From the NCBI GenBank assembly GCA_000004985.1, contig GG738900.1: a stretch of 64,000 bases of DNA; one strand, written 5' to 3'. Numbering within the stretch: position 1 is the first letter of the stretch; each line of letters starts with the position of its first letter. The stretch comes from Naegleria gruberi. Lineage: Eukaryota. Shown in pieces: positions 1 through 64,000 of the stretch. The translations under genes were made by a program, and so were the position numbers. The notes beneath the pieces are model-generated. The model was not told where the DNA came from. It did not search any database and saw only the letters and a list, made by a program, of their open reading frames with translations.

Positions 1-8
1 CTGTTCCA

Positions 9-269
9 TTGCATAATAATAATAATATCAGACACTTGAAATCGATTGCAAAATATGTGGACCGTTTACTTGGTCGTTTTGTGATTCAAGCAAGCACTTG
101 GTTTATTCGTACAGTTTTGATGATCTTGGGTAGTTGTTGTGTGATGACAATTTTTCTGGTTGAAAAGAAACGCCGACAAGATATTAATGATTCAAGCAAT
201 AAGACAGACTATTTCACAGCTATTGGTACTATTAATCGGGCCATCTTCTTTTGCTTGGTTTGTGATTGA
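9..269 (+). CDS. Possible 3'-terminal coding fragment of a gene that starts upstream of the window. The frame is open from base 3. The product is a hydrophobic, Cys-rich tail with no recognisable domain.
   Basis: The frame is open to the window edge with no ATG (TTG at 9), and an NNNN tract is typical of this genome. There is no homology signal. Confidence 0.15.
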   Translation: MHNNNNIRHLKSIAKYVDRLLGRFVIQASTWFIRTVLMILGSCCVMTIFLVEKKRRQDINDSSNKTDYFTAIGTINRAIFFCLVCD

Positions 270-872
270 GAATACTTTTTAAAACAAGTATCGGTATTTC
301 TATCTTCTTTTTAACCATTGAGAGGAAGTCAAAGGACAAGTAACTTGATTTTGTATTTCTTCATGATGCTGATGATTAGAGAATTGGCTCTTTATATTGA
401 AAAACTTTTGGAGGAGGGTTGGTGAATTTGATGAGGATGATACTAGTTTTACAGCATTATGATGAGAGAACAATGTTGGAAATGTCTTCTCGGATAGCAA
501 CAAACTGTCATCATTAGTTGATGAAAACAAGCCTTCAAAGAAAGGTCAGAATGTTATTGACATGAATACATACCGGTATGTAGATAATGGATGGCGTTGT
601 TCAGATTAGAGTTATTGTGATACATTGTCGTTATTCTGTTGCTTTTTCTTTTAATTGAAACTTTAAATAGATGGTTTATAAAGATGTCCAAATGGAGAAT
701 GAGATGATAAATAAGGTGAAAAGTAAAGCCAGCTTTAAATATTGTCAAAACTAGCAAAGAAAAATATTTGTGAACGTTGCTGCAATAGATTTAAATGAAT
801 TATGAAAATAATGGAAAATGAAATGTGTTGAAATCCAACTAAAATTAAGATAATTTTTATCCCCATTGTGAA

Positions 873-946
873 GCCTTCCTAGCTCAGTTGGCAGTAGCGC
901 TGTCCTAGTAAGACAGAGGTCTTGGGTTCGATTCCCAAGGGAGGCA
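873..946 (+). tRNA. tRNA-Thr (anticodon AGU)
   Basis: Manual cloverleaf fold. The acceptor stem GCCUUCC/GGGAGGC is 7 bp with one G-U pair. The anticodon stem CUGUC/GACAG closes a loop CUAGUAA (U33, anticodon AGU, A37). The variable loop is 5 nt. The T-arm is UUGGG-UUCGAUU-CCCAA, with discriminator A. The D-arm is slightly atypical: a 3-bp stem plus a mismatch and a 9-nt loop. Confidence 0.8.
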
Positions 947-1269
947 AATTTTAATGTTAAATTAATTCATTCCAATTCAGCAACCTTTCTACTTTTTTTG
1001 TGCAGAATATCTCTTTTCAGCCACCCTTTCCAAATAAATATCTTGCTATCTGTTCTCAAGTAAATCCGTACTGCTGTCAACACAAATACACTTTTTCAAT
1101 TAATTAAAAAATAACTTTCATCAACCTCTGAATTTTTCTTCAAAAACGCAAACCTTTGAGTCTCAATAATACAGTTAATTGGGTGTGGCAATATTTCATC
1201 AACACTACCTTGGTGCATTCCTGTGATTCTCTTGTGAGAGTAGATTGAGAAAGTCTCACACAACAATTA

Positions 1270-3827
1270 ATGATGAACAACAATAACAAGGAAGGAGTTT
1301 CAACCTCTTCCTCACCGACTCACCAACCAACAACTACACCACCTCCTCCTCATAAAACCTTTTCAATGCCTCATATACCCTCCCTCTCCCTTCAGAAACT
1401 CTCCAATTCATCTTCATCAATATCCACTCAAGATGCTCCACCATCAACAACAACATCTTCATCCTCTTCCTCTCGAGGTCAAACCACACCAAGAACACTC
1501 TTTGAAAGTTTTAAGAGGAAACTTTCACGAGGTTTTCTAAGTCCACGTTCTTCCTCTCCTCCAACAACAAACAATCATAATAATAATTCGTCATCATCAA
1601 CATCAGCATCTCTATCATCATCTTCAAATAGTTTTGAACAACAAGCACAGACGAAACGAGCCACTTCATTCATGGTCGTGGAGGATGATCCAACTCTATT
1701 GAGTGTTCAACAACATACGACAACTGCCAACACCATGACAGATTATACACTCTCTCCACCTACTTCACCTCTTAATGGCATGCCAAATCATCACCACCAG
1801 AATCATCATAATCTTGGAGTTACGAGTCCAACCACTACAACAACGTCTTCCTTGTCGCCCTCTTCTCGAACAAGCTCATTCTCCTCAGTTTATTCTCTAT
1901 ATAATGGTTCGTCTTTGAATATGGGAAACTATTCGAATGGTGCCAATAATAACAATAGCAACCATACAACAATAATTACTCAGCAGAATTCATTCACGAC
2001 TACTACTCCAACAACACCATCCTCTCCAGGAACTAATAGCTCATCTTCTTCACTTTCTGGAAGTAATAAGAAGGCAAAGAAGAGAGGATCCTTTCTTTCA
2101 ATGATTACGAATGTAAAGGCTACAAGTGGTGGAAGTGTTGGAGGAGGTAGCTCACAACAGCCCAAATCTCAACCTCCCATTGATTCATTATTTGATGAGA
2201 CGAGAGCTGAATTGGAAGCTTCACCTAGAGTTGCAAATTCAAAGAAAAAGAAATCACTTTCGAATAGTTTTTCGAATTATGAAGAGGATTTATCAATCAA
2301 AACCAATAATTTGTTCAATAGGAGTAGAAACAGATCCAAGTCAGCTTCCAATCAATTGGATGTACCAAAAATTTCTTTATTCAATACAATTTCATCCAGT
2401 CCAAGTGCCAGTAATTCCCTTCTCACACCAAATGGTTCAGTTTTGAGTGATAATGGGTCACCATTTTCTGGACTCAATCCAGAATCACCCAAATCTGCAA
2501 CCTCACCACGAGTTTCATTTCAAAGATTGACTTTGGGAAGCGGAATTGACGATGCTCCTGAATATCTAGATACAACTGATGATGAATTTAGACAATTAAT
2601 GGATTCAGAAAATGGAAGAGAAATTTTCTTTGCATTCATCCAGAAACATTCTCATTCTGAACAAATTGAATTTCTACAAGAAACCATTCGTCTCTATCAG
2701 GTAAGTTTCATCGATATTTGAGTGATATTAATATCTATCTATTCGAATGATTTATTTTCTTGAAATTTATTGAATATGTTAATTGAACTATTTAATTTTT
2801 ATGCAAATATATATAGGATAATGCCTCCGTTCTTCCAAAATGTACATCACCAAGCTCCAATGCTCATATCCATGAAAATACACCATTCTCTGTCTCATTG
2901 CCTGATAATGGAGACAATCAATTGGGTAGATGTTTATCTCCTCCTTCAAGTAGCAGTTTTATTGGTAGCTCATCATTGTACGATTCTACTTTTGAAAGTC
3001 AATCATCAGTGCCTCATTTCTCCTCTTCCATCTCCTCGATTGGTACTCTCAAAAAGGTGATTTCCAAGAACAAACTCTCCAAACAATCGTCCACTATTGA
3101 GGATAAGTCCCTCATTTCAACCTCTGAAATTTTAATGAGATACAAACAACAAAAATTGCAAACAATTCAACAATCAATCATTTCACAACCATCCCAACAA
3201 CCTCATGTATTTTTCGGATTTAATTTGTATCATATTGACAATCTTGTAAATAAGTTCATTCTCGAACATTCACCCAAAGAATTGAATTTGAGCAAGAGAC
3301 AACGACAAAAAGTTTTGGATCTTTTCGAAAAGCTAAAGAATGAAAAACTAGAATTTTTAAATAGAGAAGTTTATGTAGAAGGTGCAGGAGTTAAAAAAAT
3401 TCCCTATACATTATATACTGACATTCTAGTGACCGAGGAAGAATTTGTTGAAATTTTTAGAGAGATTATCAGTGTTATTAATTTACAATTGAAATTGGAA
3501 TGTTTCAGAGAATTTAGACGATCTAAAGAATATCTAGATGTAATCTTGTGCAATATGGGAGATGTCATTGGTGTGGCCAGTGTAGTTGGTAGCATGAGTC
3601 AGGATAAATTAGAAGCTCTGGTCTCTCCTCGAAGACACATTCTTAATCGTCTAGGAAAATCACGTCGATTATCAGAAGCAGATCTAGGAAAATCTGAATT
3701 CTCTCCCTATCCATTCGGCGAACGTGGTCAATCCAATATCAAAACTCCTAGAACCATGATGAGAAATATGAAAAATCCTCTAGAGCTCTTCCAGTTATTT
3801 GCCAACATTCATCCTCACCACAGATAA
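1270..3827 (+). CDS. RGS (regulator of G-protein signalling) domain protein, about 813 aa. Exons are 1270..2700 and 2817..3827 (intron 2701..2816, GTAAGT...TATAG). The N-terminal half is a long S/T/P/N-rich low-complexity region.
   Basis: Exon 1 ends with ...FRQLMDSENGREIFFAFIQKHSHSEQIEFLQETIRLYQ, the N-terminal half of an RGS box (compare [21 protein letters not shown]). The C-terminal RGS helices (...LECFREFRRSKEYLDVI, compare YPRFLKSDLYLDL) reappear about 230 residues later in exon 2. The intron leaves both exons in phase 0 and keeps one continuous frame. Confidence 0.7.
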
Positions 3828-3938
3828 CAACAGCACAACTTCTTTATCATGTGAGCAAGTTTTCTCCAATAAACAGAATAGCTTTCATTTACATCATTAA
3901 GACCACAAAGCCGTTTCACAAATCATCTGTTAAAAAAA

Positions 3939-5104
3939 ATGTCGGCAAATAAACTAACACGAAATCCTCTCAGCTGTGCAATGGTGTTGATAATTTGCAT
4001 CCACATGCTCAGTCAGGTAATGATGATGGTAGAATGTGGACAAACCACCATTAAATATGCCTCCTTTAATATTCAAGTATTCGGACAAACAAAACTTCAA
4101 AAAACCGATGTTGTGGATGTTCTGATGAGAATTGTTTCACAATATGATTTGATATTTGTGATGGAGGTGAGAGATAGTTCCAATACCACCATTCAAAGTT
4201 TTACATCACAATTAAATAATTATGTGAAAAATTATAGATATGATTTTCAATTGAGTGAAAGATTGGGAAGAACATCGAGTAAGGAACAATATGCATTCTT
4301 ATATAATCCAGAGAAGGTGAAATTTGTCAAGACATTGCAATATATTGATACAAATGATTGGTTTGAGAGACCACCTTATACGTAAGTGTATTGATTTTGG
4401 ACTTGTGTGTTTATTGAGTCGACGAATGTGGTCTGTTATATCAATATTAATAATTTGGAAATGATTCAATTTATTTGAAATTGGAATGAAATTTAATATA
4501 TAGATTTGTGTTCCAATCAGCAGTTGTTTCAAACTCTCCTCAATTTGCAATTACAGGATGCCATATTAAGCCAGAAGCTGCTGTTGATGAAATGTCTAAA
4601 TTGGTCAATGTTACTGATTCATATTCGAGTGAAACATTTTATCCTAATGTTATTCTTTCAGGCGATTTCAATGCAGGTTGCTCATATGTTTCCAATTCTC
4701 AATGGTCACAAGTAGCTCTCAGAACTGACACCAGATTTTCATGGCTCATATCAGATCAAGCGGATACAACTGTTGCTGTTTCCTCATGTCCATATGATCG
4801 TTTTGTTATTTTCCAAAATGCTGCCAAGAGAAATATTACTACTGGAGACGGTTTTGAATATTCCAATGTTGGCATTTTCAGATTTGATAGTGAGTATGGT
4901 TTTAACACAACCTATGCCGCCACTGTAAGTGATCACTATCCAATTTACATGTCGATCAATGTGAAAACTCCAACTCCTACCACTAGCTCATCAGTAATTA
5001 TTCCAAAGAATAGTACTATTGTTCTTTCTCAAGCCAATTCGCAACTTTCTGCGTACATTGGATATTTGATCATGTTCATTTGTCTTTGTTTTGTTCAAAT
5101 GTAA
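3939..5104 (+). CDS. Deoxyribonuclease I (DNase I family) precursor, secreted. Exons are 3939..4381 and 4504..5104 (intron 4382..4503, phase 2).
   Basis: The N-terminal signal peptide is followed by IKYASFNIQVFG, YDLIFVMEVRD and LGRTSSKEQYAFLY. Exon 2 carries SGDFNAGCSYV, WLISDQADTTV, CPYDRFVI and SDHYPIYMSI. These motifs are collinear with mammalian DNase I catalytic motifs (MGDFNAGCSYV, DTTA..CAYDRIVV, SDHYPVEV). The C-terminus is a hydrophobic stretch (YIGYLIMFICLCFVQM). Confidence 0.85.
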
Positions 5105-5549
5105 TTAAATTCAAATGATATTCGTTAACTAGGGAAAAACTGTGGAAAAATATTTTGTAACACCTTATAACTTCACATGTTCCATGGTATTCTATGGTAT
5201 TCAATGTTGAAATCAAACTGAAATTCTTAATTTGTTGGTCTTTTCAATTGGAATTTGAACTTCCTTAAATTCTAGAACCTTAAGCAACTTGGATTTCAAA
5301 AACGTTCAAACTCGATTTAGAATTCAATCCAACAATGACTATGAAAAAATTGCCTCTTGAACAAAATTCCATCAAACACCAAACCTTTATAAATAAAAAC
5401 AACTACAATTCAACAACCTTAACGTACCGATTGTTGACAAAGTTTCTCTCTAATTTGCTTTCAATTACCGTTGAAATACGTTCGATTTTAGAATGGTATT
5501 GTCGACTTTTTAATGTATAGCGGACAATACATCAATTTTGGTGTTTTAT

Positions 5550-5635
5550 ACAAAAGTGATGAGATACAAGTGCACAAAGAATCTTCAAGCCTATTGTTAG
5601 CGTCGCCGTTTTGCCTGAGGTCTGCTGATTTTTTG
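5550..5635 (+). ncRNA. Candidate box C/D snoRNA, about 85 nt.
   Basis: A C box GUGAUGA lies at 5556-5562 and a D box CUGA at 5625-5628. These are flanked by a potential terminal stem (CAAAA at 5551-5555 pairing with UUUUG at 5631-5635) and followed by a T6 run. The element sits in an otherwise GC-richer island within an AT-rich intergenic region. Confidence 0.25.
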
Positions 5636-6093
5636 CGCTTCACTCATAAATTCAAGTCTGCTCTTCGTCATGATGGAAACCAAGTATAAAAAATTAATAA
5701 ACGTTCCTCACGGTTCTGTAGGATCGATTACCTTGCTTTAAACTTCCTCACTCTAGGTGTGTGTTGTTGAGCTCAACGCTGCATTTGTTGTTTGTTTGGT
5801 TGCTGAAATTTCTCTCCTTTTTTTGCTCTTTGTAAGGCTGCATTATACAATTCCCATATATCATTCACATCTCTCTCTAGTAATTATTACTACTATTCAA
5901 TTACACGAAACAACATCATATTTAATACGATAACATACACAATATTCAATCATCAACAACAACACAATTGAAACAACAATTCATTACCCATTTTTCTAAA
6001 ATCAAGTCATTACTCATCAACTAGGATTTTGCATAATATTATCACAAAATATCTTAGACCACACAATTAATTGAAAAAATCATCAACATTGAA

Positions 6094-7617
6094 ATGTCTT
6101 CCTCACTTACTATTGAAGTTGTAGAAGAAGGTACATCCGATTTGGATTTTCTAACAATGACACCATCAAATTTTGATTTTACAAGTGACAGTTTACCTTC
6201 CTTCTCCAATTGTATTGATTTTTGTCCCAATCCATCCCTTTTACCACCAATTATCAACACTTTCCGTCAAGAAACTACTGACAATCCTCCCACCAATGCA
6301 GCTTATTTCCCCAATCTTTCCTCCGAATTACTTACAAAACAGCAACCAAAGCGTAGAGTTACCAACAACCAAAGTTTTGATAGAAGAACAATTGACTTGC
6401 ATCCTACAAAAAATCTATCCTCACTTTCTCACAAAAAATCCGAATCCATTGGAGTTTCAAATTCCGTTCCTCAATTTTCCCCTCCGACAGAAGGTGTGAA
6501 TTCTGTAAAGATCCCAACAAGTGGTACCACAACTCAACCACAACGTTCAAAGCTTAGAAGACTTAGAAAGCCAATGAACAATACCAAAAAGTCATCAAGT
6601 CCTACCTCACTTCCAGCTCAGACTTCAAATCTTTCTATCGATACCAATACTGGTTTTGATTATTCACAAAGATTGAAGACTCCTAGTAGCTCTAGTGTGA
6701 ATAGTGAAACTTATCCATTATTCCCTGAAAACTCTAACACTTCTCAAGTTGACCAATCCATTGACGAAGATGATGTCTTCTTGAAGGAGGAAGAAATCAC
6801 TGAATATTGTAGTGATAGAGTTAACTATTCTGCTAGTGCTTTTGACTCTTATCAACTTGAAGATATGGATTCTCAAGATATGTTTGATAGTTTCACACCA
6901 ATTATCTTGCATTCTGAAGATCCATTCATGGATGATGAAGAAGTCACCAATGCCTTCTTGTATTCACAACCTCAACATAATATGGATACTTTGAATGGTA
7001 TTGTTATTCCATCTCCTCTATTGATGACTCAACCAAACAATCCCTCTTCCTTATTGCCTCACTACATTCCACCAATCCAAGATAAGAGCATTGCTGACAA
7101 GTCTAAAAAATCCCTTAGAAGACCTTCTAAAAACAAATCATCTCAAAAACCAATTTTACCTTCCAATTTGAGAAATGAAGTTTTTCCTTCCTTGATTAGG
7201 GTTGAATCAAAAGAGACAGTACAATCTACTGCCTCCGATTTAAGTGAAAGTTCTTCACAAACTTCTATTCCATCTAGAAGCAAATCTCAAGCTATCCACC
7301 ACTCAAATAGTGGTGTTTCAAATGTTCAAACCCACTCAAAACCTAAGCAACCAGACAATCCTAACAAACAAATTACCTTTTGTGACAGTGGATATGAATT
7401 GCCAGCAACCAAAAAATCAACACCTACTCCTCAAATTCAGTTCGTTTCAAACACCCCAAAGGCTCCACAAGGTATTTCCAAACCATGTAAGATGTCTACA
7501 TCTAGTGGTTGGAAGTTCCACAACTTTGACAGAGAGAAGCAACCAATTAGAGATTCTAGTGGTTTGACCTATCACTTTTATCAACCAAAGTCAAAAATTG
7601 CTGCTACAACTCAATAA
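6094..7617 (+). CDS. Hypothetical S/T/P-rich low-complexity protein, 507 aa, with no recognisable domain.
   Basis: A long ORF with a proper ATG, codon usage like its neighbours, basic patches (KLRRLRK, KKSLRRPSKNKS) and serine/threonine-rich composition. Confidence 0.4.
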   Translation: MSSSLTIEVVEEGTSDLDFLTMTPSNFDFTSDSLPSFSNCIDFCPNPSLLPPIINTFRQETTDNPPTNAAYFPNLSSELLTKQQPKRRVTNNQSFDRRTIDLHPTKNLSSLSHKKSESIGVSNSVPQFSPPTEGVNSVKIPTSGTTTQPQRSKLRRLRKPMNNTKKSSSPTSLPAQTSNLSIDTNTGFDYSQRLKTPSSSSVNSETYPLFPENSNTSQVDQSIDEDDVFLKEEEITEYCSDRVNYSASAFDSYQLEDMDSQDMFDSFTPIILHSEDPFMDDEEVTNAFLYSQPQHNMDTLNGIVIPSPLLMTQPNNPSSLLPHYIPPIQDKSIADKSKKSLRRPSKNKSSQKPILPSNLRNEVFPSLIRVESKETVQSTASDLSESSSQTSIPSRSKSQAIHHSNSGVSNVQTHSKPKQPDNPNKQITFCDSGYELPATKKSTPTPQIQFVSNTPKAPQGISKPCKMSTSSGWKFHNFDREKQPIRDSSGLTYHFYQPKSKIAATTQ

Positions 7618-7655
7618 AGCATTTTTGAAAGTTAATTTATTTTTCATTTCACACT

Positions 7656-8756
7656 CTACCTTACAATCACATCTGGATCGACATGAGGTTTTTTTCTCGT
7701 TTTGGCAAAACTGGAAATCTCCACAAGACCATTGTATGGTTTCTTAGTATTTCCATGGAAGAAGGGCTTTTTGGCTGTTGGTGTATGAGTTGTTGGATTG
7801 TATCGTTTTGAATAGGAATGAGGAGAAATGTTTTGAACACCATGCACTTTTGAAAATATGAAACCACTGAGAGCTGTACATGATATTGTGGGTGTAGTAT
7901 TGGGTTTACCTTGAGGCATGTGATGGTAATGTTCTCGTTCAAGTGTTGTGTTTAAAATTGCACTGTTAATCGTCCTTTGATGATTGTCATGAGCTAGTGA
8001 AAGGGTATTATTATGTTTGTCAAAGACAATATCTTTCTTTTGATGAATGTTGGGTAATCTTGTTTGGGGGTGATGTATTGGAGATGACAAAACTTGTGAG
8101 TTGGCAACAGAACTCACAATGCTATTATTTACAGATCTAATGTTGGCCTTTTCAATTTCTAGAGAATTATTCAATGTCTCTAAATTATTTCTATCATTTC
8201 GAATATCCATGGATTGGAGATGGGCCTCATATTTGGGTGGCCTTATTTGACTTGATTTGTTGCTCGAGTTTAAAGGTGTGGGTGATACAGACCTGTAATG
8301 CTGATCGAATGCTTCCTTATTTTCGATTTGATAAAAACTCATTGAAGGCATTACAATATCATAGGTAATCTTCTTAACAGATGGATCCTGCTGACTCTGA
8401 ACAATATTCGAAATGGCTTCCCTTTTAGAAGGAGAAAACACATTTCCAGTATTGATTCTGACTACTTGAGAGCTTGACACTGAACTATCACCAGGAAAGT
8501 AAGAAGAAGACGTATCGAGGGAATTTCTGGGAGAGTCTTGATTATTTCCATATTGTTGCTGTTGTTGTTGTTGAATTAGAGCTCTTCTTGATATTGTCTC
8601 TTTCTGAGGAGGAGCAATATCGATAGAAGAACCCTCAAGACTTAAACTTCCTCTCTTCTTTTCAACTACAACAGGGGCATGGAATTGAACATCTTCTAGA
8701 ACCATTCCTCCATTATTTGTCAGTGAAGTATTGAAGGTAATTCTGGCTTCATCCAC
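7656..8756 (-). CDS. Hypothetical low-complexity protein (Q/S/N-rich). The 5' end is uncertain. The frame is open upstream to about 8822 with no in-frame ATG, and the first in-frame ATG corresponds to MVLEDVQFHAP.
   Basis: A 1.1-kb ORF. The listed start is GTG, so the true start is either the internal ATG or an unrecognised upstream exon. Confidence 0.35.
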   Translation of the reverse strand: MDEARITFNTSLTNNGGMVLEDVQFHAPVVVEKKRGSLSLEGSSIDIAPPQKETISRRALIQQQQQQQYGNNQDSPRNSLDTSSSYFPGDSSVSSSQVVRINTGNVFSPSKREAISNIVQSQQDPSVKKITYDIVMPSMSFYQIENKEAFDQHYRSVSPTPLNSSNKSSQIRPPKYEAHLQSMDIRNDRNNLETLNNSLEIEKANIRSVNNSIVSSVANSQVLSSPIHHPQTRLPNIHQKKDIVFDKHNNTLSLAHDNHQRTINSAILNTTLEREHYHHMPQGKPNTTPTISCTALSGFIFSKVHGVQNISPHSYSKRYNPTTHTPTAKKPFFHGNTKKPYNGLVEISSFAKTRKKPHVDPDVIVR

Positions 8757-9474
8757 TGGGTGATGTTTTTTCTTATTAGGAGGTTGATTAAGGATTGTTG
8801 TCCACTCATATTTGAAAAGATGATAAACTCAAAGCGCTTCCATCACACAATACATAAAGAATGTTCTTGCTGATAGTGAGGCACTTTTTTGCTGCTGCTT
8901 TTTAAAGCTGTTATTCTTGACTTGTATGGATGTTGATGTTGGTTCAACAATGTCTCTTGGGCTATTAATATGTTCAATAGTAATATTACTTCTTCTTGAT
9001 GATTCTCCTCTTCTAATAGGGAATGCAATGGGAGAATAAGGCTCTGACCTTCAGCGGAATGCTTTTTCAAAGAAGTAATAAGAGACTCACAGAGAGTGTT
9101 TTAATAAATGTGCTCCTTCTTCTAAGAGTTTGTGTCTCAATGAAATGGACCTCTCCTCTTTTTTTATTTAGATAAAATCGAATGCACACAACAGTGGAGA
9201 TAAATAAGCTACAACAGTTGAGTGGTGCTTATAATAACGAACCACAATGCAATGGAATGCAGCTGCTTTTATGTTCGCCTATTGAGAACTACATGTAAAT
9301 TGGGTTGAGTATTTTTAAATGGACAATTTAGAGGTATATTATTGGGATGAACTGTTTACTATTTAAGAGGTCTTTAACACTTTTATTGTAATAACTATTA
9401 AATACATAAATATATTTATTTCCAAATTTTCATTGTAAAAAACAAAAATCTTCTTCAAAACACAAGAAAAAAAA

Positions 9475-10878
9475 ATGGTCGAACACACACTCCAATTTCC
9501 ACAATCCATACAGGATCTTGTCGAGGTTAGCCATCTTCAATTTGTAAATTTTGATCGGAGGGTAGTTTCTACGAGGAGTATGGATGCAGTGGTGATCAAT
9601 GATGATCATTTTGGTGATGAACCCGATGATTATCACTATTTATTGTCTTCTCACTATGATGGAACTATTTGTTGTTTTAAAATTGGTGGAGCAACCAAGG
9701 GTACTAAATTACACTCCTCCTTCTTGTTTCAATTTAAAACAAGTGAGGAGGAAGATGTTGGAGTGTTGTACTTTGATGTGGATAGATCGAGTGGTGCTGT
9801 CTATAGTGCTAATACGGATGGAACTGTTCGTGTTCATTATCCTTTCAAATCGGTACAACAATTGATCAAGTCAAATATTGTTGATTGCTCTGATGATATT
9901 GCTAGTAATTCGGGAAGTAATTTCTTGTATGATTTAAAATCGAGAGAGGAGAGAGCAGTTTATATGGATTTTTTGGGATCAGATCAGGCAGAGTATTGGA
10001 AACTTTGTGATTCGAATAGCTTACAGCAAATGGATGAAACTGATGATTCGGAGAGTGTGGAAAAGACCAGTTTTAAAAAGTTTTTAGCTTCAAAGAAAGT
10101 ACTTGTTGACAAGAGCAATTTAATGCATGTGAATAATAGAATAATTGGAAGACACAATGATGCTGTAAATCATGTTTTCTATATTGAAGAAATTGGATGT
10201 GTTGCGAGTGCATCGTGGGATGGTTTTCTTAAATATTGGGATATTAATGATGATAGTTGTCAACCACTGCTACAATTGGATTTGAAAGGAACAGTTCATG
10301 CAATGGATGTACATTTTCCTCTTCTTATCATTACTACAGCACCAAGAAATATTATCCTCTTTGACTTGACAATGCCTCATATACCTGTCAAGATTTGGAA
10401 AAGTAATCTGAAATGTGAAACTCAAAAACATTGTCTCAAATTCTTTTCTGACAGATTTGGGTTTATTATATCAACAATTGAGGGAAGAGCTGCCATTCAC
10501 CATATGGACAGCAAGAATGTGTCCAGTAATTTCATTTTCAAATGTCACAGAACTGCCAACGATGTGTTTGCACCAAATTCAATAGATTTTAACCCTTTGC
10601 ATGGCACATTTTCTACAACTGGAGCTGATAAGAAGGCATACTTTTGGGATAAGGATTCCAAGCAAAAAATCTACACCACTCCTAACACAGCAAGAGAGGT
10701 AGGTGTTGGAAAGTTCAGTCAAGATGGTTCATTATTTGCCTACGTTGTTCAATATGATTATTCTAAAGGAAAATATGGCCTTGACAGTACTTCTACTGCT
10801 GAGAAGGTCGCCATTCATCTTCACAAAATGCTACCGGCAGAAATTGAAAATAGAGGTAAGTTTTTAACTTCATTCTAA
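9475..10878 (+). CDS. Bub3-family WD40 repeat protein (mitotic checkpoint Bub3 / Rae1-like) with an extended, insert-rich N-terminal half.
   Basis: The C-terminal half is collinear with Bub3: ASWDGFLKYWD (compare GSWDQTVKLWD), STIEGRAAIHHMD (compare SSIEGRVAVEYLD), FIFKCHR...NSIDFNPLHGTFSTTGADKKAYFWD (compare YAFKCHR...[26 protein letters not shown]) and SQDGSLFAYVVQYDY (compare SNDGTTLAIASSY). A GTAAGT at 10857, just before the stop, may indicate an alternative short terminal exon. Confidence 0.7.
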   Translation: MVEHTLQFPQSIQDLVEVSHLQFVNFDRRVVSTRSMDAVVINDDHFGDEPDDYHYLLSSHYDGTICCFKIGGATKGTKLHSSFLFQFKTSEEEDVGVLYFDVDRSSGAVYSANTDGTVRVHYPFKSVQQLIKSNIVDCSDDIASNSGSNFLYDLKSREERAVYMDFLGSDQAEYWKLCDSNSLQQMDETDDSESVEKTSFKKFLASKKVLVDKSNLMHVNNRIIGRHNDAVNHVFYIEEIGCVASASWDGFLKYWDINDDSCQPLLQLDLKGTVHAMDVHFPLLIITTAPRNIILFDLTMPHIPVKIWKSNLKCETQKHCLKFFSDRFGFIISTIEGRAAIHHMDSKNVSSNFIFKCHRTANDVFAPNSIDFNPLHGTFSTTGADKKAYFWDKDSKQKIYTTPNTAREVGVGKFSQDGSLFAYVVQYDYSKGKYGLDSTSTAEKVAIHLHKMLPAEIENRGKFLTSF

Positions 10879-11037
10879 ATATTCATTAACTCAAATCCAG
10901 TTGGTCCATTTTACCAAGACCACAACACGTTTAGAAATTTCATGTTGTAGAAGTTTACCCAATTTGGAAAATATACGAAACTGGTGCTAATCTTTTACTG
11001 GTGAATCAATTAGCATAATCAATCATCACTAGAAAAA

Positions 11038-14037
11038 ATGTCTTCAGGAGGATCTGGTTTCATAGAACAATTGGAGTCAAATCCCTTTTTCAAGAATGGT
11101 GGTGTTTTTGTAACAATTGCTATAAACGTTATTTTACTGGTAATTGTTATGAGCATCTATGTTTGCTGCATTCGATACTGCACAATATTCAATGTGAGAA
11201 AGAAGAAGAGACTCATAGCCAAATGTTTGAAACGAGAGGATGAATTATTTGTGGAACAACAGTCACACACAAGAGATTCTGAAAACAATCACAACAATCA
11301 AGAAGACGAGATTCGTGAAGAATCAAACAGTGAAAGAGAACATCATGAATCAAACAAGGGAAAATCTCTTTCCAAAACAGTTGACCAACATGTAGAAGAT
11401 GACTCTTCCTTTTTCGAAGTTAAAGATTTGAGAGCAAAATATTTAAGCAATCATTGCCTCTCTGATTGGTATTTGAGAAGTGTCTTTTTCTGGAGAATTA
11501 CAAAGAGTTTGATTCAGGCACCTTTTCTAATCATCTATAGAACTCTATTTAATGGAAGAAACAAGTCATGGTTCGGTGCAGCCATCAAGGAGGAAAAGAG
11601 AGTGATTAGAAATTATGGAAGAGATGTTCTGACATATATCAAATTCCATCAGCTTTTATGGTGGGTCTTTACCATTATGTTAGTATTATTCAGTGCCCTG
11701 CTGTATCCAATTCACATAACCAATCAGGGAAATTTGGATCCAGCACAGAAGGAGAAATTTTCCAAGAATGTTACTGGACTAAAGGTTGGATCATCAGATC
11801 AATTTCTTGTCGTTTCTTCAATTAATACAGTGATTGGTAGACCTGATATATTGATTCTACATGTAATTCTATCAGTCATTACGGTTGCTCTCGTTCTTGC
11901 AATGCTTCTTCTCTTCACAAGGGATAAATCATTGAGAGATTATGATTACTGTGGTTGTGATCAAGAGGGAATCTATGGATCCTTCTCTCCTTACTTGCCT
12001 CATTACTTTGGAGCAGAATTTGCCTTGAAAACTCAAAACATGTCCCTTGGAACGCCTCACGAAAATCTCAATTACAAATCCCTATCTCCATTCACATTGG
12101 AAATTCACAACATTCCCAAGCATTATACAAATAAGGCGCTTTTTCACCAATTGATGAAGAAGATATTCAGTCACAATGCAACTGATTTGAATGCTCCAAC
12201 AAATCCACATATTCTCTCATCCTATCATGTTATTAATTTCGCAAAGAGAGAAAAGCTGCAACAGAAATTTGAAACTCAATTGGATAATCTTGAAGGTTAC
12301 AATTGGCAACTTGAAACAAAGAATACGAGACCCAAGAAGAAGTGTTTCTTTCAGAAGCAAGATGATGGCGATTCCAAGAGAAAACTAATTCAGAGCAAAG
12401 ATGCAATCGTCTTTACAAAAGAGAAAATTAGAAACTTGAATACAGAAATTGAAGATTTAGAGGAAGAATTAACACTTTCCAGTAATTATCCAAACAGAAT
12501 TAGTAGTTCCATTCAGGGAAGTGGCATTGGTTATGTGGTCTTCTCTTCTAGAAGTTCAATCGTTTATGCTCTCAAGAAGTTTACAAAATTGGGAACATTC
12601 AAAGTTTACAAAATGAAGGAAACTGATGATAATGGACAAGAGATTGAAAAATTGTTCACTCCTGCAGAAAGAAACCAACTTCCAATAGATGCCAAAGTAA
12701 CATGCATTAGAATGAGGGCCACTAATACCAATTATGAGCAAAGAGATTGCTTCTGGACTACTCTCTATACAATGTATCAACATTCATGGATCAAGCCAGT
12801 TATTTTGAAAATTACAATCTTTATCGTTATTCTGATCATATTTGTATTTTTCACAACACCCGTAGTTATTGTTTCATCCATTGATACCTTTTTTGCAATT
12901 CCACCAGTTACAGAGACTATTAAGAAGATTGTTGAAGTTGGTGGTCCAATGATGTCTGTTATATTCCAGTATATTCCCTCATTATTGTTGGTGGCAAGCT
13001 CTGCTTTGATTCCAGTATTCATTTACCAGTTGACCAAACTTGAGGATATGAAAACATTCAGTGAGTTTAGTAGAACTATTCTCAGAAGAATAACAATATT
13101 CCTCTGGCTCAACGTGTTCATTCTACCAACTCTAGTTTTAACAACTTTGGATGGCATAACAAACTTTTTCACAAATCCAGACAGTTTGGCAAATGTCTTT
13201 AAGAATTTATTCATGTCTGACAATGGCTCTCTGTTCATCAACTTTATATTGAATAAGACACTATATGGGCTGGCATTTACTTTAATGCCTCTCTTATCAT
13301 TGATTCTCTATTCGGTTTTCACATTGTGTACCAGCAGTGTCAGTAAGAAACTCAGAATAAGCAGAAGTATGAAACCAAAAGACAAATTGAAATGGGCCGA
13401 AGGAGATTCATTCTCTCTCGAGTATTCCTATGCCTATTCGATCCTTATTATGGCTATTGTTTTCACCTTTAGTTTATTTTCACCATTTATCTTACTGGTG
13501 ACCTTTATTTATTTCACTCTGAGGTATTATGTTGAGAGATTCACCATTGGAAGAATTTATTCACATAGACTCCTTCAGCATCATCACAAGAAGAAGAGGC
13601 ATCTCATCACAAGTCAGGGATACTATCTCAGTGACAGTGCAGACCAAACTATTTCTCCTGCAGTTGTGAGACATAGTTTTGGATGCTTGTTTGGATTCAA
13701 AACAGATTACGTTGCTCACAGAAGATCCATGCTCTTGATTTCCAAATTGTGTATTGTTGCCCTTATTATGTTTACAGTGTATTGCATGCTATTCTTTGCA
13801 TTCAAAACTCCTGAAAGTCAATACTTTATTTTCCATGTTACTATTGAGGCAATTTTAACCTTATTCCTTCTTATTGTGTTCTTTGCTATCGAAATTAAAA
13901 TGACAAGAGACATTAGAACATTGAACAAGCAACCTTTAATAGTTAATGAGGAAAGTGCTAGCAAGAAAACCTTGTATGAACCAAGCAATTATTGGAATTA
14001 CAAGAAAATGTTCAATGACACTGTAACCAACTTATAA
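11038..14037 (+). CDS. OSCA/TMEM63/CSC1-like (DUF221) calcium-permeable stress-gated cation channel, 999 aa, single exon.
   Basis: The predicted topology has three N-terminal TM helices, a roughly 300-aa cytosolic domain containing the RRM-like motif SGIGYVVFSSRSSIVYALKKF, and eight C-terminal TM helices. The region YAYSILIMAIVFTFSLFSPFILLVTFIYFTLRYYVERF is characteristic of the RSN1_7TM region. Confidence 0.55.
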   Translation: MSSGGSGFIEQLESNPFFKNGGVFVTIAINVILLVIVMSIYVCCIRYCTIFNVRKKKRLIAKCLKREDELFVEQQSHTRDSENNHNNQEDEIREESNSEREHHESNKGKSLSKTVDQHVEDDSSFFEVKDLRAKYLSNHCLSDWYLRSVFFWRITKSLIQAPFLIIYRTLFNGRNKSWFGAAIKEEKRVIRNYGRDVLTYIKFHQLLWWVFTIMLVLFSALLYPIHITNQGNLDPAQKEKFSKNVTGLKVGSSDQFLVVSSINTVIGRPDILILHVILSVITVALVLAMLLLFTRDKSLRDYDYCGCDQEGIYGSFSPYLPHYFGAEFALKTQNMSLGTPHENLNYKSLSPFTLEIHNIPKHYTNKALFHQLMKKIFSHNATDLNAPTNPHILSSYHVINFAKREKLQQKFETQLDNLEGYNWQLETKNTRPKKKCFFQKQDDGDSKRKLIQSKDAIVFTKEKIRNLNTEIEDLEEELTLSSNYPNRISSSIQGSGIGYVVFSSRSSIVYALKKFTKLGTFKVYKMKETDDNGQEIEKLFTPAERNQLPIDAKVTCIRMRATNTNYEQRDCFWTTLYTMYQHSWIKPVILKITIFIVILIIFVFFTTPVVIVSSIDTFFAIPPVTETIKKIVEVGGPMMSVIFQYIPSLLLVASSALIPVFIYQLTKLEDMKTFSEFSRTILRRITIFLWLNVFILPTLVLTTLDGITNFFTNPDSLANVFKNLFMSDNGSLFINFILNKTLYGLAFTLMPLLSLILYSVFTLCTSSVSKKLRISRSMKPKDKLKWAEGDSFSLEYSYAYSILIMAIVFTFSLFSPFILLVTFIYFTLRYYVERFTIGRIYSHRLLQHHHKKKRHLITSQGYYLSDSADQTISPAVVRHSFGCLFGFKTDYVAHRRSMLLISKLCIVALIMFTVYCMLFFAFKTPESQYFIFHVTIEAILTLFLLIVFFAIEIKMTRDIRTLNKQPLIVNEESASKKTLYEPSNYWNYKKMFNDTVTNL

Positions 14038-14042
14038 TAAAT

Positions 14043-15180
14043 TTATCTTAAATCTACAATTTTTGAAAATTCATCATTATCTGCTTTTGTCATTTGAACA
14101 TGATAGCAATCCTCAAACCAGACACTGTCTGTTGCTTCGTGATTATTTCCCCAGTCTATGTTCTTTCTGAATTGACCACGTATCTTTTCCATTCCATTAA
14201 TCGACTTGTCTTTTGAGAAATTATCCTTAATTCTGAAAATTCCTAATTTCTTGTTAGCTCTTGGAGCTAGAACCACTCCTATTGCCTCTGGTAAGCTACA
14301 TTGATATCCATATTGAGTTTTCAAATCTACTGTTGACAGGAAACAATCTTGAGTTGGATGTGTATGGATCCAGCCCAGAGTTACCAAGCCCAGCAACTCT
14401 TGTCTATTGAAAACAGTAATTTCATTCAGTGCTCTGCAACTATCCTCTGTACAATCTTGCTTTGGAATAAAGCAATGAGTTACTTGGAAAGATTTTTCCT
14501 TACTAGTTCCAACTAGAAAACCAGAAAGAATTCCACAAAATTCCAAATTATTTGCCGTATTATTTCTAGCTGCCTGATTAAATTTCTCGATCAGTTTCAT
14601 ATCAATTTTTACATTAATTAAAGTTGTCTGTACATTAATTGGTTCATTCTTTGATCCTGCTGGCAAAGAATTTTTAGGAATAGCATTGTCAACCTTTAGC
14701 CCTTCGTATTCATCTACTTCTTTCTGTTTAATTTCCGAAACACTCAATGACACAATTCCATTCCTCTCTTGATCCAACAAATTCTTCTTAATCACCTCAC
14801 ATTGATCCATTGCATACGAAGCCAATTTCTTCAAATTACTAAACCTGGTTGAATACGGCTGTTCACTCGCCAACTTGTCCTTCTTTAATATATTTACAAA
14901 AAGCAATACAAATCTACAATATAATATAAAAGCCTCCTCTAACAATCCATCCTTATGAAAATGATTCGCCTTTGTTAATATTCAATTATTCATTTGATTG
15001 CCAATTAATCTTCCCTTTAGCAATTTTGATCAAAATTCAAAAACCTACTGATGAATAAATTTCCTCTCCAGCCTTCAAATAGGAGCCATACGTTCGGGAT
15101 GGATCAGCCTGTTTGACAAACTTAATCTCTGCCTTATCCATCAATTTTTGAAAGTATTCATGTCCTCCGAGATTATTCAT
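14043..15180 (-). CDS. AMSH/STAMBP-like JAMM (MPN+) metalloprotease deubiquitinase. Exon 2 is 14043..14969. The putative exon 1 is 15048..15180 and contains an apparent 1-nt frame disruption near 15120-15121.
   Basis: The catalytic core GWIHTHPTQDCFLSTVDLKTQYGYQCSLPEAIGVVLAP (HxHx7S...D JAMM motif) and the C-terminal ...DLR match AMSH. LLEEAFILYCRFVLLFVNILKK matches the AMSH N-terminal helix [20 protein letters not shown]. Exon 1 begins at an ATG (MNNLGGHEYFQKLMDKAEIK) and continues in the +1 frame (FVKQADPSRTYGSYLKAGEEIYSS) to a GTAGGT donor. Its length of 133 nt (3n+1) fits a single-base insertion. Confidence 0.7.
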
Positions 15181-15383
15181 TTTCTTCTATTTATAAAATC
15201 AAAACAATGAAAAAATTGAGAGAGTTTGATGTTGTTCTATTTTTTTCTATTTGATTTTTCCTTTTCCCTCCAAATTTAAATTCGAATAGAATGGAAAGGA
15301 ATTAGGATGGAGGAGGAAGGAAATATTTCGATGGACTTGGAGTGAACATTATTTAATAAATACAGTATTTCATTATGGTACAA

Positions 15384-17234
15384 TTAGAATCTGCTGACAT
15401 CTCTGCCAAAGATTGCTGTTTTCACCCAATCAGAAGCGAGTGAAAATCTATTCTTCCAAGAAACTTGCTTGGAAAGATAGGCAGCTCTGTATAAATAGAA
15501 AGCTTGCCAACTGGTTACGGTAGTTCCAGAAAGGTCAGCAACTGCATGGTTGTTGCCAATGTAGGCGAATGAGCCCAAATTCTTATAAGTAAATGGTGGT
15601 ACATAGGTAATTCCCTTTTCAATGTCATTAAGGCAATTGCCAAGATAACTTCCTTGCTTGGAGGCGACTTGTGCTGTTTGTGGTAGTGGAGCATAGTATT
15701 CATTGTCAATTCTTTGGATGAGAGATTTGAATTCATCTTTGGAAAGAACATTATCTCCATTCACATCTGCTTGTGTGAAAAGCTTTTTGAGTTTTTGATT
15801 GATTGTGGCAAAGTTTGGATATTCCTTTTCTTTTGCCTTGATTAATGATTCCATTTCTGTAAATGATATAACTCCATCCTTATTGATATCAGCTTGTTCA
15901 AAGAATGACTCGTATTTTTGAACAAGTTTAGGTTGGTCAATTTTAGAACAATCTCCAATAGCATAAACATTATTCAATCCAACAACTTGTAAATGAGCAT
16001 CAACAACGAGTGATTTTTCATTCTTTTGCTTGTAAATATTTTCTGCCAATTTTTTAACAAGTGGAACTTGAGCAACACCAGTCGTCCAGATACAAACTCC
16101 AAAAGGTAATGATACTGGTTCACTCTTCTTTTGTTGATCCTTAAATACGACAACTAGATCATTTTCTCTCACTTCCACAACTCTTGCATTAGTTTTCAAA
16201 TCAACATTATTGAATATAAATTCCTTTTCGCACATTTCACTAATTTTACAATCATAGGTATTTAAAATATGATCTGAGCTATGAATAACTGTAATCTTGA
16301 GTTTTTCAACAATATCCTTTGGAAATAATTTGGAAATATCTTCCTTTACAAAGTCAACCAAGTAACCAAGTGTCTCAATTCCAGCATGTCCTCCTCCCAC
16401 AACTTGAAGAAGTCAATAAAATGTAAAGAAATGTAGAAACTTACCAACTACACTGAGTGCCTTTTGTCTTTCTTCATCTGTCAAGTTTGGCATGCAAGCT
16501 GATTCCAAAACATCCAAAAGTTTCTCTCTAATCTTGACTGCGTGTTCTGGTTGTTTCATTGGAACACTGTATTGATCAACACCTTTCACACCAAAACTAT
16601 TTGGTTGACTTCCAACAGCAATTACCAACTTATCATATTTCAATTCAAAATCATTAGCAATATCACTTCCATTCTGATGATGAATTACATAATTTGAAAT
16701 ATCCTTGCATTTGATCACACCCCTCTCATAATCAACATCATAACATTCAGCTTCATAATACTCAATCAGAGATTTATCCTTTCTTACTCTATTAATCACA
16801 CTTCTGATTGGTTCTGTAATACTTTGCATGGAAACAGTTCCTGCAAGAGCTGCTGGAAGCATTGGAGTAAAAAGGAAATAATTCCTAGGACTAACTACAT
16901 AAACATCATACAAATCCAAATCAATGGATTGAATCAGACCCACTGATGCCCAACCACTTCCAAGAATTACTAATTTCTTCTTTGGTTGATAGGGAGAGTT
17001 ATTAGTTGGTGATGATTTTTCTTCTGCTTGAATAATTAGATTATTAGCTAATACTGATCGGTGATGTTGATCAACATCATGATTGTCTTCATTGGGAGCA
17101 AATTTAACTTGATTGTTGTTGTTGTTGAGAAGGAAATAGGCAGAGGTTGTGATGGTTGCTGCTGCTGTGGTTAGGAGTAACTTTTTCTTGTTGATTATTG
17201 CCTTGGCTGAGAGTATTCTGAAGAGACTCTGCAT
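15384..17234 (-). CDS. Type II (alternative, rotenone-insensitive) NAD(P)H dehydrogenase with a Ca-binding EF-hand insert, likely mitochondrial and external-facing. Exons are 16445..17234 and 15384..16402 (intron 16403..16444, 42 nt).
   Basis: The N-terminus is a presequence-like region. The first dinucleotide fold is ILGSGWASVGL...YDVYVVSPRNYFLFTPMLP. The second is VVVVGGGHAGIE and is reconstituted only after splicing, which joins ...ALSVV to VVGGGHAGIE. EF-hands are present (DINKDGVISFTE, DVNGDNVLSKDE). The overall architecture resembles plant NDB and fungal NDE enzymes. Confidence 0.85.
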
Positions 17235-17393
17235 TGTGTGATTAGTGTTGATATTTGTTTTTGTTTGATTAATATTAATATGGATTGATGTTTTCTGGTT
17301 TGAGAATCTTTTTTTATGAACTTGTGAAAAGTTTGCAACAATTCTTTAACTAAAAAGCATTTTGCTCGTTTTTGACAAGGTGGTTATTGTGGA

Positions 17394-18428
17394 TTATTGT
17401 TTGGTTTCTTCTTCTTTCTTTTCGTCTTGTTTTTGGGTGGTTGATTGTTTGGCTTTTTGCAAGTTTTCATAGTGGAGAGCATATCGTTGACCTGGCTTGT
17501 ATTTGATATCGATTGGTTTCATCTTTCCACATTGTGGATGAACACACATCCACAAATTACTTTCCACAGCAGTTCTCCAAACAAATTCCTCAATGGATGG
17601 AGCTTGGAATTGTAAATCATCCAATTTAACTACTTGTGAATCATCATCTTCCAAATCAGCAATGCTTATTCCAGTGACAACAATTGGATTTTCAAAACAT
17701 CCTGGCATATTGTTGAATTCTTCCTTAGAGGCCTTTCTATCAAAGAGTGCAAACCATGTCAAACAAGATTGTTGATCATTGAAGAATGGAACGAGACAGA
17801 ATTCATGTTTTGGAGAGTAGGATGAGAGTGGAATTGGTTTCATCAAACTAAAGTAACAAGCAGTTGGAGATTCAATATCTGATGTCAAAAAGTGGAAGTA
17901 AACATCATTGAATAGTACCTTAAGAACTGGTGGGAGCAAATCAACATCGGATTGAGTATAGGTCGGATCAATTTGTGTCAAGCCAAACTTTTCTCTCTTA
18001 TTGTTCTTTCTCTTTTCATTGCCTCTTAATTGTTTAAATTCTTCAATTTGTTCCTTCATTGATTTTAATTTCCATTCCCAAGTACCATCAAATGATGGTT
18101 GTTTAAATTGACATTCATCACCTTCTTCACTCTTGTAAATATCCTCAATTTTAGGTAATTCATCATAGGAAAAACATTCATAGGTTGTATATTCACCAAC
18201 TCCAGGTCTAATCGGTGGCATTGGAGTAAAATACCAACTCTTTACTAGACTATCAATGTGATTCTTTAAACTTTGTTCCATGTTGGAGGATGAAGTGGCC
18301 TTCTTTGATTGACTTTCCGAAGAGTCTTCTTCTTTGGAATTTTCAACTTGATCATTACTTCTCTTCCCAAGAACTGATGCTTCTTGTTGTTCACTTGATG
18401 ATGATGATGATGCTGATGGTGGTGACAT
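17394..18428 (-). CDS. Conserved-looking hypothetical protein, 344 aa, with an acidic S-rich N-terminus, a globular core and a basic K/E-rich C-terminus. No family assigned.
   Basis: A clean ATG-to-stop ORF with non-repetitive, hydrophobic-core-like sequence (WYFTPMPPIRPG..., CYFSLMKPIPL..., CLTWFALFDRK...). I could not match it to a named family from memory. Confidence 0.5.
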   Translation of the reverse strand: MSPPSASSSSSSEQQEASVLGKRSNDQVENSKEEDSSESQSKKATSSSNMEQSLKNHIDSLVKSWYFTPMPPIRPGVGEYTTYECFSYDELPKIEDIYKSEEGDECQFKQPSFDGTWEWKLKSMKEQIEEFKQLRGNEKRKNNKREKFGLTQIDPTYTQSDVDLLPPVLKVLFNDVYFHFLTSDIESPTACYFSLMKPIPLSSYSPKHEFCLVPFFNDQQSCLTWFALFDRKASKEEFNNMPGCFENPIVVTGISIADLEDDDSQVVKLDDLQFQAPSIEEFVWRTAVESNLWMCVHPQCGKMKPIDIKYKPGQRYALHYENLQKAKQSTTQKQDEKKEEETKQ

Positions 18429-18654
18429 ATTTTTTATTCTAATTGAAACACAGTTTGAGAGTTTTTATTTTAAATCATTCAACGGTTTCAAACATGAAAA
18501 AGGCGCCAATACGCAAAAATTTTGTATTCCACCCAAACCAAAGTTTCAAAGAGTAGCTGGCTACTCTTCTATTACAACAAAAGCAACACAGAAGGCTACA
18601 TAAGGCAATAAATACGAATAAATATTATGAATACCATAAAATCAAAAGTTGATA

Positions 18655-18735
18655 CGCAGACTGCAGGATTCGAACCTACGAAGGTTTCCCCAACAGATTT
18701 CAAGTCTGTCGCCTTAACCACTCGGCCAAGTCTGC
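18655..18735 (-). tRNA. tRNA-Ser (anticodon UGA), class II with a long variable arm.
   Basis: Reverse complement reads GCAGACU-UG-GCC-GAGUGGUUAA-GGC-G-ACAGA-CUUGAAA-UCUGU-(long variable arm UGGGGAAACCUUCGUA)-GCAGG-UUCGAAU-CCUGC-AGUCUGC-G. The anticodon is UGA in a 7-nt loop with U33 and A37. The D-stem is 3 bp, as expected for Ser, with discriminator G. Confidence 0.85.
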
Positions 18736-18959
18736 TTCATGGCTATTTTTAAAATTACCAATCATATACAGCACACAATTAATTTTTAAAAATAGGTCTA
18801 ACGCTTTTGGTTACCGTTGAAAAAATTCATCAAAAAAACAAGTCAATGACATTTATGGTCCTATTCAACCAAACGTCAATACCGCTGCTCTTCACGCAGA
18901 TGTTAATGTTCCATTGAACTATTAGCCACCTAACCACATCATTTCTTTTTAAAAACAAA

Positions 18960-21045
18960 ATGCCTCTCTTCTCAAGTAAAACTCCCTTCAAGATTGAAAA
19001 GATTGACCTCACCACAACACTCAGTCTCAAACAGTGGTCAAGTGAGAATTTGAAACAGTGGTTGTTGGATGCTGGTTACGATAAAAAGACAGTTGTTGAT
19101 CGTATGTTATTGTTATTGTTTTTACTGTTTTATATTCCTATTATTATTAACCGTTTGTTTGCTTGGACGAAACTTATTCTAAACTATTTAGCAATTTATA
19201 AACAACAATTTGATGGATCGGCCATTATTATTATCAAACCAGAGGATTTGCTAGACATTGGTATTCCAAGAGGAGCTACTCTTTCTTTACTGTCAAAAGT
19301 CAAAGATTTAGTAGACCAACAGGTACAACTTGGTTTGATTCAGGATAGTAATATGGCAACTGGTTTGCAATTATCTAAGAGCCCTCGTGCTGGAGTTGCT
19401 CATTCACCTCGAACAAATGTTTCACCTAGAAATTCGAATAATAATTCGAATAGTGTTGGAGCACCACTAACAACACATACAACAACAAGTACATCGGTTT
19501 CTCCAAGAAATAATAGTAACAACAACAATAGTAATCATCAATTACTTCCTCCAACAACTCCACATCAGCATCAAGGAGATTCGAATAATAATAAGAAACC
19601 ACCTCTCCTACCACGTAAGTCAGAGGCAACTCTTTTACTCCAAGCAAAAGTTGTGCAGAAACAACACGAAGACGAACCAGAAAACCAGGAGGAAGCTTCC
19701 ACTTTGTCTGTTTCCACAGTTTCTTCCAATTTTCATGAAGAAACAGAAGAAGAAACAGATAAATTGGAAGATGAATTAGCATTTGATATTGAACATGGTC
19801 TAAAGATTAGTAAAACAGATAGAGATATTGGATGTGTATCGAATTTATCAAATGTTATTGATCCAATTCACATTGTTGATGTGGAAATGTGGAATTTGGA
19901 CGAATTGAGTGATCAAAAGAAAGAACGTGAGTTTTATTTGATTGAATTTGTAACAATTTTCATATTAGAATTCAAGTATTGTTTTGAAAAATTGAAGAGT
20001 ATGGTAAAAAGTCATGGAGAAAAGTCAACTAGTACAGTTTGTCAAAATTTATCATTTTCTGAAAGATTCAGATATAAATATTTGAATAGTATGTGTGCTC
20101 CTCGATATGATCATGGTTCCAATAAGGTAGAACCTTTCATGAAGGTCAAAATAATCATTACAGAAATGGATGATAGCTCCCTCCACAGATTTATCAGAAG
20201 ATTCGGCTCCATTCTCAATAATCCATCCATTCAAAAGATGAAATTTGGAATGGTATGTTTTAATTTCTTGTTCATTCTTTGAAAATCATGCATTTTAAAC
20301 ACAGTTTCATGCAGCTCTCATTATTGGACCTTGGTATTTGGAATGGGGAAATAGCTCGATAGCAGTTGTGAGAAATCGATCGAGTTCAAAGGCAGTTTTT
20401 GCAATGGATGTTGGGAAAATTGAGGGTGAAATTGAGGTTTCCAAGGCCATTGATAAACTGGCAGCCATTTGTACCTATTACAACACTAGAAAATATTACG
20501 ATAATAGGAAGTGCAATTGTCAACATTTTGTGGAGGCAGTTCTTGATCATTTGGGTTTAAAGAATGAATTTGAGGAGAAATTAGAGGGACCATTAAGGAA
20601 ATATGTGGAATTATTGAAAAAGGAGGGAGTTTGTGAAATGAGCTATCGAATAGATTCTGCCATTAGAGATTTAATTCTCCAAGATTCAGAAGTGAGTGAG
20701 GAATTGAAACTTCTAGTCAATCAAAAGTACATTCTCTTCAATAATCACAGAATTTTGGATGAATTCGTCAATTCCATCCAGAAGAAAAGCAAACTCTACT
20801 TTTCAGGCAGTGGCGAGTACGATTATCAATTATTGAAAGCATTTGACAGAGCATTCTGGCTTCAAACTCAATCCTCTAAACAATTAGATCCCACCATCTC
20901 ACAACCACTCACTCGCAACAACATTTGCATGTGTCCTTTCAATAAGGATCACACTGAAATGGATTTAGTCAACAATACCATTGTTGGCATTGATTATGAA
21001 TTTGGAAATTTAAAAGCTGCCATTCCAATTCTTCGTAAACAGTAA
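18960..21045 (+). CDS. SAM (sterile alpha motif) domain protein, about 636 aa, with three exons: 18960..19101, 19192..20252 and 20305..21045. The middle is low-complexity N/S/T-rich and the C-terminal region is globular.
   Basis: An N-terminal SAM-like sequence is split by intron 1 (GTATGT...TTTAG, phase 1): LKQWSSENLKQWLLDAGYDKKTVVD / PIYKQQFDGSAIIIIKPEDLLDIGIPRGATLSLLSKVKDL. Intron 2 (GTATGT at 20253, ACAG acceptor at 20304, 52 nt, phase 0) joins the two long ORFs into one frame (…QKMKFGM / FHAALIIGPWYLEWGNSS…). Both downstream ORFs start at non-ATG codons, which supports splicing rather than separate genes. Confidence 0.55.
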
Positions 21046-21118
21046 ATTTATTGATTAAATTATAATATTTTGAATAGTTAAACATTTGTCCAAAAATTAG
21101 TAACATTCAAACTTTACA

Positions 21119-22294
21119 ATGAAAGTTAGTACTCGCTCAATTGAAATGTGTGAAAAAGTTGTGAAAAAACCTGCAAAAAAAATGGCATCGCTCGTTTTTA
21201 CCAACGACCCTGCTTCCTATCAACAACAACAGCAACAACAATCGACCACCACCACTCTTAAAACAACACTCTCGGAAGGACCAACAACTACCACTTCCTA
21301 TTATGGAAATAATCACAATCTTGAATCAGTAGCGTTGGATGATGATGAACAAAACAATCATTATTCTTCTTCAAATGATCCGATATATGGTCTTAGAGCA
21401 TCATCAATGAATGGAATTAGAATTGGAAAATATATTTGTTGTCCATCGAGTAGTTCATTCATGAGTTTCATTTCAGTGTTGATATTTGCATTGTGGATTA
21501 TTCCGTACATGTTGATTATTGCCTTGTTGATTGTTTGTGGAATTGATACAAAGGTGACGACTGCAATTTCATATTGTGGAACACATCAACATCATTTGAG
21601 ACCAATGTTTGTGGCTACGTTTTGTATTAATGGAGTTTTGTTTTCGATTGTGTTTGTGATAAGGGCTTTGGTTTTGTATGTGAAATGGTTTGGATGGAGA
21701 GAGACCAATAATAATTATAATACCTCTAGATGGAGAAGATTATTAACATGTCAGTTCAGTAATATTAAATTCCCTGGAAGAAGAGAGTTTTTGTCGATTC
21801 CTTTTTGGTTGATCATTGTGCAATTGATTCCAGGAGTTTCTGCTAATATTTTACTTATTATTATGGCTATATATCCTGATGAAAAAGCAACGAGAACAGT
21901 GCATTTTGTCACAGCTTTTTTGGGATTGTTATTCTTGATTATTTATACAGGTTTCTCGTTTATTATTCAAGCATGGCGATTGTTCAGAGCTTGTAGAGGA
22001 AAAACTCAACCATTTCATTTTATAAGACATGTTAATTCATTGACTATTAACAAGAGAAAAATGTACATTTTATCTGTTTCTGGCTTTTCAATTTCAATGA
22101 TTTACCATTTTAGTTGCATGATTGGAGCGATTATTTGTATTCCAATTTATTTAACCAAATTTATTCCAATTGCTGAATGGATTGCAGTGTTATTGATATT
22201 GTTAGGAATGGTACCATTAATGTTTGATAACATGCTGTCAATTAGGGAAGGTCCTGCAACATTGGATGAAAATCCGCAAGCGTTATTAAGATAA
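21119..22294 (+). CDS. Multi-pass membrane protein, 391 aa, about 6-7 TM helices. The family is uncertain and Frag1/DRAM/Sfk1-like is only a weak possibility.
   Basis: A Q/T-rich N-terminus is followed by repeated 20-25-residue hydrophobic helices separated by short basic loops. Confidence 0.45.
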   Translation: MKVSTRSIEMCEKVVKKPAKKMASLVFTNDPASYQQQQQQQSTTTTLKTTLSEGPTTTTSYYGNNHNLESVALDDDEQNNHYSSSNDPIYGLRASSMNGIRIGKYICCPSSSSFMSFISVLIFALWIIPYMLIIALLIVCGIDTKVTTAISYCGTHQHHLRPMFVATFCINGVLFSIVFVIRALVLYVKWFGWRETNNNYNTSRWRRLLTCQFSNIKFPGRREFLSIPFWLIIVQLIPGVSANILLIIMAIYPDEKATRTVHFVTAFLGLLFLIIYTGFSFIIQAWRLFRACRGKTQPFHFIRHVNSLTINKRKMYILSVSGFSISMIYHFSCMIGAIICIPIYLTKFIPIAEWIAVLLILLGMVPLMFDNMLSIREGPATLDENPQALLR

Positions 22295-22309
22295 AAAGTT
22301 ACTGTTTAT

Positions 22310-25300
22310 TTACTTTCTTTTGAGGAAGGATGGTTTACCAAAGAATGAAGACTTAATGCTTTGAAGTTCACCTACCGATTGTAAATCATTTCCTTCAGTC
22401 TCATTATTTTGTTCAGGATCTGTCTTCTTATTTCTAGTAAAGAATGATTTCTTTGTATCCAAACGAGGTATAGCAGCTCTAGTATTTTGTACTTCTTCAA
22501 CTACAACATAAACATCTTCTGCTTCATCATCATCTTGTGCAACTTGTTGTGTGCTAATGTTTGAGGAAACAACATGCTGAGTGGAACCGGTTACAACTGT
22601 GCTACTAGAGCTAGAAGAATGGTTAGTAACAGTAGAGCTACTGGTTTGCTTTGTGACAATATTTGAACTACTGATGGCTTGTTGAGAACTTGTTATCACT
22701 GTTTGTCCGGATACTGCTGATGAGTTTGAATTTTCTGTTGTGGTGATAGTGGAAGAGCTTTGCTTTGATCCAAAGGCCCCTTTCACTGCTTCTCTCATGG
22801 AAGTCTTGCTTTTCATTCCCTTCAATGCTTGCCATCCAAATGGCATTCTCTTCTTTTCAACTCCAGTTTCTTCAACTACAACATAAACATCTTCTGCTTC
22901 ATCATCTTCTTGTGCTACTTGTTGACCATTACTACTGGACACAACTTGTTGACTTGAGGATTGACTAACCATTTTACCTGATTCACTTGCTTCGATAGAT
23001 TTGCTACTATTTACAACAGTCTTTTCTTGTGAAGAAAATCTAGTGGATTTAGATTTTTCAGGCTTTCTCTTTGATGATGCTTCTTGGGATTCAACAACAA
23101 TATAAACATCTTCTCCTTCATCAACCTCTTCAGAAGCACCAGATTGTTGAGTTGAGGTCTTTTGAGCTACCATATTAGATGTCATATTTATAGAAGCAGC
23201 TGATCTACTGCTGATCATAGAGTTGGTAGATTGATAGGTACTTAATTGATCTTCTTGGGTGTAATCAGATGATCTACCTTCCTTTGTTATCAATGCATTG
23301 GCAGCATCTCTCATTGACATCTTATTCTTCTTCATATCTTTCAATGCTTGCCATGCTGAAGATTTCTTTCTCTTCTCCTTTGCTTCTGACTCTACAACAA
23401 CATAAACATCCTCACCTTCATCAACTTCTTCCTTCTTGTTAACAACACTACCCACGTTTCGTTCAAACATACCACTACTCAAGGTTTGCAACATCATATC
23501 TTCGTTCTTTTCCTCTTCGAAAGACATTGGTGGTTTACTTCTGTTCACAACAGTATTCTCTTCAAAGGAACTTTCATTGTTGGAAGAAGAGTTTGGTAAA
23601 GTCTTACTTGATTTGCTAGATTTAGACTTTTCAGGCTTTCTCTTTGATGATGCTTCTTGAGATTCAACAACAATATAAACATCTTCTCCTTCATCAACCT
23701 CTTCAGAAGCACCAGATTGTTGAGTTGAGGTCTTTTGAGCTGCCATATTCAATTCGCTGGATTGTTGATTTGAGGATTTTTGAAGTTTTCTACTACCAGA
23801 AGTAGAGTTAGATTGGTGGACTTGTTCTTCATCAAGAGATACTGGAGGCTTACTTCTGTTAACAACTGATTTTTCTTGAGAAGATTTTGTGGATGATTTT
23901 CCGTTCTTTGACTTCTTGTTTGATCTCTTCTTTGATTTTTCTTCAGATTCCACAACAACAAAAACATCTTCTCCTTCATCTTCTTCAACAGAATTGGTCA
24001 CATTTTGTTGCATCGATTGTGCTTGCATTCCAGATAAGTTACTTGTTGGTATCTTTTGCTTGCTTTCTTTTGGTTTGCTGACTGGTTTCATCTTCTTTTC
24101 TTCAGATTCTACAACTACGAATACATCCTCTCCTTCGTCCTTGCTTTCTGTTGCTGTAGCCATTATTGATTCTCTGTGAGATAATGGCGAGCTCCTAACT
24201 GCTGGTTGGGTTGGTTCTTCATCAAATGACAATGGAGGCTTGCTTCTGTTGACAACTGAATTTTCACTAGAATCTCCAATATATTTGGAAGAAACCTTAA
24301 TTGGTTTGTTTTGCATGATATCTTCTTGAACTGGAGGAGCGTATTTCTTGGCTTGTTCTGATTCTGCAACAATATAAACATCTTCATCAACCTCTTCAGA
24401 AGCAGCAGATTTGTTAGACACTTGTGGTCTTGTTTCCTCAGAAGTGAATTTCTTATTTACAACACTTTCTTCGAACTTATTAGCAGCAAACATGTCACCA
24501 TACAAAGATTGTAACATCTTCTTATTTTCTTCCTCTTGTACGACATTTAGTGGAGAGGCCTTTACTATCTTTTCTTCCTCAGTATAAACTTGTCCTCTAA
24601 CAGTTTGAGAGTTAACACTTGATGGTCTGCTACTGGTTGTTGAATTCAATTCCACATCTCTAGTTTCCTTGGATGCTGACTGAACTCTAGTTCTTCTTGT
24701 TGGGAGTCTTGGACTACCGTGAGATTGAGGTCTTGATGAGCTTTGGTTTGATGTAACTCTTGGAGCACTCTTATTGTTCAAAACAACGTTTTGCAATGAT
24801 TTTTCCTCTTCCTCTTCTTCATCAATATAAACTTGGCCTTGAACTGTTTGAGATTTAGGAGCAACATAGGATCTTGGTTTGGAAGGTTTAACTTCTTCAG
24901 GTGTTGTTTCCACAACTTGCTTCTTTTCCTTTTCTGAGAATAATTCACCTCTCAAGGTTTGAGCCTTATTACTTTGTAAAACTCTTGGCTGAACAAATTC
25001 AGGCGTCTTACTATGATTAACAACTTCCTTTTCTTCAGTTTGCTTGGTTTCACTAAATACATCTCCTCTCATGGTTTGAGATTTGTTACTTGGTAAAACT
25101 CTTGGACTCTTTGGTTGAGCAACTTCTAGGGCTCTACTATGATTAACCACTTCCTTTTCTTCCTTAGAGTTTGCATAAAGTTCTCCCTTCAAGGTTTCCG
25201 TATTTGCACTTGAAATATGCTTCTTTTCTGGAACTTTACCGATTGGCTTACTAGATACATCACTACCGGTAATCAAATTGGCATTCTCATCGACAGTAGT

Positions 25301-28300
25301 AACACTCTTCTCTCCAAATAAATCACCCCTAATGGTTTGAGCCTTATTACTTTGTAAAACTCTTGGACTCTTTGTTTGAGCAAATTCTGGGGCTCTACTA
25401 TGATTAACAACTTCCTTTTCTTCAGTTTGATTGGTTTCACTAAATACATCTCCTCTCATGGTTTGAGATTTAGTTTCAGTGGAAGTTCTTGGAATCTTTA
25501 CTTGTGTTGGAGCAAATTCTGGGGCTCTATGGTTAACCACTTCCTTTTCTTCAGTATTCTTGTCCTTGAGTATTTGAGAAGAAACCTTAATAGGCTTGTT
25601 GAATAACAAGTCATCCATAGTCTTTTCTTCGTTTTGTTCAGTCTTTCTAAATATGCTACTTTCTTCCATCTCTTCACATTCATCTTCAGTAGATCCCATC
25701 GAGAATGGATTTAATGATGATAATTTGGCAGGTTTTGGTTTTGTGCCCCGTTGTACAAAATCTTTTTCATCTACCAATTCTACACTACTTTCCTCTTCAT
25801 GTTCATCCTTAACACGTCCGTTGGCATATGCAAACTCGTTAACAAGACCTTCTTTGACAAGTTTTACAGAGTTGCTACTTCTTCTCAAATCGTCAGTTTC
25901 TTCAACCAAAGATTCGTCTTCATCTTCAGTGACACTATGTTGCATTGAAACATCTCTTTCTCCTTGAATAATATTTGATTTCTTTGATAGCCTTGGTGTG
26001 AATGATTGTACTACGTTTGGCTGGACTTCAGTTTCTTCAGTATAATTTTGTTTGGCGTAAGGATTGATTGATTGCATTGTCATCTTATTCTTCTTTTCTT
26101 CAAATGTTTCTTCATCATCCTTCAAATCCCAGATAGAACCATTTGAATTCTTCACATTCACTTCCTTTTCTTCCTTTTCTTCTGTTTCTTCGTATTGATT
26201 TTCATTCAAGTCAACAAGTGTACCTCCAAGAAGTGGAAGAACCTTATTCTTTCCACCAGTGGTTTGTTGTACAAGTTTGGCATCTCCTGGAACAATTTGA
26301 ACCTTTCTCATAGATCTACCGGTCTTCTTAAGAGGTCTATAAGCAACAAATGGTTCTTCAACCTTAAGACCTTGCTTGTTCATAACTTCCATTTCAACTT
26401 CAGTTTCCTCGTTATATTCTTCTGCAGCTTGAGTCTTAATAGCTATTTGTTGAATCTTCATTTCTTCTTCCTCATCATATGAGATATCAGATTCAGTTGA
26501 TCCTCCAACAACAACTTCTTCTTTATGAACACAGCAACAACAACAACAGAATCCTGCAAATCTTCTTCTATTTCTACACAAGATAATGCAAGAAATAAGA
26601 CAAGTTAGAGAGAAACCACAAATAATAACAGCAGCAGCTCCTAAAGCAGCAACATAGGTGTATGAATAATAGATAACAGTGCTTGTTTGCAGCACAAATA
26701 CGTTGGTGAATTGCTTGCAACGACATTTGGCAAAGGTATCATTTCTAGAAATTGGAGCTACAAGAGAACACTCAGTTCTGATCAAAGAAGATCCATCCTC
26801 AAAATCACCACAAGTATAGGTTTCGGAAACAGTTGTAAAGTCAAGGACATCATGAATAATTTCTGTTTCGACCTTACTAAAGTTAAGTGGAATTGTATAG
26901 ATAATGTCATTCTCGTTAATTGGAGTGGCAACATCAATAAATTCAACAGAAACAATTGGTGAAATCAAGTTAGCCAAAGTATTTGCGTTGGAGAAACTAC
27001 TGGCTGATGTAATCTTTTTAGACTGTTTCAATTGCGAGTTAAGTGAGTAAATATCTTCAGAAACGCACAAAACATAAATAAATGGTTTCTTAACAAGGTA
27101 TGAAAGTTTTGACACTTCAAATTCAAAGAAACCTGACAAGACATCAATACTGGTTTGTGTAATTGGTTCTTGGACATATGTTGGATAATCGTTCAATGTA
27201 CTTTTACCAATTACGACATGGAAGAATGGACCCTGATATCCCTTCTTAAGTCTACCAGCAGACATTCCTCTGGCCATCAAGTAAGAGGTCATCTTCAATG
27301 TCAACAATAGTCTTCTAGAGTTGACTTTTTGATCAATAAGGTATTGTTTGTCAACTACATAGTAATATGCAGAACGAATGCAACCATCTAACATGATATT
27401 CATTCCTGAGGTAAGCTTCAAGCTAGGATCAGAAAGTGAGAATGTAAGGAAAGTGTTCAAAGTATATAAAGATCTATCTACAGTCACACTAGTAAGATAA
27501 GGATAATTCAATAACATTGAATCAACAGCAAAGGAAAGCAAAGATAAGTATTCAACGCTTACAGTTCCTGTTGCATTGGCAATATTGTTCATATCATCGA
27601 GTGCGTGAATCTTTGATAATTGGATATTATTAAAATCTTTGACTTCAATATCACAATATTGGCCTATCCATTCATCCTTACACTTGCAAGAACCAGCAAT
27701 ATCAACACCATTTATACATTCCAAAGAACTAGAGGAACTAGAATGTTGAATAGTATCAGAAATTGTTTCTTCCAACATTACTGAGCCTGTTCTGGAAGAT
27801 GAAGAAGATTGGTAGATACTCTTACTGTATTCTCCCTCCAAAATATAGCTTTGACCTGCATCTGCCCAAGCGATGATTGTTGTTTGGACTTCTTCAACTT
27901 GTTGAACAAATGGTTTATCAATGGTAATGTTAGTGTAAGTAGTTGTTGAAGCACCTGTAAGAGTATTAATTACTTCAAAGTAACATGTTAAAATACTTCC
28001 AGTAAATGGAGCTGGAAGTTTTGAAGAATAAACCTCGCCAAGACTATATAATGGAAGCTTGGCACCTGATCTATCATCAATAAATCCGTATACATAGTCG
28101 ATATGATTTGCATCATCTTTACAATTTGTACAGTAGAATTGGAAATCTGTTTGTTGGGCAATACCTTCAGGAGGATTGATTGTACACAAACATGGTTTTG
28201 GAGAGGTTGCAACTTCGAAAGTATATGTAGTAGATGTTGAGGCTCCAGTGTTTGGATCATAAGCAGTGATAACAACAGTATTATTTGTTCCTTCTTCAAA

Positions 28301-31300
28301 TTCGCTTGTATCAATGTTGATTGTTGATGAATCGACAATACCTTTGTTCTTTGAATTGATTGTCAAGTTGGTTCTTGTAAGTGAAGGATCACTGGAGGTA
28401 TATGTTTGAATAGTAACTGTTTGACCTTGGATAACATATGTCTTTGGTTCAACATCCACAATATTAACAATAGGAGGTACGTTTACAAAGTAAACTACTG
28501 TTGTTGCAGAAATAGATCTTCCATCAGACTTTTCAATTGTCAAAGTAAGAGTAATATAGGATGGAACAGTTTCATTAAATATCTTGGATTCAATTGTAAA
28601 CTCAGTAGATCTATCTTTAGAAATATTGAAAAGGAATTCCAATAATGTTTGGTTACTATTTTCCAAACAAGTCCAAGTCCATTGTTCAGTAATACCTGTG
28701 TGGTATGTTGATTCAGGGTCAGAGTATTCAACATCAATTATAGTATAATTCTTTCTAGCTTCTCTTTGAATAATAGATAAAACCATATCTATTGGTTTTG
28801 TTATTAATGTTACGATACTTGTTGTGTTCAATTGAGGATAGGATGGATAGAAGGCTGTAACTAAGAAAGTATATGTTTGATAGCCAAAGGTGGAAATAGA
28901 AGGAATGTAAAGATTTCCAAAGGTATCGACTTGATAATCTATTATCGGTCCTGTAAGTTGTTCCCATTTAACAGCAGATTTTTGTGATTTACAAGATGAT
29001 TCTGATACAGTCTTCTTAAAATAGACAGGGAATTGAGAGGCATCCTTTTCTTGGTGAGTGATTGGAACATAAATTGATGGAATTGGCTTTGATGCCTTAG
29101 TAAATACATTAGAATAAACAATAGAACTATTCTTTCTAGCAAATGTACTCTCAACTTGGAGAGAAACTAGGTATGAACCAGGTAAAAGACTAGAATTTTG
29201 CAATTTGATGAAAGGGCTGTTTGCAAAATTGGAATAAAAAACTTGATAGGTTGTAGAATCAAGTAAATTCCAATAATAATGCAGTGATTTTCCATCCTCT
29301 GAGTGACTCATAGATCCATCAATAGTAATATCATCACATGAACTGTAAAATTCATCCAAAGTAGAAATAACAGCAGTTGGCCAAATATTGGAAGGCATGG
29401 CAACATCTATTTGAACATAATAATTTTGTTGAGTAACGTGATTGATTCTATCAATAACAAGAGTGTTGATATTGATTGTATCAATTTCTGGTTGCAAGGT
29501 ATAATCCATAGAACCAAAGCTAATAATGAACAAATTGTTGGTTCTATCAATAAATTGACATTTAAGGTTTGATAGTGTACCAAACAAGTTTCTATTAATA
29601 TCAGTCTCACTCAATAGATAACTGCAAGGTATATCAATCTTTGTGTATGAGTCAGGAACATAGAGATTAAAGATGAGTCCTCTAAAATCTGAGGAGAAAA
29701 CAGCAGGTCCTACAACCTTTGTAGCACACAACTCACCATAATAATCTTGGTCACACTTGTTACATGTAAATCCTGTCCAAAATCCTTGGGAGTAATCTGT
29801 GTAACATTCACATGCACCACTGATTAAACATTCACCATGATTAGTACAATTGATTTCCTTTTTACAAGTACCATACATTATCATAATTTCACAATTAGTA
29901 CCATTATAACCAGTCTTACAATTACAAGTGTCAATATCTACACACTTTCCTTTTCCTGAGCAAACAGATTTTACGTTTCTTGAAACACCGAAACAATCAT
30001 ATTCTTGACATGTTGAGCCGTAATAAGTATCAACACAAGAACAATTATTATAATCTATACATTGACCTCTTCTGGAGCATACACTATTATTGTTTGATCT
30101 GACATTTCCACATGTAGTCAAGGCACAATCATTACCAAAGTAGTGTGGTCTACATGAACAATTATTATAGCTTGCACACACTCCTCTTCCTGAGCAAACA
30201 GATGGGTCAGTGTTGTTACCTTCTAAACAAGTATAGAATTCACAGTTAACTCCATAGTATCCAGTATCACATGTGCAGTTAGAATACTCAGAACATTTAC
30301 CTCTTCCAGAACAAACAGAGTTGTTAAGGTGTTCCACGTTGTTACAAGTGTAGAATTCACATGTAGGGCCATAATAACCTTCATCACAAGAGCAGTTATT
30401 AAAATCAATACATTGTCCTCTTGACGAGCAAACTGTTGTTTCGTTGGATTGTACATTACCGCAACTAGTTAATTGACAGTCAACACCCCAATAATTGGTG
30501 AAGCAGGTACAATTATTATAACTGGAGCATTCACCTCTTGCGGAGCAGGAGTTTGATTCAGTGTGATTGACATAATTGCAGGTGAAGAATTGACAATCAT
30601 TTCCAAAGTAACCTTCATCACATTCACATTTTTCATAGCTTGTACATTTACCATGCGTTGAACAAACAGATGAATTCAAATGTTCAATTCCATTACAATC
30701 ATAGAACTCACAGACAGGTCCATAAAAATCACTCTTACATTCGCATATATTGAAATCTGAGCAATTACCTCTCGATGTACAAACAGTGGAATCATTGGAT
30801 TGAACAGAACCACATGTGGTCAATTCACATGTATCACCAAAGTAGTTATCTCTGCATGAACAATTGTTGAAAGAGGAACATTCACCTCTTGATGAACAAA
30901 CTGTTGTTTCCGTGTGGTTAACACCATTACAAGTAAAGTATTGACAATCATTTCCAAAGTAACCTTCTTTGCATATACATACTTCAGGAATTGTACATTT
31001 ACCATACGTTGAACAAACAGATGAATTCAAATGTTCAATTCCATTACAATCATAGAACTCACAGACAGGTCCATAAAAATCACTCTTACATTCGCATATA
31101 TTGAAATCTGAACAATTACCTCTCGATGTACAAACTTTAGAATTATTAGATTGAACAGAACCACATGTGGTCAATTCACAAGTAGATCCAAAATAGTTAT
31201 CTCTGCATGAACAATTGTTATAGCTTGAACATTCACCTCTTGAAGAGCAAACTGTTGATTCAGTGTGATTGACACTATTGCAGGTGAAGAATTGACAATC

Positions 31301-34300
31301 ATTTCCAAAGTAACCTTCATCACATTCACATTTTTCATAGCTTGTACATTTACCGTGCGTTGAACAAACAGATGAATTCAAATGTTCAATTCCATTACAA
31401 TTAAAGTATTCACAATTATCACCATAATATCCTTCATCGCATGCACAAGAATCAAAATCTGCACATTGTCCCTTTCCAGAGCATACATTGGTATCGTTGG
31501 AAAGAACTCCATGGCAAGAGGTTACATCACATGCAAGGTCCATATAATTTTCTCTACATTTACAATCACCAAAGTTTGTACAATTACCTCTACCTGAACA
31601 TACAAGAGGTTCTCCCTCAGTAATATTGAAGCAGCTATAATGTTCGCAAATATCACCAAAGTAGCCATATTTACAAACGCAAGTGTTGTAATCAATACAC
31701 TTTCCTTTTCCAGAACATACATAAGGGTTATTTGAGTTGACAGTACCACATGTTGTCAATTCACATGTATCACCAAAGTAGTTGTCTCTGCATGAACAAT
31801 TGTTGAAGGAGGAACATTCACCTCTTGATGAACAAACGGATGAATTGGTACTGTTAATGCCACCACAAGTGAAGAATTGGCATTCACCTCCAAAGTACCC
31901 ATTTTCGCAATCACAAACATCATAATCTACACAAATACCCTTGCTATAACAAACGCTTGAGTTTGTGTTAAGAACACCAAAACATTGTACCAATTCACAC
32001 TCAGTGCCAAAATAGTTAATCGATGAGCAATTGCAAGTATTGAAATCTGAACAATTACCTCTCGATGTACAAACCTTAGAATTATTAGATTGAATAGAAC
32101 CACATGTGGTCAATTCACATGTATCACCAAAGTAGTTATCTCTGCATGAACAATTGTTGAAAGAGGAACATTCACCTCTTGATGAACAAACTGTTGTTTC
32201 CGTGTGGTTAACACCATTACAAGTAAAGTATTGACAATCATTTCCATTATAATGTTCTTCGCATTGGCATCTGTCAAATGAAGCACATTTACCAAAACCA
32301 GAACAAACTGATGATGTGTTAGAGGACACTCCATTACATGTTGTAACTTCACATGTTGAACCGTAGTAGTTTGTATCACAATCACAATCATTTACATCAA
32401 CACAAGAACCATGACCACTACAAACGCTGGAATCATTACTCAAAATACCATCACAAATGGTAACTTCGCACATTGGACCAAACATATTGGCCATACAAAC
32501 ACATGTATTTCCATCAATACAATCACCACGACCAGAGCATGTTGAATTGGAGAATTTTGAAACACCGAAACAATTGAAATTTTCGCATTCACTTCCGTAG
32601 TAACCAGCAGAACAATTACAAATATTGTAATCCATACAGGAACCCTTTGAAGAACAAACCTTAGAATCATTAGATTGAATTGAACCACATGTGGTCAATT
32701 CACAATCGTTACCAAAGTAGTTGTCTCTACAAGTGCAATTGTTGTAGCTTGAACATTCACCTCTTGAAGAGCAAACTGTTGATTCAGTGTGATTGACACT
32801 ATTGCAGGTGAAGAATTGACAATTATTTCCAAAGTAACCTTCATCACATTCACATTTTTCATAGCTTGTACAATGACCTCTTGAGGAACAAACAGATGAA
32901 TTCAAATGTTCAATTCCATTACAATTAAAGTATTCACAATTATCACCATAATATCCTTCATCGCATGCACAAGAATCAAAATCTGCACATTGTCCCTTTC
33001 CAGAGCATACATTGGTATCGTTGGAAAGAATTGAATTACAACTAGTTAATTCGCATTCGTCTCCCAAATAATTAAGGAAACATGAACAATTATTGGTTGA
33101 CATGCATGAACCACGTGAATGACAAGCTGTCAAATTGACGTTTAAAATTTCAAAACATTTGAATTCAGAACAATCAGAACCAAATGAATTTTCAAAACAT
33201 TGACAGGAATTAAATTGAGCACAAACACCCTTTCCTGAACATGTCAAATCTGTTTGATTGGACGGAATTCCAAAACACGAAGTAACTTGACAGAATTGAC
33301 CATAATTATTTTCAGTACAATTGCAGTGATCTGTTTCAATGCATTGACCACGACCAGAACAAACAATTGATTCGTTGCTCAACGCTCCATTACATTTGTA
33401 CAATGAACAATCAGGACCATAAGCGTCTGGATCACAAATACAAGTATTCATATCAGAACATTGTCCTCTACCTGAACAAACTAATTGTGATTGATTTGAG
33501 GCAATTGAATAACAATTTGTCACTTGACAATAATCACCATAATAACCCTCTCTACATGAACATTGGTTTGGTGATAAACATTCACCTCTTCCAGAACAAA
33601 CCATTGTTTCATTACTTAAAACAGCATTACAAATAGTAACAGAACAGTTCAATCCAAAGTAATTTGAAGCACATTTACATTCATCTGTACGTGAGCAAAG
33701 ACCATGTCCAGAGCAAACTTTAGATTCTGTGTTATTCAAACCAAAACATGTATGATATTGACAATTATCTCCATAGTATCCTTCTGAACAATTACATTGA
33801 TTGTAATCAGAACAAAGACCTCTTCCAGAACAAACACTCTTATTAGCCATATCGACTCCATAACATGATGTTCTCTCACAGAATTTACCATAATATCCTT
33901 CTGTACAATTACAAGAATCTGTTCCAATACAGTGTCCCCTTGAACTACAAACAATATTGGTAAAATTACTAAATGTGCCATTACATTTAGATATGGAACA
34001 ATCATCACCATACGCATCTGAAAGACAAACACACGTATCGATATCTGAACAATTACCTCTTCCCGAACAAACAGCTTTTTCGGTATTCATTGTTCCACGA
34101 CATGAAAAGACAGAACAAATACTTCCAGAATAACCCAAATTACAAGTACAATTATTGTAAGTTGCACAGAACCCGTGACGGGAGCAAACTTGGTGACTAG
34201 TAGAGGAAACTCCGCCACAAGTTGTATTTTCACAATTTGATCCAAAATATCCTGTATCACAACTACAATGATCAGCTCCAGTACAAGAACCATGAGAACT

Positions 34301-37300
34301 ACAAACTGTAGAATTTACAGCTGGAATGCCGTTACAAATTGGAATTTCACAGTTTGAGCCTTCATATCCCAAGGTTTCATCACAATTACAAATGTCCAAA
34401 TGTGTACAGAAACCACGACCAGAACAAACACTAGGAATATTAGTTGGTACCCCAAAGCAACTGGTGATTTCACAGAAATCACCAGAGTAAGTGTTTGGAC
34501 AAACACAAATATCAAGATCAATGCAAGTACCTACACCATTACAGACCTCTGTAGAATTGGAAGAAATAGAATCACAGGATGTAAATTCACAACGTGGTCC
34601 ATAATAACCATCAAGACAAGAACAAACATCAAATCTGGAACAAGATCCTCTTCCTGAACACACCGTAGAATGGTTTGTTGCTTCAATACCAAAGCAAGTT
34701 GTAAGTTCACACCAAGGTCCATAATAGTTTTGAGTACAGTTGCAAGTATCTAGGCCGACACATTTACCATGACCACTGCAAGATTTGGTTTCATTACTAT
34801 AAATATCATTACATGATGTAACTTCACAATTGATTCCATAGAATTCAGGTTGACATACACATGTATCATAATTAACACATGAACCCTTGCCTGAACAAGT
34901 TTCGTTTGATAATCTAGAGATACCAAAACATTCAAAATCTTGGCAAGTATGTCCATAATAACCTTCTAAACATGAACACTTGTCAAAAGCAGTACAATTA
35001 CCCTTCTCTCCACAAACGGAAGAGTTGGTGGATTCAACACCATAACATGTTGTTATTTCACACCATTTACCATAATAACCATCAGCACAAGAACAATTGT
35101 TTGGTGAAATACAATCTCCTCTTCCTGCACCAGAACATAAACCAACTAATCCATTACATATTGGAATTTCACAATCTGGACCACCATATCCAAGAGTTAA
35201 ATTACAAGTACAGTTATTGTAGAATTCACAAACACCACGTTTGTTACAAGCAAGAGGTGAAGTATTGTTAATACCATTACAAGTTGTGAATTGACACATT
35301 TGTCCATAATAACCAAAATCACATACACACTTGTCTCTTCCAGCACAGTTACCATGTCCACTGCATACATATGTTTCATTACCATAAACACCATAACAAA
35401 TGGAGACAGAGCAGTCATCGCCATAGGAATCTTCCTTACAAATACATTTGTTGTAGTCAATACATTGACCTTTTCCTGCACATGTGAGATTAGAGTGATG
35501 ATCAATTAAATAGCATGAGAAAATATCCAAGCATTCAGAATTTACATAAGGCTCCTTTGGATCACAAGTGATTGGAGCATCAAATGAAGCTTCTTGGAGA
35601 GTAACTTGACCCAATTCCTCAGAATGAACCCAAACTGCACCGTGTATCTTACCTGCAACCCAAAATTCTTGACCATACTTTGCAATAACAGTTCCATGAA
35701 CATGATTGACAAAGACATTTCCGTGAAGTGTTGTACTTAAGATCCAATCAGAAACGGTATTGCCAAAGTAATAAGTAGACCAGAATACATTTCTATATGA
35801 GGCACATTTTTCATATTTGAATTCTGCACCATAATAATGGATATATGGTGCTCTGAACACTACAGGTTCAGTTCCGACAATTACAAACTTGTGACCTTCA
35901 ATTAGCCAACTGTCCCTCAAACAATAGACACCCCCAAATTCAACAATGATGAGTTTTCCTAAAGAATCTGGATTATTAATGATGAAATCACATGGGAGTG
36001 TATTCAATTCATCAACTCTTTTTCCAACCTCATCAACTAGATTTTTGCCAAATTCATCATATGTGTATGTAATTCCATAACTTCCATTTCCAACATAAGG
36101 ATAGACTGGATCAGGGAATAGGAAGGTTGGAGGAGTAATAACCTGAGAAGGAATAGCAATACTTGCTGTCAAGACAGAATTAGCTAGAGAGTTTTTAGCA
36201 AGCAAAGCAGGTTTGTTACTGATCATCTTGTAGCAAGCAAAAATATCACTTTCACATTCAGCACCAGCATAACCACCACGCAAGAACAATNNNNNNNNNN
36301 NNNNNNNNNNNNNNNNNNNNNNNNNNNNNNNNNNNNNNNNNNNNNNNNNNNNNNNNNNNNNNNNNNNNNNNNNNNNNNNNNNNNNNNNNNNNNNNNNNNN
36401 NNNNNNNNNNNNNNNNNNNNNNNNNNNNNNNNNNNNNNNNNNNNNNNNNNNNNNNNNNNNNNNNNNNNNNNNNNNNNNNNNNNNNNNNNNNNNNNNNNNN
36501 NNNNNNNNNNNNNNNNNNNNNNNNNNNNNNNNNNNNNNNNNNNNNNNNNNNNNNNNNNNNNNNNNNNNNNNNNNNNNNNNNNNNNNNNNNNNNNNNNNNN
36601 NNNNNNNNNNNNNNNNNNNNNNNNNNNNNNNNNNNNNNNNNNNNNNNNNNNNNNNNNNNNNNNNNNNNNNNNNNNNNNNNNNNNNNNNNNNNNNNNNNNN
36701 NNNNNNNNNNNNNNNNNNNNNNNNNNNNNNNNNNNNNNNNNNNNNNNNNNNNNNNNNNNNNNNNNNNNNNNNNNNNNNNNNNNNNNNNNNNNNNNNNNNN
36801 NNNNNNNNNNNNNNNNNNNNNNNNNNNNNNNNNNNNNNNNNNNNNNNNNNNNNNNNNNNNNNNNNNNNNNNNNNNNNNNNNNNNNNNNNNNNNNNNNNNN
36901 NNNNNNNNNNNNNNNNNNNNNNNNNNNNNNNNNNNNNNNNNNNNNNNNNNNNNNNNNNNNNNNNNNNNNNNNNNNNNNNNNNNNNNNNNNNNNNNNNNNN
37001 NNNNNNNNNNNNNNNNNNNNNNNNNNNNNNNNNNNNNNNNNNNNNNNNNNNNNNNNNNNNNNNNNNNNNNNNNNNNNNNNNNNNNNNNNNNNNNNNNNNN
37101 NNNNNNNNNNNNNNNNNNNNNNNNNNNNNNNNNNNNNNNNNNNNNNNNNNNNNNNNNNNNNNNNNNNNNNNNNNNNNNNNNNNNNNNNNNNNNNNNNNNN
37201 NNNNNNNNNNNNNNNNNNNNNNNNNNNNNNNNNNNNNNNNNNNNNNNNNNNNNNNNNNNNNNNNNNNNNNNNNNNNNNNNNNNNNNNNNNNNNNNNNNNN

Positions 37301-40300
37301 NNNNNNNNNNNNNNNNNNNNNNNNNNNNNNNNNNNNNNNNNNNNNNNNNNNNNNNNNNNNNNNNNNNNNNNNNNNNNNNNNNNNNNNNNNNNNNNNNNNN
37401 NNNNNNNNNNNNNNNNNNNNNNNNNNNNNNNNNNNNNNNNNNNNNNNNNNNNNNNNNNNNNNNNNNNNNNNNNNNNNNNNNNNNNNNNNNNNNNNNNNNN
37501 NNNNNNNNNNNNNNNNNNNNNNNNNNNNNNNNNNNNNNNNNNNNNNNNNNNNNNNNNNNNNNNNNNNNNNNNNNNNNNNNNNNNNNNNNNNNNNNNNNNN
37601 NNNNNNNNNNNNNNNNNNNNNNNNNNNNNNNNNNNNNNNNNNNNNNNNNNNNNNNNNNNNNNNNNNNNNNNNNNNNNNNNNNNNNNNNNNNNNNNNNNNN
37701 NNNNNNNNNNNNNNNNNNNNNNNNNNNNNNNNNNNNNNNNNNNNNNNNNNNNNNNNNNNNNNNNNNNNNNNNNNNNNNNNNNNNNNNNNNNNNNNNNNNN
37801 NNNNNNNNNNNNNNNNNNNNNNNNNNNNNNNNNNNNNNNNNNNNNNNNNNNNNNNNNNNNNNNNNNNNNNNNNNNNNNNNNNNNNNNNNNNNNNNNNNNN
37901 NNNNNNNNNNNNNNNNNNNNNNNNNNNNNNNNNNNNNNNNNNNNNNNNNNNNNNNNNNNNNNNNNNNNNNNNNNNNNNNNNNNNNNNNNNNNNNNNNNNN
38001 NNNNNNNNNNNNNNNNNNNNNNNNNNNNNNNNNNNNNNNNNNNNNNNNNNNNNNNNNNNNNNNNNNNNNNNNNNNNNNNNNNNNNNNNNNNNNNNNNNNN
38101 NNNNNNNNNNNNNNNNNNNNNNNNNNNNNNNNNNNNNNNNNNNNNNNNNNNNNNNNNNNNNNNNNNNNNNNNNNNNNNNNNNNNNNNNNNNNNNNNNNNN
38201 NNNNNNNNNNNNNNNNNNNNNNNNNNNNNNNNNNNNNNNNNNNNNNNNNNNNNNNNNNNNNNNNNNNNNNNNNNNNNNNNNNNNNNNNNNNNNNNNNNNN
38301 NNNNNNNNNNNNNNNNNNNNNNNNNNNNNNNNNNNNNNNNNNNNNNNNNNNNNNNNNNNNNNNNNNNNNNNNNNNNNNNNNNNNNNNNNNNNNNNNNNNN
38401 NNNNNNNNNNNNNNNNNNNNNNNNNNNNNNNNNNNNNNNNNNNNNNNNNNNNNNNNNNNNNNNNNNNNNNNNNNNNNNNNNNNNNNNNNNNNNNNNNNNN
38501 NNNNNNNNNNNNNNNNNNNNNNNNNNNNNNNNNNNNNNNNNNNNNNNNNNNNNNNNNNNNNNNNNNNNNNNNNNNNNNNNNNNNNNNNNNNNNNNNNNNN
38601 NNNNNNNNNNNNNNNNNNNNNNNNNNNNNNNNNNNNNNNNNNNNNNNNNNNNNNNNNNNNNNNNNNNNNNNNNNNNNNNNNNNNNNNNNNNNNNNNNNNN
38701 NNNNNNNNNNNNNNNNNNNNNNNNNNNNNNNNNNNNNNNNNNNNNNNNNNNNNNNNNNNNNNNNNNNNNNNNNNNNNNNNNNNNNNNNNNNNNNNNNNNN
38801 NNNNNNNNNNNNNNNNNNNNNNNNNNNNNNNNNNNNNNNNNNNNNNNNNNNNNNNNNNNNNNNNNNNNNNNNNNNNNNNNNNNNNNNNNNNNNNNNNNNN
38901 NNNNNNNNNNNNNNNNNNNNNNNNNNNNNNNNNNNNNNNNNNNNNNNNNNNNNNNNNNNNNNNNNNNNNNNNNNNNNNNNNNNNNNNNNNNNNNNNNNNN
39001 NNNNNNNNNNNNNNNNNNNNNNNNNNNNNNNNNNNNNNNNNNNNNNNNNNNNNNNNNNNNNNNNNNNNNNNNNNNNNNNNNNNNNNNNNNNNNNNNNNNN
39101 NNNNNNNNNNNNNNNNNNNNNNNNNNNNNNNNNNNNNNNNNNNNNNNNNNNNNNNNNNNNNNNNNNNNNNNNNNNNNNNNNNNNNNNNNNNNNNNNNNNN
39201 NNNNNNNNNNNNNNNNNNNNNNNNNNNNNNNNNNNNNNNNNNNNNNNNNNNNNNNNNNNNNNNNNNNNNNNNNNNNNNNNNNNNNNNNNNNNNNNNNNNN
39301 NNNNNNNNNNNNNNNNNNNNNNNNNNNNNNNNNNNNNNNNNNNNNNNNNNNNNNNNNNNNNNNNNNNNNNNNNNNNNNNNNNNNNNNNNNNNNNNNNNNN
39401 NNNNNNNNNNNNNNNNNNNNNNNNNNNNNNNNNNNNNNNNNNNNNNNNNNNNNNNNNNNNNNNNNNNNNNNNNNNNNNNNNNNNNNNNNNNNNNNNNNNN
39501 NNNNNNNNNNNNNNNNNNNNNNNNNNNNNNNNNNNNNNNNNNNNNNNNNNNNNNNNNNNNNNNNNNNNNNNNNNNNNNNNNNNNNNNNNNNNNNNNNNNN
39601 NNNNNNNNNNNNNNNNNNNNNNNNNNNNNNNNNNNNNNNNNNNNNNNNNNNNNNNNNNNNNNNNNNNNNNNNNNNNNNNNNNNNNNNNNNNNNNNNNNNN
39701 NNNNNNNNNNNNNNNNNNNNNNNNNNNNNNNNNNNNNNNNNNNNNNNNNNNNNNNNNNNNNNNNNNNNNNNNNNNNNNNNNNNNNNNNNNNNNNNNNNNN
39801 NNNNNNNNNNNNNNNNNNNNNNNNNNNNNNNNNNNNNNNNNNNNNNNNNNNNNNNNNNNNNNNNNNNNNNNNNNNNNNNNNNNNNNNNNNNNNNNNNNNN
39901 NNNNNNNNNNNNNNNNNNNNNNNNNNNNNNNNNNNNNNNNNNNNNNNNNNNNNNNNNNNNNNNNNNNNNNNNNNNNNNNNNNNNNNNNNNNNNNNNNNNN
40001 NNNNNNNNNNNNNNNNNNNNNNNNNNNNNNNNNNNNNNNNNNNNNNNNNNNNNNNNNNNNNNNNNNNNNNNNNNNNNNNNNNNNNNNNNNNNNNNNNNNN
40101 NNNNNNNNNNNNNNNNNNNNNNNNNNNNNNNNNNNNNNNNNNNNNNNNNNNNNNNNNNNNNNNNNNNNNNNNNNNNNNNNNNNNNNNNNNNNNNNNNNNN
40201 NNNNNNNNNNNNNNNNNNNNNNNNNNNNNNNNNNNNNNNNNNNNNNNNNNNNNNNNNNNNNNNNNNNNNNNNNNNNNNNNNNNNNNNNNNNNNNNNNNNN

Positions 40301-43300
40301 NNNNNNNNNNNNNNNNNNNNNNNNNNNNNNNNNNNNNNNNNNNNNNNNNNNNNNNNNNNNNNNNNNNNNNNNNNNNNNNNNNNNNNNNNNNNNNNNNNNN
40401 NNNNNNNNNNNNNNNNNNNNNNNNNNNNNNNNNNNNNNNNNNNNNNNNNNNNNNNNNNNNNNNNNNNNNNNNNNNNNNNNNNNNNNNNNNNNNNNNNNNN
40501 NNNNNNNNNNNNNNNNNNNNNNNNNNNNNNNNNNNNNNNNNNNNNNNNNNNNNNNNNNNNNNNNNNNNNNNNNNNNNNNNNNNNNNNNNNNNNNNNNNNN
40601 NNNNNNNNNNNNNNNNNNNNNNNNNNNNNNNNNNNNNNNNNNNNNNNNNNNNNNNNNNNNNNNNNNNNNNNNNNNNNNNNNNNNNNNNNNNNNNNNNNNN
40701 NNNNNNNNNNNNNNNNNNNNNNNNNNNNNNNNNNNNNNNNNNNNNNNNNNNNNNNNNNNNNNNNNNNNNNNNNNNNNNNNNNNNNNNNNNNNNNNNNNNN
40801 NNNNNNNNNNNNNNNNNNNNNNNNNNNNNNNNNNNNNNNNNNNNNNNNNNNNNNNNNNNNNNNNNNNNNNNNNNNNNNNNNNNNNNNNNNNNNNNNNNNN
40901 NNNNNNNNNNNNNNNNNNNNNNNNNNNNNNNNNNNNNNNNNNNNNNNNNNNNNNNNNNNNNNNNNNNNNNNNNNNNNNNNNNNNNNNNNNNNNNNNNNNN
41001 NNNNNNNNNNNNNNNNNNNNNNNNNNNNNNNNNNNNNNNNNNNNNNNNNNNNNNNNNNNNNNNNNNNNNNNNNNNNNNNNNNNNNNNNNNNNNNNNNNNN
41101 NNNNNNNNNNNNNNNNNNNNNNNNNNNNNNNNNNNNNNNNNNNNNNNNNNNNNNNNNNNNNNNNNNNNNNNNNNNNNNNNNNNNNNNNNNNNNNNNNNNN
41201 NNNNNNNNNNNNNNNNNNNNNNNNNNNNNNNNNNNCACCATAATAGTTTTCGGTACAATTACAAAGATCTGGACGGTAACAAATACCACGTCTATCCTTA
41301 GTACATACGCCAGTAAGTCCATTACAGATTGGAATTTCACAGTTAAAGCCTCCATATCCAAATGTACTATTACATGTGCAGTTATTATAAAAATCACAAG
41401 AACCACGTCCACTACAGACATCTGGAGAGTTGTATTCAATATCGGCGCAAGTTGTCCATTCACACCAAGTTCCATTATAATTAGGATAACAGCTACATGT
41501 ATCCTTTGCAATACAAGCGCCATGACCATTGCTACAAACTGATGATTCAGTACCTAGAGTACCGTTACACATGGCAATAGAACAATCTTGGCCGTATTGA
41601 TCTGGTAAACACAAGCAAGTATTGTTACCTATACAGTAACCATTATTTGAGCATCCATCTTCAACAATTGATTTGGAATTGAAACAGAATGTAAGTAAAC
41701 ATTGCTCATTAATGTATGGTTCGTATCCGTTGAATGTGATTGGAGGAGTGAATGTTACATCGAATAATAGCATCTGTGTACCACCCATAAACCATAAAGC
41801 GCCCTGAATAGTATCATAAATTTCAATTTGATGGTATGGAGCCATTCCTACCACTGTACCGTGAACATTTCCAGAGAAAAAATTACCATTTCTACCATAG
41901 TCCCAAGTCAACCAAAAGACATTTCTATAGGAGGCACATAACAGATAGTAAAAAACGGCATTATAATAATTGACGTATGGAGCCTTAAAAACAACAGGCT
42001 CAAGACCATGGATAATAAAAATATGATCCTTAATTGTGATACCATTAGGGAAACAATACACACCACCATGCTTGATAACAGTAATATTCTGTAATTCATC
42101 TTGACTATTAATGGTATGTGTACAATCCATGTACAATAATTCCATGGATTTCTTTTCCATTTCTTGAATAATCAACTCTGTCATCGGATCATTTTGAGGT
42201 TTTGAAATGACAACATCATTTCCACTTGGTTCGTACATGACTGGAGTTGTTGGTGAGTAGGCATGAGAAACCTGAATGTCAGGTAAGGCGAAACTTGCCT
42301 GTAATTCCTTTTTAGAGTTTCTGGCAATCATAATAGGTTTGGAACTGATAAGTTTGTAGCCAGCAAATATATCTACAGCACAAGCCTCACCAATGAAACC
42401 AGTTTGGCAAGTACAATTGTTGTATGAAATACAAGTACCGTGTCCAGAACAAACTAAAGGAGAATTAGAATCATCACTGAAACATTGTGTCAATTCACAA
42501 TTAGAGCCAAAATAATTATCTACACAAGAGCAAGAGTCAGGAGCAGTACAGTTACCTAGTGAGGTACAAACAGAAGCATTAGAGAAATGCACACCAGAAC
42601 AATTCCAATGTTGGCACTTATCACCATAATATCCATACAGACAATTACAGTTATCAGAACCAATACAGTCACCGTTACCAGAGCAAACAGTTGAATCGTT
42701 TGATCCTATACCATAACACCAATGAACGGTGAAAATCTCTTCATCACAATTGTTACCAGAGTATCCATCAGTGCACAAGCATTTGTCTAAGGCTGTGCAA
42801 TTTCCTTGGCCATTACATACCAGTGAGGAGTTTGACAATACACCAAAGCATTGAGTAACTTGGCAATCATTTCCAAAATAATTGGAACTACATTGACAAT
42901 TATTTAAATCTACACAAGCGCCATTACCAGAGCAAACAGTTGAATCGTTTGATCCTATACCATAACACCAATGAACGGTGAAAATCTCTTCATCACAATT
43001 GTTACCAGAGTATCCATCAGTGCACGAGCATTTATCTAAGGCTGTGCAATTTCCTTGGCCATTACATACCAGTGAGGAGTTTGACAATACACCAAAGCAT
43101 TGGGTAACTTGGCAATCATTTCCAAAATAATTGGAACTACATTGGCAATTATTTAAATCTACACAAGCGCCATTACCAGAGCAAACAGTTGAATCGTTTG
43201 ATCCTATACCATAACACCAATGAACGGTGAAAATCTCTTCATCACAATTGTTACCAGAGTATCCATCAGTGCACAAGCATTTGTCTAAGGCTGTGCAATT

Positions 43301-43789
43301 TCCTTGGCTACTACATACCAGTGAGGAGTTTGACAATACACCAAAGCATTGAGTAACTTGGCAATCATCTCCAAAATAATTGGAACTACATTGACAATTA
43401 TTTAAATCTACACAAGCGCCATTACCAGAGCAAACTCTAGAGTCATTACTTAGAAGTTCATTACATTCAAAAACAGAACATAAAGGACCATAATAACCAC
43501 TATCACACAAACAATTATCTGGTGATTGGCAACCATGTCCTGACAATATTAACGGATTGATTTGTGGATATTCCAAGCATTCTATATATTCACAATTGTT
43601 GCCTGAATATCCTGTAAGGCAACTACAAGTCTCATCAGCTATACAAGTTCCGTTACCTGAGCAAACCAATAGATCGGTTGAATCCAACGAATTACAGGTA
43701 AAGGCTTGTACACACTTAGTTGAAAAAACTACTAAGAGCGTTACTAACACAACACACTTAATAAATAATGAGGTGTTGATTCCGCTCAT
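22310..43789 (-). CDS. Giant type-I transmembrane protein of at least 7,159 codons including the gap. Reading 5' to 3': a signal peptide; more than 100 tenascin/laminin-type EGF-like modules in several arrays; two copies of an uncharacterised ~250-aa Cys-poor module; a large S/T-rich extracellular stalk; one TM helix; a poly-Cys juxtamembrane patch; and a roughly 1,500-aa acidic repetitive cytoplasmic tail. The CDS is interrupted by assembly gap 36291..41235.
   Basis: The N-terminus MSGINTSLFIKCVVLVTLLVVFSTKCVQA is a signal peptide. The EGF unit is recurrent: 6-8 Cys per ~31-aa unit, such as CSGNGACVDLNNCQCSSNYFGNDCQVTQC. Module copy 1 spans about 41630-42380 and copy 2 about 35500-36290; both contain ...EPVVF[KR]APY[VI][NH]YY...CASYRNVFW...HGTV.... 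The TM and poly-Cys sequence is YVAALGAAAVIICGFSLTCLISCIILCRNRRRFAGFCCCCCCVH, at about 26560-26690. The tail carries repeated EEVDEGEDVYVVVESE-type motifs. The single ORF is in frame on both sides of the N run. Confidence 0.8.
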   Translation of the reverse strand: MSGINTSLFIKCVVLVTLLVVFSTKCVQAFTCNSLDSTDLLVCSGNGTCIADETCSCLTGYSGNNCEYIECLEYPQINPLILSGHGCQSPDNCLCDSGYYGPLCSVFECNELLSNDSRVCSGNGACVDLNNCQCSSNYFGDDCQVTQCFGVLSNSSLVCSSQGNCTALDKCLCTDGYSGNNCDEEIFTVHWCYGIGSNDSTVCSGNGACVDLNNCQCSSNYFGNDCQVTQCFGVLSNSSLVCNGQGNCTALDKCSCTDGYSGNNCDEEIFTVHWCYGIGSNDSTVCSGNGACVDLNNCQCSSNYFGNDCQVTQCFGVLSNSSLVCNGQGNCTALDKCLCTDGYSGNNCDEEIFTVHWCYGIGSNDSTVCSGNGDCIGSDNCNCLYGYYGDKCQHWNCSGVHFSNASVCTSLGNCTAPDSCSCVDNYFGSNCELTQCFSDDSNSPLVCSGHGTCISYNNCTCQTGFIGEACAVDIFAGYKLISSKPIMIARNSKKELQASFALPDIQVSHAYSPTTPVMYEPSGNDVVISKPQNDPMTELIIQEMEKKSMELLYMDCTHTINSQDELQNITVIKHGGVYCFPNGITIKDHIFIIHGLEPVVFKAPYVNYYNAVFYYLLCASYRNVFWLTWDYGRNGNFFSGNVHGTVVGMAPYHQIEIYDTIQGALWFMGGTQMLLFDVTFTPPITFNGYEPYINEQCLLTFCFNSKSIVEDGCSNNGYCIGNNTCLCLPDQYGQDCSIAMCNGTLGTESSVCSNGHGACIAKDTCSCYPNYNGTWCEWTTCADIEYNSPDVCSGRGSCDFYNNCTCNSTFGYGGFNCEIPICNGLTGVCTKDRRGICYRPDLCNCTENYYGXXXXXXXXXXXXXXXXXXXXXXXXXXXXXXXXXXXXXXXXXXXXXXXXXXXXXXXXXXXXXXXXXXXXXXXXXXXXXXXXXXXXXXXXXXXXXXXXXXXXXXXXXXXXXXXXXXXXXXXXXXXXXXXXXXXXXXXXXXXXXXXXXXXXXXXXXXXXXXXXXXXXXXXXXXXXXXXXXXXXXXXXXXXXXXXXXXXXXXXXXXXXXXXXXXXXXXXXXXXXXXXXXXXXXXXXXXXXXXXXXXXXXXXXXXXXXXXXXXXXXXXXXXXXXXXXXXXXXXXXXXXXXXXXXXXXXXXXXXXXXXXXXXXXXXXXXXXXXXXXXXXXXXXXXXXXXXXXXXXXXXXXXXXXXXXXXXXXXXXXXXXXXXXXXXXXXXXXXXXXXXXXXXXXXXXXXXXXXXXXXXXXXXXXXXXXXXXXXXXXXXXXXXXXXXXXXXXXXXXXXXXXXXXXXXXXXXXXXXXXXXXXXXXXXXXXXXXXXXXXXXXXXXXXXXXXXXXXXXXXXXXXXXXXXXXXXXXXXXXXXXXXXXXXXXXXXXXXXXXXXXXXXXXXXXXXXXXXXXXXXXXXXXXXXXXXXXXXXXXXXXXXXXXXXXXXXXXXXXXXXXXXXXXXXXXXXXXXXXXXXXXXXXXXXXXXXXXXXXXXXXXXXXXXXXXXXXXXXXXXXXXXXXXXXXXXXXXXXXXXXXXXXXXXXXXXXXXXXXXXXXXXXXXXXXXXXXXXXXXXXXXXXXXXXXXXXXXXXXXXXXXXXXXXXXXXXXXXXXXXXXXXXXXXXXXXXXXXXXXXXXXXXXXXXXXXXXXXXXXXXXXXXXXXXXXXXXXXXXXXXXXXXXXXXXXXXXXXXXXXXXXXXXXXXXXXXXXXXXXXXXXXXXXXXXXXXXXXXXXXXXXXXXXXXXXXXXXXXXXXXXXXXXXXXXXXXXXXXXXXXXXXXXXXXXXXXXXXXXXXXXXXXXXXXXXXXXXXXXXXXXXXXXXXXXXXXXXXXXXXXXXXXXXXXXXXXXXXXXXXXXXXXXXXXXXXXXXXXXXXXXXXXXXXXXXXXXXXXXXXXXXXXXXXXXXXXXXXXXXXXXXXXXXXXXXXXXXXXXXXXXXXXXXXXXXXXXXXXXXXXXXXXXXXXXXXXXXXXXXXXXXXXXXXXXXXXXXXXXXXXXXXXXXXXXXXXXXXXXXXXXXXXXXXXXXXXXXXXXXXXXXXXXXXXXXXXXXXXXXXXXXXXXXXXXXXXXXXXXXXXXXXXXXXXXXXXXXXXXXXXXXXXXXXXXXXXXXXXXXXXXXXXXXXXXXXXXXXXXXXXXXXXXXXXXXXXXXXXXXXXXXXXXXXXXXXXXXXXXXXXXXXXXXXXXXXXXXXXXXXXXXXXXXXXXXXXXXXXXXXXXXXXXXXXXXXXXXXXXXXXXXXXXXXXXXXXXXXXXXXXXXXXXXXXXXXXXXXXXXXXXXXXXXXXXXXXXXXXXXXXXXXXXXXXXXXXXXXXXXXXXXXXXXXXXXXXXXXXXXXXXXXXXXXXXXXXXXXXXXXXXXXXXXXXXXXXXXXXXXXXXXXXXXXXXXXXXXXXXXXXXXXXXXXXXXXXXXXXXXXXXXXXXXXXXXXXXXXXXXXXXXXXXXXXXXXXXXXXXXXXXXXXXXXXXXXXXXXXXXXXXXXXXXXXXXXXXXXXXXXXXXXXXXXXLFLRGGYAGAECESDIFACYKMISNKPALLAKNSLANSVLTASIAIPSQVITPPTFLFPDPVYPYVGNGSYGITYTYDEFGKNLVDEVGKRVDELNTLPCDFIINNPDSLGKLIIVEFGGVYCLRDSWLIEGHKFVIVGTEPVVFRAPYIHYYGAEFKYEKCASYRNVFWSTYYFGNTVSDWILSTTLHGNVFVNHVHGTVIAKYGQEFWVAGKIHGAVWVHSEELGQVTLQEASFDAPITCDPKEPYVNSECLDIFSCYLIDHHSNLTCAGKGQCIDYNKCICKEDSYGDDCSVSICYGVYGNETYVCSGHGNCAGRDKCVCDFGYYGQMCQFTTCNGINNTSPLACNKRGVCEFYNNCTCNLTLGYGGPDCEIPICNGLVGLCSGAGRGDCISPNNCSCADGYYGKWCEITTCYGVESTNSSVCGEKGNCTAFDKCSCLEGYYGHTCQDFECFGISRLSNETCSGKGSCVNYDTCVCQPEFYGINCEVTSCNDIYSNETKSCSGHGKCVGLDTCNCTQNYYGPWCELTTCFGIEATNHSTVCSGRGSCSRFDVCSCLDGYYGPRCEFTSCDSISSNSTEVCNGVGTCIDLDICVCPNTYSGDFCEITSCFGVPTNIPSVCSGRGFCTHLDICNCDETLGYEGSNCEIPICNGIPAVNSTVCSSHGSCTGADHCSCDTGYFGSNCENTTCGGVSSTSHQVCSRHGFCATYNNCTCNLGYSGSICSVFSCRGTMNTEKAVCSGRGNCSDIDTCVCLSDAYGDDCSISKCNGTFSNFTNIVCSSRGHCIGTDSCNCTEGYYGKFCERTSCYGVDMANKSVCSGRGLCSDYNQCNCSEGYYGDNCQYHTCFGLNNTESKVCSGHGLCSRTDECKCASNYFGLNCSVTICNAVLSNETMVCSGRGECLSPNQCSCREGYYGDYCQVTNCYSIASNQSQLVCSGRGQCSDMNTCICDPDAYGPDCSLYKCNGALSNESIVCSGRGQCIETDHCNCTENNYGQFCQVTSCFGIPSNQTDLTCSGKGVCAQFNSCQCFENSFGSDCSEFKCFEILNVNLTACHSRGSCMSTNNCSCFLNYLGDECELTSCNSILSNDTNVCSGKGQCADFDSCACDEGYYGDNCEYFNCNGIEHLNSSVCSSRGHCTSYEKCECDEGYFGNNCQFFTCNSVNHTESTVCSSRGECSSYNNCTCRDNYFGNDCELTTCGSIQSNDSKVCSSKGSCMDYNICNCSAGYYGSECENFNCFGVSKFSNSTCSGRGDCIDGNTCVCMANMFGPMCEVTICDGILSNDSSVCSGHGSCVDVNDCDCDTNYYGSTCEVTTCNGVSSNTSSVCSGFGKCASFDRCQCEEHYNGNDCQYFTCNGVNHTETTVCSSRGECSSFNNCSCRDNYFGDTCELTTCGSIQSNNSKVCTSRGNCSDFNTCNCSSINYFGTECELVQCFGVLNTNSSVCYSKGICVDYDVCDCENGYFGGECQFFTCGGINSTNSSVCSSRGECSSFNNCSCRDNYFGDTCELTTCGTVNSNNPYVCSGKGKCIDYNTCVCKYGYFGDICEHYSCFNITEGEPLVCSGRGNCTNFGDCKCRENYMDLACDVTSCHGVLSNDTNVCSGKGQCADFDSCACDEGYYGDNCEYFNCNGIEHLNSSVCSTHGKCTSYEKCECDEGYFGNDCQFFTCNSVNHTESTVCSSRGECSSYNNCSCRDNYFGSTCELTTCGSVQSNNSKVCTSRGNCSDFNICECKSDFYGPVCEFYDCNGIEHLNSSVCSTYGKCTIPEVCICKEGYFGNDCQYFTCNGVNHTETTVCSSRGECSSFNNCSCRDNYFGDTCELTTCGSVQSNDSTVCTSRGNCSDFNICECKSDFYGPVCEFYDCNGIEHLNSSVCSTHGKCTSYEKCECDEGYFGNDCQFFTCNYVNHTESNSCSARGECSSYNNCTCFTNYWGVDCQLTSCGNVQSNETTVCSSRGQCIDFNNCSCDEGYYGPTCEFYTCNNVEHLNNSVCSGRGKCSEYSNCTCDTGYYGVNCEFYTCLEGNNTDPSVCSGRGVCASYNNCSCRPHYFGNDCALTTCGNVRSNNNSVCSRRGQCIDYNNCSCVDTYYGSTCQEYDCFGVSRNVKSVCSGKGKCVDIDTCNCKTGYNGTNCEIMIMYGTCKKEINCTNHGECLISGACECYTDYSQGFWTGFTCNKCDQDYYGELCATKVVGPAVFSSDFRGLIFNLYVPDSYTKIDIPCSYLLSETDINRNLFGTLSNLKCQFIDRTNNLFIISFGSMDYTLQPEIDTININTLVIDRINHVTQQNYYVQIDVAMPSNIWPTAVISTLDEFYSSCDDITIDGSMSHSEDGKSLHYYWNLLDSTTYQVFYSNFANSPFIKLQNSSLLPGSYLVSLQVESTFARKNSSIVYSNVFTKASKPIPSIYVPITHQEKDASQFPVYFKKTVSESSCKSQKSAVKWEQLTGPIIDYQVDTFGNLYIPSISTFGYQTYTFLVTAFYPSYPQLNTTSIVTLITKPIDMVLSIIQREARKNYTIIDVEYSDPESTYHTGITEQWTWTCLENSNQTLLEFLFNISKDRSTEFTIESKIFNETVPSYITLTLTIEKSDGRSISATTVVYFVNVPPIVNIVDVEPKTYVIQGQTVTIQTYTSSDPSLTRTNLTINSKNKGIVDSSTINIDTSEFEEGTNNTVVITAYDPNTGASTSTTYTFEVATSPKPCLCTINPPEGIAQQTDFQFYCTNCKDDANHIDYVYGFIDDRSGAKLPLYSLGEVYSSKLPAPFTGSILTCYFEVINTLTGASTTTYTNITIDKPFVQQVEEVQTTIIAWADAGQSYILEGEYSKSIYQSSSSSRTGSVMLEETISDTIQHSSSSSSLECINGVDIAGSCKCKDEWIGQYCDIEVKDFNNIQLSKIHALDDMNNIANATGTVSVEYLSLLSFAVDSMLLNYPYLTSVTVDRSLYTLNTFLTFSLSDPSLKLTSGMNIMLDGCIRSAYYYVVDKQYLIDQKVNSRRLLLTLKMTSYLMARGMSAGRLKKGYQGPFFHVVIGKSTLNDYPTYVQEPITQTSIDVLSGFFEFEVSKLSYLVKKPFIYVLCVSEDIYSLNSQLKQSKKITSASSFSNANTLANLISPIVSVEFIDVATPINENDIIYTIPLNFSKVETEIIHDVLDFTTVSETYTCGDFEDGSSLIRTECSLVAPISRNDTFAKCRCKQFTNVFVLQTSTVIYYSYTYVAALGAAAVIICGFSLTCLISCIILCRNRRRFAGFCCCCCCVHKEEVVVGGSTESDISYDEEEEMKIQQIAIKTQAAEEYNEETEVEMEVMNKQGLKVEEPFVAYRPLKKTGRSMRKVQIVPGDAKLVQQTTGGKNKVLPLLGGTLVDLNENQYEETEEKEEKEVNVKNSNGSIWDLKDDEETFEEKKNKMTMQSINPYAKQNYTEETEVQPNVVQSFTPRLSKKSNIIQGERDVSMQHSVTEDEDESLVEETDDLRRSSNSVKLVKEGLVNEFAYANGRVKDEHEEESSVELVDEKDFVQRGTKPKPAKLSSLNPFSMGSTEDECEEMEESSIFRKTEQNEEKTMDDLLFNKPIKVSSQILKDKNTEEKEVVNHRAPEFAPTQVKIPRTSTETKSQTMRGDVFSETNQTEEKEVVNHSRAPEFAQTKSPRVLQSNKAQTIRGDLFGEKSVTTVDENANLITGSDVSSKPIGKVPEKKHISSANTETLKGELYANSKEEKEVVNHSRALEVAQPKSPRVLPSNKSQTMRGDVFSETKQTEEKEVVNHSKTPEFVQPRVLQSNKAQTLRGELFSEKEKKQVVETTPEEVKPSKPRSYVAPKSQTVQGQVYIDEEEEEEKSLQNVVLNNKSAPRVTSNQSSSRPQSHGSPRLPTRRTRVQSASKETRDVELNSTTSSRPSSVNSQTVRGQVYTEEEKIVKASPLNVVQEEENKKMLQSLYGDMFAANKFEESVVNKKFTSEETRPQVSNKSAASEEVDEDVYIVAESEQAKKYAPPVQEDIMQNKPIKVSSKYIGDSSENSVVNRSKPPLSFDEEPTQPAVRSSPLSHRESIMATATESKDEGEDVFVVVESEEKKMKPVSKPKESKQKIPTSNLSGMQAQSMQQNVTNSVEEDEGEDVFVVVESEEKSKKRSNKKSKNGKSSTKSSQEKSVVNRSKPPVSLDEEQVHQSNSTSGSRKLQKSSNQQSSELNMAAQKTSTQQSGASEEVDEGEDVYIVVESQEASSKRKPEKSKSSKSSKTLPNSSSNNESSFEENTVVNRSKPPMSFEEEKNEDMMLQTLSSGMFERNVGSVVNKKEEVDEGEDVYVVVESEAKEKRKKSSAWQALKDMKKNKMSMRDAANALITKEGRSSDYTQEDQLSTYQSTNSMISSRSAASINMTSNMVAQKTSTQQSGASEEVDEGEDVYIVVESQEASSKRKPEKSKSTRFSSQEKTVVNSSKSIEASESGKMVSQSSSQQVVSSSNGQQVAQEDDEAEDVYVVVEETGVEKKRMPFGWQALKGMKSKTSMREAVKGAFGSKQSSSTITTTENSNSSAVSGQTVITSSQQAISSSNIVTKQTSSSTVTNHSSSSSSTVVTGSTQHVVSSNISTQQVAQDDDEAEDVYVVVEEVQNTRAAIPRLDTKKSFFTRNKKTDPEQNNETEGNDLQSVGELQSIKSSFFGKPSFLKRK
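22480..25620. repeat. Imperfect tandem repeats encoding the cytoplasmic tail of the giant gene. There are about 8 copies of a 150-370-bp unit encoding ...EEVDEGEDVYVVVESE..., and about 6 copies of a unit encoding QT[IML][RK]G[DEQ][VL][FY]...EEKEVVNHSRAPEF.
   Basis: The DNA motif tcaacaacaa(c/t)ataaacatcttc(t/c)(g/c)cttcatca recurs at about 22490, 22870, 23095, 23390, 23670, 23945, 24110 and 24370; the 23090 and 23660 copies are identical over 80 nt or more. The protein-level repeats are visible in the 7,159-aa translation. Confidence 0.75.
30665..32430. repeat. Intragenic segmental duplication of EGF-module coding blocks, about 1.29 kb apart.
   Basis: Near-identical stretches of at least 180 nt occur at about 30820-31005 and 32110-32295, where the ORF track shows identical 61-aa reverse-frame ORFs. 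Further duplicated protein blocks occur downstream (VTSCHGVLSNDTNVCSGKGQCADFDSCACDEGYYGDNCEYFNCNGIEHLNSSVCS... twice, FTCNGVNHTETTVCSSRGECSSFNNCSCRDNYFGDTCELTTCG... three times). Confidence 0.7.
36291..41235. other. Assembly gap (4,945 N) inside the giant EGF-repeat gene.
   Basis: An unbroken run of n. The flanking sequence is highly repetitive EGF-module coding DNA, so the gap likely reflects repeat collapse. The ORF-track X-runs through the gap are artefacts. Confidence 0.99.
42680..43430. repeat. Three tandem, near-identical 249-bp repeats, each encoding an 83-aa double-EGF unit, inside the giant gene.
   Basis: The motif accagagcaaacagttgaatcgtttgatcctatacc recurs at 42678, 42926 and 43175, a period of 249 bp. 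The protein unit EEIFTVHWCYGIGSNDSTVCSGNGACVDLNNCQCSSNYFGNDCQVTQCFGVLSNSSLVCNGQGNCTALDKC[SL]CTDGYSGNNCD is repeated three times with one or two substitutions. Confidence 0.9.
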
Positions 43790-44410
43790 TTTGAGTACGT
43801 TTTCTTAGTTATTGTTATTATTATTATTAGTATCGTTAATAAAATTAAGCGTTTTTTACGTTTCTACGTTGTTGCGTTTTTTGTTTTTTTGCAAGGGTCC
43901 TTAATTGTTGCACATTCAATCATGGCGGGCACGTATCTATTATTAAACCTAGCCTTATTCATGTGGAGTGTTCTTCATAAGAACCCTTAGATGAAACATG
44001 TTTCCATCTCCTTTTGGACAGCATCTTGTTTTGTTAACCGTTATTACCAAGACTTGGCAGTTGAACAATTTATGGGAATGAATACTAAAATCGGCCACTT
44101 TGATGCCATTTTAATTATTGTGAAATGTCTCTTTTGAATTTTTTATAATATTAATAAATATATGAAATTTAAAACTCATATTTTGTTAACATAAACCTTT
44201 CAAAAGAACACAATCAATATAATTTTCTTCATCATCCTGGAAGATGGAGTTGAAGATATTCCGATAGTAATGCACACGCTCCACAATAGTATGAATTAAA
44301 TGACCAGTTTCACCAACGAGACTCATTTTCTTTTTTTTGAACCAATGATGCTTGAATATTAGTTGATCAACAGAAAAAATAAAAGCAACACAAAAGAAGA
44401 TTACAACATC

Positions 44411-46272
44411 ATGTTCAACACAAGAGCAACTATTGTTGCTGCTGCTTCTCTAACAAGACTTGTCGTAAAATCCAAAGGTTCATTCTCCAACTCTACCAGA
44501 GCCTCACCAACAAAATTACTATTATTGAATGGAGGTTCTCAACAAACGACCAGTCGATCGGCTACTAATACAACCTCACCTGCGTCATCATCATCATCAT
44601 CGGAACAAACAATTCCATCTTCATGTCCTTATCATCAAAAGGATGCAACTTCCAACAAGGAAGAAGTAAAACCTCAACCATGGACTGAAGTGCCAGGACC
44701 AAAGCCATTGCCACTGATTGGTAATTTGATTCAAGTTCAAACCAATTCTAAAAACATGTCAGAATATTTAATGACACTATGTAAACAATATGGAGATTTA
44801 GTTAAATTGACTGTTTTTAATTTTAACATGTTGATGATTGCTAATCCACATTTATTAGGAGAATTATATAAAAAGGAAGAAAGAAGAAATGAAGTTGACA
44901 GTTTTAGACATTACAAATTGAAGAAGGGTCAAATTCTTACTCCAGTTGAAATGAGATATGATGAAGATTGGTATTCTATTCGTCAGCTTTATAACATTGC
45001 AATGAAACCAGAATATCAAGAAACCATTACACTTCCTCAATTATCTGAATTGAATGGAGACTTCATGAGAAGATTGATTAAGAGTTTGCAATCTGTCAAA
45101 GGAAGTGAAGCATTCAAATATGTCAACAGTTCAGAAACTAATTCAAGATATGCCTTTGATGTTGTCATGAAGGTCTTTCTTGTAAGTTCTATTCCAAAAT
45201 ATTTAAATATTTATATTTTAATACTAATTGAAATAATGTAGGGTGTGAAAATGACAGATGAAGTGACAAGCACTCTTCCATTCGATATTAATGAATTTGT
45301 CAATTATACTGTCCATGCCACTGATGTTGCTGTTAGATTGACAACCAAATTCCCAATGTACAAATATTACAGGACTCAAGAGTATAAAAGTTTTGAAAAT
45401 TTAATGGATAAATCATCAGAATATGCAAGATATTGCATTCAAAGATTCAAAACCAATCCATCTCAAAACGCCAGATTATTAGAATTGATTGAGGAAAGAG
45501 CTAAAGATCAAGATAGACCAGATGAAAGAGTTGAAAGCGTCTTGATGCAATTTTTACAAGGTGGTGTCGATATCACTGTTAGAATTATGAATAATTGCTT
45601 CCATAGATTAGCTCACCATCCTGAATGCCAAGAAAAGATTTATAAGGAATCTGTAGCAGTTTTTGGTGAACCATCATTGGAAGAAGTTACATCTGAAGAT
45701 GGACTTTCTATCAATTTGGAGCAGTACAAAAAGCTCAAGTATACCAAACACTTTATTGATGAGGTATTAAGATTGAATGCATTTGGTTATCTCACCATGG
45801 GAAGAAAATTGGATCAGGATACCGAAATTGGAGGATATATGATTCCAAAGGACACAATGATTCTTGCAATGCAAAGATGGGCAACTCTCAAAGATGAATT
45901 TGTTCCTCGTGGAGAAGAATTCATTCCAGAACGTCATGAAAAGGGTTCTCCATTAGCACCAGTCAATAATTTTGTTTCGCTACCGTAAGTAGTAGTTTGT
46001 TGTGGAATATCCCAATAATTTTCTAATATGAAAGATTTGGAGTTGGAGCTCGTAAGTGTCCTGGTTCACGTGTAGCAACCACAGAACTGCTCATTGGAAT
46101 TATCAATGCTGTCAGACATTTCCAGTTGTGCAACAATAATCTAGCATCATTCCCACCATCTTCTTTTGATCAATCCTTGCTTTATATTGATTCTGAAAAG
46201 TATCCACTTTATTTCACACCAAGAGATCATGTTAAGGAATTTGTAGAAAAGAACTCCAAGGTGTCTCAATAA
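44411..46272 (+). CDS. Cytochrome P450 monooxygenase, about 583 aa, with three exons: 44411..45181, 45242..45984 and 46035..46272. The N-terminal extension is presequence-like and S/T-rich.
   Basis: PGPKPLPLIGNL is a proline-rich hinge. QGGVDITV is the I-helix oxygen-binding motif, DEVLRL the K-helix ExxR and FIPERH the PERF motif. The haem-binding loop FGVGARKCPG is reconstituted across intron 2, where ...NFVSL-P(cc|a)-FGVGARKCPGSR forms only after splicing with a phase-2 split codon. The ORF track starts at TTG 44363, and the first in-frame ATG is 44411. Confidence 0.85.
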
Positions 46273-46344
46273 CAAAGCAGCAAGGCCAAATAATCTAGTG
46301 TTCCCTCTTGTTGGTGGAATCAATCATTCGAACAATAAATGTGT

Positions 46345-48097
46345 TTATTTGTCAAGAATCTTTAAAGGAAGTTTGCCCTTCCATTCTGCAAACTTTTCCA
46401 GTAGCGGCATCATGTGAATAAGAATGAGAGAGAACATTCTAGTCTTCTTCCAAGCATCATGAGGATCCACCAAAATATCCTTCGAAATGTGTGGTTTCTT
46501 TGGTCTTGGGAAGTTGACACCAGTTGCAGCTCCTAAAATATCACCAACTGGATGTCTGGTCTTTTCTTGGTATTTGAGCAATTTAACAACCATATCACAA
46601 CTACTTGTAATTAAGCAACCTTAATAATAATCATATTAAGTATTAAATATTCATAAATACTTACCTGCACCATAACGTGGTTGACCCAATCCAATATAAA
46701 TCAAATTCTTTCTATTTGGAACAAAGATACCATGAATTAACTTTGGATATCCAAATTCAGTCTTTGTAACAAAATTATCCAACAATGGTACTGATGTAAA
46801 GTAACCAGTACAACAAACGATAACATCAAATTCCCTCTCTTCACCATTCTTGAATTCAACCTTATTTCCTCCTTTGAAACATTTGATATCTCCGTGTGGA
46901 TGAATTTCACCTAACTTTAAATATTGCAACAATTCAGAGTTAATAGTTGGGTGAGTTTCAAAGAGTCTGTGAGTTGGTGTTGGAATACCATAGTCCTTTT
47001 CATAGTCCAAACCAGTTGTAATTTTCAAAATCAATGTAAAGATTATTTGTTGAAGACGGAGTGGCAAATAAGGAATGATCAATTCAACAGATGGTTTACC
47101 AAATAAAGTTCTTGGTAAAAAGTAATAACCTCTTCTGATAGAAATGTGACTTTCCTTACCATATCTTGCAGCTTCAACAGCAACATCACAAGCACTGTTT
47201 CCTCCACCAATGACCAAAACACGTTTATCCTTAAAGATTGAAGGTTCCTTATAATCCTTACTGTGAATTAAGAGTCCAGTAAATTTGGATTGACCTTCAT
47301 AAGATGGCATTCTTCTACACCAATGGTGACCATTATTAATAATAACACCCTTATAGATACGTGTGAATTTTTGACCATTCTTTTCAAATTCAACCTTATA
47401 TTCAGAATCCTTATTCTCAACAGGTTCAATACTATTAACAGTAGTTTCCAATGATAATCTTTCAGCAATTCTGTAATGTTTACAATAATCATGGAAATAT
47501 TCCATCATTTGACGACAGGATGGGAATTGAGGGAATGAAGAAGGCATTGGATAATCTTTGAATTCAGTTGTCAATCTACTACTAATGATGTGTGTCGATT
47601 CATAAACTCCAACACTCCAATTACCTCCGATAACATTATTAGTATCTAATGAACAGAGTTAATTTTTCCATGAAATTTAAAAAGATTAACATTCGTGTGT
47701 GAATAAAATTATTCGATAATAATAATTAGAAACCTACCGACAATATCAAAAGGAATACCATAACGAGTCAATGTGGCACTACTTCCCAAACCACTGAATC
47801 CACAACCAACAATTAAAAATTTGTTTTCTAAATTAATTTAAATCATCAAATCATCAAATCATCATCGGATCATGAAAATATATTAATATTGATAAATTGA
47901 TTATAGTTTGAAAACATACCAGTCTTTTCGAATGGAGCATCACTGAAAATTTCATCATACTTGCTTCTATCGTAGTGGAATGGAAATTCAGTTGGAGGAC
48001 ATTTCACTGGATCTGACCAGTAGAAAATCAAATCACTCCAATAAAGCAAGTAGAGTCCCAATAGAGAGATGGCAATGCAGCCAAGAAGTATTAACAT
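46345..48097 (-). CDS. Flavin-containing monooxygenase (FMO-like, class B flavoprotein), about 507 aa, with four exons: 47920..48097, 47738..47827, 46665..47645 and 46345..46619.
   Basis: Exon 1 encodes an N-terminal membrane anchor (MLILLGCIAISLLGLYLLYW...). Exon 2 carries the FAD GxGxxG motif (KFLIVGCGFSGLGSS). Exon 3 carries DTNNVIGGNW (FMO-identifying-like), the NADPH GxGxxG/A motif (VLVIGGGNSACDVAVEAA) and IVCCTGY (FATGY-type motif). The donors are GTATGT, GTAGGT and GTAAGT, and every junction restores the frame. Confidence 0.8.
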
Positions 48098-48497
48098 TTT
48101 TTTCTTTTGTGCAACAAAGCAACTTGAAAGATTGTGCCATCAACAACAGTTCAGTGTGTAATAAAGATGACACTTCTTGTGTGATGATGAAGCTTGTTTG
48201 AGGAAGGACCTCAACACCGTGGTCCTCTTTTTTGTGCGAAGGCATTATTGTTCACTTTTTTCCTTAGCCAATTTGTCAAATCACTTACCATACTTTCTAT
48301 TGAGTCCCTTAAAAGGAATTAAATTTGCCATACTTTACTGAAATACAGTTGTGAATTTTCCTGGATCTATTATGTCAATTCTAAACATTCATTATTGTGT
48401 TTAGATCTTCTAGAATAATAAATTATTCAAAACAGGTCAAGTTAATAATTAATAGTTTTTGTTTTTTTATGAAGAGTTAATACAGGTTTGTACAGGT

Positions 48498-51299
48498 TTA
48501 ATATTCATCATCATCAGATCCATAGATTTCGCCCAATTCCCACAAATTCAAACGACGGCTAATGGCAAAATCTTGTTCTTCGAGATAGGACTTGGCAACT
48601 GACTTGAATTCAGACAAAAGGAGCTTCTTATCAGCAAAAACTAATCCACTACGGATCATTTGCTTATTCAAGTTATCTTCTTGCTTGGCACCATTTTGGA
48701 CAAGGGTGACATAGTTTACACCTGCATCAGAATATTCAACAGTTAATTGCCATTCACCTTCCATCAAAGTTTCTCTCAAAAAGGTTTCCAATTCAAATCT
48801 AAGATTTTCGTGATCCTTAACGAAAGCCAAACGAGCCTTTTGAGCACATTCTGGAATAGTGAGGAGTTGATTACCGGCTGGAATAGTCTTGAGAGTTGAA
48901 ATGGCAACTTCTTCGCTGTTACCAAAATCAGAATATAAAACAACAGCATTAGCATTATTGACAGAAATAACCTTAGCTCTGTACCAAGAATTATCTTCAG
49001 TGAATTGGGCAAGACAGACTGAACCAACAGTTGCTGAAGCAAGAGCTTCAAGTTGAGCAACGTTAAGTTCAGCAATCAACTTTTCAACAGTCTTCAACTT
49101 TTCGACAACATCAGAACCTTGGTAGTAGAAAGTAATTGGATCTTCAAAATCGGTAACTCTGATAGTTTGTGTCTTTCTAGAGTGAGAAACAGAGAATGAT
49201 TGAGCAACTGGCTTGGATTTTTGTTCTTGTTCTGGTTGTTCTCTCTTCTTTCTTTCTGGGAAAGCAACAGTGTGATCTTCCAATTTCCAAACACCCTTCT
49301 TGGCCTTCTTAGCCTTACCTTCAGCTTCATTCAATTCTTCAAAGATCTTCAATCTCTTAGCATATGGTTGAACAATAGCAAGACCAGCTTCCAACAAAGT
49401 GTTAGTATAATTCTTACCATTGATCAACATTTGACCAGTGAGTGAGCTAGCCTTATCAACTTCAGCTTCAAGAACGAGTTCAACATCTCTGCATGAAGTA
49501 GAGATCAAAGTAAGTTGCTTAGCTTCTTCAGCCAAATCCTTACCGAGTGGTTTATCAGATGATGGAATAGCAATACCAGCCAATGAGAAAGTGACAACAG
49601 AGGCATCATTTGGAAGACTCAAAACGAATTTAGAAGCAGAAAGAATCTTTTCAACAACAGCCTTAGTGTTACCAGACTTACCAGTCAAAAGCTTGTTCAA
49701 TTTACCAGCAGCATCACCAGAAACAACAGTATATGGATGTTGTGGAGCTCTCTTCTTTCCGTGGAGACCCTTTTGTCTCTTGATGGCTTCATTTTCAGCC
49801 AAAATGAGACTATCAAAAGCAGATGATCTTTCTTCATCAGCCTTAAGCTTCATAACTTCAGCATAACCTTCTCTGACCAATTCAACAGCAACAGATTTCT
49901 TATTGACAAGAACAGTACAGAATCTTCTAAGTTCCTTCTTTTCAGTACCTAATTCTCTTCTATAGTCAACTTCAACTTGAATTTCCTTTCCAGCAACCTT
50001 GCTTCTCAACAATTCTCTAGCTTCCCAAGCCCATTGTTCAGATTCTGGCTTCTGTTCAGCTTGCTTGGAAGCTTCCTTCTTTTCTGGCTTCTTTGTGTAT
50101 GAAATGAATTTCTTGGTTCTAATGTTTGAGAGAGAAATCTTTTCTTCTTGTCCATCATTCTTGACAATCTTCAAAGTATCACCTGAAAGAACTTCCAAAA
50201 CTCTAGCAGTGAAACCAGTGTCAGATTGATGTAATGATTGTTTTGGTGGTTCATAATCAACCCACAAATTCTTTCTTTCATTCTTAGCTTTTTGTTCAGC
50301 ACTTCTGAATCTTGGAGCATACTTAGACTTTGGAGCGCTTCTTTCATCAACAGAAACATATCCGATCATCAAGAGTTCTTCTTGATAAGTGAATGGCTTG
50401 TCACTATTTTCATCAACAGAAATAATAATACTTCCGTGCAAATTGCTTGTCTTTTCCTTTTGTTCCTTAGCATCCTTGCCATCCTTTGATTTATCCTTCT
50501 TTGGAGTATCAATACCTTCGAACAAGACAGTAACATCTCTGTTCAACAAACGAACTTCAGTATGAGTCTTGGCTTCCTTTGAGAATGGTTGAGCAACCTT
50601 TTGTTGAGTTTCTTTACCCTTGGTTGTACTTGGGCAATAAACACCAGTCAAATTCATGAAAACAACTTCATTAGTTGGGAGTCTAACCTTCAAAGCAGTA
50701 CCGCTAATGACATATTCAACAATAACATCAACAGTCTTACCCTTGAATGATTTCAACAAAGCTTGTGGATCTTCAGTCTTGGCTTGTTTGGCATATTTCT
50801 CGCTATTTGACCAAACACCAATCTTTTGTTCTTCAGCAGCTTTTTGGAGAGCAATCAATTTCTTATAATCATCAGATTGATTCTTAATATCCTTGACTTT
50901 ACCCCAACCAGCTTCAACAACAGATTCATTAATATTTTCATCATCCAAGAAGATTGTAGCATAGTTCATTCCTGTTTCCTTGACAGTGTAATCGACTCTG
51001 AATCTAATGGTTTTACCAATGAGTTTCTTTCTCAAGAATTCTCTTGCTTCAAAAGCCCAAGGCTATTATTGTTGTAAAGTAAATTAAACACAACAAATGT
51101 GTGTGAATTAGATTATTGTTCTAGTTATCAATGATTTTCACAAAGAAATACTTACTTCATCTTCTCCATCTTTTGTACCTAAACGTGGTGCTTTAACATC
51201 AGCAAGGATTAAAGTCTTTTCTCTATCGTAGAATTGTGGATGGCAGATTTTAATAGTGTTACCACCAAGGACTGCTTTGACGATACCTTCCATAGACAT
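48498..51299 (-). CDS. Tudor-SN (SND1, staphylococcal nuclease domain-containing protein), about 902 aa. Exons are 51156..51299 and 48498..51062 (intron 51063..51155).
   Basis: Exon 1 MSMEGIVKAVLGGNTIKICHPQFYDREKTLILADVKAPRLG matches the Tudor-SN N-terminus. Exon 2 has four SNase-like repeats and a Tudor domain (...CLAQFTEDNSWYRAKVISV...). The GTAAGT donor and AATAG acceptor both sit in phase 0. Confidence 0.85.
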
Positions 51300-51878
51300 T
51301 TTTTTATAAACTTAAACACCGATTAAATAATGGTGGGATTTTTAAAACACAGTAATATACTTTGTAGCTAAAAAGCTAAATAGTATCAAAACAAAAGACT
51401 ACTAAACAGAAAAATAAAGAGTGATGATGAGATTCCACAAAGCAGATATACCTTATGGAGTCAAGGAGGGTTTTGGATTTTTTTTAAGAGTGAAAAATAA
51501 ATATTTTATTGTTGCTCCATCAATATGATCACAGGAGGTTTTTTCTTTGTGTTTTTGCCACGTATCGCAAAAAGCCTTCCGTCCAGCTCTGTTTACAATA
51601 TCCAACCACGAACCATAGCAACTTCTTCATTGACCTGTACACACAAAAATTAATTAGAAAGGACCTTTTTGCAACCATGTCGATTATCATAACTAATTAA
51701 TATTTTCATTCATCATCATGTATGAAGTATCATTAGCAACAATGAAGCTGCATACATTGATCAATTTGATTATTACATTTGGAAATTTAACGTGATTGAC
51801 CTGCCACATGCATTTCTTCTCAATCCATAAACCTAATATGAGTGAATAATAATATTACAAAGATCATCATGATACAAT

Positions 51879-53474
51879 TTATTTAGTCTTTTTAGATGGT
51901 TTTTCCGAATCTCCTGATGACTTCTTTCGTTTTCTTGTAGTTCCATCATCCTTAGCATCCAATCCAGCTTCCTTCAGAAGAGCAGCAGTTTCTGACTCCA
52001 AATCATCTTCATCTTCATCACTGGCATCTTCGTCTTCTTCATCAGATTTGCCAACAAAGTCTTCATCATCTTCTTCATCATCATCTCCCATAATTTGATC
52101 CATTTTAATCTTATCATCTCTGATATCTTTTTCTGTTTTGAGGTCCTTACTCTTTAAGAATTCTGACAATAGTTCACTTTCATTTTGATCAATATTCAAA
52201 AAGGTGTGACTCTTGCCATTCTTCAAAATAATTGACAAATCAAAGAATCTATTACCACTAGAAGCTCTAAGGAATTTGATTAATTTGATTTCATCATGTC
52301 TTATATAAATAACTGGTTTGTGTAAGAAAAAGACTGATTTTTCAAGGAAGAATAATTGACCTTCGTTGGCCTTAAGTGAACATTTCAATGCCTTATCATT
52401 TCCATGTGTAACATATTTACCAGATCCGATAAGTTTCTTCTTAGTTAGTGATCTCAAAACTTTAGCAAAAACTTCATAGATCTTTCCATTCATCTTAGGA
52501 GTCAAATCTCCCATTTCATTCTTTTCTAATTTAATAGAAAGTGGTTCATCCAATGTTTTGTGTTTTTCAATTTGGAATACAATGTGGAAGTGTGATTTTT
52601 GTCCTTGTCTGAATGGTGTATCTAAACTAATGACAAGGTACATGTGTTGGTCACCAGGTTTTGGAAGAAGGAAGAGTGTGGAAATTTGTTTGTATGTAAT
52701 CTTGTGTACATAGGTTCTACCATAGAGCCTGAGATGGCTCTTGAATAAGTCAACATTGTATTTACCTCTAGGAATGAGAACTGGCATTTGTGAAAATGAT
52801 GCAACAGGTGTTCCCAAATCTTTAGAAAGATCAGCTTTTTGTGAAATCTTTTCATGTAAAGCATCTGCTGTCATATCTTTGATTGCTAGATTCTTTTCTT
52901 CTTGTTCCTCTTCATCCTGATCTTCTGCTGGTTCGGATGTTTCAGGACAAACAAAACGAATTTCTGTCAATTGGATTGAATTCTTATCTGTATGTTCATC
53001 ATCTCTAAATTCCAAAAGTAATTCGGAGTTCTTTGGTATCTTTTGGCAATTTTTAATATCATCAGCAAGTGAAATTGAAAATAATTCCTTGTCTTCAAAG
53101 TACATCATCATATGACTACCTTTAATGACAGGTTTTCCCCAGTTAACACCCTTCATACAAGTTTCTACCTTGTTGAAAGGAATATCACTTTCGACTTGGA
53201 CTTGAACAATTTGTGATTCCAACTGTTCATAATCGGCTTCTTTGAATCCTAGGTAGCTAACAAAATCGTCATCAGCTTTCCAAAGTCTCAACTCGTATCC
53301 TCTAGGTGTGTATAACCAATCAATTGATGAAATTTCACTTTTTTTAACGGCTGAAATGATCGATTCGTTCCCAACAGATTTCCAAACAAACATTTCTTCA
53401 TTCTTTGCATCAACAATAATAGAACCTTGAGTGAAGGATCTACCGAGAAATATGTGAGAAAACTCCTTTGACAT
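51879..53474 (-). CDS. FACT complex subunit SSRP1/Pob3-type, with no HMG box, 531 aa, single exon.
   Basis: Collinear with SSRP1 over its length. [10 protein letters not shown] matches [75 protein letters not shown] matches [79 protein letters not shown] matches YVHKPPVHIRFDEI. An acidic/basic C-terminal tail follows. Confidence 0.9.
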   Translation of the reverse strand: [531 protein letters not shown]

Positions 53475-53643
53475 TTTTTTTTAAATTTTTTTGAATTAGT
53501 TTTTTTGTATTGGCGGGAAAAGTGAAAGCCAAATTATTAGTTGTTCAACCAGATTATGGAAACACAATCCAGTTTCTGTGTGAGTTGAAGGGAGAAATGT
53601 TTATTCAATTTAATATTTAATTAGATAATACATTTATTTACAT

Positions 53644-54494
53644 TTAGAATTTCATACAATTGTAGAAAGCATATCCTAGGGCAGTATCTGGATCTTCAAC
53701 TGCAACCATAAACTCTTCATAGTCAATAGCTCCACTTCCATCCAAATCCATTCTATCGAAGGCAACTGACAAGTGCTTTTCGAGAGTATGCCATCTTTCA
53801 GAACTCAATCTATAACCGTTCATTTTAGCTTGACCAACATAGAATCTCTTAAAGAAGGATAATAATTCATTCTTTTCAACAGTTCCATCATTGTTGATAT
53901 CAATCAAGTTGTAAACGACTATAATGTACATGATCATTATTATGTAAAATTGAATGAACAAGATCATATTGATGAATCAATCGCAATCAATTAAAAGTTG
54001 TATAATAATTGAACAACTTACATTTCAATAATTCCTTCTTATCGGTAAAGAGAGTACCACTCAAACCAGTAGCTAATTCTACAAAATCTACGTAACCACT
54101 CTTATCAGCATCAAATACATCAAAGATCTTATCTATCGAAACTAAATCACTTTCGGAATGAGAACCTAGAGTTTTGACCACAACTTGTTCAAATTGTGGC
54201 TTGCTTAGTCTACCCTTACTATCACTGCTCTTTTTAAAACTTGCCAACAAAACCTTCATATTAGATGGAGTTACTATTGTTGGATGGAAAATTGGAAAAT
54301 TGGTTGATAATTAATTAAGAGAAATACAACTTACATTTCAAATTCCTTGATGATTCCTTGAGAACATTTCCACCATTTGATGTTTGGTTTGGAGAAGAGT
54401 TTTCCATATCAACACCCTTCACTGAGCCCAACCTTGGTCTGGCCTTCTTCTTACTATTCATCAATTCCTGCAAGAGTTCTTCTGCGTTACTCAT
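53644..54494 (-). CDS. EF-hand calcium-binding protein (calcineurin-B/CHP-like), about 227 aa, with three exons: 54335..54494, 54022..54273 and 53644..53918.
   Basis: Three canonical EF loops are present: DADKSGYVDFVE, DINNDGTVEKNE and DLDGSGAIDYEE. The GTAAGT donors at both introns, the AATAG and TTATAG acceptors, and the phase-1 junctions all preserve the frame. Confidence 0.7.
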
Positions 54495-54898
54495 TTTTTA
54501 TTTGTGTTTGTATCTCCAAGTTCCTTAGGACCAATCTTTTTGTTGGTGCCTCCTCTCTCTCAATAAGCACCACACAGTACAACATCAAGCCAGGTCAAAT
54601 AAAACATTTGAACGGGTTTAATGTGTTTATTTGAGACCAGGTGATTAGAGATTCAACTAGATTCAACTGTTAATTATGGATGTGCTTTGAACGGTATATT
54701 TACAACAGGTTCTGTCAATGGTCATTAAGTGGTTGCAAATAAATATTGGAGATTGGTTTCGAGATTCTTGGATGAGAATCAAGTTTGATACAAAGTACCC
54801 GATCTAAATGATTCACTCGACATCTAAATGTGGTAGATCTTCCTCGTATTCTTGTCTTATACTCAATAAATTCATTTCCAATAATGTTCTTGAAAAAG

Positions 54899-56773
54899 TT
54901 ATTTTATTCTTGGTGAGTTAACTGTTTTCCTAGGTGTAGTTGGTGATCTAATTGGGGAGATTTTATCAAAACTCTCATCCAAAGAATTATTCATTGATCT
55001 TCTGGGCGATTGAGCATCAAAACTTGGGAGAGTGACATCATTAGCTTGATTATGCTTATTGGCGCTCCTCTCTGCTCTCTGAATGACCTCTTTAACAAAT
55101 GTTTTCAGTTCTAGAATTTTGGTGAGAACTTCAGAGTCTCTCTCGAAATAGATCCCACCCAAAGTTACTAGGAGAGACTTTTCGAGGAGAAATATGGCCT
55201 TTTCAATTTGTTGCATGAGAGAAACGAGTCTATACCTCTCCTTGACAATTGACCCCTCACCAAATGAGCTTCTGTTTTGCAACAATTCGACTTGAGTTGT
55301 TAGTTTCATCTTCTCCTCTTGCCAAGCTTGCTTTTCCATTTGGAGATATCTGAGATCTTCCTCAATACTCTCCTTTTCCTTGTTGAGAGCAAGAACCTTA
55401 TCAGAAATGGTGTCGAGTACACTTTTTACCTTTTTACATTCGTCTTGACCTTCCACTAATGACTTTTGTAATCCTATATTCTTCTGCTGCAAGAGATCAA
55501 TATCGAACATTTTCTTTGAAAGTTCATTACTCACTCTATCATATTGCTCATTCATTTCTTCCAACTCCTCAGCTGTAATTTTGAGACTGTTGTCGAGCAA
55601 TTCTGATTTTTTTTGCAAAGCCAATTTTTCTTCTTCTATTTCCTGTCTCAAATTCAGAACTTGCTCAAGAGCCTCCTCAAGTTGCATGACAATGCCTTCT
55701 TTTTCTTTCAATTGAGAGAGTAATTTCTTCTTTTCCTCTGTTGAACCTTCCTTAGAGTTGGAAATTTCATGTTCAAGATCTGAAATTTTGATTCGTTCTG
55801 CCTCAAGTGTTTTTTCCAAGCCTGCTCTAACATCAGAAACTTGTTTCTCCTTCTCATCGAGAGAGTTTGATAAATTTTTAATGTCATCCAACAGTTTTAC
55901 TTCCTTCTCCTCAAACTTTTTAACAGTTTCCTTCTTATCTTCAATGAGGTGGTCTATTTCTCCTCTCAGGTTTTTTAAAGATCTCTTAGATAGGCACAAC
56001 AGGATGGAGCAAATTGCAAGTAAGAGTATGGAAACAGCCGATGTCAAACTCAAAACTACTGGAGTTTGAGCGGAAAACATTTGAGCCAGTGCAACTTGAC
56101 CTGCTCTTGGTTGCTCCACTGTAACGAGTGAGGAATGTATTGTTTGAACTTCAAAGAGTTCAGTCAATTCCAATTTGGATTCCTTATTAAGACCACTATC
56201 CAATTTTTTAAATATATCGACCGATAATTGTCCACATTTGTCCAGAGTTTCCTTAAGACTATTTCTCACTTTTGAATCCTTCGTTTGGAGTCTATTCTCG
56301 ACGAATGAAACAACTTGTTTTGCTATTATCATTTCAACAATTATATCGGAGCAGTGAGGCACTGCTTCTAATTCTTTGATTGCATTCTCCAGTGTTTCTC
56401 TCTTTTTCAATTCTTCAACTTCAGTACTAAATCTGACCTTGTATGCTTTGAGGTCACTAGGGTTAAACATTAATGGTATTCCAAAGCATTCCTTATTTAC
56501 ACTCGCAATTTGAAGCTCTAACAATTCTGTTATCTTGTCAGAGTTGTTCTCATTCCTATATAACGAAACCACCCTATCAAATATTATATTCTTTGCTAAT
56601 TGTCTGTGGCATTTGGCTAATTGTTTGTTGTTTTGATGTTGTGCTGAAATAAACCCTGAACATATTATCAACACTATTGATGCAACTGCTAGGGTTAATT
56701 TAAACATTGAGCCATTCCCCGAAACATTGTTTCTTCTATCATGATGAGCTGAAAAGTATCCTTTCATGGACAT
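54899..56773 (-). CDS. Type-I membrane protein with a long cytoplasmic coiled coil, 624 aa. It has a signal/anchor, a roughly 230-aa extracellular region, a TM helix and a roughly 370-aa heptad-rich tail. No family assigned.
   Basis: The N-terminus has a hydrophobic segment LTLAVASIVLIICSGFISA and a central TM VVLSLTSAVSILLLAICSILLCL, followed by E/K/L-rich heptad repeats. Confidence 0.5.
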   Translation of the reverse strand: MSMKGYFSAHHDRRNNVSGNGSMFKLTLAVASIVLIICSGFISAQHQNNKQLAKCHRQLAKNIIFDRVVSLYRNENNSDKITELLELQIASVNKECFGIPLMFNPSDLKAYKVRFSTEVEELKKRETLENAIKELEAVPHCSDIIVEMIIAKQVVSFVENRLQTKDSKVRNSLKETLDKCGQLSVDIFKKLDSGLNKESKLELTELFEVQTIHSSLVTVEQPRAGQVALAQMFSAQTPVVLSLTSAVSILLLAICSILLCLSKRSLKNLRGEIDHLIEDKKETVKKFEEKEVKLLDDIKNLSNSLDEKEKQVSDVRAGLEKTLEAERIKISDLEHEISNSKEGSTEEKKKLLSQLKEKEGIVMQLEEALEQVLNLRQEIEEEKLALQKKSELLDNSLKITAEELEEMNEQYDRVSNELSKKMFDIDLLQQKNIGLQKSLVEGQDECKKVKSVLDTISDKVLALNKEKESIEEDLRYLQMEKQAWQEEKMKLTTQVELLQNRSSFGEGSIVKERYRLVSLMQQIEKAIFLLEKSLLVTLGGIYFERDSEVLTKILELKTFVKEVIQRAERSANKHNQANDVTLPSFDAQSPRRSMNNSLDESFDKISPIRSPTTPRKTVNSPRIK

Positions 56774-57186
56774 TACCGTAAGAGAGTTATTATTGGGAGA
56801 TGGTGCTTGTGGGGTCTACACGAAAAACAGTAAGGGTTGTTGTTTTTGATTTTTTTTTCAAATTTTGGCGCCAACTTTAGTTGTCACTCAATGACCATTA
56901 ATCTTTCCATCATCATCATGATCTTTAAATATTATTATTAATATTATTGCATTAATAATCTGAATGTCATTACAAGTAGATCAATATTCCTAACCCCATA
57001 AGAACCTTCAAAACTTGTTCTTCTAATTTGAAGAAGCACTAAAGATTACAAAAAAATTGTTCGATTTAAAAGCCTCGGACAATAAACCATTACTCATCAC
57101 ACAATTAACATGTTATTTGGAGTTGTTTACACTTGATAGTGAAACACATGACGAATAGGAAGTTGATTCTCCGATAGTTGAAAAAA

Positions 57187-59193
57187 ATGCAAGAAGAATC
57201 TTCACCACTCGTTACTTCATCATCATCAACATCAAATCAACATGCTGCTGCCGATCATGAGGAATCATCTTCTTATAATAATAACACGTCAACTCCCACC
57301 CTGATTGAGGAGGATTATGGAGTGTATAAGAAACAACGACATCCTATCATTGTCAAGTTTTTGCAATTTAAACAATTCTATCAATCGGAAAAGTTGAGAA
57401 AAGTTCGGAGATGGATTGCATTTGTTATTGGTGCTGCCATGATGATTGCTGCTGGAACACAGTATGCATTTTCATCGATTAGTCCTTCTTTGAAAAAGTA
57501 AGTTGTGTGAAAAAGATCAATATATTTACCTAGTAATAATTATTTTAATTATTAATCATTGGAATATTAAAATAGACGATTTGATTTGACTCAAACGGAG
57601 GTGAATACTATTGGAACAGCAGCAAATTTGGGAACTAATTTCAGTTTTCTCTTTTCTTTGGTGAATGATTTTCTTGGAGCTCGTTCTTGTAGTTTTGTTT
57701 CTGGTGCCTTCTTGTTTGGATCTTATTTTCTGATGGCATTGACAGTTTCTGGAGCTATTCCAGGAGCAGAGAATTATATTGCACTTTCTGCATTCATGTT
57801 TATTATGGGTAATAGTAGTGGTGGAGCTTATACAGGTAGGTTTCGTATTGAGCTTTTTGAATTTATTATTTGCAGCTGCCATGACAACAAGTGTGAAAAA
57901 TTTTCCTGAAAGAAATAGAGGATTAGTAGTTGGTGTTCTTGCCTCATTCTTTGGTATCAGTAGTGCCATTTATTCTGGCTCATATCAGTATATTTTCCAA
58001 TTGCAATTACAACCTTACATGATATTTTGTGCCGTTTTGGGAGGAATAGTTGTCTTGATTTTGGGAACTGTATTTTTGGATGGAAAGTCTTCAGCCGATA
58101 AAAATGATGCTGGGAAGAAGGTATCTACTGCCAATACCATTAATTCATCTCAACAAGAAGCCACCACCACCTCTGAGGAAGGAAAGCCAATAGTTGTGGA
58201 TCCAAGCACTGGTGAGCTACCTGCAGAACAAACTTTGGAATCTACAACAATGATGGAAGAGGATACTCAAACCTATGAAGAAGATGAACTCAGGGAAAAA
58301 TTACAACAATTGGAAATTCCAAATGTTAACTCTTTGAAGATGCTCATTTCACTTGATTTCTGGCTTGCTTTTTTGGTTATTTTCATTGTAAGTGTGTGAA
58401 ATTTTAGATTTAACAATATATTTTTATAATTTACCTCTAATATAATAGGTTGTTGGATCAGGAATTACTGTCATTAACAATTTAGGATCACTCGTATTGG
58501 CCTATGGTGGATACAATGGCCAACAAAACATGATGGTGATTGTCTTTTCAATTTGTAATTGTTTGGGAAGATTACTTTTTGGTATCTTGAGTGACAAGTT
58601 ACTTTCTCCAAAGAGAGGTATCACTAGAATTACATTCCTTTCCATTTGTATTGTCATGATGACAGTCATTCAATTCTTATTTGCCGTGATGCCTCTTGAA
58701 GGTTTTTATCCACTTATCATTTTCTTGGGTGTAAGTTTTACTAAATTTTACAAAAAATTGTAAATCAAACGTGAACACCAATCAATTCATTCAAATTTGT
58801 CTCATAACTTTCCAGATTTGTTATGGAGGAACATATGCACTGACACCAACATTCAACAGTGAAAGATTTGGAGCTAAATATTTTGGTATGAATTCTACAA
58901 TTCAATCAATGGCAGCAAGTTTAGGATCCTATGCATTCTCAACTGGATTGGCCGGCTATTTGTATCAAGTTAATATTGAAAAACCAAGAACTCTAACATG
59001 TCATGGTAGACCTTGCTATGAAGCAACTTTCTACATTTTATCTCTTCTTGGTTGTGTTGCCCTGATTATTTCCTTAATTTTACACAAGAGAACTTTGTGG
59101 TTATACAAGACATTGTATAAGAGAAGACATTATGCAACGCTATTGGATCGATTGATTTCAAATAATGGAAAGAGTACAACTAAAAACATATAA
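57187..59193 (+). CDS. Nodulin-like / major facilitator superfamily transporter with five exons: 57187..57497, 57576..57835, 57876..58387, 58449..58730 and 58816..59193.
   Basis: RWIAFVIGAAMMIAAGTQYAFSSISPSLKK together with LTQTEVNTIGTAANLGTNFSFLFSLVNDFLG forms a Nodulin-like N-terminal domain split by intron 1. VKNFPERNRGLVVGVLASFFGISSAIYS follows. There are about 12 TM helices and a central hydrophilic loop. All four introns (78, 40, 61 and 85 nt) have GTAAGT/GTAGGT donors and AG acceptors that restore one frame. The ORF track start is a TTG; the first ATG is 57187. Confidence 0.8.
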
Positions 59194-59546
59194 ACATGAT
59201 ATCTATTGAGAGGTTTATCTTTGATTGAGATTCGTATTGAACGTGCGGGAAAGTCCAATATAGGTTTCCAATATATCAACATGACGGTTATTGGAACATC
59301 TCTAGCAAATTAGAATACTACGGTTGCTTTTATTAGTTTTGAGGTTTCATGATGTTATTGACTGAAGTTTTGTTGTTAGCCGCACGACATTAAAAGACTT
59401 TTCAAAAAACAAAAGAAATCAAAAACCTCAATCGATTCTTATTCGGAATCACACATCTTTTGTATAAGGCACATTGAAGCAAAAATACTGTACAACATTT
59501 TTTATTAGAAACATAGAAGAAACTATCAGAAAACACAACAACAAGA

Positions 59547-62081
59547 ATGGTAGCTTCCATACATCCTGTAAACTCTGACGACCAAGATGACAACCCTCAC
59601 CAAGCAGTCAAATCAGAAACAGACTCAGTTTTATCCGATCACACCTCTTCCTTCAATGCTCAATCCATCAAATTCTGCCTAATCTTCCTAATTAGTGGAC
59701 TAGTTATCTTGAGTGTTCTCGTCCTCTCTGGCACATGGTTAGCAAGTTTTGCTCCAGCCATTACAAAATCATCCAATGCTGAAAGAGATTCCGAATTGAA
59801 ATCAATCATTAATTATATTGAAACAACTTTTAAAGAATTGGTCATGTCTTCGGTGAATATTAAACAGCAAATGGTTGGGGATGGGATTGATCCGTATGAT
59901 GAGAAGGTGACTCGACAAAAGACATTTAGTGGATATAAGGTTAGTATTTAATTGTAATCTTTTACAAAAATTGTAATATTGTAATATTTCCAAATATAGA
60001 GTGTTAAGAAAAATCATGATGGAATGATAATATCGAGCTATGTTGGTGATCCAAACAATTACTGTTTTGGAACAATCAATTGGGGCAATGGCTCTGCAAT
60101 CTTTAACATTACCAAAGTTGACCAAAAAATTTACTATTGCGACAATTGGGAAGAAACACTTTTTTGTAATTCAAGTTCAACTCCAGATGAGATTGCAGCT
60201 TCTTTTGATTTAAGTGTCATTATCGCTCAATGCAAGGACACGCCAACTGTCATTTCCTACACGCCAAGTTATGCTGACCCAGCCATGCCTCAATATGTCT
60301 TTATTTCATTGATTAATTGTGTGGCTAATCCAGTTACCAACAAATTTTGGTATTATTACGGAAATGATTTGACTACGGGTTCAATTTCTGAATTTTTACA
60401 AAAGAAAGTTGAAACTTTGGAAGGATCGAGAAGTTTCATTGTCGAAACTTCGTCTGATTATTTGATTGCAGTTGATAATTCAGTGTCTATTTCAAGATGG
60501 GGAAGTGATGGTGCATTGGTGAGAGAAACAGCTCTTACTGTATCAGATTCGTCTATTAATTCGATTACTGCCACTACACGAAACTTTCATCAAAAATGGA
60601 AAGATTTCAAATGCAATGAAATCGAAGTTTCAACCTCATCAACAGATTACATCTCTGTTTATAGACTATGTACAGATACAAACATTGATTGGATCATTGT
60701 CTTGTCCATTCCTCAATGGAAATACATTGGATCAACAATCATTGCTGTCATCACTTCCTTAATTGGAAGTTTACTAATCGTAACTATTGGAATCGTATTG
60801 GGAATTGTTGTGTCCATAAAGATTGTTAAGCCATTCAGAAATTTGATGGATCTATTCGAAAGTGTGGCCAATATGGATTTGGATAACATTGAAGTGATTC
60901 CAAGTTATTTCTCCGAAGTTAAATCTTTGCAGAAACATTTCGTCAACATGGTCAAACAGATTAAACTCTATCGATCTTTCATTCCTGCTCATATATTGTC
61001 AGAATTGGATTCAGGTAATGAGGAGGAGAAAGTTGGAGGAGTTAAAGCTGCTTCAGGAAAGGTGGAGGAAAGTATGAGATCTAGCTCTGAACGAAACTCG
61101 ATGGAAAGTGGAAATTCGAAAGAATCAAGGATGGGTGCTCATTCATCAAAGCACTCATCGAATCAATCGTCAAGAAAGAGATATTCGAAAGATATTAATC
61201 GATTTGCTCTTTATTTGGAAAAGAGAACTTTTACTGTTATTCAATTAAGGATAAAAGGCCTTAACGAATTGTTGGGAAATACAGAATACGAAAATGTTAC
61301 CAAGATTCTAAGTGAAATATTCGAAACTATTACTGTGAGCAGTAAGCTATATGGTGTTCATGTTTCTGGTTTGGAAAATGACAATATTTACATTTCCATT
61401 AACGCTTCATCCAATCAGACGAATCATGAAGAGAAGGCAGCTACTCTTTCTCGAGCCTTAGAAGAAAGATTACTCAAACTCAAGTATTCGAAATGGAAAA
61501 ATTTGGAAAGTTTCAAGAAGAAACCATTCTTACTGGAAGATTTGACCTTTCGAATGGCCATCCACTCTGTTCAAAGTCACGTTGGTAATATTGGAACGAA
61601 TGACAGTAAGGCCTTCACCATACTTGGAAGTGGCAAGACCAATCTATCCGAAATGATTGAACTTGCCGATTCTCTTGACATTTCAATTGTTTGTTCTGAC
61701 AAAATCAAGGAAAAGATTGACGTTTCATTCCAGACAAGATTTTTGGATTTCCAACAATTTCTCAATGATTCACTCGTCATGTCAAGCTCAGCCACTAATA
61801 GAAATAGTAACAATGATGAGATGGTTAATTGTATGACGAGAGGTTCTGTGCACGAGTTGGGAGTTTCCAATCATGTTCAAGATGATGAATGGTTATACGA
61901 ATTGCAAGAGAAGGAGAAGAAACAAAAGTGGACACTGTATAATCAGGGAGTTGAGCATTTCTTGGAAGGAGATTTCGAATTGGCTTTGGAAAAGTTTAGT
62001 CAACATGCGATGAAAGATCCTACAGATAAGGCAGCAATTCGAATGGTGGAAAAGTGCAAGGACGTTGGAAATAATTTCTAA
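59547..62081 (+). CDS. Receptor-type membrane protein with a class III nucleotidyl-cyclase homology domain (apparently catalytically degenerate) and a C-terminal TPR-like tail, about 825 aa. Exons are 59547..59939 and 60000..62081.
   Basis: The order of domains is TM1 (FCLIFLISGLVILSVLVLSG), a roughly 250-aa extracytoplasmic Cache/CHASE-like region, TM2 (IIAVITSLIGSLLIVTIGIVLGIVVSI), a HAMP/CTE-like linker (LYRSFIPAHILSEL), a low-complexity insert, and then a cyclase-like core. The core reads TFTVIQLRIKGLNELL...YGVHVSGLENDNIYISI...AATLSRALEE...FRMAIHSVQSHVGNIGTNDSKAFTILGSGKTNLSEMIELA...SIVCSD. The metal-binding Asp of the FADIVGFT motif is replaced (IQLRIKG) and the transition-state Arg is replaced (NLSEM). 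The C-terminus WTLYNQGVEHFLEGDFELALEKF is TPR-like, as in many class III cyclases. Confidence 0.6.
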
Positions 62082-62108
62082 TAAACATTATTATGGTGAA
62101 TACGAAGA

Positions 62109-64000
62109 TTAAATAACCAATTTACTAAACTTGAGGAAGAGTGCTTGTGTTAATGTTCTGGTTTTTTCATTCTTGCTCATAATCATGCTACAGAAGGACA
62201 CGTGGAGGATCTTCCAATGTTTTAGGAATTGTTCATCCTTTAGTTCAGTATATCTTTCCAAGAGAATATCGACAAGATCGTTAAAAGTTGTGAAATAGTA
62301 ATCGGATGGAGATTTCACAATGAGAGAGGAGTATTGTTGGAAGATGGTATTAATGGTGGAAATGAATCCTTCCTCCTTCTCATTGATGGAATGATAAATG
62401 GTAAAGTAGGATTCGAATACAAGTGTCAAGGATTGAATTTCTACATCAATACTGCAGTTTGTAGATTTTTCAACATTGTAGGAATGATAATCAGTATAAC
62501 ATGAGGTGAGACTATCAATCAAATGTTGAACAATAGAGTCAATCTTGTTGTTTTTGAGTAGATAATCCTTGATAGATTTGACAGTCTTGATTACTTCACT
62601 TCTACACAAATTGCTATCTGAAATCTCTCCACATAATGAGTTTACATTTTCTGTTAAAAGATTCTTGATTATTTCACAAACATTCATCCAGCATTCCTCA
62701 GTAAAATTTTCTCCAAACAAGTCAATGAATAAGAGTAAATTTGAACAGCCAACTGTAACTAATTTCAAGCTCTTGAATTCTTTGCTTTCCTTTCTGAAAC
62801 AGGTTGGTAAAATTTCAAAAATGGATTTCAAAGCTGCACTATTATCAGAAAAGTAAGAAGTAAAAGCTGTTATCAATAACTTGATAGAGTCATCACCAAC
62901 TCTTTGTACCCAAACATTATTGGTATTATCATCCTTGAATTGGTCGAATATTGGTAATAAAACTCCTTTGAAAATTACATTCCAATTCTCTTTTGACAAT
63001 TTAGAAGGAAGGGCAGTTTCGAGGAGAGCTGCATGCAAAGCTTTAAATGCTTTAATTTGTACTTCCTCTCTATTATCATTAGAGACAACAGTTGCATAGC
63101 TTGAAAGAATTTGGTACCACTGTCCCAAGAAATCAACCTCCTCCATCTTCTCGCTAGATTTCTGAATGAGTTCAATAGCTTCTACAGACAACTTGCAGGT
63201 TACTTCACTGGCAAATTGACTGAGGCAATTGATCAAGTTACTGAATGCATTATTCTTTTGAACATTTTCAAAATGTTCACCTTCTTGCACAATACAACGA
63301 AGGACATTGAAAGCTTCATTTTCAGTGGCTGCAAAGCCAGCTGTCATGGAGAGCATGCCGAACAATTCCTTCCAACCTGGTTTGATAAATGAAGATCTGA
63401 CAAGCACAATTTGATGAACGGATTGAGTGACTAATTTTCTAACTTCCTTATCCAAACAAGTTTGATAGATACGAGTGAATGGTTGCAAGAATTGTTGTTG
63501 GTAATCAATGATGGACTCTTGTTCTAAAAGTTTCATGCACAACTTGCACAATGAGTCAATACAATAAAGAGCAAGGGTGGTATTCTTGGAGCTGGCAATT
63601 TGTGAAATGAATGGACAAATATGACTCTCCCACAAGGTATCCAAAATGGTATTGATACGGTGCATGTTCAAATACAAGCTCTCAATAACTTTCTTCAAGT
63701 AAAAGATGAGATTGGTACTCTTCTTCTTACACAATCCTTCAATGTAGAAGGTAAGAGATTCCTCACTCAATTTTTCACAATTAAACACAATTCTATCGAC
63801 AATGTCAGGATCTATGGCTTTGAGCATTGGGGTTTTATCGACAGTATCAAAAATGTGCAATCTATCAATTTCTGCAATAATGTCAATGATATCACTCCAG
63901 GCATCTTTGATATTGTTTCCTTCTGTCTCTGCCAATTCTAACAAGAGTTTCAATGCTTCGACATGTCTTGCCCGTAATTGACTCTTGAGTCCAGTGCATT
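62109..64000 (-). CDS. C-terminal part of a large alpha-helical HEAT/ARM-repeat protein. The CDS is partial and continues beyond the window end. It may be the C-terminal region of a Sec7-family ArfGEF (BIG/GBF) or a MON2-like protein.
   Basis: The frame is open from 64000 to the stop at 62109, more than 630 codons, with no in-window start; the ORF track M is a TTG. The sequence is a repetitive amphipathic-helix composition typical of ARM/HEAT solenoids. Confidence 0.45.
   Translation of the reverse strand, partial: CTGLKSQLRARHVEALKLLLELAETEGNNIKDAWSDIIDIIAEIDRLHIFDTVDKTPMLKAIDPDIVDRIVFNCEKLSEESLTFYIEGLCKKKSTNLIFYLKKVIESLYLNMHRINTILDTLWESHICPFISQIASSKNTTLALYCIDSLCKLCMKLLEQESIIDYQQQFLQPFTRIYQTCLDKEVRKLVTQSVHQIVLVRSSFIKPGWKELFGMLSMTAGFAATENEAFNVLRCIVQEGEHFENVQKNNAFSNLINCLSQFASEVTCKLSVEAIELIQKSSEKMEEVDFLGQWYQILSSYATVVSNDNREEVQIKAFKALHAALLETALPSKLSKENWNVIFKGVLLPIFDQFKDDNTNNVWVQRVGDDSIKLLITAFTSYFSDNSAALKSIFEILPTCFRKESKEFKSLKLVTVGCSNLLLFIDLFGENFTEECWMNVCEIIKNLLTENVNSLCGEISDSNLCRSEVIKTVKSIKDYLLKNNKIDSIVQHLIDSLTSCYTDYHSYNVEKSTNCSIDVEIQSLTLVFESYFTIYHSINEKEEGFISTINTIFQQYSSLIVKSPSDYYFTTFNDLVDILLERYTELKDEQFLKHWKILHVSFCSMIMSKNEKTRTLTQALFLKFSKLVI

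What the first reader, a model, noticed from the sequence alone, without database searches (positions are those of the whole stretch)
3939..5104. Secreted DNase I with a C-terminal hydrophobic tail, possibly GPI-anchored
This is a very clear DNase I orthologue, with catalytic motifs preserved nearly letter for letter. It has an N-terminal signal peptide and, unusually, a terminal hydrophobic stretch (…SAYIGYLIMFICLCFVQM) preceded by small residues. That pattern is typical of a GPI-attachment signal, so this may be a cell-surface or secreted nuclease. In a bacterivorous social amoeba such an enzyme could digest prey or biofilm DNA, or remodel DNA-based extracellular traps.
Basis: partly seen in the sequence, partly recalled or inferred. 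Interest (0 to 1): 0.5.

Follow-up and report, generated by a model that had tools for sequence, protein, structure and literature searches.

The report
Surface-tethered DNase I of Naegleria gruberi
This is an intact two-exon gene for a secretory-pathway DNase I in the free-living amoeba Naegleria gruberi (not a social amoeba), and its C-terminal hydrophobic tail, conserved in its closest relatives, probably tethers it to the cell surface by a GPI lipid anchor, as in human DNase X.

Summary
Window 3939..5104 (+) is a two-exon gene: exon 1 3939-4381, a 122-nt GTAAGT...TATAG intron, exon 2 4504-5104. It encodes a 347-aa DNase I-family enzyme (E = 7e-53 to bovine DNase I). All catalytic residues and the essential disulfide are present.

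The protein has only two hydrophobic segments, an N-terminal signal-like one and the last ~17-20 residues. Between the domain and the tail lie a Thr/Pro/Ser-rich linker and small residues (S323-Q-A325).

The tail is real coding sequence. The orthologues in N. fowleri, N. lovaniensis and Willaertia magna, plus one metagenomic relative, form a clade with 98% bootstrap. All five carry the same linker-plus-tail layout with unrelated sequence, and the two Naegleria orthologue genes have no intron.

- The organism is Naegleria gruberi (a neighbouring SSRP1 is 100% identical), not a social amoeba.
- Such tails are not unusual: 21 of the 120 best homologues have one, and human DNASE1L1 (DNase X) is reported as GPI-anchored.

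GPI attachment remains a rule-based inference. No trained predictor or biochemistry was available, and a plain transmembrane anchor is the main rival. The gene product is absent from the public protein collection searched. I rate it a new member of a known kind, of modest interest.

The parts
3939..4381 (+). Exon 1 (codons 1-147 plus two bases of codon 148). The start ATG is at 3939, preceded by an A-run.
   Evidence: An upstream in-frame stop lies at 3879.
3939..4037 (+). Predicted signal peptide, residues 1-33. The n-region carries K5 and R8, the hydrophobic core is about residues 11-31, and the (-3,-1) rule gives VEC|GQT (alternative GQT|TIK after residue 36).
   Evidence: Hydropathy and (-3,-1) scan. 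Bovine mature residue L1 aligns to I38. Rule-based only; no trained predictor was run.
4382..4503 (+). Spliceosomal intron, 122 nt, GTAAGT...TATAG, phase 2, 25% GC, with in-frame stops.
   Evidence: The junction was validated by a gap-free alignment across WFERPPYT|FVF.
4504..5104 (+). Exon 2 (third base of codon 148 to codon 347, plus the TAA stop at 5102-5104).
4050..4960 (+). DNase I catalytic domain, residues 38-300, interrupted by the intron. Catalytic residues are E76, E116, H168 (4562-4564), D202, N204, D246 and H292 (4934-4936). The disulfide pair is C207-C243.
   Evidence: A model of the orthologue matches bovine DNase I with TM 0.91.
4961..5026 (+). Thr/Pro/Ser-rich linker or stalk, residues 301-322 (NVKTPTPTTSSSVIIPKNSTIVL), including the N317-S-T sequon.
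   Evidence: The equivalent stretch in the N. fowleri model has low confidence and no secondary structure.
5027..5050 (+). Candidate omega region and spacer, residues 323-330 (SQANSQLS). The omega candidates are S323 (omega+2 = A325) or A325 (omega+2 = S327).
   Evidence: Rule-based scan. S323 leaves 24 residues after omega.
5051..5101 (+). C-terminal hydrophobic tail, residues 331-347 (AYIGYLIMFICLCFVQM). It has no charged residue and runs to the last residue.
   Evidence: mean KD 2.06 over 17 aa. The feature is conserved in P0004, P0006, P0011 and P0012.

Best explanation
The gene encodes the Naegleria gruberi member of a heterolobosean clade of DNase I-family endonucleases that are made in the secretory pathway and held on the outside of the cell membrane.

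Shown here:
- The DNase I fold and its full catalytic set.
- A hydrophobic N-terminal leader that ends just before the first strand of the fold.
- Five N-glycosylation sequons.
- A disordered Thr/Pro/Ser-rich linker.
- A terminal uncharged hydrophobic stretch of 17-21 residues, preceded by small residues.
- The same layout in every member of the clade, although the tail sequences are unrelated.

Inferred:
- The leader is cleaved near residue 33.
- GPI transamidase cuts at S323 (or A325) and attaches a GPI lipid.
- The enzyme stands on a glycosylated stalk on the plasma membrane, and therefore also on the inner face of food cups and phagosomes.
- There it cuts double-stranded DNA in a Ca2+/Mg2+-dependent way.
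- The likely role is digestion of DNA from bacterial prey and biofilm matrix at the point of contact. This would parallel the reported recruitment of GPI-anchored DNase X to macrophage phagocytic cups.
For: Fold and catalysis:
- E = 7e-53 to bovine DNase I, with all catalytic and disulfide residues aligned.
- Those residues fall in invariant or nearly invariant columns of the 13- and 81-sequence alignments.
- The AlphaFold model of the 56%-identical N. fowleri orthologue has core pLDDT of about 97. It matches DNase I structures with TM 0.89-0.93. The next EEP families are about 17 orders of magnitude weaker.

Topology:
- The only two hydrophobic segments span about residues 9-32 and 328-347.
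- The tail has no charged residue and nothing follows it.
- S323-Q-A325 satisfies the small-residue rule at omega and omega+2, and 24 residues follow omega.
- The four relatives give 22-29 residues after their candidate sites. Human DNASE1L1, used as a positive control, gives 27 with the same S-Q-A tripeptide.

Conservation:
- Neighbour-joining on 255 catalytic-domain columns only groups the five tail-bearing proteins at 98/100 bootstrap. The sister paralogue group has no tail.
- The N. fowleri and N. lovaniensis genes are single exons, so their tails are unquestionably coding.

Precedent:
- DNaseX/DNASE1L1 is described as GPI-anchored and PI-PLC-sensitive, acting at phagocytic cups and on S. 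aureus biofilm DNA (PMC13649258).
- A Naegleria pangenome study reports evidence of GPI-anchored proteins in the genus (PMC9928731).
Against: - No trained GPI predictor (big-PI, PredGPI, NetGPI) and no signal-peptide predictor could be run. The omega-site call rests on my own simple rules.
- The presence of GPI transamidase in N. gruberi was not checked here, and I found no paper on it.
- The N. lovaniensis tail is 22-25 residues long, enough for a membrane-spanning helix.
- The spacer after S323 is short (5-7 residues).
- The product is absent from the public protein collection, so there is no annotation or expression evidence for this gene.
- The biological role is argued by analogy only.
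Confidence: 0.62

Rival explanations
1. The enzyme is membrane-bound, but the terminal hydrophobic stretch stays attached and spans the bilayer as a type I anchor with essentially no cytoplasmic tail. No GPI lipid is added. The nuclease domain would face the same way and do the same job.
For: - With the flanking SQLS included, the uncharged C-terminal stretch is 21 residues in the window protein and 25 in N. lovaniensis.
- The N. fowleri tail is modelled as a 19-residue helix.
- Thirteen other DNase I homologues have clear transmembrane segments followed by charged cytoplasmic tails, so protein anchoring also exists in the family.
Against: - The strongly hydrophobic core is only 15-17 residues in four of the five clade members.
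- No stop-transfer basic residues follow it in any of the five.
- Small-residue omega candidates sit at the expected distance in all five.
Confidence: 0.2
2. The enzyme is in practice a soluble secreted or phagolysosomal DNase. The tail would be only a transient feature, for example shed after anchoring by an endogenous phospholipase or protease, or a sorting signal. DNA digestion would then occur in the medium or in food vacuoles rather than on the surface.
For: - Classical DNase I is a soluble secreted enzyme (PDB matches).
- Naegleria also has tail-less paralogues.
- A review notes that these amoebae lack a clear DNase II homologue, so another nuclease must digest prey DNA (PMC13315211).
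Against: The linker-plus-tail layout is kept across at least two genera while its sequence drifts freely. That argues for selection on membrane attachment itself.
Confidence: 0.12
3. The locus is a silent or decaying copy in N. gruberi, which would explain why no public protein model exists for it.
For: The exact product is not in the 15-billion-sequence collection. No N. gruberi hit exceeds 47% identity.
Against: - The reading frame is intact.
- The intron has canonical ends.
- Every catalytic residue and the essential disulfide are retained.
- The 56-57% identity to the N. fowleri and N. lovaniensis orthologues is about the same as for the housekeeping SSRP1 between these species, which is 58%.
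Confidence: 0.05

Closest known systems
Human DNASE1L1 (DNase X), the GPI-anchored member of the vertebrate DNase I family
   Same: - Same DNase I fold and catalytic residues.
- N-terminal signal.
- A C-terminal extension that ends in an uncharged hydrophobic tail, preceded by S-Q-A.
- It is reported to be PI-PLC-releasable and to work at phagocytic cups of a professional phagocyte.
   Different: - It is not an orthologue: 28% identity to the window protein, against 40% for platypus DNase I.
- The window protein sits in a heterolobosean clade whose sister paralogues lack the tail, so the tail was very probably gained independently.
- The amoebal proteins have a longer Ser/Thr/Pro-rich stalk and 4-6 N-glycosylation sequons, against one in DNASE1L1.
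Bovine/human DNase I (EC 3.1.21.1; PDB 1ATN, 1DNK, 4AWN)
   Same: - About 40% identity over the whole domain.
- All catalytic residues (E39, E78, H134, D168, N170, D212, H252) and the C173-C209 disulfide are conserved.
   Different: - The soluble enzyme ends two residues after the domain; the window protein continues for about 47 more.
- The C101-C104 loop is deleted.
- DNA contacts R9 and Y76 are Q and S.
- Actin contacts Y65, V67 and A114 are F, L and Y (read from the alignment). From published work on actin-resistant DNase I mutants, recalled and not checked here, this suggests weak or no actin inhibition.
Naegleria fowleri FDP41_004042 (XP_044561460.1), N. lovaniensis C9374_000658 and Willaertia magna ABK040_011672, all annotated only as hypothetical proteins
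   Same: - These are orthologues at 54-57% identity.
- They share the signal, domain, S/T-rich linker and terminal hydrophobic tail.
- The clade has 98% bootstrap support.
   Different: - The two Naegleria genes are intronless; the window gene has one intron.
- Tail sequences are unrelated.
- No conserved gene neighbourhood within 10 kb.
- None has been characterised.
Tail-less Naegleria DNase I paralogues (N. gruberi XP_002679018.1 = P0014, P0068; N. fowleri P0015; N. lovaniensis P0016)
   Same: Same family. They are sister to the tail-bearing clade (99% bootstrap for the two groups together).
   Different: - They end in a conserved, acidic ...KIGSSSKTL(A/S)DLV.EDF... extension with no hydrophobic tail.
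- They carry few or no N-glycosylation sequons.

Membership tests
DNase I family (endonuclease/exonuclease/phosphatase superfamily, Pfam PF03372) | Full-length sequence similarity to DNase I and the EEP fold | tested here: met
   - Pfam scores 34.5 bits against a cutoff of 24.5.
- E = 7e-53 to bovine DNase I over residues 32-298.
- The orthologue model matches DNase I with TM 0.91.
DNase I family (endonuclease/exonuclease/phosphatase superfamily, Pfam PF03372) | Catalytic and metal-binding residues E39, E78, H134, D168, N170, D212, H252 (bovine numbering) | tested here: met
   They correspond to E76, E116, H168, D202, N204, D246 and H292. All are invariant or nearly invariant in the 13- and 81-sequence alignments.
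DNase I family (endonuclease/exonuclease/phosphatase superfamily, Pfam PF03372) | Essential disulfide C173-C209 | tested here: met
   C207 and C243 align to it. Both columns are at least 90% conserved.
DNase I family (endonuclease/exonuclease/phosphatase superfamily, Pfam PF03372) | Ca2+/Mg2+-dependent endonucleolytic cleavage of double-stranded DNA | not testable with these tools
   This needs an enzyme assay.
GPI-anchored proteins | Cleavable N-terminal ER signal peptide | tested here: inconclusive
   A hydrophobic segment spans about residues 9-32, with basic K5 and R8 before it and (-3,-1) sites after C33 or T36. It ends just before the residue that aligns to mature bovine L1. The evidence is rule-based only. 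The 21-residue core is long for a signal peptide, so an uncleaved signal anchor is not formally excluded.
GPI-anchored proteins | Uncharged hydrophobic tail at the extreme C-terminus with no cytoplasmic residues after it | tested here: met
   AYIGYLIMFICLCFVQM is 17 aa with mean KD 2.06 and is the last residues of the protein.
GPI-anchored proteins | Small residues at omega and omega+2, followed by a short polar spacer | tested here: met
   S323-Q-A325 or A325-N-S327, then spacer NSQLS. Comparable sites lie 22-29 residues from the C-terminus in all four relatives and in human DNASE1L1. This uses my own rule, not a trained predictor.
GPI-anchored proteins | Positive call by a trained predictor (big-PI, PredGPI, NetGPI) | not testable with these tools
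   None of these is installed and there is no network access.
GPI-anchored proteins | The host encodes the GPI biosynthesis and transamidase machinery | not tested
   Only 64 kb of the genome was available. Literature searches for the Naegleria transamidase found nothing. One pangenome paper mentions evidence of GPI-anchored proteins in the genus.
GPI-anchored proteins | Release by PI-PLC, or chemical detection of the anchor | not testable with these tools
   This needs an experiment.
DNASE1L1 (DNase X) orthologous group | Orthology to vertebrate DNASE1L1 | tested here: not met
   Identity to human DNASE1L1 (sequence verified by exact look-up) is 28%, against 40% to platypus DNase I. The window protein belongs to a heterolobosean clade with 99% bootstrap. 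It works like DNase X but is not a member of that group.

The most novel reading that the evidence does not exclude
Membrane-tethered DNase I may be a recurrent, possibly ancient tool of phagocytic cells, not a mammalian oddity. On this reading the Naegleria enzyme acts at food cups as 'digest before ingest', as reported for DNase X in macrophages. Its N. fowleri orthologue would cut neutrophil DNA traps. The same enzyme would be one reason why DNA transfection of Naegleria has been so hard.
Probability: 0.2. Interest if true: 0.6.

Novelty: new member of a known kind. Interest (0 to 1): 0.33.

Why it matters
[quoted passage not shown] This gene, its heterolobosean orthologues and about a quarter of the best DNase I homologues carry membrane-anchor-like C-termini. 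Surface tethering therefore seems common and under-recognised.
- **Prey DNA digestion.** The gene is a concrete candidate for prey-DNA and biofilm-DNA digestion at the surface of a bacterivorous amoeba.
- **Pathogen relevance.** The uncharacterised N. fowleri orthologue (FDP41_004042) could be tested for degradation of neutrophil DNA traps.
- **Transfection.** A recent review suggests that nucleases hinder transfection of pathogenic free-living amoebae. A DNase I on the cell surface is an obvious suspect and is easy to inhibit or strip.
- **Annotation.** The gene appears to be missing from the public N. gruberi protein set.

Tried and rejected
- **Dictyostelid origin: rejected.** The window's SSRP1 is 100% identical to the N. 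gruberi protein. The next hits are N. lovaniensis at 58% and Acrasis kona at 44%. No dictyostelid appears among the 120 best DNase hits.
- **Tail as an intron or mis-splice artefact: rejected.** The orthologue genes are single-exon with an equivalent tail. The only donor-like sites in exon 2 (GTGAGT at 4890, GTAAGT at 4925) lie upstream of the catalytic His292 codon, so using them would destroy the enzyme. No ORF longer than 61 aa follows the stop codon.
- **Exact-product look-ups: nothing on record.** This applied to two window ORFs and to the N. gruberi SSRP1 itself, so the public annotation of this locus could not be inspected.
- **Microsynteny: none found.** tblastn of six neighbouring window ORFs against the N. 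fowleri and N. lovaniensis loci matched only the DNase.
- The product is spliced and so not contiguous in the window. The N. fowleri orthologue was modelled instead.
- **GPI machinery in Naegleria: not resolved.** Three literature searches found nothing useful. The N. fowleri CD59-like protein paper (PMC1360335) is not held. I ran no further search on GPI8, because a human query would fill the 120 listed rows with animal sequences.
- **Literature on a Naegleria DNase I: none found**.
- **RNA genes near the locus: none.** The only two tRNAs are at 873-946 and 18655-18735.
- **A second ORF with a very hydrophobic C-terminus** (58322-58396) is an exon of a multi-pass membrane protein and is unrelated.

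Full report
**1. What is in the sequence**

Window 3939..5104 on the + strand holds two open reading frames in different phases, 3939..4385 and 4508..5104. They are joined by removing a 122-nt intron at 4382-4503. The intron has GTAAGT at its 5' end and TATAG at its 3' end, 25% G+C (exons 33-36%) and in-frame stops.

The spliced product is 347 aa. The junction reads WFERPPYT|FVF. It aligns without a gap to every relative and is identical over those 11 residues to a paralogue, P0013. The ATG at 3939 follows an A-run, and an in-frame stop lies upstream at 3879.

**2. It is a DNase I**

- Pfam places residues 41-292 in Exo_endo_phos, above the curated cutoff.
- phmmer against all PDB chains gives E = 7e-53 to bovine DNase I and E = 3e-49 to human DNase1L3.
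- In that alignment, bovine N7, E39, R41, E78, R111, H134, D168, N170, C173, C209, Y211, D212, D251 and H252 are all matched.
- E76, E116, H168, D202, N204, Y245, D246, D291 and H292 of the window protein fall in invariant or nearly invariant columns of the 13- and 81-sequence alignments.
- Differences from the bovine enzyme:
  - The non-essential C101-C104 loop is deleted.
  - DNA contacts R9 and Y76 are Q and S.
  - Actin contacts Y65, V67 and A114 are F, L and Y.
  - From published work on actin-resistant DNase I, which I recall but did not check, the last change suggests little actin inhibition.
- The spliced protein could not be submitted for structure prediction, so I modelled the 56%-identical N. 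fowleri orthologue.
- Its core (residues 44-313) has pLDDT of about 97.
- It matches DNase I crystal structures at TM 0.89-0.93. The next EEP families (TDP2 and others) are about 17 orders of magnitude weaker.

**3. The organism is Naegleria gruberi**

The ORF at 51879..53474 (-) is 100% identical over 531 aa to the N. gruberi SSRP1 protein. The next hits are N. lovaniensis at 58%, Willaertia magna at 55% and Acrasis kona at 44%.

The window is compact, with long ORFs, 32-37% G+C and a 4,945-base assembly gap. N. gruberi is a solitary, bacterivorous amoeboflagellate of the Heterolobosea, not a social amoeba.

The nearest single-domain relatives of the DNase are also heterolobosean: N. lovaniensis 57%, N. 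fowleri 56%, W. magna 54% and one unnamed ENA contig at 59%. No dictyostelid appears among the 120 best hits.

**4. The gene is missing from public protein sets**

The exact product is not in the 15-billion-sequence collection. The best N. gruberi hit in the homology search is a different paralogue at 47% identity. A full or partial model of this locus would have been near-identical and would have ranked first. The gene therefore appears unannotated. I could not inspect the public annotation directly.

**5. The ends of the protein**

Windows of 15 aa with mean hydropathy >= 1.6 occur only at the two ends, covering about residues 9-32 and 328-347.

- **N-terminal segment.** It follows K5 and R8 and ends at VEC|GQT or GQT|TIK, just before I38, which aligns with residue 1 of mature bovine DNase I.
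- **C-terminal extension.** After the domain (SDHYP at 290-294) come about 53 further residues:
  - a Thr/Pro/Ser-rich stretch (KTPTPTTSSS...) with an N-S-T sequon;
  - small and polar residues (S323-Q-A-N-S-Q-L-S);
  - AYIGYLIMFICLCFVQM, 17 uncharged residues that are the last in the protein.
- **Fit to the GPI-signal layout.** S323 (omega+2 = A325) or A325 (omega+2 = S327) fit the textbook pattern. S323 leaves 24 residues after omega.
- **Positive control.** Human DNASE1L1 gives the same S-Q-A tripeptide with 27 residues after omega under the same rules. I recalled its sequence from memory and verified it by exact look-up as DNSL1_HUMAN.
- **Glycosylation.** There are five N-X-S/T sequons in all, which suits a secretory-pathway glycoprotein.

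**6. The tail is conserved as a feature, not as a sequence**

N. fowleri P0004, N. lovaniensis P0006, W. magna P0012 and the metagenomic P0011 each end in an S/T-rich linker followed by an uncharged hydrophobic tail of 15-25 residues. Small-residue candidate sites lie 22-29 residues from the C-terminus. The tail sequences are unrelated.

A neighbour-joining tree on 255 catalytic-domain columns only (tail excluded) groups these five at 98/100 bootstrap. A sister group of Naegleria paralogues joins them at 99/100. That sister group ends instead in a conserved acidic ...KTLADLV.EDF... extension and has no tail.

The N. fowleri and N. lovaniensis genes are single exons of 1,071 and 1,062 nt, so their tails are contiguous coding sequence. 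In the window gene the only donor-like hexamers in exon 2 lie upstream of the catalytic His292 codon.

In the N. fowleri model the linker (314-332) has low confidence and no secondary structure. The tail forms a terminal helix at 333-351.

**7. The tail is not unusual in the family**

Of the 120 best homologues, 21 end in a hydrophobic segment within five residues of the C-terminus. Thirteen more have a transmembrane-like segment followed by a longer, often charged stretch. These come from echinoderms, an annelid, sponges, a fish and unnamed protist-like contigs.

Mammalian DNASE1L1 (DNase X) is described as GPI-anchored and PI-PLC-sensitive. It is recruited to macrophage phagocytic cups, where it degrades DNA, including S. 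aureus biofilm DNA (PMC13649258, citing Shiokawa et al. 2007).

The window protein is not an orthologue of DNASE1L1. Identity is 28%, against 40% to platypus DNase I. It lies inside a heterolobosean clade with tail-less sisters, so the tail is best read as an independent gain.

**8. Most likely mechanism**

- Shown: the DNase I catalytic machinery, the two terminal hydrophobic segments, the linker, and clade-wide conservation of this layout.
- Inferred: entry into the ER, signal cleavage near residue 33, N- and O-glycosylation, GPI transamidation at S323 or A325, and display on a stalk on the plasma membrane and hence inside food cups and phagosomes.
- Also inferred: Ca2+/Mg2+-dependent cutting of DNA from prey and biofilm at the contact site.
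- I give this about 0.6.

The rivals, in order:
- The tail stays as a transmembrane anchor, with the same biology but different chemistry (about 0.2). The 21-25-residue uncharged stretches in two members favour this. The short hydrophobic cores, the absence of stop-transfer charges and the omega-like sites argue against it.
- The enzyme is effectively soluble or phagolysosomal (about 0.12).
- The locus is silent or decaying (about 0.05). The intact frame and catalytic residues argue against this, as does the level of divergence, which is about the same as for SSRP1 between these species.

**9. What I could not do**

- No trained GPI or signal-peptide predictor was available.
- I did not check that N. 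gruberi encodes the GPI transamidase. Three literature searches found nothing, and one relevant paper is not held. A pangenome paper mentions evidence of GPI-anchored proteins in the genus.
- I found no paper on a Naegleria DNase I.
- No gene-order conservation supports orthology. Orthology rests on the tree and the shared architecture.

**10. Verdict**

This is a new, uncharacterised and apparently unannotated member of a known kind, a membrane-tethered DNase I-family nuclease. Its interest is modest. It rests mainly on three points:
- the parallel with DNase X at phagocytic cups;
- the N. fowleri orthologue as a possible agent against neutrophil DNA traps;
- a possible explanation for poor transfection of these amoebae.

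Noticed in passing
window 22310-43789 (-), with a run of N at 36291-41235: A single giant open frame (7,159 codons counting the gap) is made almost entirely of teneurin-type EGF repeats (EGF_TEN E = 4.5e-155). It is interrupted by a 4,945-base assembly gap, so its true length and repeat number are unknown.
   Followed up: partly
window 3939-5104: The DNase product is absent from the 15-billion-protein collection. No N. gruberi protein matches it above 47% identity. The gene seems to be missing from the public N. gruberi annotation.
   Followed up: partly
proteins P0013, P0014, P0015, P0016, P0068 (Naegleria paralogues; not in the window): A sister group of Naegleria DNase I paralogues shares a conserved acidic C-terminal extension (...KIGSSSKTL(A/S)DLV.EDF...) of unknown role. 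Of the three I scanned, P0013 and P0014 have no N-glycosylation sequon and P0016 has two, against 4-6 in the tail-bearing clade.
   Followed up: no
proteins P0001-P0120 (best DNase I homologues): 34 of the 120 carry a C-terminal hydrophobic or transmembrane-like segment. They include tandem two-domain DNases of sea urchins and starfish, an annelid, sponges and a fish. Membrane tethering looks widespread in the family although the literature names only DNase X.
   Followed up: partly
window 4925-4930 and 4890-4895: A perfect splice-donor consensus GTAAGT lies inside the codons for T-V-S-D-H of the catalytic SDHYP motif. A GTGAGT lies 35 bases upstream. Both would destroy the enzyme if used, so they are presumably silent.
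   Followed up: yes
window 4345-4381 and 4504-4520 (residues about 136-153); also residues 101-107: Residues that contact actin in bovine DNase I are replaced (Y65F, V67L, A114Y). This suggests the amoebal enzyme is not inhibited by G-actin. The reading comes from the alignment plus recalled mutagenesis literature.
   Followed up: no
window 15384-17234 (-): Two adjacent ORFs together look like a type II NADH dehydrogenase with inserted EF-hand calcium-binding motifs (Pyr_redox_2, EF-hand, NDH2_C). They are probably one gene split by a short intron.
   Followed up: no
window 48498-51035 (-), 51879-53474 (-), 44363-45241 (+), 46651-47574 (-): Neighbouring genes include a Tudor-SN-type protein with four staphylococcal-nuclease repeats plus a Tudor domain, the FACT subunit SSRP1, a cytochrome P450 fragment and a flavin monooxygenase fragment.
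   Followed up: no
window 873-946 (+) and 18655-18735 (-): Two tRNA genes are present, Thr(AGT) and Ser(TGA). They are the only Rfam matches in the window.
   Followed up: yes
window 1270-2721, 2898-3827, 6094-7617, 7656-8756: The four long ORFs flanking the DNase gene have no Pfam match. They also have no tblastn match near the N. fowleri or N. lovaniensis orthologues, so they may be lineage-specific genes.
   Followed up: partly

What the first reader, a model, noticed from the sequence alone, without database searches (positions are those of the whole stretch)
22310..43789. Giant gene of more than 21 kb encoding a type-I membrane protein with over 100 EGF modules and a doubled unknown module
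A single minus-strand ORF runs from 43789 to 22310, crossing the N gap in frame. At 7,159 codons or more it would be among the largest proteins of a small amoebozoan genome. The extracellular part is almost entirely tenascin/laminin-type EGF modules. Two copies of a non-EGF, Cys-poor ~250-aa module are embedded among them, at about 41630-42380 and 35500-36290 (…GGVYC…EPVVF[KR]APY[VI][NH]YY…CASYRNVFW…HGTV…). I cannot assign this module to any known domain; it may be a new ligand-binding or beta-helix module. The protein then has a single TM helix, a CCCCCC palmitoylation-like patch and a roughly 1,500-aa acidic cytoplasmic tail. The architecture suggests an adhesion or kin-recognition receptor for the multicellular stage of a social amoeba.
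Basis: partly seen in the sequence, partly recalled or inferred. Interest (0 to 1): 0.8.

Follow-up and report, generated by a model that had tools for sequence, protein, structure and literature searches.

The report
Giant Naegleria EGF receptor with ice-binding-fold modules
This is a real, very large surface-protein gene of the amoeboflagellate Naegleria gruberi (not a social amoeba); its "unknown" 250-residue module is a very divergent copy of the beta-helix fold known from microbial ice-binding proteins, set in EGF repeats above a polycystin-like stalk.

Summary
The minus-strand ORF 22310-43789 exists. However, 4,945 of its bases are an N gap whose length is not a multiple of 3, so "in frame" carries no information. 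Real sequence covers 851 + 4,659 codons and shows about 64 EGF modules, not more than 100. The window is Naegleria gruberi: its SSRP1 ORF is 100% identical to the N. gruberi protein. The social-amoeba and kin-recognition reading therefore fails.

The doubled module is real (38% identity, E=1e-49). An exhaustive HMMER search of 1.84 billion proteins found it in only four others: three N. gruberi paralogues and one metagenome fragment. One paralogue, NAEGRDRAFT_51207, carries five copies in one protein. Its first and fifth copies are the best matches of the window's two copies. This supports one gene across the gap.

The module is a distant DUF3494 / IBP-1 beta-helix:
- A 13-copy profile hits only ice-binding proteins in the PDB (best E=1.2e-4).
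- Pfam's own model does not detect the window copies.

The C-terminal part is a PKD-like domain, a REJ domain (E=6e-16), a sub-threshold GPS-like motif lacking the catalytic His, one TM helix and a 1,421-residue tail of repeated acidic motifs. My best reading is an adhesion or particle-sensing receptor. It is a new variant of known kinds.

The parts
22310..43789 (-). Whole ORF as listed. Real sequence covers aa 1-851 and aa 2501-7159; the stop codon is at 22310-22312.
43703..43789 (-). Signal-peptide-like N-terminus (aa 1-29, MSGINTSLFIKCVVLVTLLVVFSTKCVQA).
   Evidence: Hydropathy peak 2.3. The cleavage site was judged by eye.
42380..43702 (-). N-terminal EGF array (aa 30-470, about 11 modules). 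It includes a 249-bp x 3.1 tandem DNA repeat at 42675-43435, 97% identical, in which each unit encodes two EGFs plus a spacer.
41690..42379 (-). Module copy 1 (aa 471-700): a divergent DUF3494 / IBP-1-fold beta-helix.
41237..41689 (-). Conserved quartet of EGFs that follows every module (aa 701-851). The last one is cut by the gap.
36291..41235 (.). Assembly gap of 4,945 N. By analogy with the paralogue P0001 it probably hides more EGFs and about two further beta-helix modules. This is an inference.
35519..36253 (-). Module copy 2 (aa 2513-2757): the same fold. Its best match is module 5 of P0001 (51%).
29720..35518 (-). Main EGF array (aa 2758-4690, 49 modules of 39 aa), ending in a laminin-type EGF. 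It includes a 351-bp x 2.5 tandem DNA repeat at 30509-31401.
28907..29719 (-). Unassigned region of about 110 aa followed by a PKD-like Ig domain (aa about 4804-4883). The PKD hits are weak.
   Evidence: PKD_4 E=0.0025; KIAA0319L PKD, E=0.056
27896..28906 (-). REJ domain (aa 4962-5298).
   Evidence: PF02010, 58.6 bits against a cut-off of 25, E=5.7e-16
26696..27724 (-). EGF-like knot plus a juxtamembrane domain of about 300 aa (aa 5356-5698), proposed to be GAIN-like. It is conserved at 42-46% identity in four paralogues.
   Evidence: The fold was not modelled.
26696..26812 (-). GPS-like four-Cys motif CGDF..C..CRCKQFTNVF (aa 5660-5698), about 13 residues before the TM helix. The His at position -2 is replaced by Gln.
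26570..26662 (-). Single transmembrane helix (aa 5710-5740), followed by RNRRR.
26531..26548 (-). CCCCCC patch (aa 5748-5753), absent from the paralogues. Palmitoylation is inferred only.
22313..26575 (-). Cytoplasmic tail (aa 5739-7159). It is rich in S, E, K and V, with pI 5.2. It has 8 copies of EE.DEGEDV[YF][IV]VVE each followed by a basic patch (aa 6465-7105), 6 copies of QT.RG..[FY], and 10 VVN motifs. It has no BLAST match in the paralogues.

Best explanation
The locus encodes one giant type-I surface protein of Naegleria gruberi. It belongs to a small, apparently Naegleria-restricted paralogous family: this gene plus P0001, P0003, P0004 and P0005.

Shown:
- A membrane-proximal cassette (PKD-like Ig, REJ domain, juxtamembrane domain ending in a GPS-like four-Cys motif, one TM helix) carries a very long rod of tenascin/teneurin-type EGF repeats.
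- The rod is interrupted by repeated 'supermodules'. Each is an IBP-1-fold (DUF3494-like) beta-helix followed by a fixed quartet of EGFs.

Inferred mechanism:
- The EGF rod projects the beta-helix heads far from the membrane, where their flat faces bind an external ligand such as substrate, prey-cell surface or glycan.
- The REJ/GPS-like stalk couples that binding or tension to the membrane, as proposed for polycystin-1/suREJ-type and adhesion-GPCR ectodomains. Because the catalytic His is missing, it probably does so without canonical autoproteolysis.
- The paralogue-specific tail recruits cytoplasmic partners or sorting machinery through its eight acidic EDV-Y/F-VVVE motifs (five read as YxxPhi) and a juxtamembrane poly-Cys patch.

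The gap most likely hides more of the same gene, probably about two further supermodules, rather than a gene boundary.
For: Organism: the window's SSRP1 ORF is 100% identical to the N. gruberi protein. The neighbouring genes are ordinary eukaryotic genes.

Family: an exhaustive profile search of 1.84e9 representatives gave four hits, three of them N. gruberi proteins. P0005 is a further paralogue without the module. The REJ/juxtamembrane region is 41-46% identical to P0001, P0003 and P0004 over 925-1,130 aa.

Module fold:
- A 13-copy profile against PDB sequences returned 14 hits, all ice-binding or DUF3494 proteins, best E=1.2e-4.
- The AF2 model has pLDDT 83.9 and pTM 0.84.
- In Foldseek the top 29 hits are all DUF3494 ice-binding proteins, E from 1.6e-6 to 6e-4, and the next hit has E=0.1.

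Supermodule: the post-module EGF quartets score 125-176 bits against each other, compared with a mean of 75-91 bits against other EGF windows.

Stalk: REJ E=5.7e-16. The GPS-like motif aligns to the ADGRL3 GPS, and Pfam GPS scores 15-16 bits in three paralogues.

Topology: hydropathy shows one signal segment and one TM segment, and there are 112 N-glycosylation sequons in the ectodomain.

Single gene: modules are colinear with P0001, and both gap edges lie inside EGFs.
Against: - No experimental or expression data exist, and the ligand is unknown.
- GPS/GAIN membership is below every curated threshold.
- Pfam Ice_binding does not detect the window copies. It reaches only 13.9-23.1 bits, against a cut-off of 28.7, in the most divergent paralogue copies.
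- Continuity across the gap is inferred from a paralogue, not observed.
- The tail motifs have no known counterpart. Two of the eight carry Phe instead of Tyr and a sixth Tyr copy (YIVA) does not read as YxxPhi, which weakens a strict YxxPhi or phosphotyrosine reading.
Confidence: 0.6

Rival explanations
1. There are two tandem genes rather than one. An upstream gene (signal peptide, EGFs, module 1, EGFs) would end inside the gap, and a second gene would start inside the gap with its own signal peptide.
For: The gap is 4,945 N, not a multiple of 3, so frame continuity is uninformative. A short signal-EGF-module-EGF form exists in a metagenome contig (P0002 / L001).
Against: Both gap edges lie inside EGF modules on the same strand, and the frames stay open right up to the Ns. 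The paralogue P0001 carries module-1-like and module-5-like copies in one 4,968-aa protein, in the same order. The nominal module spacing of 2,042 aa fits three P0001-like intervals of 420-750 aa.
Confidence: 0.15
2. The beta-helix modules are functional ice-binding domains. The protein would then be a membrane-anchored ice adhesin or freeze-protection device of a soil and freshwater amoeba, analogous to bacterial ice adhesins that carry an ice-binding head on a long repetitive stalk.
For: The only structural relatives are ice-binding proteins. One of them, Shewanella SfIBP_1 (6bg8), is a DUF3494 domain deposited under the name 'Ig domain protein, group 2 domain protein'.
Against: Identity to true ice-binding proteins is only 13-16%. 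From general knowledge, N. gruberi is a mesophile, and many DUF3494 proteins come from organisms not associated with ice and have no demonstrated ice activity. No paper in the library links Naegleria to ice-binding proteins.
Confidence: 0.07
3. It is a structural or matrix component, for example of the cyst wall or glycocalyx, with no signalling role. The REJ/GPS-like region would be only a spacer and the tail only an anchor.
For: The ectodomain is highly repetitive and heavily sequon-rich, with 112 N-x-S/T sites. The catalytic His of the GPS is absent. The tail is not conserved among the paralogues.
Against: A 1,421-aa tail with eight well-conserved copies of a 17-residue motif is hard to explain as a passive anchor. 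The REJ/juxtamembrane cassette is the best-conserved part of the family.
Confidence: 0.15
4. It is an assembly artefact or a decaying pseudogene built from collapsed EGF repeats.
For: There is a gap inside a repeat array and there are 86-97% identical tandem DNA repeats. No exact gene product for five candidate post-gap starts was found in the protein collection.
Against: 5,510 sequenced codons contain no stop. All domains are intact and colinear with the paralogues.
Confidence: 0.03

Closest known systems
DUF3494 / 'Ice-binding-like' family (Pfam PF11999; IBP-1 fold, e.g. 5uyt, 7bwx, 3wp9, 6bg8, 4nu2, 3uyu)
   Different: Identity is only 13-16% and the score is below Pfam's gathering threshold. 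The modules are embedded in 2-5 copies inside an EGF array of a eukaryotic membrane protein. From general knowledge, described eukaryotic DUF3494 ice-binding proteins are mostly small secreted proteins of cold-adapted algae, fungi and similar organisms, thought to have been acquired by gene transfer. The host here is mesophilic, and ice binding is untested.
Polycystin-1 / sea-urchin REJ / PKDREJ ectodomain cassette (PKD repeats - REJ - GAIN/GPS - first TM)
   Same: The REJ domain scores well above threshold. A weak PKD-like Ig domain precedes it. A four-Cys C..C..CxCxx(L/F)T..F motif lies about 13 residues before the TM helix, which is the position a GPS would occupy.
   Different: There is one TM helix instead of 11. 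There is no PLAT domain and no polycystin channel-like region. The His at position -2 of the cleavage triad is replaced by Q, K or R. The N-terminal part is EGF plus beta-helix rather than LRR, C-lectin or PKD repeats.
Adhesion GPCRs (e.g. latrophilin/ADGRL3)
   Same: They have a long adhesive ectodomain, a GPS-like motif directly before the membrane, and a stretch after the putative cleavage site (TNVFVLQTSTVIYYSY) that sits where the tethered-agonist segment of adhesion GPCRs lies. The best PDB profile hit for the juxtamembrane region is the ADGRL3 GPS.
   Different: There is no 7TM domain, and the match is statistically weak (E=0.2).
Multi-EGF single-pass receptors of animals (tenascin/teneurin-type EGF arrays; MEGF10/PEAR1/Draper)
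   Same: The EGF subtype is the same: Pfam EGF_Teneurin, EGF_TEN and EGF_PEAR1L. These are single-pass proteins with a long tail.
   Different: There are no EMI, FN3, fibrinogen or YD domains, and the tail has no NPxY motif. The lineage is unrelated (Discoba).
N. gruberi paralogues NAEGRDRAFT_51207 (D2VPE3), _76139 (D2W408), _75960 (D2W3J2), all 'predicted protein'
   Same: The architecture is the same throughout. They carry 5, 2 and 3 beta-helix modules respectively.
   Different: They are shorter (1,832-4,968 aa). Some have an N/S/T-rich mucin-like linker in place of part of the EGF array. Their tails are short and unrelated, and they lack the poly-Cys patch.

Membership tests
DUF3494 / Ice_binding (PF11999), IBP-1 fold | Match to the Pfam family model at or above its gathering score (28.7 bits) | tested here: not met
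   Neither window copy gives any hit at E<=10. Three paralogue copies reach 13.9-23.1 bits.
DUF3494 / Ice_binding (PF11999), IBP-1 fold | Significant profile-level sequence similarity to proteins of the family | tested here: met
   The 13-copy profile against 177,635 PDB sequences gave 14 hits, all ice-binding or DUF3494 proteins, with best E=1.2e-4 and 8.8e-4.
DUF3494 / Ice_binding (PF11999), IBP-1 fold | Beta-helix with a long alpha-helix alongside (the IBP-1 fold) | tested here: met
DUF3494 / Ice_binding (PF11999), IBP-1 fold | Ice-binding activity (thermal hysteresis or recrystallisation inhibition) | not testable with these tools
   This needs recombinant protein.
Polycystin-1 / REJ family | REJ domain | tested here: met
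   PF02010, 58.6 bits against a cut-off of 25, E=5.7e-16, aa 4962-5298.
Polycystin-1 / REJ family | GAIN domain with a GPS motif (CxCxHL|T) immediately before the first TM helix | tested here: inconclusive
   The four-Cys motif is in the right place. Pfam GPS scores 15.3-16.3 bits, below the 22.5 cut-off, in three paralogues and gives nothing for the window copy. The profile against the PDB has the ADGRL3 GPS as top hit at E=0.2. The His at -2 is replaced. The GAIN fold was not modelled.
Polycystin-1 / REJ family | PLAT domain and 11-TM polycystin core after the first TM helix | tested here: not met
   There is only one TM segment, and the tail has no PLAT or PKD_channel hit.
Adhesion GPCR | Seven-transmembrane domain after the GPS | tested here: not met
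   There is a single hydrophobic segment after the ectodomain.
   The organism is Naegleria gruberi. There are no IPT/TIG or VWA hits.
Tenascin / teneurin | EGF array plus FN3 and fibrinogen domains (tenascin), or a type-II YD-shell (teneurin) | tested here: not met
   Only the EGF subtype matches. There are no FN3, fibrinogen, YD or NHL hits, and the topology is type I.

The most novel reading that the evidence does not exclude
Naegleria has a lineage-restricted receptor class in which the ice-binding-protein (DUF3494) beta-helix has been co-opted. It would serve as a repeated extracellular ligand-binding head, in a fixed beta-helix + 4-EGF supermodule, on a polycystin-1-like REJ/GPS stalk with a single TM helix. 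If so, the IBP-1 fold has a non-ice, cell-surface recognition function in a eukaryote. The REJ-GPS ectodomain cassette would also exist in Discoba as a single-pass protein, and so is not confined to animals and their close relatives.
Probability: 0.35. Interest if true: 0.6.

Novelty: new variant of a known kind. Interest (0 to 1): 0.45.

Why it matters
- DUF3494 is studied almost entirely as a secreted ice-binding protein of cold-adapted microbes. A multi-copy, membrane-anchored, highly divergent version in a mesophilic amoeboflagellate gives a concrete system for asking what this fold does when it is not binding ice.
- It also shows that curated models miss a whole branch of the family.
- A REJ / GPS-like cassette on a single-pass protein in Discoba bears on where the polycystin-1 and adhesion-GPCR ectodomain machinery came from.
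- In practical terms, the result corrects the taxonomic premise of the finding and shows that the headline numbers (7,159 codons, more than 100 EGFs) rest on an assembly gap.

Tried and rejected
- A word-indexed homology search with module copy 2 found nothing. The exhaustive search was needed.
- AF2 with only the two window copies gave an unusable model, pLDDT 54. The 13-copy alignment fixed this.
- Pfam on whole segments and on single module copies gave no family for the window copies.
- phmmer of the REJ region against the PDB gave only a marginal KIAA0319L PKD hit.
- Exact-sequence look-ups failed for the window SSRP1 and P0006 in the contig index, and for five candidate post-gap products in the protein collection. 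I therefore could not recover the public gene model or accession for this locus.
- Pattern scans of JGI metagenomes with the module and with the juxtamembrane region, and of 185,579 prokaryotic genomes, found no relative. There is thus no sign of a recent bacterial donor or of environmental relatives.
- The afdb50 fold library was unavailable.
- Literature searches found nothing that describes this family. The terms tried were Naegleria + DUF3494, ice-binding, GAIN, polycystin/REJ and EGF, plus the Naegleria pangenome paper.
- A MEGF10/Draper-type phagocytic receptor was rejected as a membership claim: there is no EMI domain and no NPxY.
Full report

The ORF listing reports a minus-strand ORF at 22310..43789 of 7,159 codons. 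The window also holds one N run, 36291-41235, of 4,945 bases, and it lies inside this ORF. The tool translates N as X, so the ORF 'crosses' the gap trivially. Two other mostly-N ORFs cross it in the other two frames.

The gap length is not a multiple of three and is an assembly estimate. Agreement of frame on the two sides is therefore a one-in-three coincidence and says nothing.

What is actually sequenced is aa 1-851 (window 41237-43789) and aa 2501-7159 (window 22313-36289), 5,510 codons without a stop in 35% G+C DNA. That cannot be chance.

A six-Cys regular expression finds 13 EGF modules before the gap and 49 after it, with a 39-aa period. CxC counts give 15 and 49. So about 64 EGF modules are visible. 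'Over 100' is an extrapolation into the gap.

Both gap edges cut inside an EGF module: '...CNCTENYYG|NNN' and 'NNN|LFLRGGYAGAECE...'.

**2. Whose genome is it?**

The neighbouring ORFs are ordinary eukaryotic genes: SSRP1/FACT, Tudor-SN, a CSC1/OSCA channel, P450, FMO, an NDH2-type oxidoreductase, a JAB/MPN protease and a WD40 protein.

The SSRP1 ORF (51882-53474, minus strand) is 100% identical over 100% of its length to the Naegleria gruberi predicted protein. The next best hits are an unnamed relative (65%), N. lovaniensis (58%), Willaertia magna (55%) and Acrasis kona (44%).

The window is therefore N. gruberi, a heterolobosean amoeboflagellate (Discoba). By established knowledge it has amoeba, flagellate and cyst stages and no multicellular stage. 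The kin-recognition reading falls with this.

**3. The doubled module**

The two copies (aa about 471-700 and 2513-2757) are 38% identical, BLASTP E=1e-49. Pfam gives nothing for either copy, even at E<=10. A word-indexed search found nothing.

An exhaustive HMMER search with a profile of the two copies, against 1.84 billion representative proteins, found only four proteins:

| Protein | Length | Module copies | E-value |
|---|---|---|---|
| P0001 | 4,968 aa | 5 | 3.7e-238 |
| P0002 | 554 aa | 1 | 2.3e-64 |
| P0003 | 1,832 aa | 2 | 2.9e-11 |
| P0004 | 2,641 aa | 3 | 1.4e-9 |

P0001, P0003 and P0004 are N. gruberi 'predicted proteins': NAEGRDRAFT_51207, _76139 and _75960. P0002 is an unnamed ENA metagenome product. 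All the full-length ones share the window protein's architecture.

The motif pattern (FAGY..., GGVY..., CASYRNVFW, HGTV, GA.W) reminded me of DUF3494. I tested that lead as follows.

- I aligned 13 module copies (A2).
- The profile of A2 against all PDB sequences returned 14 hits. Every one is an ice-binding or DUF3494 protein, with 6a8k at E=1.2e-4, 7bwx at 8.8e-4 and 6bg8 at 6e-3.
- Pfam Ice_binding (PF11999) matches three of the 13 copies. These are the divergent P0003 and P0004 copies, at 13.9-23.1 bits, all below the 28.7-bit gathering score.
- AlphaFold2 with the 13-row alignment gave a confident model of window copy 1, with pLDDT 83.9 and pTM 0.84. It has N-terminal strands, one long helix (residues 68-85) and then stacked beta coils.
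- In Foldseek against the PDB, the top 29 hits (E from 1.6e-6 to 6e-4, probability 1.00) are exclusively DUF3494 ice-binding proteins, and the 30th hit has E=0.1.

The module is therefore a remote member of the DUF3494 / IBP-1 fold, too divergent for the curated Pfam model. Its claim that no known domain fits was not.

**4. One gene or two?**

Window module 1 is most similar to module 1 of P0001 (52%). Window module 2 is most similar to module 5 of P0001 (51%). Both values exceed the 38% between the two window copies. The paralogue thus carries both module types, in the same order, in a single protein, with three more divergent modules between them at spacings of 423-754 aa.

The nominal distance between the window's modules is 2,042 aa. 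That would accommodate about two further modules.

Each module, in both proteins, is followed by the same quartet of EGFs. The third of these carries 'GYGG..CEIPIC'. The quartets score 125-176 bits against each other, versus a mean of 75-91 and a maximum of 109 against other EGF windows. The unit of duplication is therefore a supermodule of beta-helix plus four EGFs.

Together with the mid-EGF gap edges, this favours one gene. I put that at about 0.8, but it remains an inference.

Tandem DNA repeats explain why the assembly broke here. They are 249 bp x 3.1 at 97% identity (42675-43435) and 351 bp x 2.5 at 86% identity (30509-31401).

**5.

After the EGF array comes the following series.

- A laminin-type EGF.
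- About 110 unassigned residues.
- A weak PKD-like Ig domain (PKD_4 E=0.0025; KIAA0319L PKD E=0.056).
- A clear REJ domain (PF02010, 58.6 bits against a cut-off of 25, E=5.7e-16, aa 4962-5298).
- An EGF-like knot.
- A domain of about 300 residues ending in 'CGDFEDGSS...EC...CRCKQFTNVFVLQ', about 13 residues before the single TM helix.

In five paralogues this last motif reads C-x2-F-...-C-...-C-x-C-x2-(L/F)-T-N-V-F. That is the four-Cys layout of a GPS.

A profile of this region has as its best PDB hit the GPS of latrophilin-3, aligned exactly motif to motif, but only at E=0.2. Pfam GPS reaches 15.3-16.3 bits, against a cut-off of 22.5, in three paralogues and gives nothing for the window copy.

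The His at position -2 of the canonical HL|T triad is replaced by Q here, and by K or R in the paralogues. My judgement is a REJ-plus-GPS-like cassette of polycystin-1/suREJ type, probably not self-cleaving.

The REJ-to-TM region is the most conserved part of the family, at 41-46% identity over 925-1,130 aa.

**6. Membrane and tail**

Hydropathy shows only the N-terminal signal-like segment and one TM helix at aa 5710-5740, followed by RNRRR and then CCCCCC at aa 5748-5753. The ectodomain has 112 N-x-S/T sequons.

The tail (aa 5739-7159) has these features.

- It is rich in S, E, K and V, with pI 5.2 and net charge about -40.
- It has no BLAST match in the paralogues and no Pfam domain.
- It contains eight copies of EE.DEGEDV(Y/F)(I/V)VVE, each followed by a basic patch. 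Six of the eight carry Tyr, and five of those read as YxxPhi.
- It contains six copies of QT.RG..(F/Y) and ten VVN motifs, but no NPxY.

Palmitoylation and adaptor binding are inferences only.

**7. Distribution and literature**

Pattern scans of JGI metagenomes (module and juxtamembrane region) and of 185,579 prokaryotic genomes found no relatives.

The only non-N. gruberi member is a 3.9-kb ENA contig (ERZ929261). It encodes signal peptide, four EGFs, one module and three EGFs, and then ends, with convergent genes following. It may be a short secreted form or a chimeric assembly.

The proteomes of N. lovaniensis and Willaertia are in the word-indexed search collection, and the description of the listing of cluster members says that collection is drawn from about 15 billion sequences, the figure also given for the library of the exhaustive search. 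Even so, neither species produced a hit in the exhaustive search. This hints at restriction to the N. gruberi clade. Giant repetitive genes are, however, often missing from annotations.

No paper in the library links Naegleria with DUF3494, ice binding, GAIN or REJ, or describes this family.

**8. Verdict**

This is a real gene, very probably a single one, of N. gruberi. It belongs to a small family of giant surface proteins built from known parts in a combination I have not seen described: tenascin/teneurin-type EGF rod, repeated DUF3494-fold heads, and a PKD/REJ/GPS-like stalk with one TM helix.

The most likely role is adhesion to, or sensing of, an external surface or particle, with a paralogue-specific tail for intracellular coupling. 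No step of that mechanism has been shown experimentally.

It is a new variant of known kinds and is moderately interesting.

Noticed in passing
window 41237-41689 and 35066-35518; P0001 after each of its five modules: Every beta-helix module is followed by the same quartet of EGFs; the third carries 'GYGG..CEIPIC'. The duplicated unit is therefore a supermodule, not the module alone.
   Followed up: yes
L001 (ENA ERZ929261, contig k127_130209) 565-2229: This is the only relative found outside N. gruberi. It is a 554-aa product with signal peptide, four EGFs, one module and three EGFs, after which the frame ends and convergent genes follow. It may be a short secreted form or a chimeric metagenome contig.
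   Followed up: partly
window 22475-24397 (aa 6465-7105): Eight copies of an acidic motif EE.DEGEDV(Y/F)(I/V)VVE, each followed by a basic K/R patch. Further upstream there are six QT.RG..(F/Y) motifs and four EEKEVVNH motifs. No known counterpart was found.
   Followed up: partly
window 26531-26548: A run of six Cys residues lies 10 residues after the TM helix. It is absent from all four paralogues.
   Followed up: no
window 42675-43435 and 30509-31401: Recent tandem duplications lie inside the EGF arrays: 249 bp x 3.1 at 97% identity and 351 bp x 2.5 at 86% identity. This suggests ongoing expansion and contraction and is a likely cause of the assembly gap.
   Followed up: partly
window 18960-22294 (+): Three consecutive plus-strand ORFs (440, 235 and 391 aa) have no Pfam hit. 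The last one ends 15 bp from the stop of the convergent giant ORF.
   Followed up: no
window 44363-45988 (+): A cytochrome P450 is split over two adjacent ORFs: Pfam model positions 2-160 in the first and 175-399 in the second. This is probably a short intron. The gene is transcribed divergently from the giant gene.
   Followed up: no
window 15384-17234 (-): An NDH2-type NADH dehydrogenase with an EF-hand pair is split over two adjacent ORFs, probably by an intron.
   Followed up: no

What the first reader, a model, noticed from the sequence alone, without database searches (positions are those of the whole stretch)
22400..25620. Cytoplasmic tail built from two families of tandem peptide repeats, acidic EDVYVVVESE units and QTxRGDxF units
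After the TM helix, the tail contains about 8 copies of an acidic unit centred on EEVDEGEDVY[VI]VVESE, each followed by basic K/S-rich spacers. Upstream of that are about 6 copies of a unit containing QT[IML][RK]G[DEQ][VL][FY] and EEKEVVNHSRAPEF; four of these carry a literal RGD. The signal peptide is N-terminal and there is a single TM, so these RGD motifs are predicted to be intracellular. That makes an integrin-ligand role unlikely, and the conserved Y, S and T positions look more like repeated phospho-docking or SH2-type binding sites. The DNA repeats are imperfect and the copies at 23090 and 23660 are identical, which again indicates recent expansion.
Basis: partly seen in the sequence, partly recalled or inferred. 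Interest (0 to 1): 0.55.

Follow-up and report, generated by a model that had tools for sequence, protein, structure and literature searches.

The report
Motif-studded disordered tail, giant Naegleria receptor
The region encodes most of a 1,420-residue, apparently unstructured cytoplasmic tail of a giant, unannotated Naegleria gruberi (not Dictyostelium) surface receptor; it carries three families of repeated short peptide motifs that are probably docking sites, and it has no detectable relatives, so its partners are still inferred.

Summary
The window is Naegleria gruberi, not a dictyostelid. The ORF 22310-43789 (-) encodes a signal peptide, teneurin-type EGF arrays, a REJ domain, a GPS-like motif, one TM helix and a 1,420-aa tail. 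The tail holds 8 acidic units (E-D-V-[YF]-[VI]-V-[VA]-E), each followed by a basic K/S-rich block in 7 of 8 cases. It also holds 7 clear and 2 degenerate QTxRGx[VL][FY] units, and a third family of 10 "VVN" units that runs through both zones. Only 3 units carry RGD, not 4. The motifs are scattered with variable spacing, not head-to-tail. Most copies are old (synonymous divergence about 0.5-0.66, pN/pS 0.33-0.56); only one pair is recent (about 98% DNA identity). The tail is Cys-poor, highly charged and compositionally disordered. It has no homologue, not even itself, in public protein sets. A cytoplasmic location is well supported, so an integrin-ligand role for RGD is rejected. SH2/phosphotyrosine docking is weakened because Tyr is swapped for Phe and Naegleria has no tyrosine kinases. 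My best reading is a multivalent docking scaffold of short linear motifs. The acidic units fit the Atg8-binding LIR/AIM pattern (compare yeast Atg1 REYVVV), but that part is inferred. Interest is moderate to low.

The parts
22310..43789 (-). Giant ORF (7,159 codons as assembled, including a run of X across the gap). Domain order: signal peptide, EGF arrays, REJ, GPS-like motif, TM, tail. The stop codon is at 22310-22312.
43724..43780 (-). N-terminal hydrophobic signal-peptide core (aa 4-22)
   Evidence: Kyte-Doolittle 19-aa window mean 2.3
36291..41235 (.). 4,945-N assembly gap inside the ORF. Continuity of the gene across it is assumed.
   Evidence: The modules flanking the gap are 42% identical.
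27896..28909 (-). REJ domain (aa ~4961-5298) in the juxtamembrane ectodomain
   Evidence: PF02010, E 5.1e-16, 58.7 bits against a cut-off of 25
26687..26812 (-). GPS-like four-Cys motif, C-x13-C-x14-CRCKQFTNVFVLQ (aa 5660-5701). It ends 10 aa before the TM helix.
   Evidence: weak alignment to the ADGRD1 GPS + TM1, E 0.41. There is no Pfam GPS hit, so this is inconclusive.
26576..26656 (-). The single transmembrane helix (aa 5712-5738)
   Evidence: Kyte-Doolittle 19-aa window mean 2.63
26531..26575 (-). Positive-inside stop-transfer RNRRR followed by a CCCCCC cluster, a candidate palmitoylation site (aa 5739-5753)
22313..26575 (-). Cytoplasmic tail of 1,420 aa. It is compositionally disordered and has no detectable homologue.
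24362..24382 (-). Acidic unit 1, DVYIVAE (aa 6470). The only copy that fails the xLIR pattern, because of Ala at the last position.
24107..24127 (-). Acidic unit 2, DVFVVVE (aa 6555). Phe replaces Tyr.
23948..23968 (-). Acidic unit 3, DVFVVVE (aa 6608). Phe replaces Tyr.
23663..23683 (-). Acidic unit 4, DVYIVVE (aa 6703). It lies inside the recent duplicate 23619-23749.
23390..23410 (-). Acidic unit 5, DVYVVVE (aa 6794)
23090..23110 (-). Acidic unit 6, DVYIVVE (aa 6894). It lies inside the recent duplicate 23046-23176.
22871..22891 (-). Acidic unit 7, DVYVVVE (aa 6967)
22496..22516 (-). Acidic unit 8, DVYVVVE (aa 7092)
25442..25465 (-). QT unit 1, QTMRGDVF (RGD)
25316..25339 (-). QT unit 2, QTIRGDLF (RGD)
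25175..25198 (-). QT unit 3, ETLKGELY
25055..25078 (-). QT unit 4, QTMRGDVF (RGD)
24938..24961 (-). QT unit 5, QTLRGELF
24827..24850 (-). QT unit 6, QTVQGQVY
24584..24607 (-). QT unit 7, QTVRGQVY
24488..24511 (-). Degenerate QT-like unit, QSLYGDMF (aa 6427). As in the clear units, a VVN follows it.
23465..23488 (-). Degenerate QT-like unit, QTLSSGMF (aa 6768). It is followed by a VVN and then acidic unit 5.
25532..25540 (-). VVN unit 1 (EEKEVVNH-RAPEF)
25403..25411 (-). VVN unit 2 (EEKEVVNHSRAPEF)
25142..25150 (-). VVN unit 3 (EEKEVVNHSRALEV)
25016..25024 (-). VVN unit 4 (EEKEVVNHSKTPEF)
24455..24463 (-). VVN unit 5 (EESVVNKKF)
24248..24256 (-). VVN unit 6 (ENSVVNRSKPPLSFDEE)
23858..23866 (-). 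VVN unit 7 (EKSVVNRSKPPVSLDEE)
23543..23551 (-). VVN unit 8 (ENTVVNRSKPPMSFEEE)
23438..23446 (-). VVN unit 9 (GSVVNKKEEVDEGEDVY)
23009..23017 (-). VVN unit 10 (EKTVVNSSKS)
23282..23359 (-). Basic segment AWQALKDMKKNKMSMRDAANALI (aa ~6811-6836). It is the longest helical stretch, and the one with the highest pLDDT (about 60), in the AF2 model of the tail. It contains a W-x-x-L core.
22775..22840 (-). Second copy of the WQALK segment, FGWQALKGMKSKTSMREAVKGA (aa ~6984-7005). It matches the xLIR pattern.
23046..23176 (-). Younger duplicate, copy A. It is 98% identical in DNA to 23619-23749.
23619..23749 (-). Younger duplicate, copy B

Best explanation
Window 22313-26575 (-) encodes the cytoplasmic tail of a giant type I surface receptor of Naegleria gruberi. 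The receptor has teneurin-type EGF arrays, a REJ domain, a GPS-like motif and one TM helix.

The tail is an intrinsically disordered, charge-segregated chain. Spacers that cannot be aligned separate at least three families of short linear motifs that selection has kept:
- 8 acidic units, E-D-V-[YF]-[VI]-V-[VA]-E.
- 7 clear and 2 degenerate QT-x-[RK]-G-x-[VL]-[FY] units.
- 10 E-x-x-VVN-x-[SK] units.

I read the tail as a multivalent docking scaffold that concentrates cytosolic partners under the receptor.

For the acidic units my preferred partner is a ubiquitin-like protein that binds ligands by adding a beta-strand, specifically Atg8. The core [YF]-x-x-V, with an acidic run before it and E-S-E after it, is the LIR/AIM pattern. 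Eight closely spaced copies would give high-avidity binding to Atg8-coated membranes. That would couple the receptor to lysosomal or autophagic turnover, or to Atg8-decorated phagosomes.

Shown: the coding status, the topology, the motif families, their selection and their orphan status. Inferred: disorder (from composition and a weak AF2 result), the scaffold function, and above all the Atg8 partner. I put the general scaffold reading at about 0.75. The stated confidence (0.3) is for the full mechanism including Atg8.
For: Coding:
- No internal stop in 1,448 codons, against 57-185 in the other frames.

Topology:
- A single TM helix, then RNRRR and CCCCCC.
- Tail Cys 0.49% against 10.3% in the ectodomain.
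- The ectodomain is made of extracellular domain types, EGF_TEN/EGF_2 and REJ.

Disorder:
- 31% charged residues and 59% disorder-promoting residues.
- Mean hydropathy 0.39, below the charge-hydropathy boundary of 0.42. The ectodomain segments fall on the folded side.
- The AF2 model has mean pLDDT 33. It contains only three short helices and no strand of three or more residues in 1,099 aa.

Selection on the motifs:
- Motif cores have pS 0.47-0.66 but pN 0.15-0.29, giving a ratio of 0.33-0.56.
- E, D, V, V and E are invariant across all distinct acidic units.
- The spacers do not align.
- Duplicates of several ages mostly show pN below pS.

LIR fit:
- 7 of 8 acidic units match the published xLIR expression. 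Shuffled tails give 1.16 +/- 1.0 matches, maximum 6.
- They are the top-scoring hexamers of the tail on a PSSM rebuilt from the 27 verified LIRs: 6.6-8.1 against a tail median of -7.9 and a 99th percentile of 4.0.
- Verified LIRs include yeast Atg1 REYVVV, NBR1 EDYIII and ULK1 DDFVMV (PMC5119064 Table 1).
- Y/F interchange is tolerated by LIRs (established knowledge).
- N. gruberi expresses Atg8 during autophagy and encystation (Cardenas-Zuniga et al., cited in PMC7600729).
- Two extra W-Q-A-L cores follow acidic units. Compare the verified Atg32 LIR GSWQAI.
Against: - No binding data exist, and no orthologue is available for comparison.
- The LIR pattern is short and permissive. The PSSM scores (5.5-7.2 once Atg1 is removed from training) fall where verified LIRs (leave-one-out median 8.4) and unverified look-alikes (median 6.3) overlap, so the score does not discriminate.
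- The residue just before the aromatic is an invariant Val. Most verified LIRs have D/E/S/T there.
- The stricter cLIR pattern is not matched.
- The count of 8 comes from duplication, so it is not 8 independent observations.
- The low AF2 confidence is weak evidence for disorder. A presumably folded ectodomain segment run the same way also scored pLDDT 36, although it had many predicted helices and strands.
- The QT and VVN families resemble no motif class I could name, so two thirds of the repeat content remains unexplained.
- The same core also fits a minimal SUMO-interaction core, V-x-V-V.
Confidence: 0.3

Rival explanations
1. Endocytic or lysosomal sorting signals. The acidic units would act as tyrosine-based YxxPhi signals read by adaptor mu subunits, combined with acidic-cluster/CK2 sites. 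Together they would drive internalisation and recycling of a very large surface receptor.
For: - Five units contain Y-[VI]-V-V, which fits YxxPhi.
- Dense acidic flanks with Ser (E-S-E) and 42 CK2-like S/T-x-x-D/E sites in the tail.
- One NPF at aa 6027 in the proximal tail.
- A receptor of this size needs trafficking signals (inference).
Against: - Two of 8 units have Phe and one ends in Ala. From established knowledge, mu2 binding depends on the Tyr hydroxyl, so Phe copies would be dead, yet they are as well conserved as the rest.
- One YxxPhi is normally enough. Eight copies, with the flanking E-D-V and V-V-E residues invariant, point to a longer recognition surface than YxxPhi.
Confidence: 0.12
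2. One reading: phospho-docking sites. The Tyr residues, and the conserved Ser/Thr, would be phosphorylated and read by SH2-type or other phospho-binding modules.
For: - Six acidic units have Tyr in an acidic context, which many tyrosine kinases favour (established knowledge).
- The proximal tail has further Tyr-acidic sites: YNEETE, YEETEE, YTEETE, SYDEEEE.
- Naegleria has 5 SH2 domains and 3 PTPs (PMC4342544 Table 1).
Against: - Tyr is replaced by Phe in 2 of 8 acidic units. Among the QT units, 4 of the 7 clear copies and both degenerate copies end in Phe.
- Naegleria has 0 conventional tyrosine kinases and 0 PTB domains.
- The only invariant QT-unit residues are T and G, not the aromatic.
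Confidence: 0.08
3. SUMO-interaction motifs on a releasable intracellular domain. After cleavage (GPS-like site or intramembrane), the tail would enter the nucleus using its K/R-rich blocks. There the V-x-V-V cores with acidic/Ser flanks would bind (poly)SUMO, in the manner of Notch or teneurin intracellular-domain signalling.
For: - All 8 units contain a [VI]-x-[VI]-[VI] core flanked by acidic residues and Ser.
- Basic K/R-rich blocks such as KEKRKK and SKRKPEK follow 7 of 8 units.
- There is a GPS-like motif next to the membrane.
- From memory: phospho-SIMs such as PML VVVISSSEDSD look similar.
Against: - The ELM-style SIM expressions, as I recalled them, do not match the acidic units.
- SIMs need no aromatic residue, yet the aromatic is present in 8 of 8.
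- Only five loose K[KR]x[KR] matches were found.
- No cleavage evidence exists, and GPS cleavage would not release the tail from the membrane.
Confidence: 0.07
4. No specific readers. The tail would be a fast-evolving low-complexity spacer or polyampholyte, for example an entropic bristle, a charge-block condensate former or a membrane-binding basic patch. Its repeats would simply reflect replication slippage and unequal crossing-over.
For: - Orphan sequence with no relatives.
- Strong alternation of acidic and basic blocks.
- At least one recent duplication.
- Skewed S/E/K/V composition.
Against: - Motif cores stay almost unchanged while synonymous sites approach saturation: pS 0.47-0.66 with pN/pS 0.33-0.56.
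- The spacers between them are unalignable.
- Spacing is irregular and TRF finds no slippage-type arrays.
- The order QT, then VVN, then acidic recurs.
Confidence: 0.15
5. Artefact. The repeat region would not be part of the receptor (intronic, a mis-assembly or a separate gene), or it would be extracellular.
For: - A 4,945-N gap interrupts the ORF upstream.
- No public gene model covers this part of the ORF.
Against: - The TM helix and the whole tail lie in one uninterrupted 14-kb reading frame downstream of the gap. No internal stop occurs in 1,448 tail codons, where other frames have 57-185.
- The positive-inside rule and the Cys distribution fit a cytoplasmic tail.
- pN below pS shows selection acting on the protein.
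Confidence: 0.02

Closest known systems
LIR/AIM (Atg8-family interacting) motifs, e.g. yeast Atg1 REYVVV, NBR1 EDYIII, ULK1/ULK2/ATG13 DDFV[ML][VI]; and receptors with several LIRs in a disordered cytosolic region
   Same: - An aromatic-x-x-aliphatic core with acidic residues upstream, in a region predicted to be disordered and cytosolic.
- Y and F are interchangeable.
- 7 of 8 units match the published xLIR expression (PMC5119064).
- The YVVV core is identical to the verified Atg1 LIR core.
   Different: - Invariant Val at the -1 position, where most verified LIRs have D/E/S/T.
- The cLIR pattern is not matched.
- Eight copies on a plasma-membrane-type receptor tail is not a described arrangement, to my knowledge.
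- No binding has been shown.
REJ/GPS receptors: sea-urchin suREJ1 and the polycystin-1 (PKD1/PKDREJ) family
   Same: - The ectodomain contains a REJ domain above the Pfam threshold.
- A four-Cys GPS-like motif follows directly before the first TM helix.
- EGF modules lie upstream.
- From memory: suREJ1 also has a single TM helix.
   Different: - No 11-TM/PLAT/channel-like part.
- The GPS motif is not detected by Pfam, and His-Leu|Thr is replaced by Gln-Phe-Thr.
- More than 100 teneurin-type EGFs.
- A 1,420-aa repetitive tail with no similarity to polycystin tails.
CED-1 / Draper / MEGF10 / PEAR1 engulfment receptors
   Same: - Type I receptors with arrays of atypical EGF repeats. There is a weak N-terminal EGF_PEAR1L hit.
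- A single TM helix.
- An unstructured tail whose function rests on short motifs containing an aromatic residue.
   Different: - Those tails are short and use NPxY and YxxL read by PTB or SH2 proteins. Here there is no NPxY, Naegleria has no PTB domain, and Tyr is not invariant.
- There is no sequence homology in the tail.
Teneurins / tenascins
   Same: The EGF repeats are of the teneurin/tenascin type: PF25024 E 3e-171 and PF23106 E 4e-100.
   Different: - Teneurins are type II proteins with YD-repeat shells and a toxin-like C-terminus. None of these was found.
- The topology here is type I.
Multi-SIM proteins (RNF4-type SUMO-interaction motif arrays)
   Same: Repeated V/I-rich four-residue cores with acidic/Ser flanks in a disordered chain.
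   Different: - An invariant aromatic residue inside the core.
- A membrane-anchored cytoplasmic context.
- The recalled ELM SIM expressions do not match.

Membership tests
LIR/AIM motif | [quoted passage not shown] | tested here: met
   7 of 8 acidic units match, and so does FGWQAL. Shuffled tails give 1.16 +/- 1.0 matches. The expression comes from PMC5119064.
LIR/AIM motif | Acidic or phosphorylatable residues N-terminal to the aromatic | tested here: met
   E-x-D-E-[GA]-E-D precedes the core in the units, and net charge is -6 to -9 over 20 aa. However, the -1 residue is Val.
LIR/AIM motif | Score that separates functional LIRs from non-functional look-alikes | tested here: inconclusive
   On the rebuilt PSSM the units score 6.6-8.1. 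Verified LIRs have a leave-one-out median of 8.4 and unverified look-alikes a median of 6.3. The cLIR pattern is not matched.
LIR/AIM motif | Located in an accessible, disordered cytosolic segment | tested here: met
   The composition falls on the disordered side of the charge-hydropathy boundary. AF2 shows almost no secondary structure. The segment is C-terminal to the only TM helix, which is followed by positively charged residues. All of this is prediction only.
LIR/AIM motif | Direct binding to the LIR docking site of Atg8 | not testable with these tools
   This needs peptide binding assays or complex modelling with N. gruberi Atg8.
SH2 / phosphotyrosine docking site | Invariant, phosphorylatable Tyr in the motif | tested here: not met
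   Phe replaces Tyr in 2 of 8 acidic units. Among the QT units, 4 of the 7 clear copies and both degenerate copies end in Phe.
SH2 / phosphotyrosine docking site | Writer and reader machinery in the organism | tested here: inconclusive
   From the literature only: Naegleria has 0 conventional tyrosine kinases, 3 PTP, 5 SH2 and 0 PTB domains (PMC4342544 Table 1).
YxxPhi adaptor-binding sorting signal | Strictly conserved Tyr followed at +3 by a bulky hydrophobic residue | tested here: not met
   Only 5 of 8 units are Y-x-x-V. Two have Phe and one ends in Ala.
Integrin-type RGD ligand | RGD exposed on the extracellular side | tested here: not met
   The tail RGDs lie C-terminal to the single TM helix of a type I protein.
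Integrin-type RGD ligand | RGD tripeptide conserved among the repeat copies | tested here: not met
   Only 3 of the 7 clear units (9 with the degenerate copies) have RGD. The others have RGE, KGE, QGQ or RGQ.
REJ-domain receptors (PKD1 / suREJ family) | REJ domain above the Pfam gathering score | tested here: met
   PF02010, 58.7 bits against a cut-off of 25, E 5.1e-16.
GAIN/GPS autoproteolytic domain | GPS motif recognised by profile, with the His-Leu|Ser/Thr cleavage triad | tested here: not met
   There is no Pfam GPS hit even at E up to 10. The triad position reads Gln-Phe-Thr. The only support is a weak PDB alignment to the ADGRD1 GPS (E 0.41).
GAIN/GPS autoproteolytic domain | GAIN fold (helical subdomain A plus beta-sandwich subdomain B) immediately before the TM helix | tested here: inconclusive
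   The single-sequence AF2 model of aa 5342-5745 had mean pLDDT 35.6. That is too poor for a fold search.
Teneurin | Type II topology with a YD-repeat shell and toxin-like C-terminal domains | tested here: not met
   Only the EGF modules match. The protein has an N-terminal signal peptide and type I topology.

The most novel reading that the evidence does not exclude
The eight acidic units, plus the two WQAL sites, are working Atg8-binding motifs on the tail of a REJ/GPS-type giant adhesion or prey-recognition receptor. The receptor would then directly recruit Atg8-conjugated membranes. That would give a discoban amoeba a receptor-level link between surface recognition or phagocytosis and the Atg8 machinery. 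The QT and VVN units would be two new motif classes with unknown readers.
Probability: 0.12. Interest if true: 0.7.

Novelty: new variant of a known kind. Interest (0 to 1): 0.35.

Why it matters
If the motifs are true docking sites, this tail is a natural high-valency array for finding the reader proteins of a little-studied eukaryotic lineage (Heterolobosea). It could show how a giant adhesion-type receptor is wired to trafficking or autophagy in an organism that lacks integrins and tyrosine kinases.

There is also a practical point. At least the C-terminal ~2,470 codons of this ORF (aa 4688-7159) have no public protein model, because the gene sits across an assembly gap. That is a concrete annotation gap in the N. 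gruberi reference.

If the motifs are only charge-patterned filler, the finding is ordinary.

Tried and rejected
1. Homologues of the tail. A word-indexed search of 5.8 billion proteins and a full phmmer search of 1.84 billion representatives both returned nothing, not even a self-hit.
2. Metagenome scan with the tail protein. None of the 315 pattern hits was confirmed.
3. Metagenome scan with a degenerate DNA pattern for [GA]EDV[YF][VI]VVE. It gave 99 loci, each with a single occurrence and no co-occurring QT or VVN motif. These are chance hits.
4. Pfam scan of the tail. The only result was a sub-threshold Sorting_nexin N-terminal match (17.3 bits against a cut-off of 28), which I rejected.
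5. Profiles of the acidic and QT units against PDB sequences. Only chance matches came back: a beta-strand of NCAM FN3 (VYVVAEN) and a DD-carboxypeptidase (TVRGDLY).
6. The look-up of encoding contigs for three window ORFs, the paralogue P0001 and SSRP1. The N. gruberi genome is not in that index, so I could not inspect paralogous tails or gene calls.
7. AF2 on the putative GAIN region. Confidence was too low, so no fold search was run.
8. Pfam GPS on short juxtamembrane fragments. No hit.
9. Tandem Repeats Finder. It found no arrays corresponding to the peptide repeats.
10. SIM regular expressions as recalled from ELM. They do not match the acidic units.
11. Six-frame search for the motifs elsewhere in the 64-kb window. 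None found.
12. Literature searches for Naegleria combined with REJ/GAIN/EGF receptors. Nothing specific turned up.

Full report
WHAT IS THERE

The finding lies inside one very long open reading frame, window 22310-43789 on the minus strand. It is 7,159 codons as assembled and includes a 4,945-N assembly gap at 36291-41235.

Over the part that matters here, from the TM helix to the stop (22310-26656), the frame has no internal stop in 1,448 codons. The other five frames have 57-185 stops. The region is therefore coding, not intronic.

A hydrophobicity scan finds only two hydrophobic segments:
- An N-terminal signal-like one, aa 4-22.
- One TM helix, aa 5712-5738, window 26576-26656.

ORGANISM

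That is wrong. The SSRP1 gene in the same window (51879-53474, minus strand) is 100% identical to the Naegleria gruberi protein. It is 58% identical to the N. lovaniensis protein and 55% identical to the Willaertia magna protein. GC content is about 35% throughout the window.

THE PROTEIN AROUND THE TAIL

Both sides of the gap are filled with teneurin/tenascin-type EGF repeats: PF25024 E 3e-171, PF07974 E 2e-145, PF23106 E 4e-100.

The ~1,000 aa between the last EGF array and the membrane contain a REJ domain (PF02010, 58.7 bits against a cut-off of 25, E 5e-16).

Ten residues before the TM helix there is a four-Cys motif, C-x13-C-x14-CRCKQFTNVFVLQ. It aligns weakly (E 0.41) with the GPS motif plus TM1 of adhesion GPCR D1 (CRCTHLTNFAILM). 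Pfam's GPS model does not detect it. The His-Leu|Thr triad reads Gln-Phe-Thr. A single-sequence AF2 model of the segment was too poor to test for a GAIN fold (pLDDT 35.6). I record it as GPS-like and unproven.

The only detectable relative of the juxtamembrane ectodomain is an N. gruberi paralogue, P0001, at 28% identity. Its gene model stops before the membrane.

The ORF did not find itself in either protein collection. So at least aa 4688-7159 has no public gene model.

A ~400-aa module on either side of the gap is 42% identical. The gap therefore hides either an internal super-repeat or, less parsimoniously, the junction of two tandem paralogues. In either case the tail is contiguous with an EGF/REJ ectodomain and the TM helix.

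CHECKING THE OBSERVATION

The pattern [DE]V[YF][VI]V[VA]E occurs exactly 8 times, all in the tail. None occurs elsewhere in the window in any frame.

In an alignment of the seven distinct copies, E, D, V, V and E are invariant: E-D-V-[YF]-[VI]-V-[VA]-E. Each unit is strongly acidic, with net charge -6 to -9 over 20 aa. In 7 of 8 it is followed by a K/S-rich block of +5 to +8.

N-terminal of the acidic units there are 7 clear QT-x-x-G-x-[VLIM]-[FY] units and 2 degenerate LQ[ST]L..G.MF copies. T and G are the only invariant residues. Only three units carry RGD (aa 6112, 6154, 6241), not four.

It has 10 copies, and in the forms VVNRSKPP[LVM]S[FL][DE]EE and VVNKK it continues through the acidic zone.

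The order QT, then 6-9 aa, then VVN recurs. Twice it continues into an acidic unit. The 'two families' are therefore parts of one evolving mosaic.

At the DNA level the copies are scattered, with spacings of 159-375 nt. Tandem Repeats Finder reports no corresponding arrays.

AGE AND SELECTION

The pair 23046-23176 / 23619-23749 is 98% identical in DNA, with one amino-acid change in 43. One QT+VVN super-unit pair has pS 0.25 and pN 0.07.

Averaged over all copies, the motif cores are much older:

| Family | pS | pN | Source |
|---|---|---|---|
| Acidic | 0.47 | 0.15 | |
| QT | 0.51 | 0.29 | |
| VVN | 0.66 | 0.27 | |

Synonymous sites approach saturation while the peptide is kept, and the spacers between motifs cannot be aligned. 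That is the signature of short linear motifs under purifying selection, not of a purely recent expansion.

TOPOLOGY AND PHYSICAL NATURE

The TM helix is followed by RNRRR and six consecutive Cys residues. These fit the positive-inside rule and a candidate palmitoylation cluster.

| Feature | Ectodomain | Tail | Source |
|---|---|---|---|
| Cys | 10.3% | 0.49% | |
| N-x-S/T sequons per 100 aa | 2.8 | 1.8 | |

Six of the seven tail Cys residues belong to the juxtamembrane cluster.

The tail is 31% charged and 59% disorder-promoting residues. It lies on the disordered side of the charge-hydropathy boundary, whereas all ectodomain segments lie on the folded side.

AF2 on aa 6061-7159 gave mean pLDDT 33. 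The model contains three short helices and no strand of three or more residues in 1,099 aa. The longest and most confident helical stretch is AWQALKDMKKNKMSMRDAANALI, at pLDDT about 60.

One caution applies. A presumably folded ectodomain piece run the same way also scored only 36, though with many helices and strands. So the pLDDT value on its own is not evidence of disorder.

NO RELATIVES

All of the following came back empty or with chance hits only:
- Two exhaustive protein searches.
- Two metagenome scans.
- Pfam.
- PDB profile searches.

Because N. gruberi and N. lovaniensis share only 58% identity even in SSRP1, a disordered tail would be expected to diverge beyond whole-sequence recognition. 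The absence of hits therefore does not show that the motifs are species-specific.

HOW IT MOST LIKELY WORKS

The anatomy is a long disordered cytoplasmic chain with conserved 7-15-residue islands in variable spacers, high copy number and charge-block alternation. That is the anatomy of a multivalent docking scaffold. I hold this general reading at about 0.75.

For the acidic units the best-fitting known class is the Atg8-binding LIR/AIM:
- 7 of 8 units match the published xLIR expression. Shuffled tails give about 1.2 matches.
- They are the top-scoring hexamers of the tail on a PSSM rebuilt from the 27 verified LIRs.
- The YVVV core is the verified core of the yeast Atg1 LIR (REYVVV). NBR1 EDYIII and ULK1 DDFVMV are close (PMC5119064 Table 1).
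- Y/F exchange is what an aromatic-pocket ligand tolerates.
- N. gruberi is reported to express Atg8 during autophagy and encystation (reference cited in PMC7600729).
- Two WQAL cores after acidic units resemble the verified Atg32 LIR GSWQAI.

Against this reading:
- The scores fall in the overlap of functional and non-functional look-alikes.
- The -1 residue is Val rather than an acidic residue.
- The stricter cLIR pattern fails.
- The eight copies are not independent observations.

I put the Atg8-specific part at about 0.2-0.3. The QT and VVN families match no motif class I can name.

RIVALS

- SH2/phosphotyrosine docking. It is weakened by Tyr-to-Phe replacement: 2 of 8 acidic units, and 4 of the 7 clear QT units plus both degenerate copies, have Phe. 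Naegleria also has 0 tyrosine kinases, 0 PTB domains and 5 SH2 domains (PMC4342544).
- YxxPhi sorting. It fails the invariant-Tyr requirement.
- A SUMO-binding, nucleus-bound intracellular domain. It is compatible with the V-x-V-V cores and the basic blocks, but it does not explain the invariant aromatic. It also does not match the recalled SIM expressions.
- Neutral low-complexity filler. It is contradicted by pN below pS and by motif-versus-spacer conservation.
- Integrin-type RGD function. It is excluded by topology and by the poor conservation of the D.

COMPARISON WITH KNOWN SYSTEMS AND NOVELTY

The ectodomain places the protein next to REJ/GPS receptors (suREJ1, polycystin-1) and, by its EGF type, next to teneurins and tenascins. 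It is not a teneurin: it is type I and has no YD shell.

In overall design (EGF arrays, one TM helix, a motif-bearing tail) it works like CED-1/Draper/MEGF10. It lacks their NPxY/YxxL motifs and the PTB readers.

The tail is a new, orphan instance of a known kind of thing, a disordered receptor tail carrying arrays of short motifs. What is unusual is the valency and two motif families with no counterpart. I rate it a new variant of a known kind, interest about 0.35. The score would rise substantially if Atg8 binding, or conservation of the motifs in other heteroloboseans, were shown.

Noticed in passing
window 27896-28909 (-) and 26687-26812 (-): The juxtamembrane ectodomain has a bona fide Pfam REJ domain. 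Ten residues before the TM helix there is a GPS-like four-Cys motif (CRCKQFTNVFVLQ) that aligns weakly with the ADGRD1 GPS. Pfam GPS does not detect it, and the cleavage triad reads Q-F-T instead of H-L-T.
   Followed up: partly
window 36291-41235, with flanks 35090-36289 and 41237-42400 (-): A 4,945-N assembly gap sits inside the giant ORF. A ~400-aa module (EGF, then ~250 aa of non-EGF sequence 'GGVYC...CASYRNVFW', then EGF) is 42% identical on the two sides. The gap therefore hides a large internal repeat or the junction of two tandem paralogues. The ~250-aa module has no Pfam match.
   Followed up: partly
window 22310-29728 (-): Neither protein collection returned a self-hit for this part of the ORF. 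The best hit was a 28%-identical N. gruberi paralogue, and the tail found nothing at all. The gene appears to be missing from the N. gruberi annotation.
   Followed up: partly
window 22775-22840 and 23282-23359 (-): Two copies of a basic segment, [AG]WQALK.MK.K.SMR[DE]A, follow acidic units 5 and 7. The first copy is the longest and most confident helical stretch in the AF2 model of the tail. Both copies contain a W-x-x-L core like the verified Atg32 LIR GSWQAI.
   Followed up: partly
window 25610-26575 (-), proximal tail aa 5739-6060: The non-repetitive proximal tail has a CCCCCC cluster right after the TM helix. It also has three Tyr-acidic units (EYNEETEVE, QYEETEEKE, NYTEETEVQ), an SYDEEEE site and a single NPF.
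   Followed up: no
window 41237-43789 (-), N-terminal EGF region: The first ~400 aa contain three nearly identical ~85-aa double-EGF units (FTVHWCYGIGSNDSTVCSGNGACVDLNNCQCSSNYFG[ND]DCQVTQCFGVLSNSSLVC...). This points to recent duplication in the ectodomain as well.
   Followed up: no
window 23889-24179 (+) and 25596-25967 (+): ORFs of 96 and 123 aa lie antisense to the tail. They are S/F/L-rich mirror images of the repeat-coding strand and are most likely not genes.
   Followed up: no
window 44363-45241 (+), 48498-51035 (-), 11038-14037 (+): The neighbouring ORFs are ordinary eukaryotic genes: a cytochrome P450 fragment (probably split by introns), a Tudor-SN nuclease and an RSN1/OSCA-type channel. 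This fits a compact N. gruberi chromosomal region.
   Followed up: partly

Follow-up and report, generated by a model that had tools for sequence, protein, structure and literature searches.

Three almost identical, head-to-tail copies of a 249-bp unit, each encoding two EGF modules (83 aa), lie in frame near the N terminus of a giant gene of Naegleria gruberi. The pattern of divergence makes it probable that they are recent tandem copies within the N-terminal stalk of the encoded protein; elsewhere in the same gene, non-allelic recombination has acted as well. The gene occupies part of a 64,000-nucleotide window (the whole stretch of DNA analyzed) from N. gruberi NEG-M, and the ORFs beside it match N. 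gruberi proteins exactly. Its product is predicted to be a type I membrane protein with the following layout from N terminus to tail.

22310-43789, minus strand: single giant ORF with a minimum length of 7,159 codons (1,649 of them X, from the run of N), from the ORF list and its translation.
43703-43789, minus strand: predicted signal peptide, aa 1-29, an N-terminal hydrophobic segment recognized by hydropathy alone.
41690-42382, minus strand: domain X1, aa 470-700, with a predicted ice-binding-protein (DUF3494/IBP-1) beta-helix fold.
41237-41689, minus strand: EGF modules after X1, open into the gap; those that follow X2 are collinear with them (42% amino acid identity over 403 aa).
36291-41235, no strand: scaffold gap of 4,945 N that interrupts the ORF.
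35480-36262, minus strand: domain X2, aa 2510-2770, a second ice-binding-like domain by similarity to X1 and to the paralogue P0131.
29846-35482, minus strand: 48 arrayed EGF modules, each about 117 bp long, downstream of X2.
27896-28906, minus strand: REJ domain, about aa 4962-5298 (Pfam PF02010 at 58.7 bits, where the cut-off is 25; E 5.2e-16).
26690-26818, minus strand: GPS-like four-cysteine motif ending in CRCKQFTNVF, from alignment with N. fowleri and N. lovaniensis GPS motifs.
26576-26656, minus strand: predicted single transmembrane segment, aa 5712-5738, by hydropathy.
22313-26575, minus strand: cytoplasmic tail, repetitive, rich in Ser, Glu and Lys and about 1,420 aa long, from sequence and hydropathy.

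The Pfam models EGF_TEN, EGF_Teneurin and EGF_2 scored far above their gathering scores both in the N-terminal part (152, 157, and 154 bits, respectively) and in the array after the gap (534, 351, and 500 bits). The cysteine pattern of the GPS-like motif aligns with canonical Naegleria GPS motifs, with Gln in place of the usual His, and the motif had no Pfam match at E<=10. The tail contains a perfect 81-nt repeat (23088-23168 and 23661-23741).

Tandem Repeats Finder placed an array of 3.1 copies with a period of 249 at 42675-43435, with a match rate of 97% and without indels. On the minus strand this corresponds to 3.06 copies in frame, and each 83-aa unit consists of a 39-aa tenascin-type EGF module and a second one of 44 aa. 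The boundaries below follow the codon alignment of the units on the coding (minus) strand.

43187-43435, minus strand: repeat unit U1, aa 119-201, with three private changes, all nonsynonymous.
42938-43186, minus strand: repeat unit U2, aa 202-284, with four private changes, three of them synonymous.
42689-42937, minus strand: repeat unit U3, aa 285-367, equal to the consensus, with no private changes.

Pairs of units differ at 7, 3, and 4 of 249 nt (97.2 to 98.8% identity), and identity drops to 36 to 49% just outside the array, giving it sharp edges. As a background, 780 pairs of 117-bp modules of the giant gene had a median nucleotide identity of 53% and a 95th percentile of 66%. The original prediction of three near-identical 249-bp double-EGF units was therefore accurate. 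It had the units starting at 42678, 42926, and 43175, which places them correctly but with a trivial 1-nt slip in the spacing, the period being exactly 249. As in coding minisatellites, the units are arranged head to tail, exceed 10 nt, have a length that is a multiple of three, and leave the ORF intact. The protein carrying them is placed at the cell surface by prediction, from the signal peptide, an ectodomain of EGF modules and REJ, and a single transmembrane segment.

Synonymous divergence is 0 to 0.06 among U1 to U3, with no synonymous difference at all between U1 and U3, compared to about 0.67 (as the proportion of synonymous sites that differ) between ordinary modules. This difference bears out the earlier claim of recent unequal crossing-over or gene conversion. 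The dS of the units is of the same order as the dS of 0.007 to 0.027 between NEG-M and a strain in the ENA metagenome ERZ929261 that is 99.2% identical to the window at 9212-14422; with only 3 to 7 differences per pair of units, any dating of the duplication is crude.

Other accounts of the identity have to be set against recent duplication. Because synonymous sites are nearly unchanged, protein-level selection cannot account for it. EGF modules do have conserved cysteines and glycines, and purifying selection on protein or mRNA might in principle have kept old copies alike; however, synonymous sites in the units are as conserved as nonsynonymous ones, and other modules keep the same cysteine framework at just ~53% nucleotide identity. 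With a unit dS near 0, this account is effectively refuted. A less improbable alternative, though still an unlikely one, is that the array is old and that continuing gene conversion (concerted evolution) keeps its three units alike, in which case copy number could be stable while the sequences look young, just as they would after a recent duplication. Conversion in patches can be demonstrated in other parts of the giant gene, and the presence of private changes in two units, U1 and U2, shows that any homogenization is incomplete. The identity within the array is nevertheless uniform across the full 249 bp and has sharp common edges, unlike that of the patchy long array, and the extra modules are absent from both homologues with a comparable N terminus, although these are too distant to date the event.

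The copies might also be an artefact of the reference, which we take to be a 2010 Sanger whole-genome shotgun assembly, with allelic haplotypes placed in tandem, a longer array collapsed, or a shorter one expanded; we consider this quite improbable, between the two preceding accounts in likelihood. Haplotype stacking normally yields two copies at a contig edge, which counts against it here, as do the exact phase and reading frame of the 3.06 copies, their unit-specific substitutions and lack of indels, and the distance of 1,439 bp that separates the array from the closest N, which keeps it clear of any contig end. Private changes occur in U1 and U2 and none in U3, and there is thus no sign of unit-to-unit copy-paste. 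An artefact is made more credible by the reported heterozygosity of the genome (PMC9928731), by unit divergence of 1 to 3%, which is near allelic or strain divergence, and by the 4.9-kb gap that lies 1.4 kb from the array in the same gene. Recent in-frame duplication remains the reading that we prefer for the array.

A short junction sequence suggests how such a duplication could have begun.

42675-42688, minus strand: 14-nt stretch GTTTGCTCTGGTAA (coding orientation), the junction sequence, which also opens every unit.

This 14-mer occurs four times in the whole gene, each time at an array junction, and the occurrence that borders the array on its 3' side could be either a microhomology or what is left of a fourth unit. 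The first duplication would have arisen by replication slippage or unequal exchange between two copies of the motif exactly 249 bp apart. The resulting 249-bp homology could then have served a later unequal exchange, between sister chromatids or alleles, that raised the number of copies to three. In the 48-module array, the same class of non-allelic homologous recombination has pasted perfect tracts of 105 to 151 bp between non-adjacent modules that lie 351 to 1,524 bp from each other. Heterozygosity, recombination, and a meiotic toolkit have been reported for N. gruberi (PMC9928731). Under this mechanism, module number would likely shift on the timescale of strain divergence, lengthening or shortening the EGF stalk that bears the ice-binding-like domains. 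Strain-to-strain variation in copy number at the 249-bp array is plausible from its sequence, and an effect of module number on adhesion specificity would be speculation. There are 11 modules before the first X domain here, compared to 3 or 4 in the homologue P0010 and the paralogue P0131; this comparison argues for a lineage-specific expansion, in relatives too distant to date the event.

Recent homogenization in the 48-module array is limited to modules 21 to 46 (30080-33124), where three perfect tracts stand out.

30806-30956, minus strand: perfect 151-nt tract, equal to 32096-32246 (offset, 1290), covering parts of three modules.
31362-31506, minus strand: perfect 145-nt tract, equal to 32886-33030 (offset, 1524), where module 35 equals module 22.
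30656-30760, minus strand: perfect 105-nt tract, equal to 31007-31111 (offset, 351), where module 41 matches module 38.

The original prediction had described 30820-31005 as duplicated about 1.29 kb away at 32110-32295, and this holds, with 89.2% identity at an offset of 1290 and the perfect 151-nt run. The strongest long pair is one that it did not list (31128-31549 and 32652-33073; 89% identical, including the perfect 145-nt run). The 130-aa blocks that it had placed between 31700 and 34000 hold only in part: repeats are present there, but their spacing is 117 to 118 aa or 195 to 196 aa, not 130; they follow steps of three modules (351 to 354 bp) or five modules, with nucleotide identities of 70 to 80%.

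The ends of the identity tracts are sharp and do not fall on module borders. Permutation tests show strong clustering of the mismatches in the duplicated blocks (P between 1e-5 and 3e-4), and the dS along modules 21 to 24 versus 34 to 37 runs 0.84, 0, 0.13, and 0.62. Heterogeneous dS and clustered mismatches rule out a single segmental duplication as the source of the 1.29- and 1.52-kb pairs. Over-long identity tracts together with heterogeneous dS within one block are characteristic of gene conversion, and the pattern of identity along the long array points to conversion that was patchy. Module pairs with at least 90% amino acid identity number 12 in the giant gene; of 121 related proteins, just 2 contain such a pair, and in the paralogue NAEGRDRAFT_51207 (P0131) the most similar pair reaches 73%.

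We searched for a second strain or allele of the gene, and no collection yielded another copy of the locus. Exact look-ups of two neighboring ORFs and of P0001 in a contig index had no match. Queries made from the N-terminal 851 aa and from the REJ part returned no ortholog or second strain; the paralogs found were 39 to 45% identical, and all matches listed were shorter than 1,500 aa, so that long proteins may escape this search. In JGI metagenome contigs, neither a 26-nt unit-specific pattern nor back-translated peptides of aa 1-500 were found. The sole contig of ERZ929261 related to the giant-gene family (L002/P0010) carries a 45%-identical homolog, not an allele. For the part of the gene after the gap, six guessed gene models were not found in the protein collection.

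With 4,945 N inside the ORF, the true size of the gene cannot be read from the assembly, as the original prediction had correctly stated. Its attribution of the gap to EGF repeats fares less well. Within the window, the best copy of the sequence flanking the run of N is only 75% identical, and none is of high identity. Further, in the paralogue NAEGRDRAFT_51207 the interval matching the gap contains three extra ice-binding-like domains, each with its EGF array, and the gap is therefore not simply a further stretch of the same EGF repeats. The paralogue suggests instead that it hides additional ice-binding-like domains with EGF arrays, although repeats within it could nonetheless have caused the break in the assembly.

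The assignment of domain X rests on its predicted fold, a right-handed beta-helix with a long alpha-helix alongside. Different alignments put the identity between X2 and X1 at 39 to 44%; that between X2 and the fifth X copy of P0131 is 53%. Pfam PF11999 gave no match at E<=10 for X1 or X2 and none in the five P0131 copies; in the relative P0132 it gave a sub-threshold match (18.1 bits against 28.7; E 0.0023). A PDB sequence search with domain X returned noise only and no IBP, and a word-based homolog search had no matches. Many DUF3494 proteins come from non-cold habitats, and the modeled resemblance of domain X to ice-binding proteins neither shows nor implies ice binding.

The closest relative in layout is NAEGRDRAFT_51207 (4,968 aa), on another N. 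gruberi scaffold, which is collinear with the giant protein at 38 to 48% identity. In both, EGF arrays alternate with ice-binding-like domains and are followed by a REJ-homologous region, then by a GPS-like motif, a single transmembrane segment, and a tail. The paralogue differs in its five X domains, its uninterrupted model, and its lack of near-identical modules; it also has an Asn/Ser/Thr-rich region ahead of the REJ-homologous region, and the Pfam REJ model itself has no match in this paralogue. N. fowleri FDP41_006070 and N. lovaniensis C9374_004465 combine EGF, REJ, and GPS with EGF arrays upstream, and they, like polycystin-1 and the sea-urchin receptor for egg jelly, share with the giant gene a REJ domain followed by a GPS-type cysteine motif beside the membrane. 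The giant protein nevertheless falls outside the polycystin-1/PKD-REJ group: besides the signal peptide it has one hydrophobic span, not the 11 membrane spans with a PLAT domain after the first that mark this group, and Pfam returned no PLAT match. The GPS-like motif is without the His of the HL|T cleavage site.

Animal tenascin and teneurin arrays use the same module type, and in both cases the head-to-tail arrays are plausibly spacers. The Naegleria gene has no fibronectin-III, fibrinogen, YD, or NHL parts, its modules have a longer first loop that brings them to 39 aa, and it is a single exon, whereas the animal arrays are usually split by introns. Animal arrays are also not known to be near-identical at the DNA level. 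The likeness to fungal adhesins is of another kind. In Saccharomyces cerevisiae FLO1/FLO11 and in Candida ALS and EPA1, slippage, unequal crossing-over, or gene conversion alters the number of units, and adhesion or display is adjusted through the length of the stalk (PMC3899988, PMC7199969). Those minisatellites resemble the Naegleria array in having in-frame units of at least 100 nt with very high nucleotide identity in a surface-protein stalk. The Naegleria units, present in three copies in a heterolobosean amoeba, are disulphide-rich folded EGF modules rather than Ser/Thr-rich linkers, and the array is known here from one sequence. A bacterial parallel is MpIBP/MpAFP of Marinomonas primoryensis, a giant surface protein that joins a long array of near-identical extender repeats to an ice-binding module (PMC3492233). 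Like the Naegleria protein it is giant, repetitive, and surface located; it differs in its bacterial origin, its Ig-like extenders, and a Ca-dependent beta-helix of a fold other than DUF3494.

Near-identical repeats in surface-protein genes are well known, an ordinary mark of recent duplication and gene conversion, and the Naegleria repeats add an example rather than a principle. The reference assembly misrepresents the giant gene, with a 4.9-kb gap in the ORF and with the tested parts absent from protein collections. What the 249-bp array offers is a specific, checkable site at which the largest surface receptor of this free-living amoeba plausibly varies in length between strains. The layout itself, in which ice-binding-like beta-helices alternate with EGF stalks above a REJ/GPS-like anchor, is the more useful by-product for Naegleria biology, as it provides a candidate receptor family for adhesion to substrate or prey that is invisible to Pfam-based annotation. 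One tentative possibility, less likely than not, is that the gene belongs to a small receptor family, so far apparently limited to Naegleria and in these parts seemingly absent from the public protein set, in which several divergent DUF3494-like beta-helix heads are carried on tenascin-type EGF stalks above a REJ and non-cleaving GPS-like anchor, with recombination-driven gain and loss of EGF modules tuning the reach or valency of the heads between strains. If true, this would give the variable adhesins of fungi and bacteria an equivalent among protists, built on a combination of domains that has no earlier description.

The repeat region lies within one open reading frame (ORF) of 7,159 codons, which spans it entirely (22310-43789, minus strand). 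We list the encoded features from the N-terminus onward.

Architecture of the protein encoded at 22310-43789
N-terminus, minus strand: hydrophobic signal sequence, predicted
before X1, minus strand: 11 EGF modules, six of which form U1 to U3, the near-identical 249-bp units
41690-42382, minus strand: X1, first copy of domain X, 230 amino acids (aa)
after X1 and into the N-run, minus strand: at least three EGF modules
36291-41235: run of 4,945 N
35480-36262, minus strand: X2, second copy of domain X, just past the N-run
after X2, minus strand: long array of 48 EGF modules, 117 bp each
after the 48 modules, minus strand: REJ domain (Pfam PF02010, 58.7 bits, E 5e-16)
26690-26818, minus strand: GPS-like four-cysteine motif CRCKQFTNVF, adjoining the membrane span
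after the GPS-like motif, minus strand: one transmembrane segment, predicted
22313-26575, minus strand: cytoplasmic tail, ~1,420 aa, Ser/Glu/Lys-rich

The EGF modules belong to the tenascin/teneurin type (Pfam scores for the array past the gap: EGF_TEN, 534 bits; EGF_2, 500 bits; EGF_Teneurin, 351 bits). X1 and the modules following it were collinear with X2 and its following modules at 42% aa identity, so that the two flanks of the gap are parts of a single repetitive architecture. Five neighboring ORFs exactly match N. gruberi proteins (NAEGRDRAFT_81313, _72834, _81314, _52467, and _52473, on a 312,004-bp scaffold), which identifies the window as N. gruberi NEG-M. The N-terminal 851 aa, X1 and X2, the REJ part, and six guessed models of the sequence past the gap are absent from protein collections that do include other N. 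gruberi proteins, and only three minus-strand models lie between EFC39405 and EFC39409. The gene may thus be unannotated or badly modeled in the public annotation. The tail contains seven instances of D(E/A)(G/A)EDV(Y/F)(V/I)VVE, in which Y-x-x-hydrophobic follows an acidic cluster, and blocks beginning EEKEVVNHSR and VVNRSKPP each recur several times.

Tandem Repeats Finder placed an array of period 249 at 42675-43435 (3.1 copies, 97% matches, 0 indels), as originally predicted from the sequence. In codon register, its three units are as follows.

Units of the 249-bp array
43187-43435, minus strand: U1
42938-43186, minus strand: U2
42689-42937, minus strand: U3

The 83 aa encoded per unit make up two EGF modules, of 39 and 44 aa. 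U1 and U2 differed at 7 of 249 sites, U1 and U3 at 3, and U2 and U3 at 4, while identity in the adjoining 249 bp at each edge of the array was only 36 to 49%. Among 780 pairs drawn from 40 same-length modules of the gene, the median nucleotide identity was 53% and the 95th percentile 66%; the identity of the units is therefore far beyond chance. Synonymous divergence (dS) between units was 0.06, 0, and 0.06 by Nei-Gojobori counts, against a median proportion of 0.67 of synonymous sites differing between ordinary modules, and the identity is recent rather than a product of selection. For calibration, a 5,210-bp contig (L001, positions 1-5210) of ENA metagenome ERZ929261 (run ERR1078381, PRJEB11402) was 99.19% identical to 9212-14422, with uncorrected synonymous differences of 0.027 and 0.007 in two genes. 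By this comparison, and with only 3 to 7 substitutions per pair, the units are about as recently diverged as strains within the N. gruberi lineage are from one another. The metagenome thus samples an N. gruberi strain very close to the one studied here.

Private changes numbered three in U1, four in U2, and none in U3, a star-like pattern as expected of copies made close together in time. The 14-mer GTTTGCTCTGGTAA starts every unit and also the first module past the array; the rest of the 21-kb gene lacks it. The ancestral state would have been a single 249-bp segment flanked by this 14-nt direct repeat, a structure on which slippage or unequal exchange typically acts and that could have yielded the first duplication; the resulting 249 bp of perfect homology would then have made further unequal exchange easy. 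Equally well, the 14 nt at the array edge could be the remnant of a fourth copy. That the three copies are an assembly artifact is improbable, since the units are in phase, in frame, individually marked, and away from any contig end. Recombination machinery is plausible in this organism, given that heterozygosity, recombination, and a meiotic gene set have been reported for N. gruberi (PMC9928731).

In the long array, the predicted pair of blocks about 1.29 kb apart is real: 30820-31005 and 32110-32295 were 89.2% identical at an offset of 1290 and share a perfect 151-nt run (30806-30956 and 32096-32246). Repeats described as 130-aa blocks at 31700-34000 are present as well, but their true spacings are 117 to 118 aa (three modules) or 195 to 196 aa (five modules), at 70 to 80% nucleotide identity. 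Tandem Repeats Finder also reported a looser array of period 351 at 30509-31401. High identity was restricted to modules 21 to 46 (30080-33124), where the high-identity pairs belong to three module types recurring every 3 or 5 modules; modules 1 to 20 (33125-35482, minus strand) were at background identity (~50%), without recent homogenization. A single kilobase-scale duplication is ruled out by uneven mismatches and dS, by the clustering of mismatches, and by tract ends that fall inside modules at both sides. At offset 1524, modules 21 to 24 differed from modules 34 to 37 by 49, 0, 9, and 17 mismatches (dS 0.84, 0, 0.13, and 0.62); at offset 351, modules 38 to 40 differed from 41 to 43 by 1, 27, and 39. 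Perfect runs of 105 to 151 nt were observed, and equally long ones arise with P of 1e-5 to 3e-4 when the same number of mismatches is placed randomly. These patterns are explained by an old super-repeat of three modules, parts of which were overwritten through gene conversion or hybrid-forming unequal exchanges. The tail shows the same pattern on a small scale, in a perfect 81-nt repeat (23088-23168 and 23661-23741). Recent nonallelic recombination is thus supported as the mechanism, refined to tandem expansion in the N-terminal array and conversion in patches in the long one.

A domain X profile search of 1.84 billion representative proteins returned only four matches, three from N. gruberi.

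Domain X profile matches
P0131 (NAEGRDRAFT_51207), N. gruberi paralogue: 4,968 aa, five X copies
two further N. gruberi proteins
P0010, metagenome protein

P0131 was collinear with the window gene at 38 to 48% identity. Only 3 to 4 modules precede the first X in both P0131 and P0010, which argues that the N-terminal array is a lineage-specific expansion. Module pairs with at least 90% aa identity numbered 12 in the window gene; only 2 of 121 related EGF-array proteins had any, and the maximum in P0131 was 73%. Recent homogenization thus belongs to this gene and not to the family, with the caveat that repeats of this kind are often lost from short-read assemblies. P0010 itself (L002, 565-2229, ERZ929261) has 554 aa and consists of a signal peptide, ~4 EGF modules, and an X domain with 3 EGF modules after it. 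The frame stops abruptly at about nt 2116-2229, beside an opposite-strand ORF; possible reasons are contig chimerism, an intron, or truncation of a paralog.

Near-identical EGF repeats had been offered as the cause of the gap. The 4,945-N run is real, and such a cause is possible but unsupported, because no other part of the window matches the flanks at more than 75% identity. The ORF remains in frame across the gap, a one-in-three chance that carries no information if the length given for the gap was estimated. Two minus-strand ORFs, 36223-41529 (1,768 aa) and 36258-41258 (1,666 aa), are artifacts of read-through across the N-run. X1 has its nearest match in the first X of P0131 (53%), X2 in the fifth (53%), and the two match each other at only 39%; the multi-X layout is therefore older than the divergence of the two genes. 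In P0131, the counterpart of the gap (~1,649 codons) is residues ~492-2660, where three further X domains lie with their EGF arrays. On this alignment it probably hides up to three further ice-binding-like domains with EGF arrays, and EGF modules alone are unlikely.

Directly before the membrane span lies C..F[DE][DE]G......C.........C.C.[QK][FL]TNVF, common to the three N. gruberi paralogues. The GPS-like motif aligns with the canonical C.C.HTT.F GPS of N. fowleri FDP41_006070 and N. lovaniensis C9374_004465 but lacks the His usual at the cleavage site, and self-cleavage may therefore not occur. The single membrane span and the absence of a PLAT domain set the protein apart from the polycystin-1 family and rule out membership.

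Near-identical in-frame minisatellites in cell-surface protein genes are already well documented, and the array fits this class. It differs in that the units are folded EGF modules and the host is a heterolobosean. Variation in module number between strains, and an effect of it on adhesion, are plausible predictions. Domain X (230 to 260 aa, between EGF arrays) almost escapes sequence methods, with no Pfam match even at E<=10 in X1 or X2 and only noise from comparison with PDB sequences. AlphaFold2, run on an alignment of 10 sequences, modeled it as a beta-helix flanked by a long alpha-helix (pLDDT, 75.8; pTM, 0.78; core, >90). With the better model, Foldseek returned 30 ice-binding proteins at probability 1.00, after which E leaps past 0.6; a relative, P0132, had a subthreshold Pfam Ice_binding match (E 0.0023; 18.1 bits versus a cutoff of 28.7). 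Domain X is thus predicted to have the DUF3494/IBP-1 ice-binding-protein fold, and none of the papers searched mentions DUF3494 and Naegleria together. Likeness of a modeled fold says nothing about ice binding, and a role in surface adhesion would be only a guess. These ice-binding-like domains are the most interesting part of the gene.
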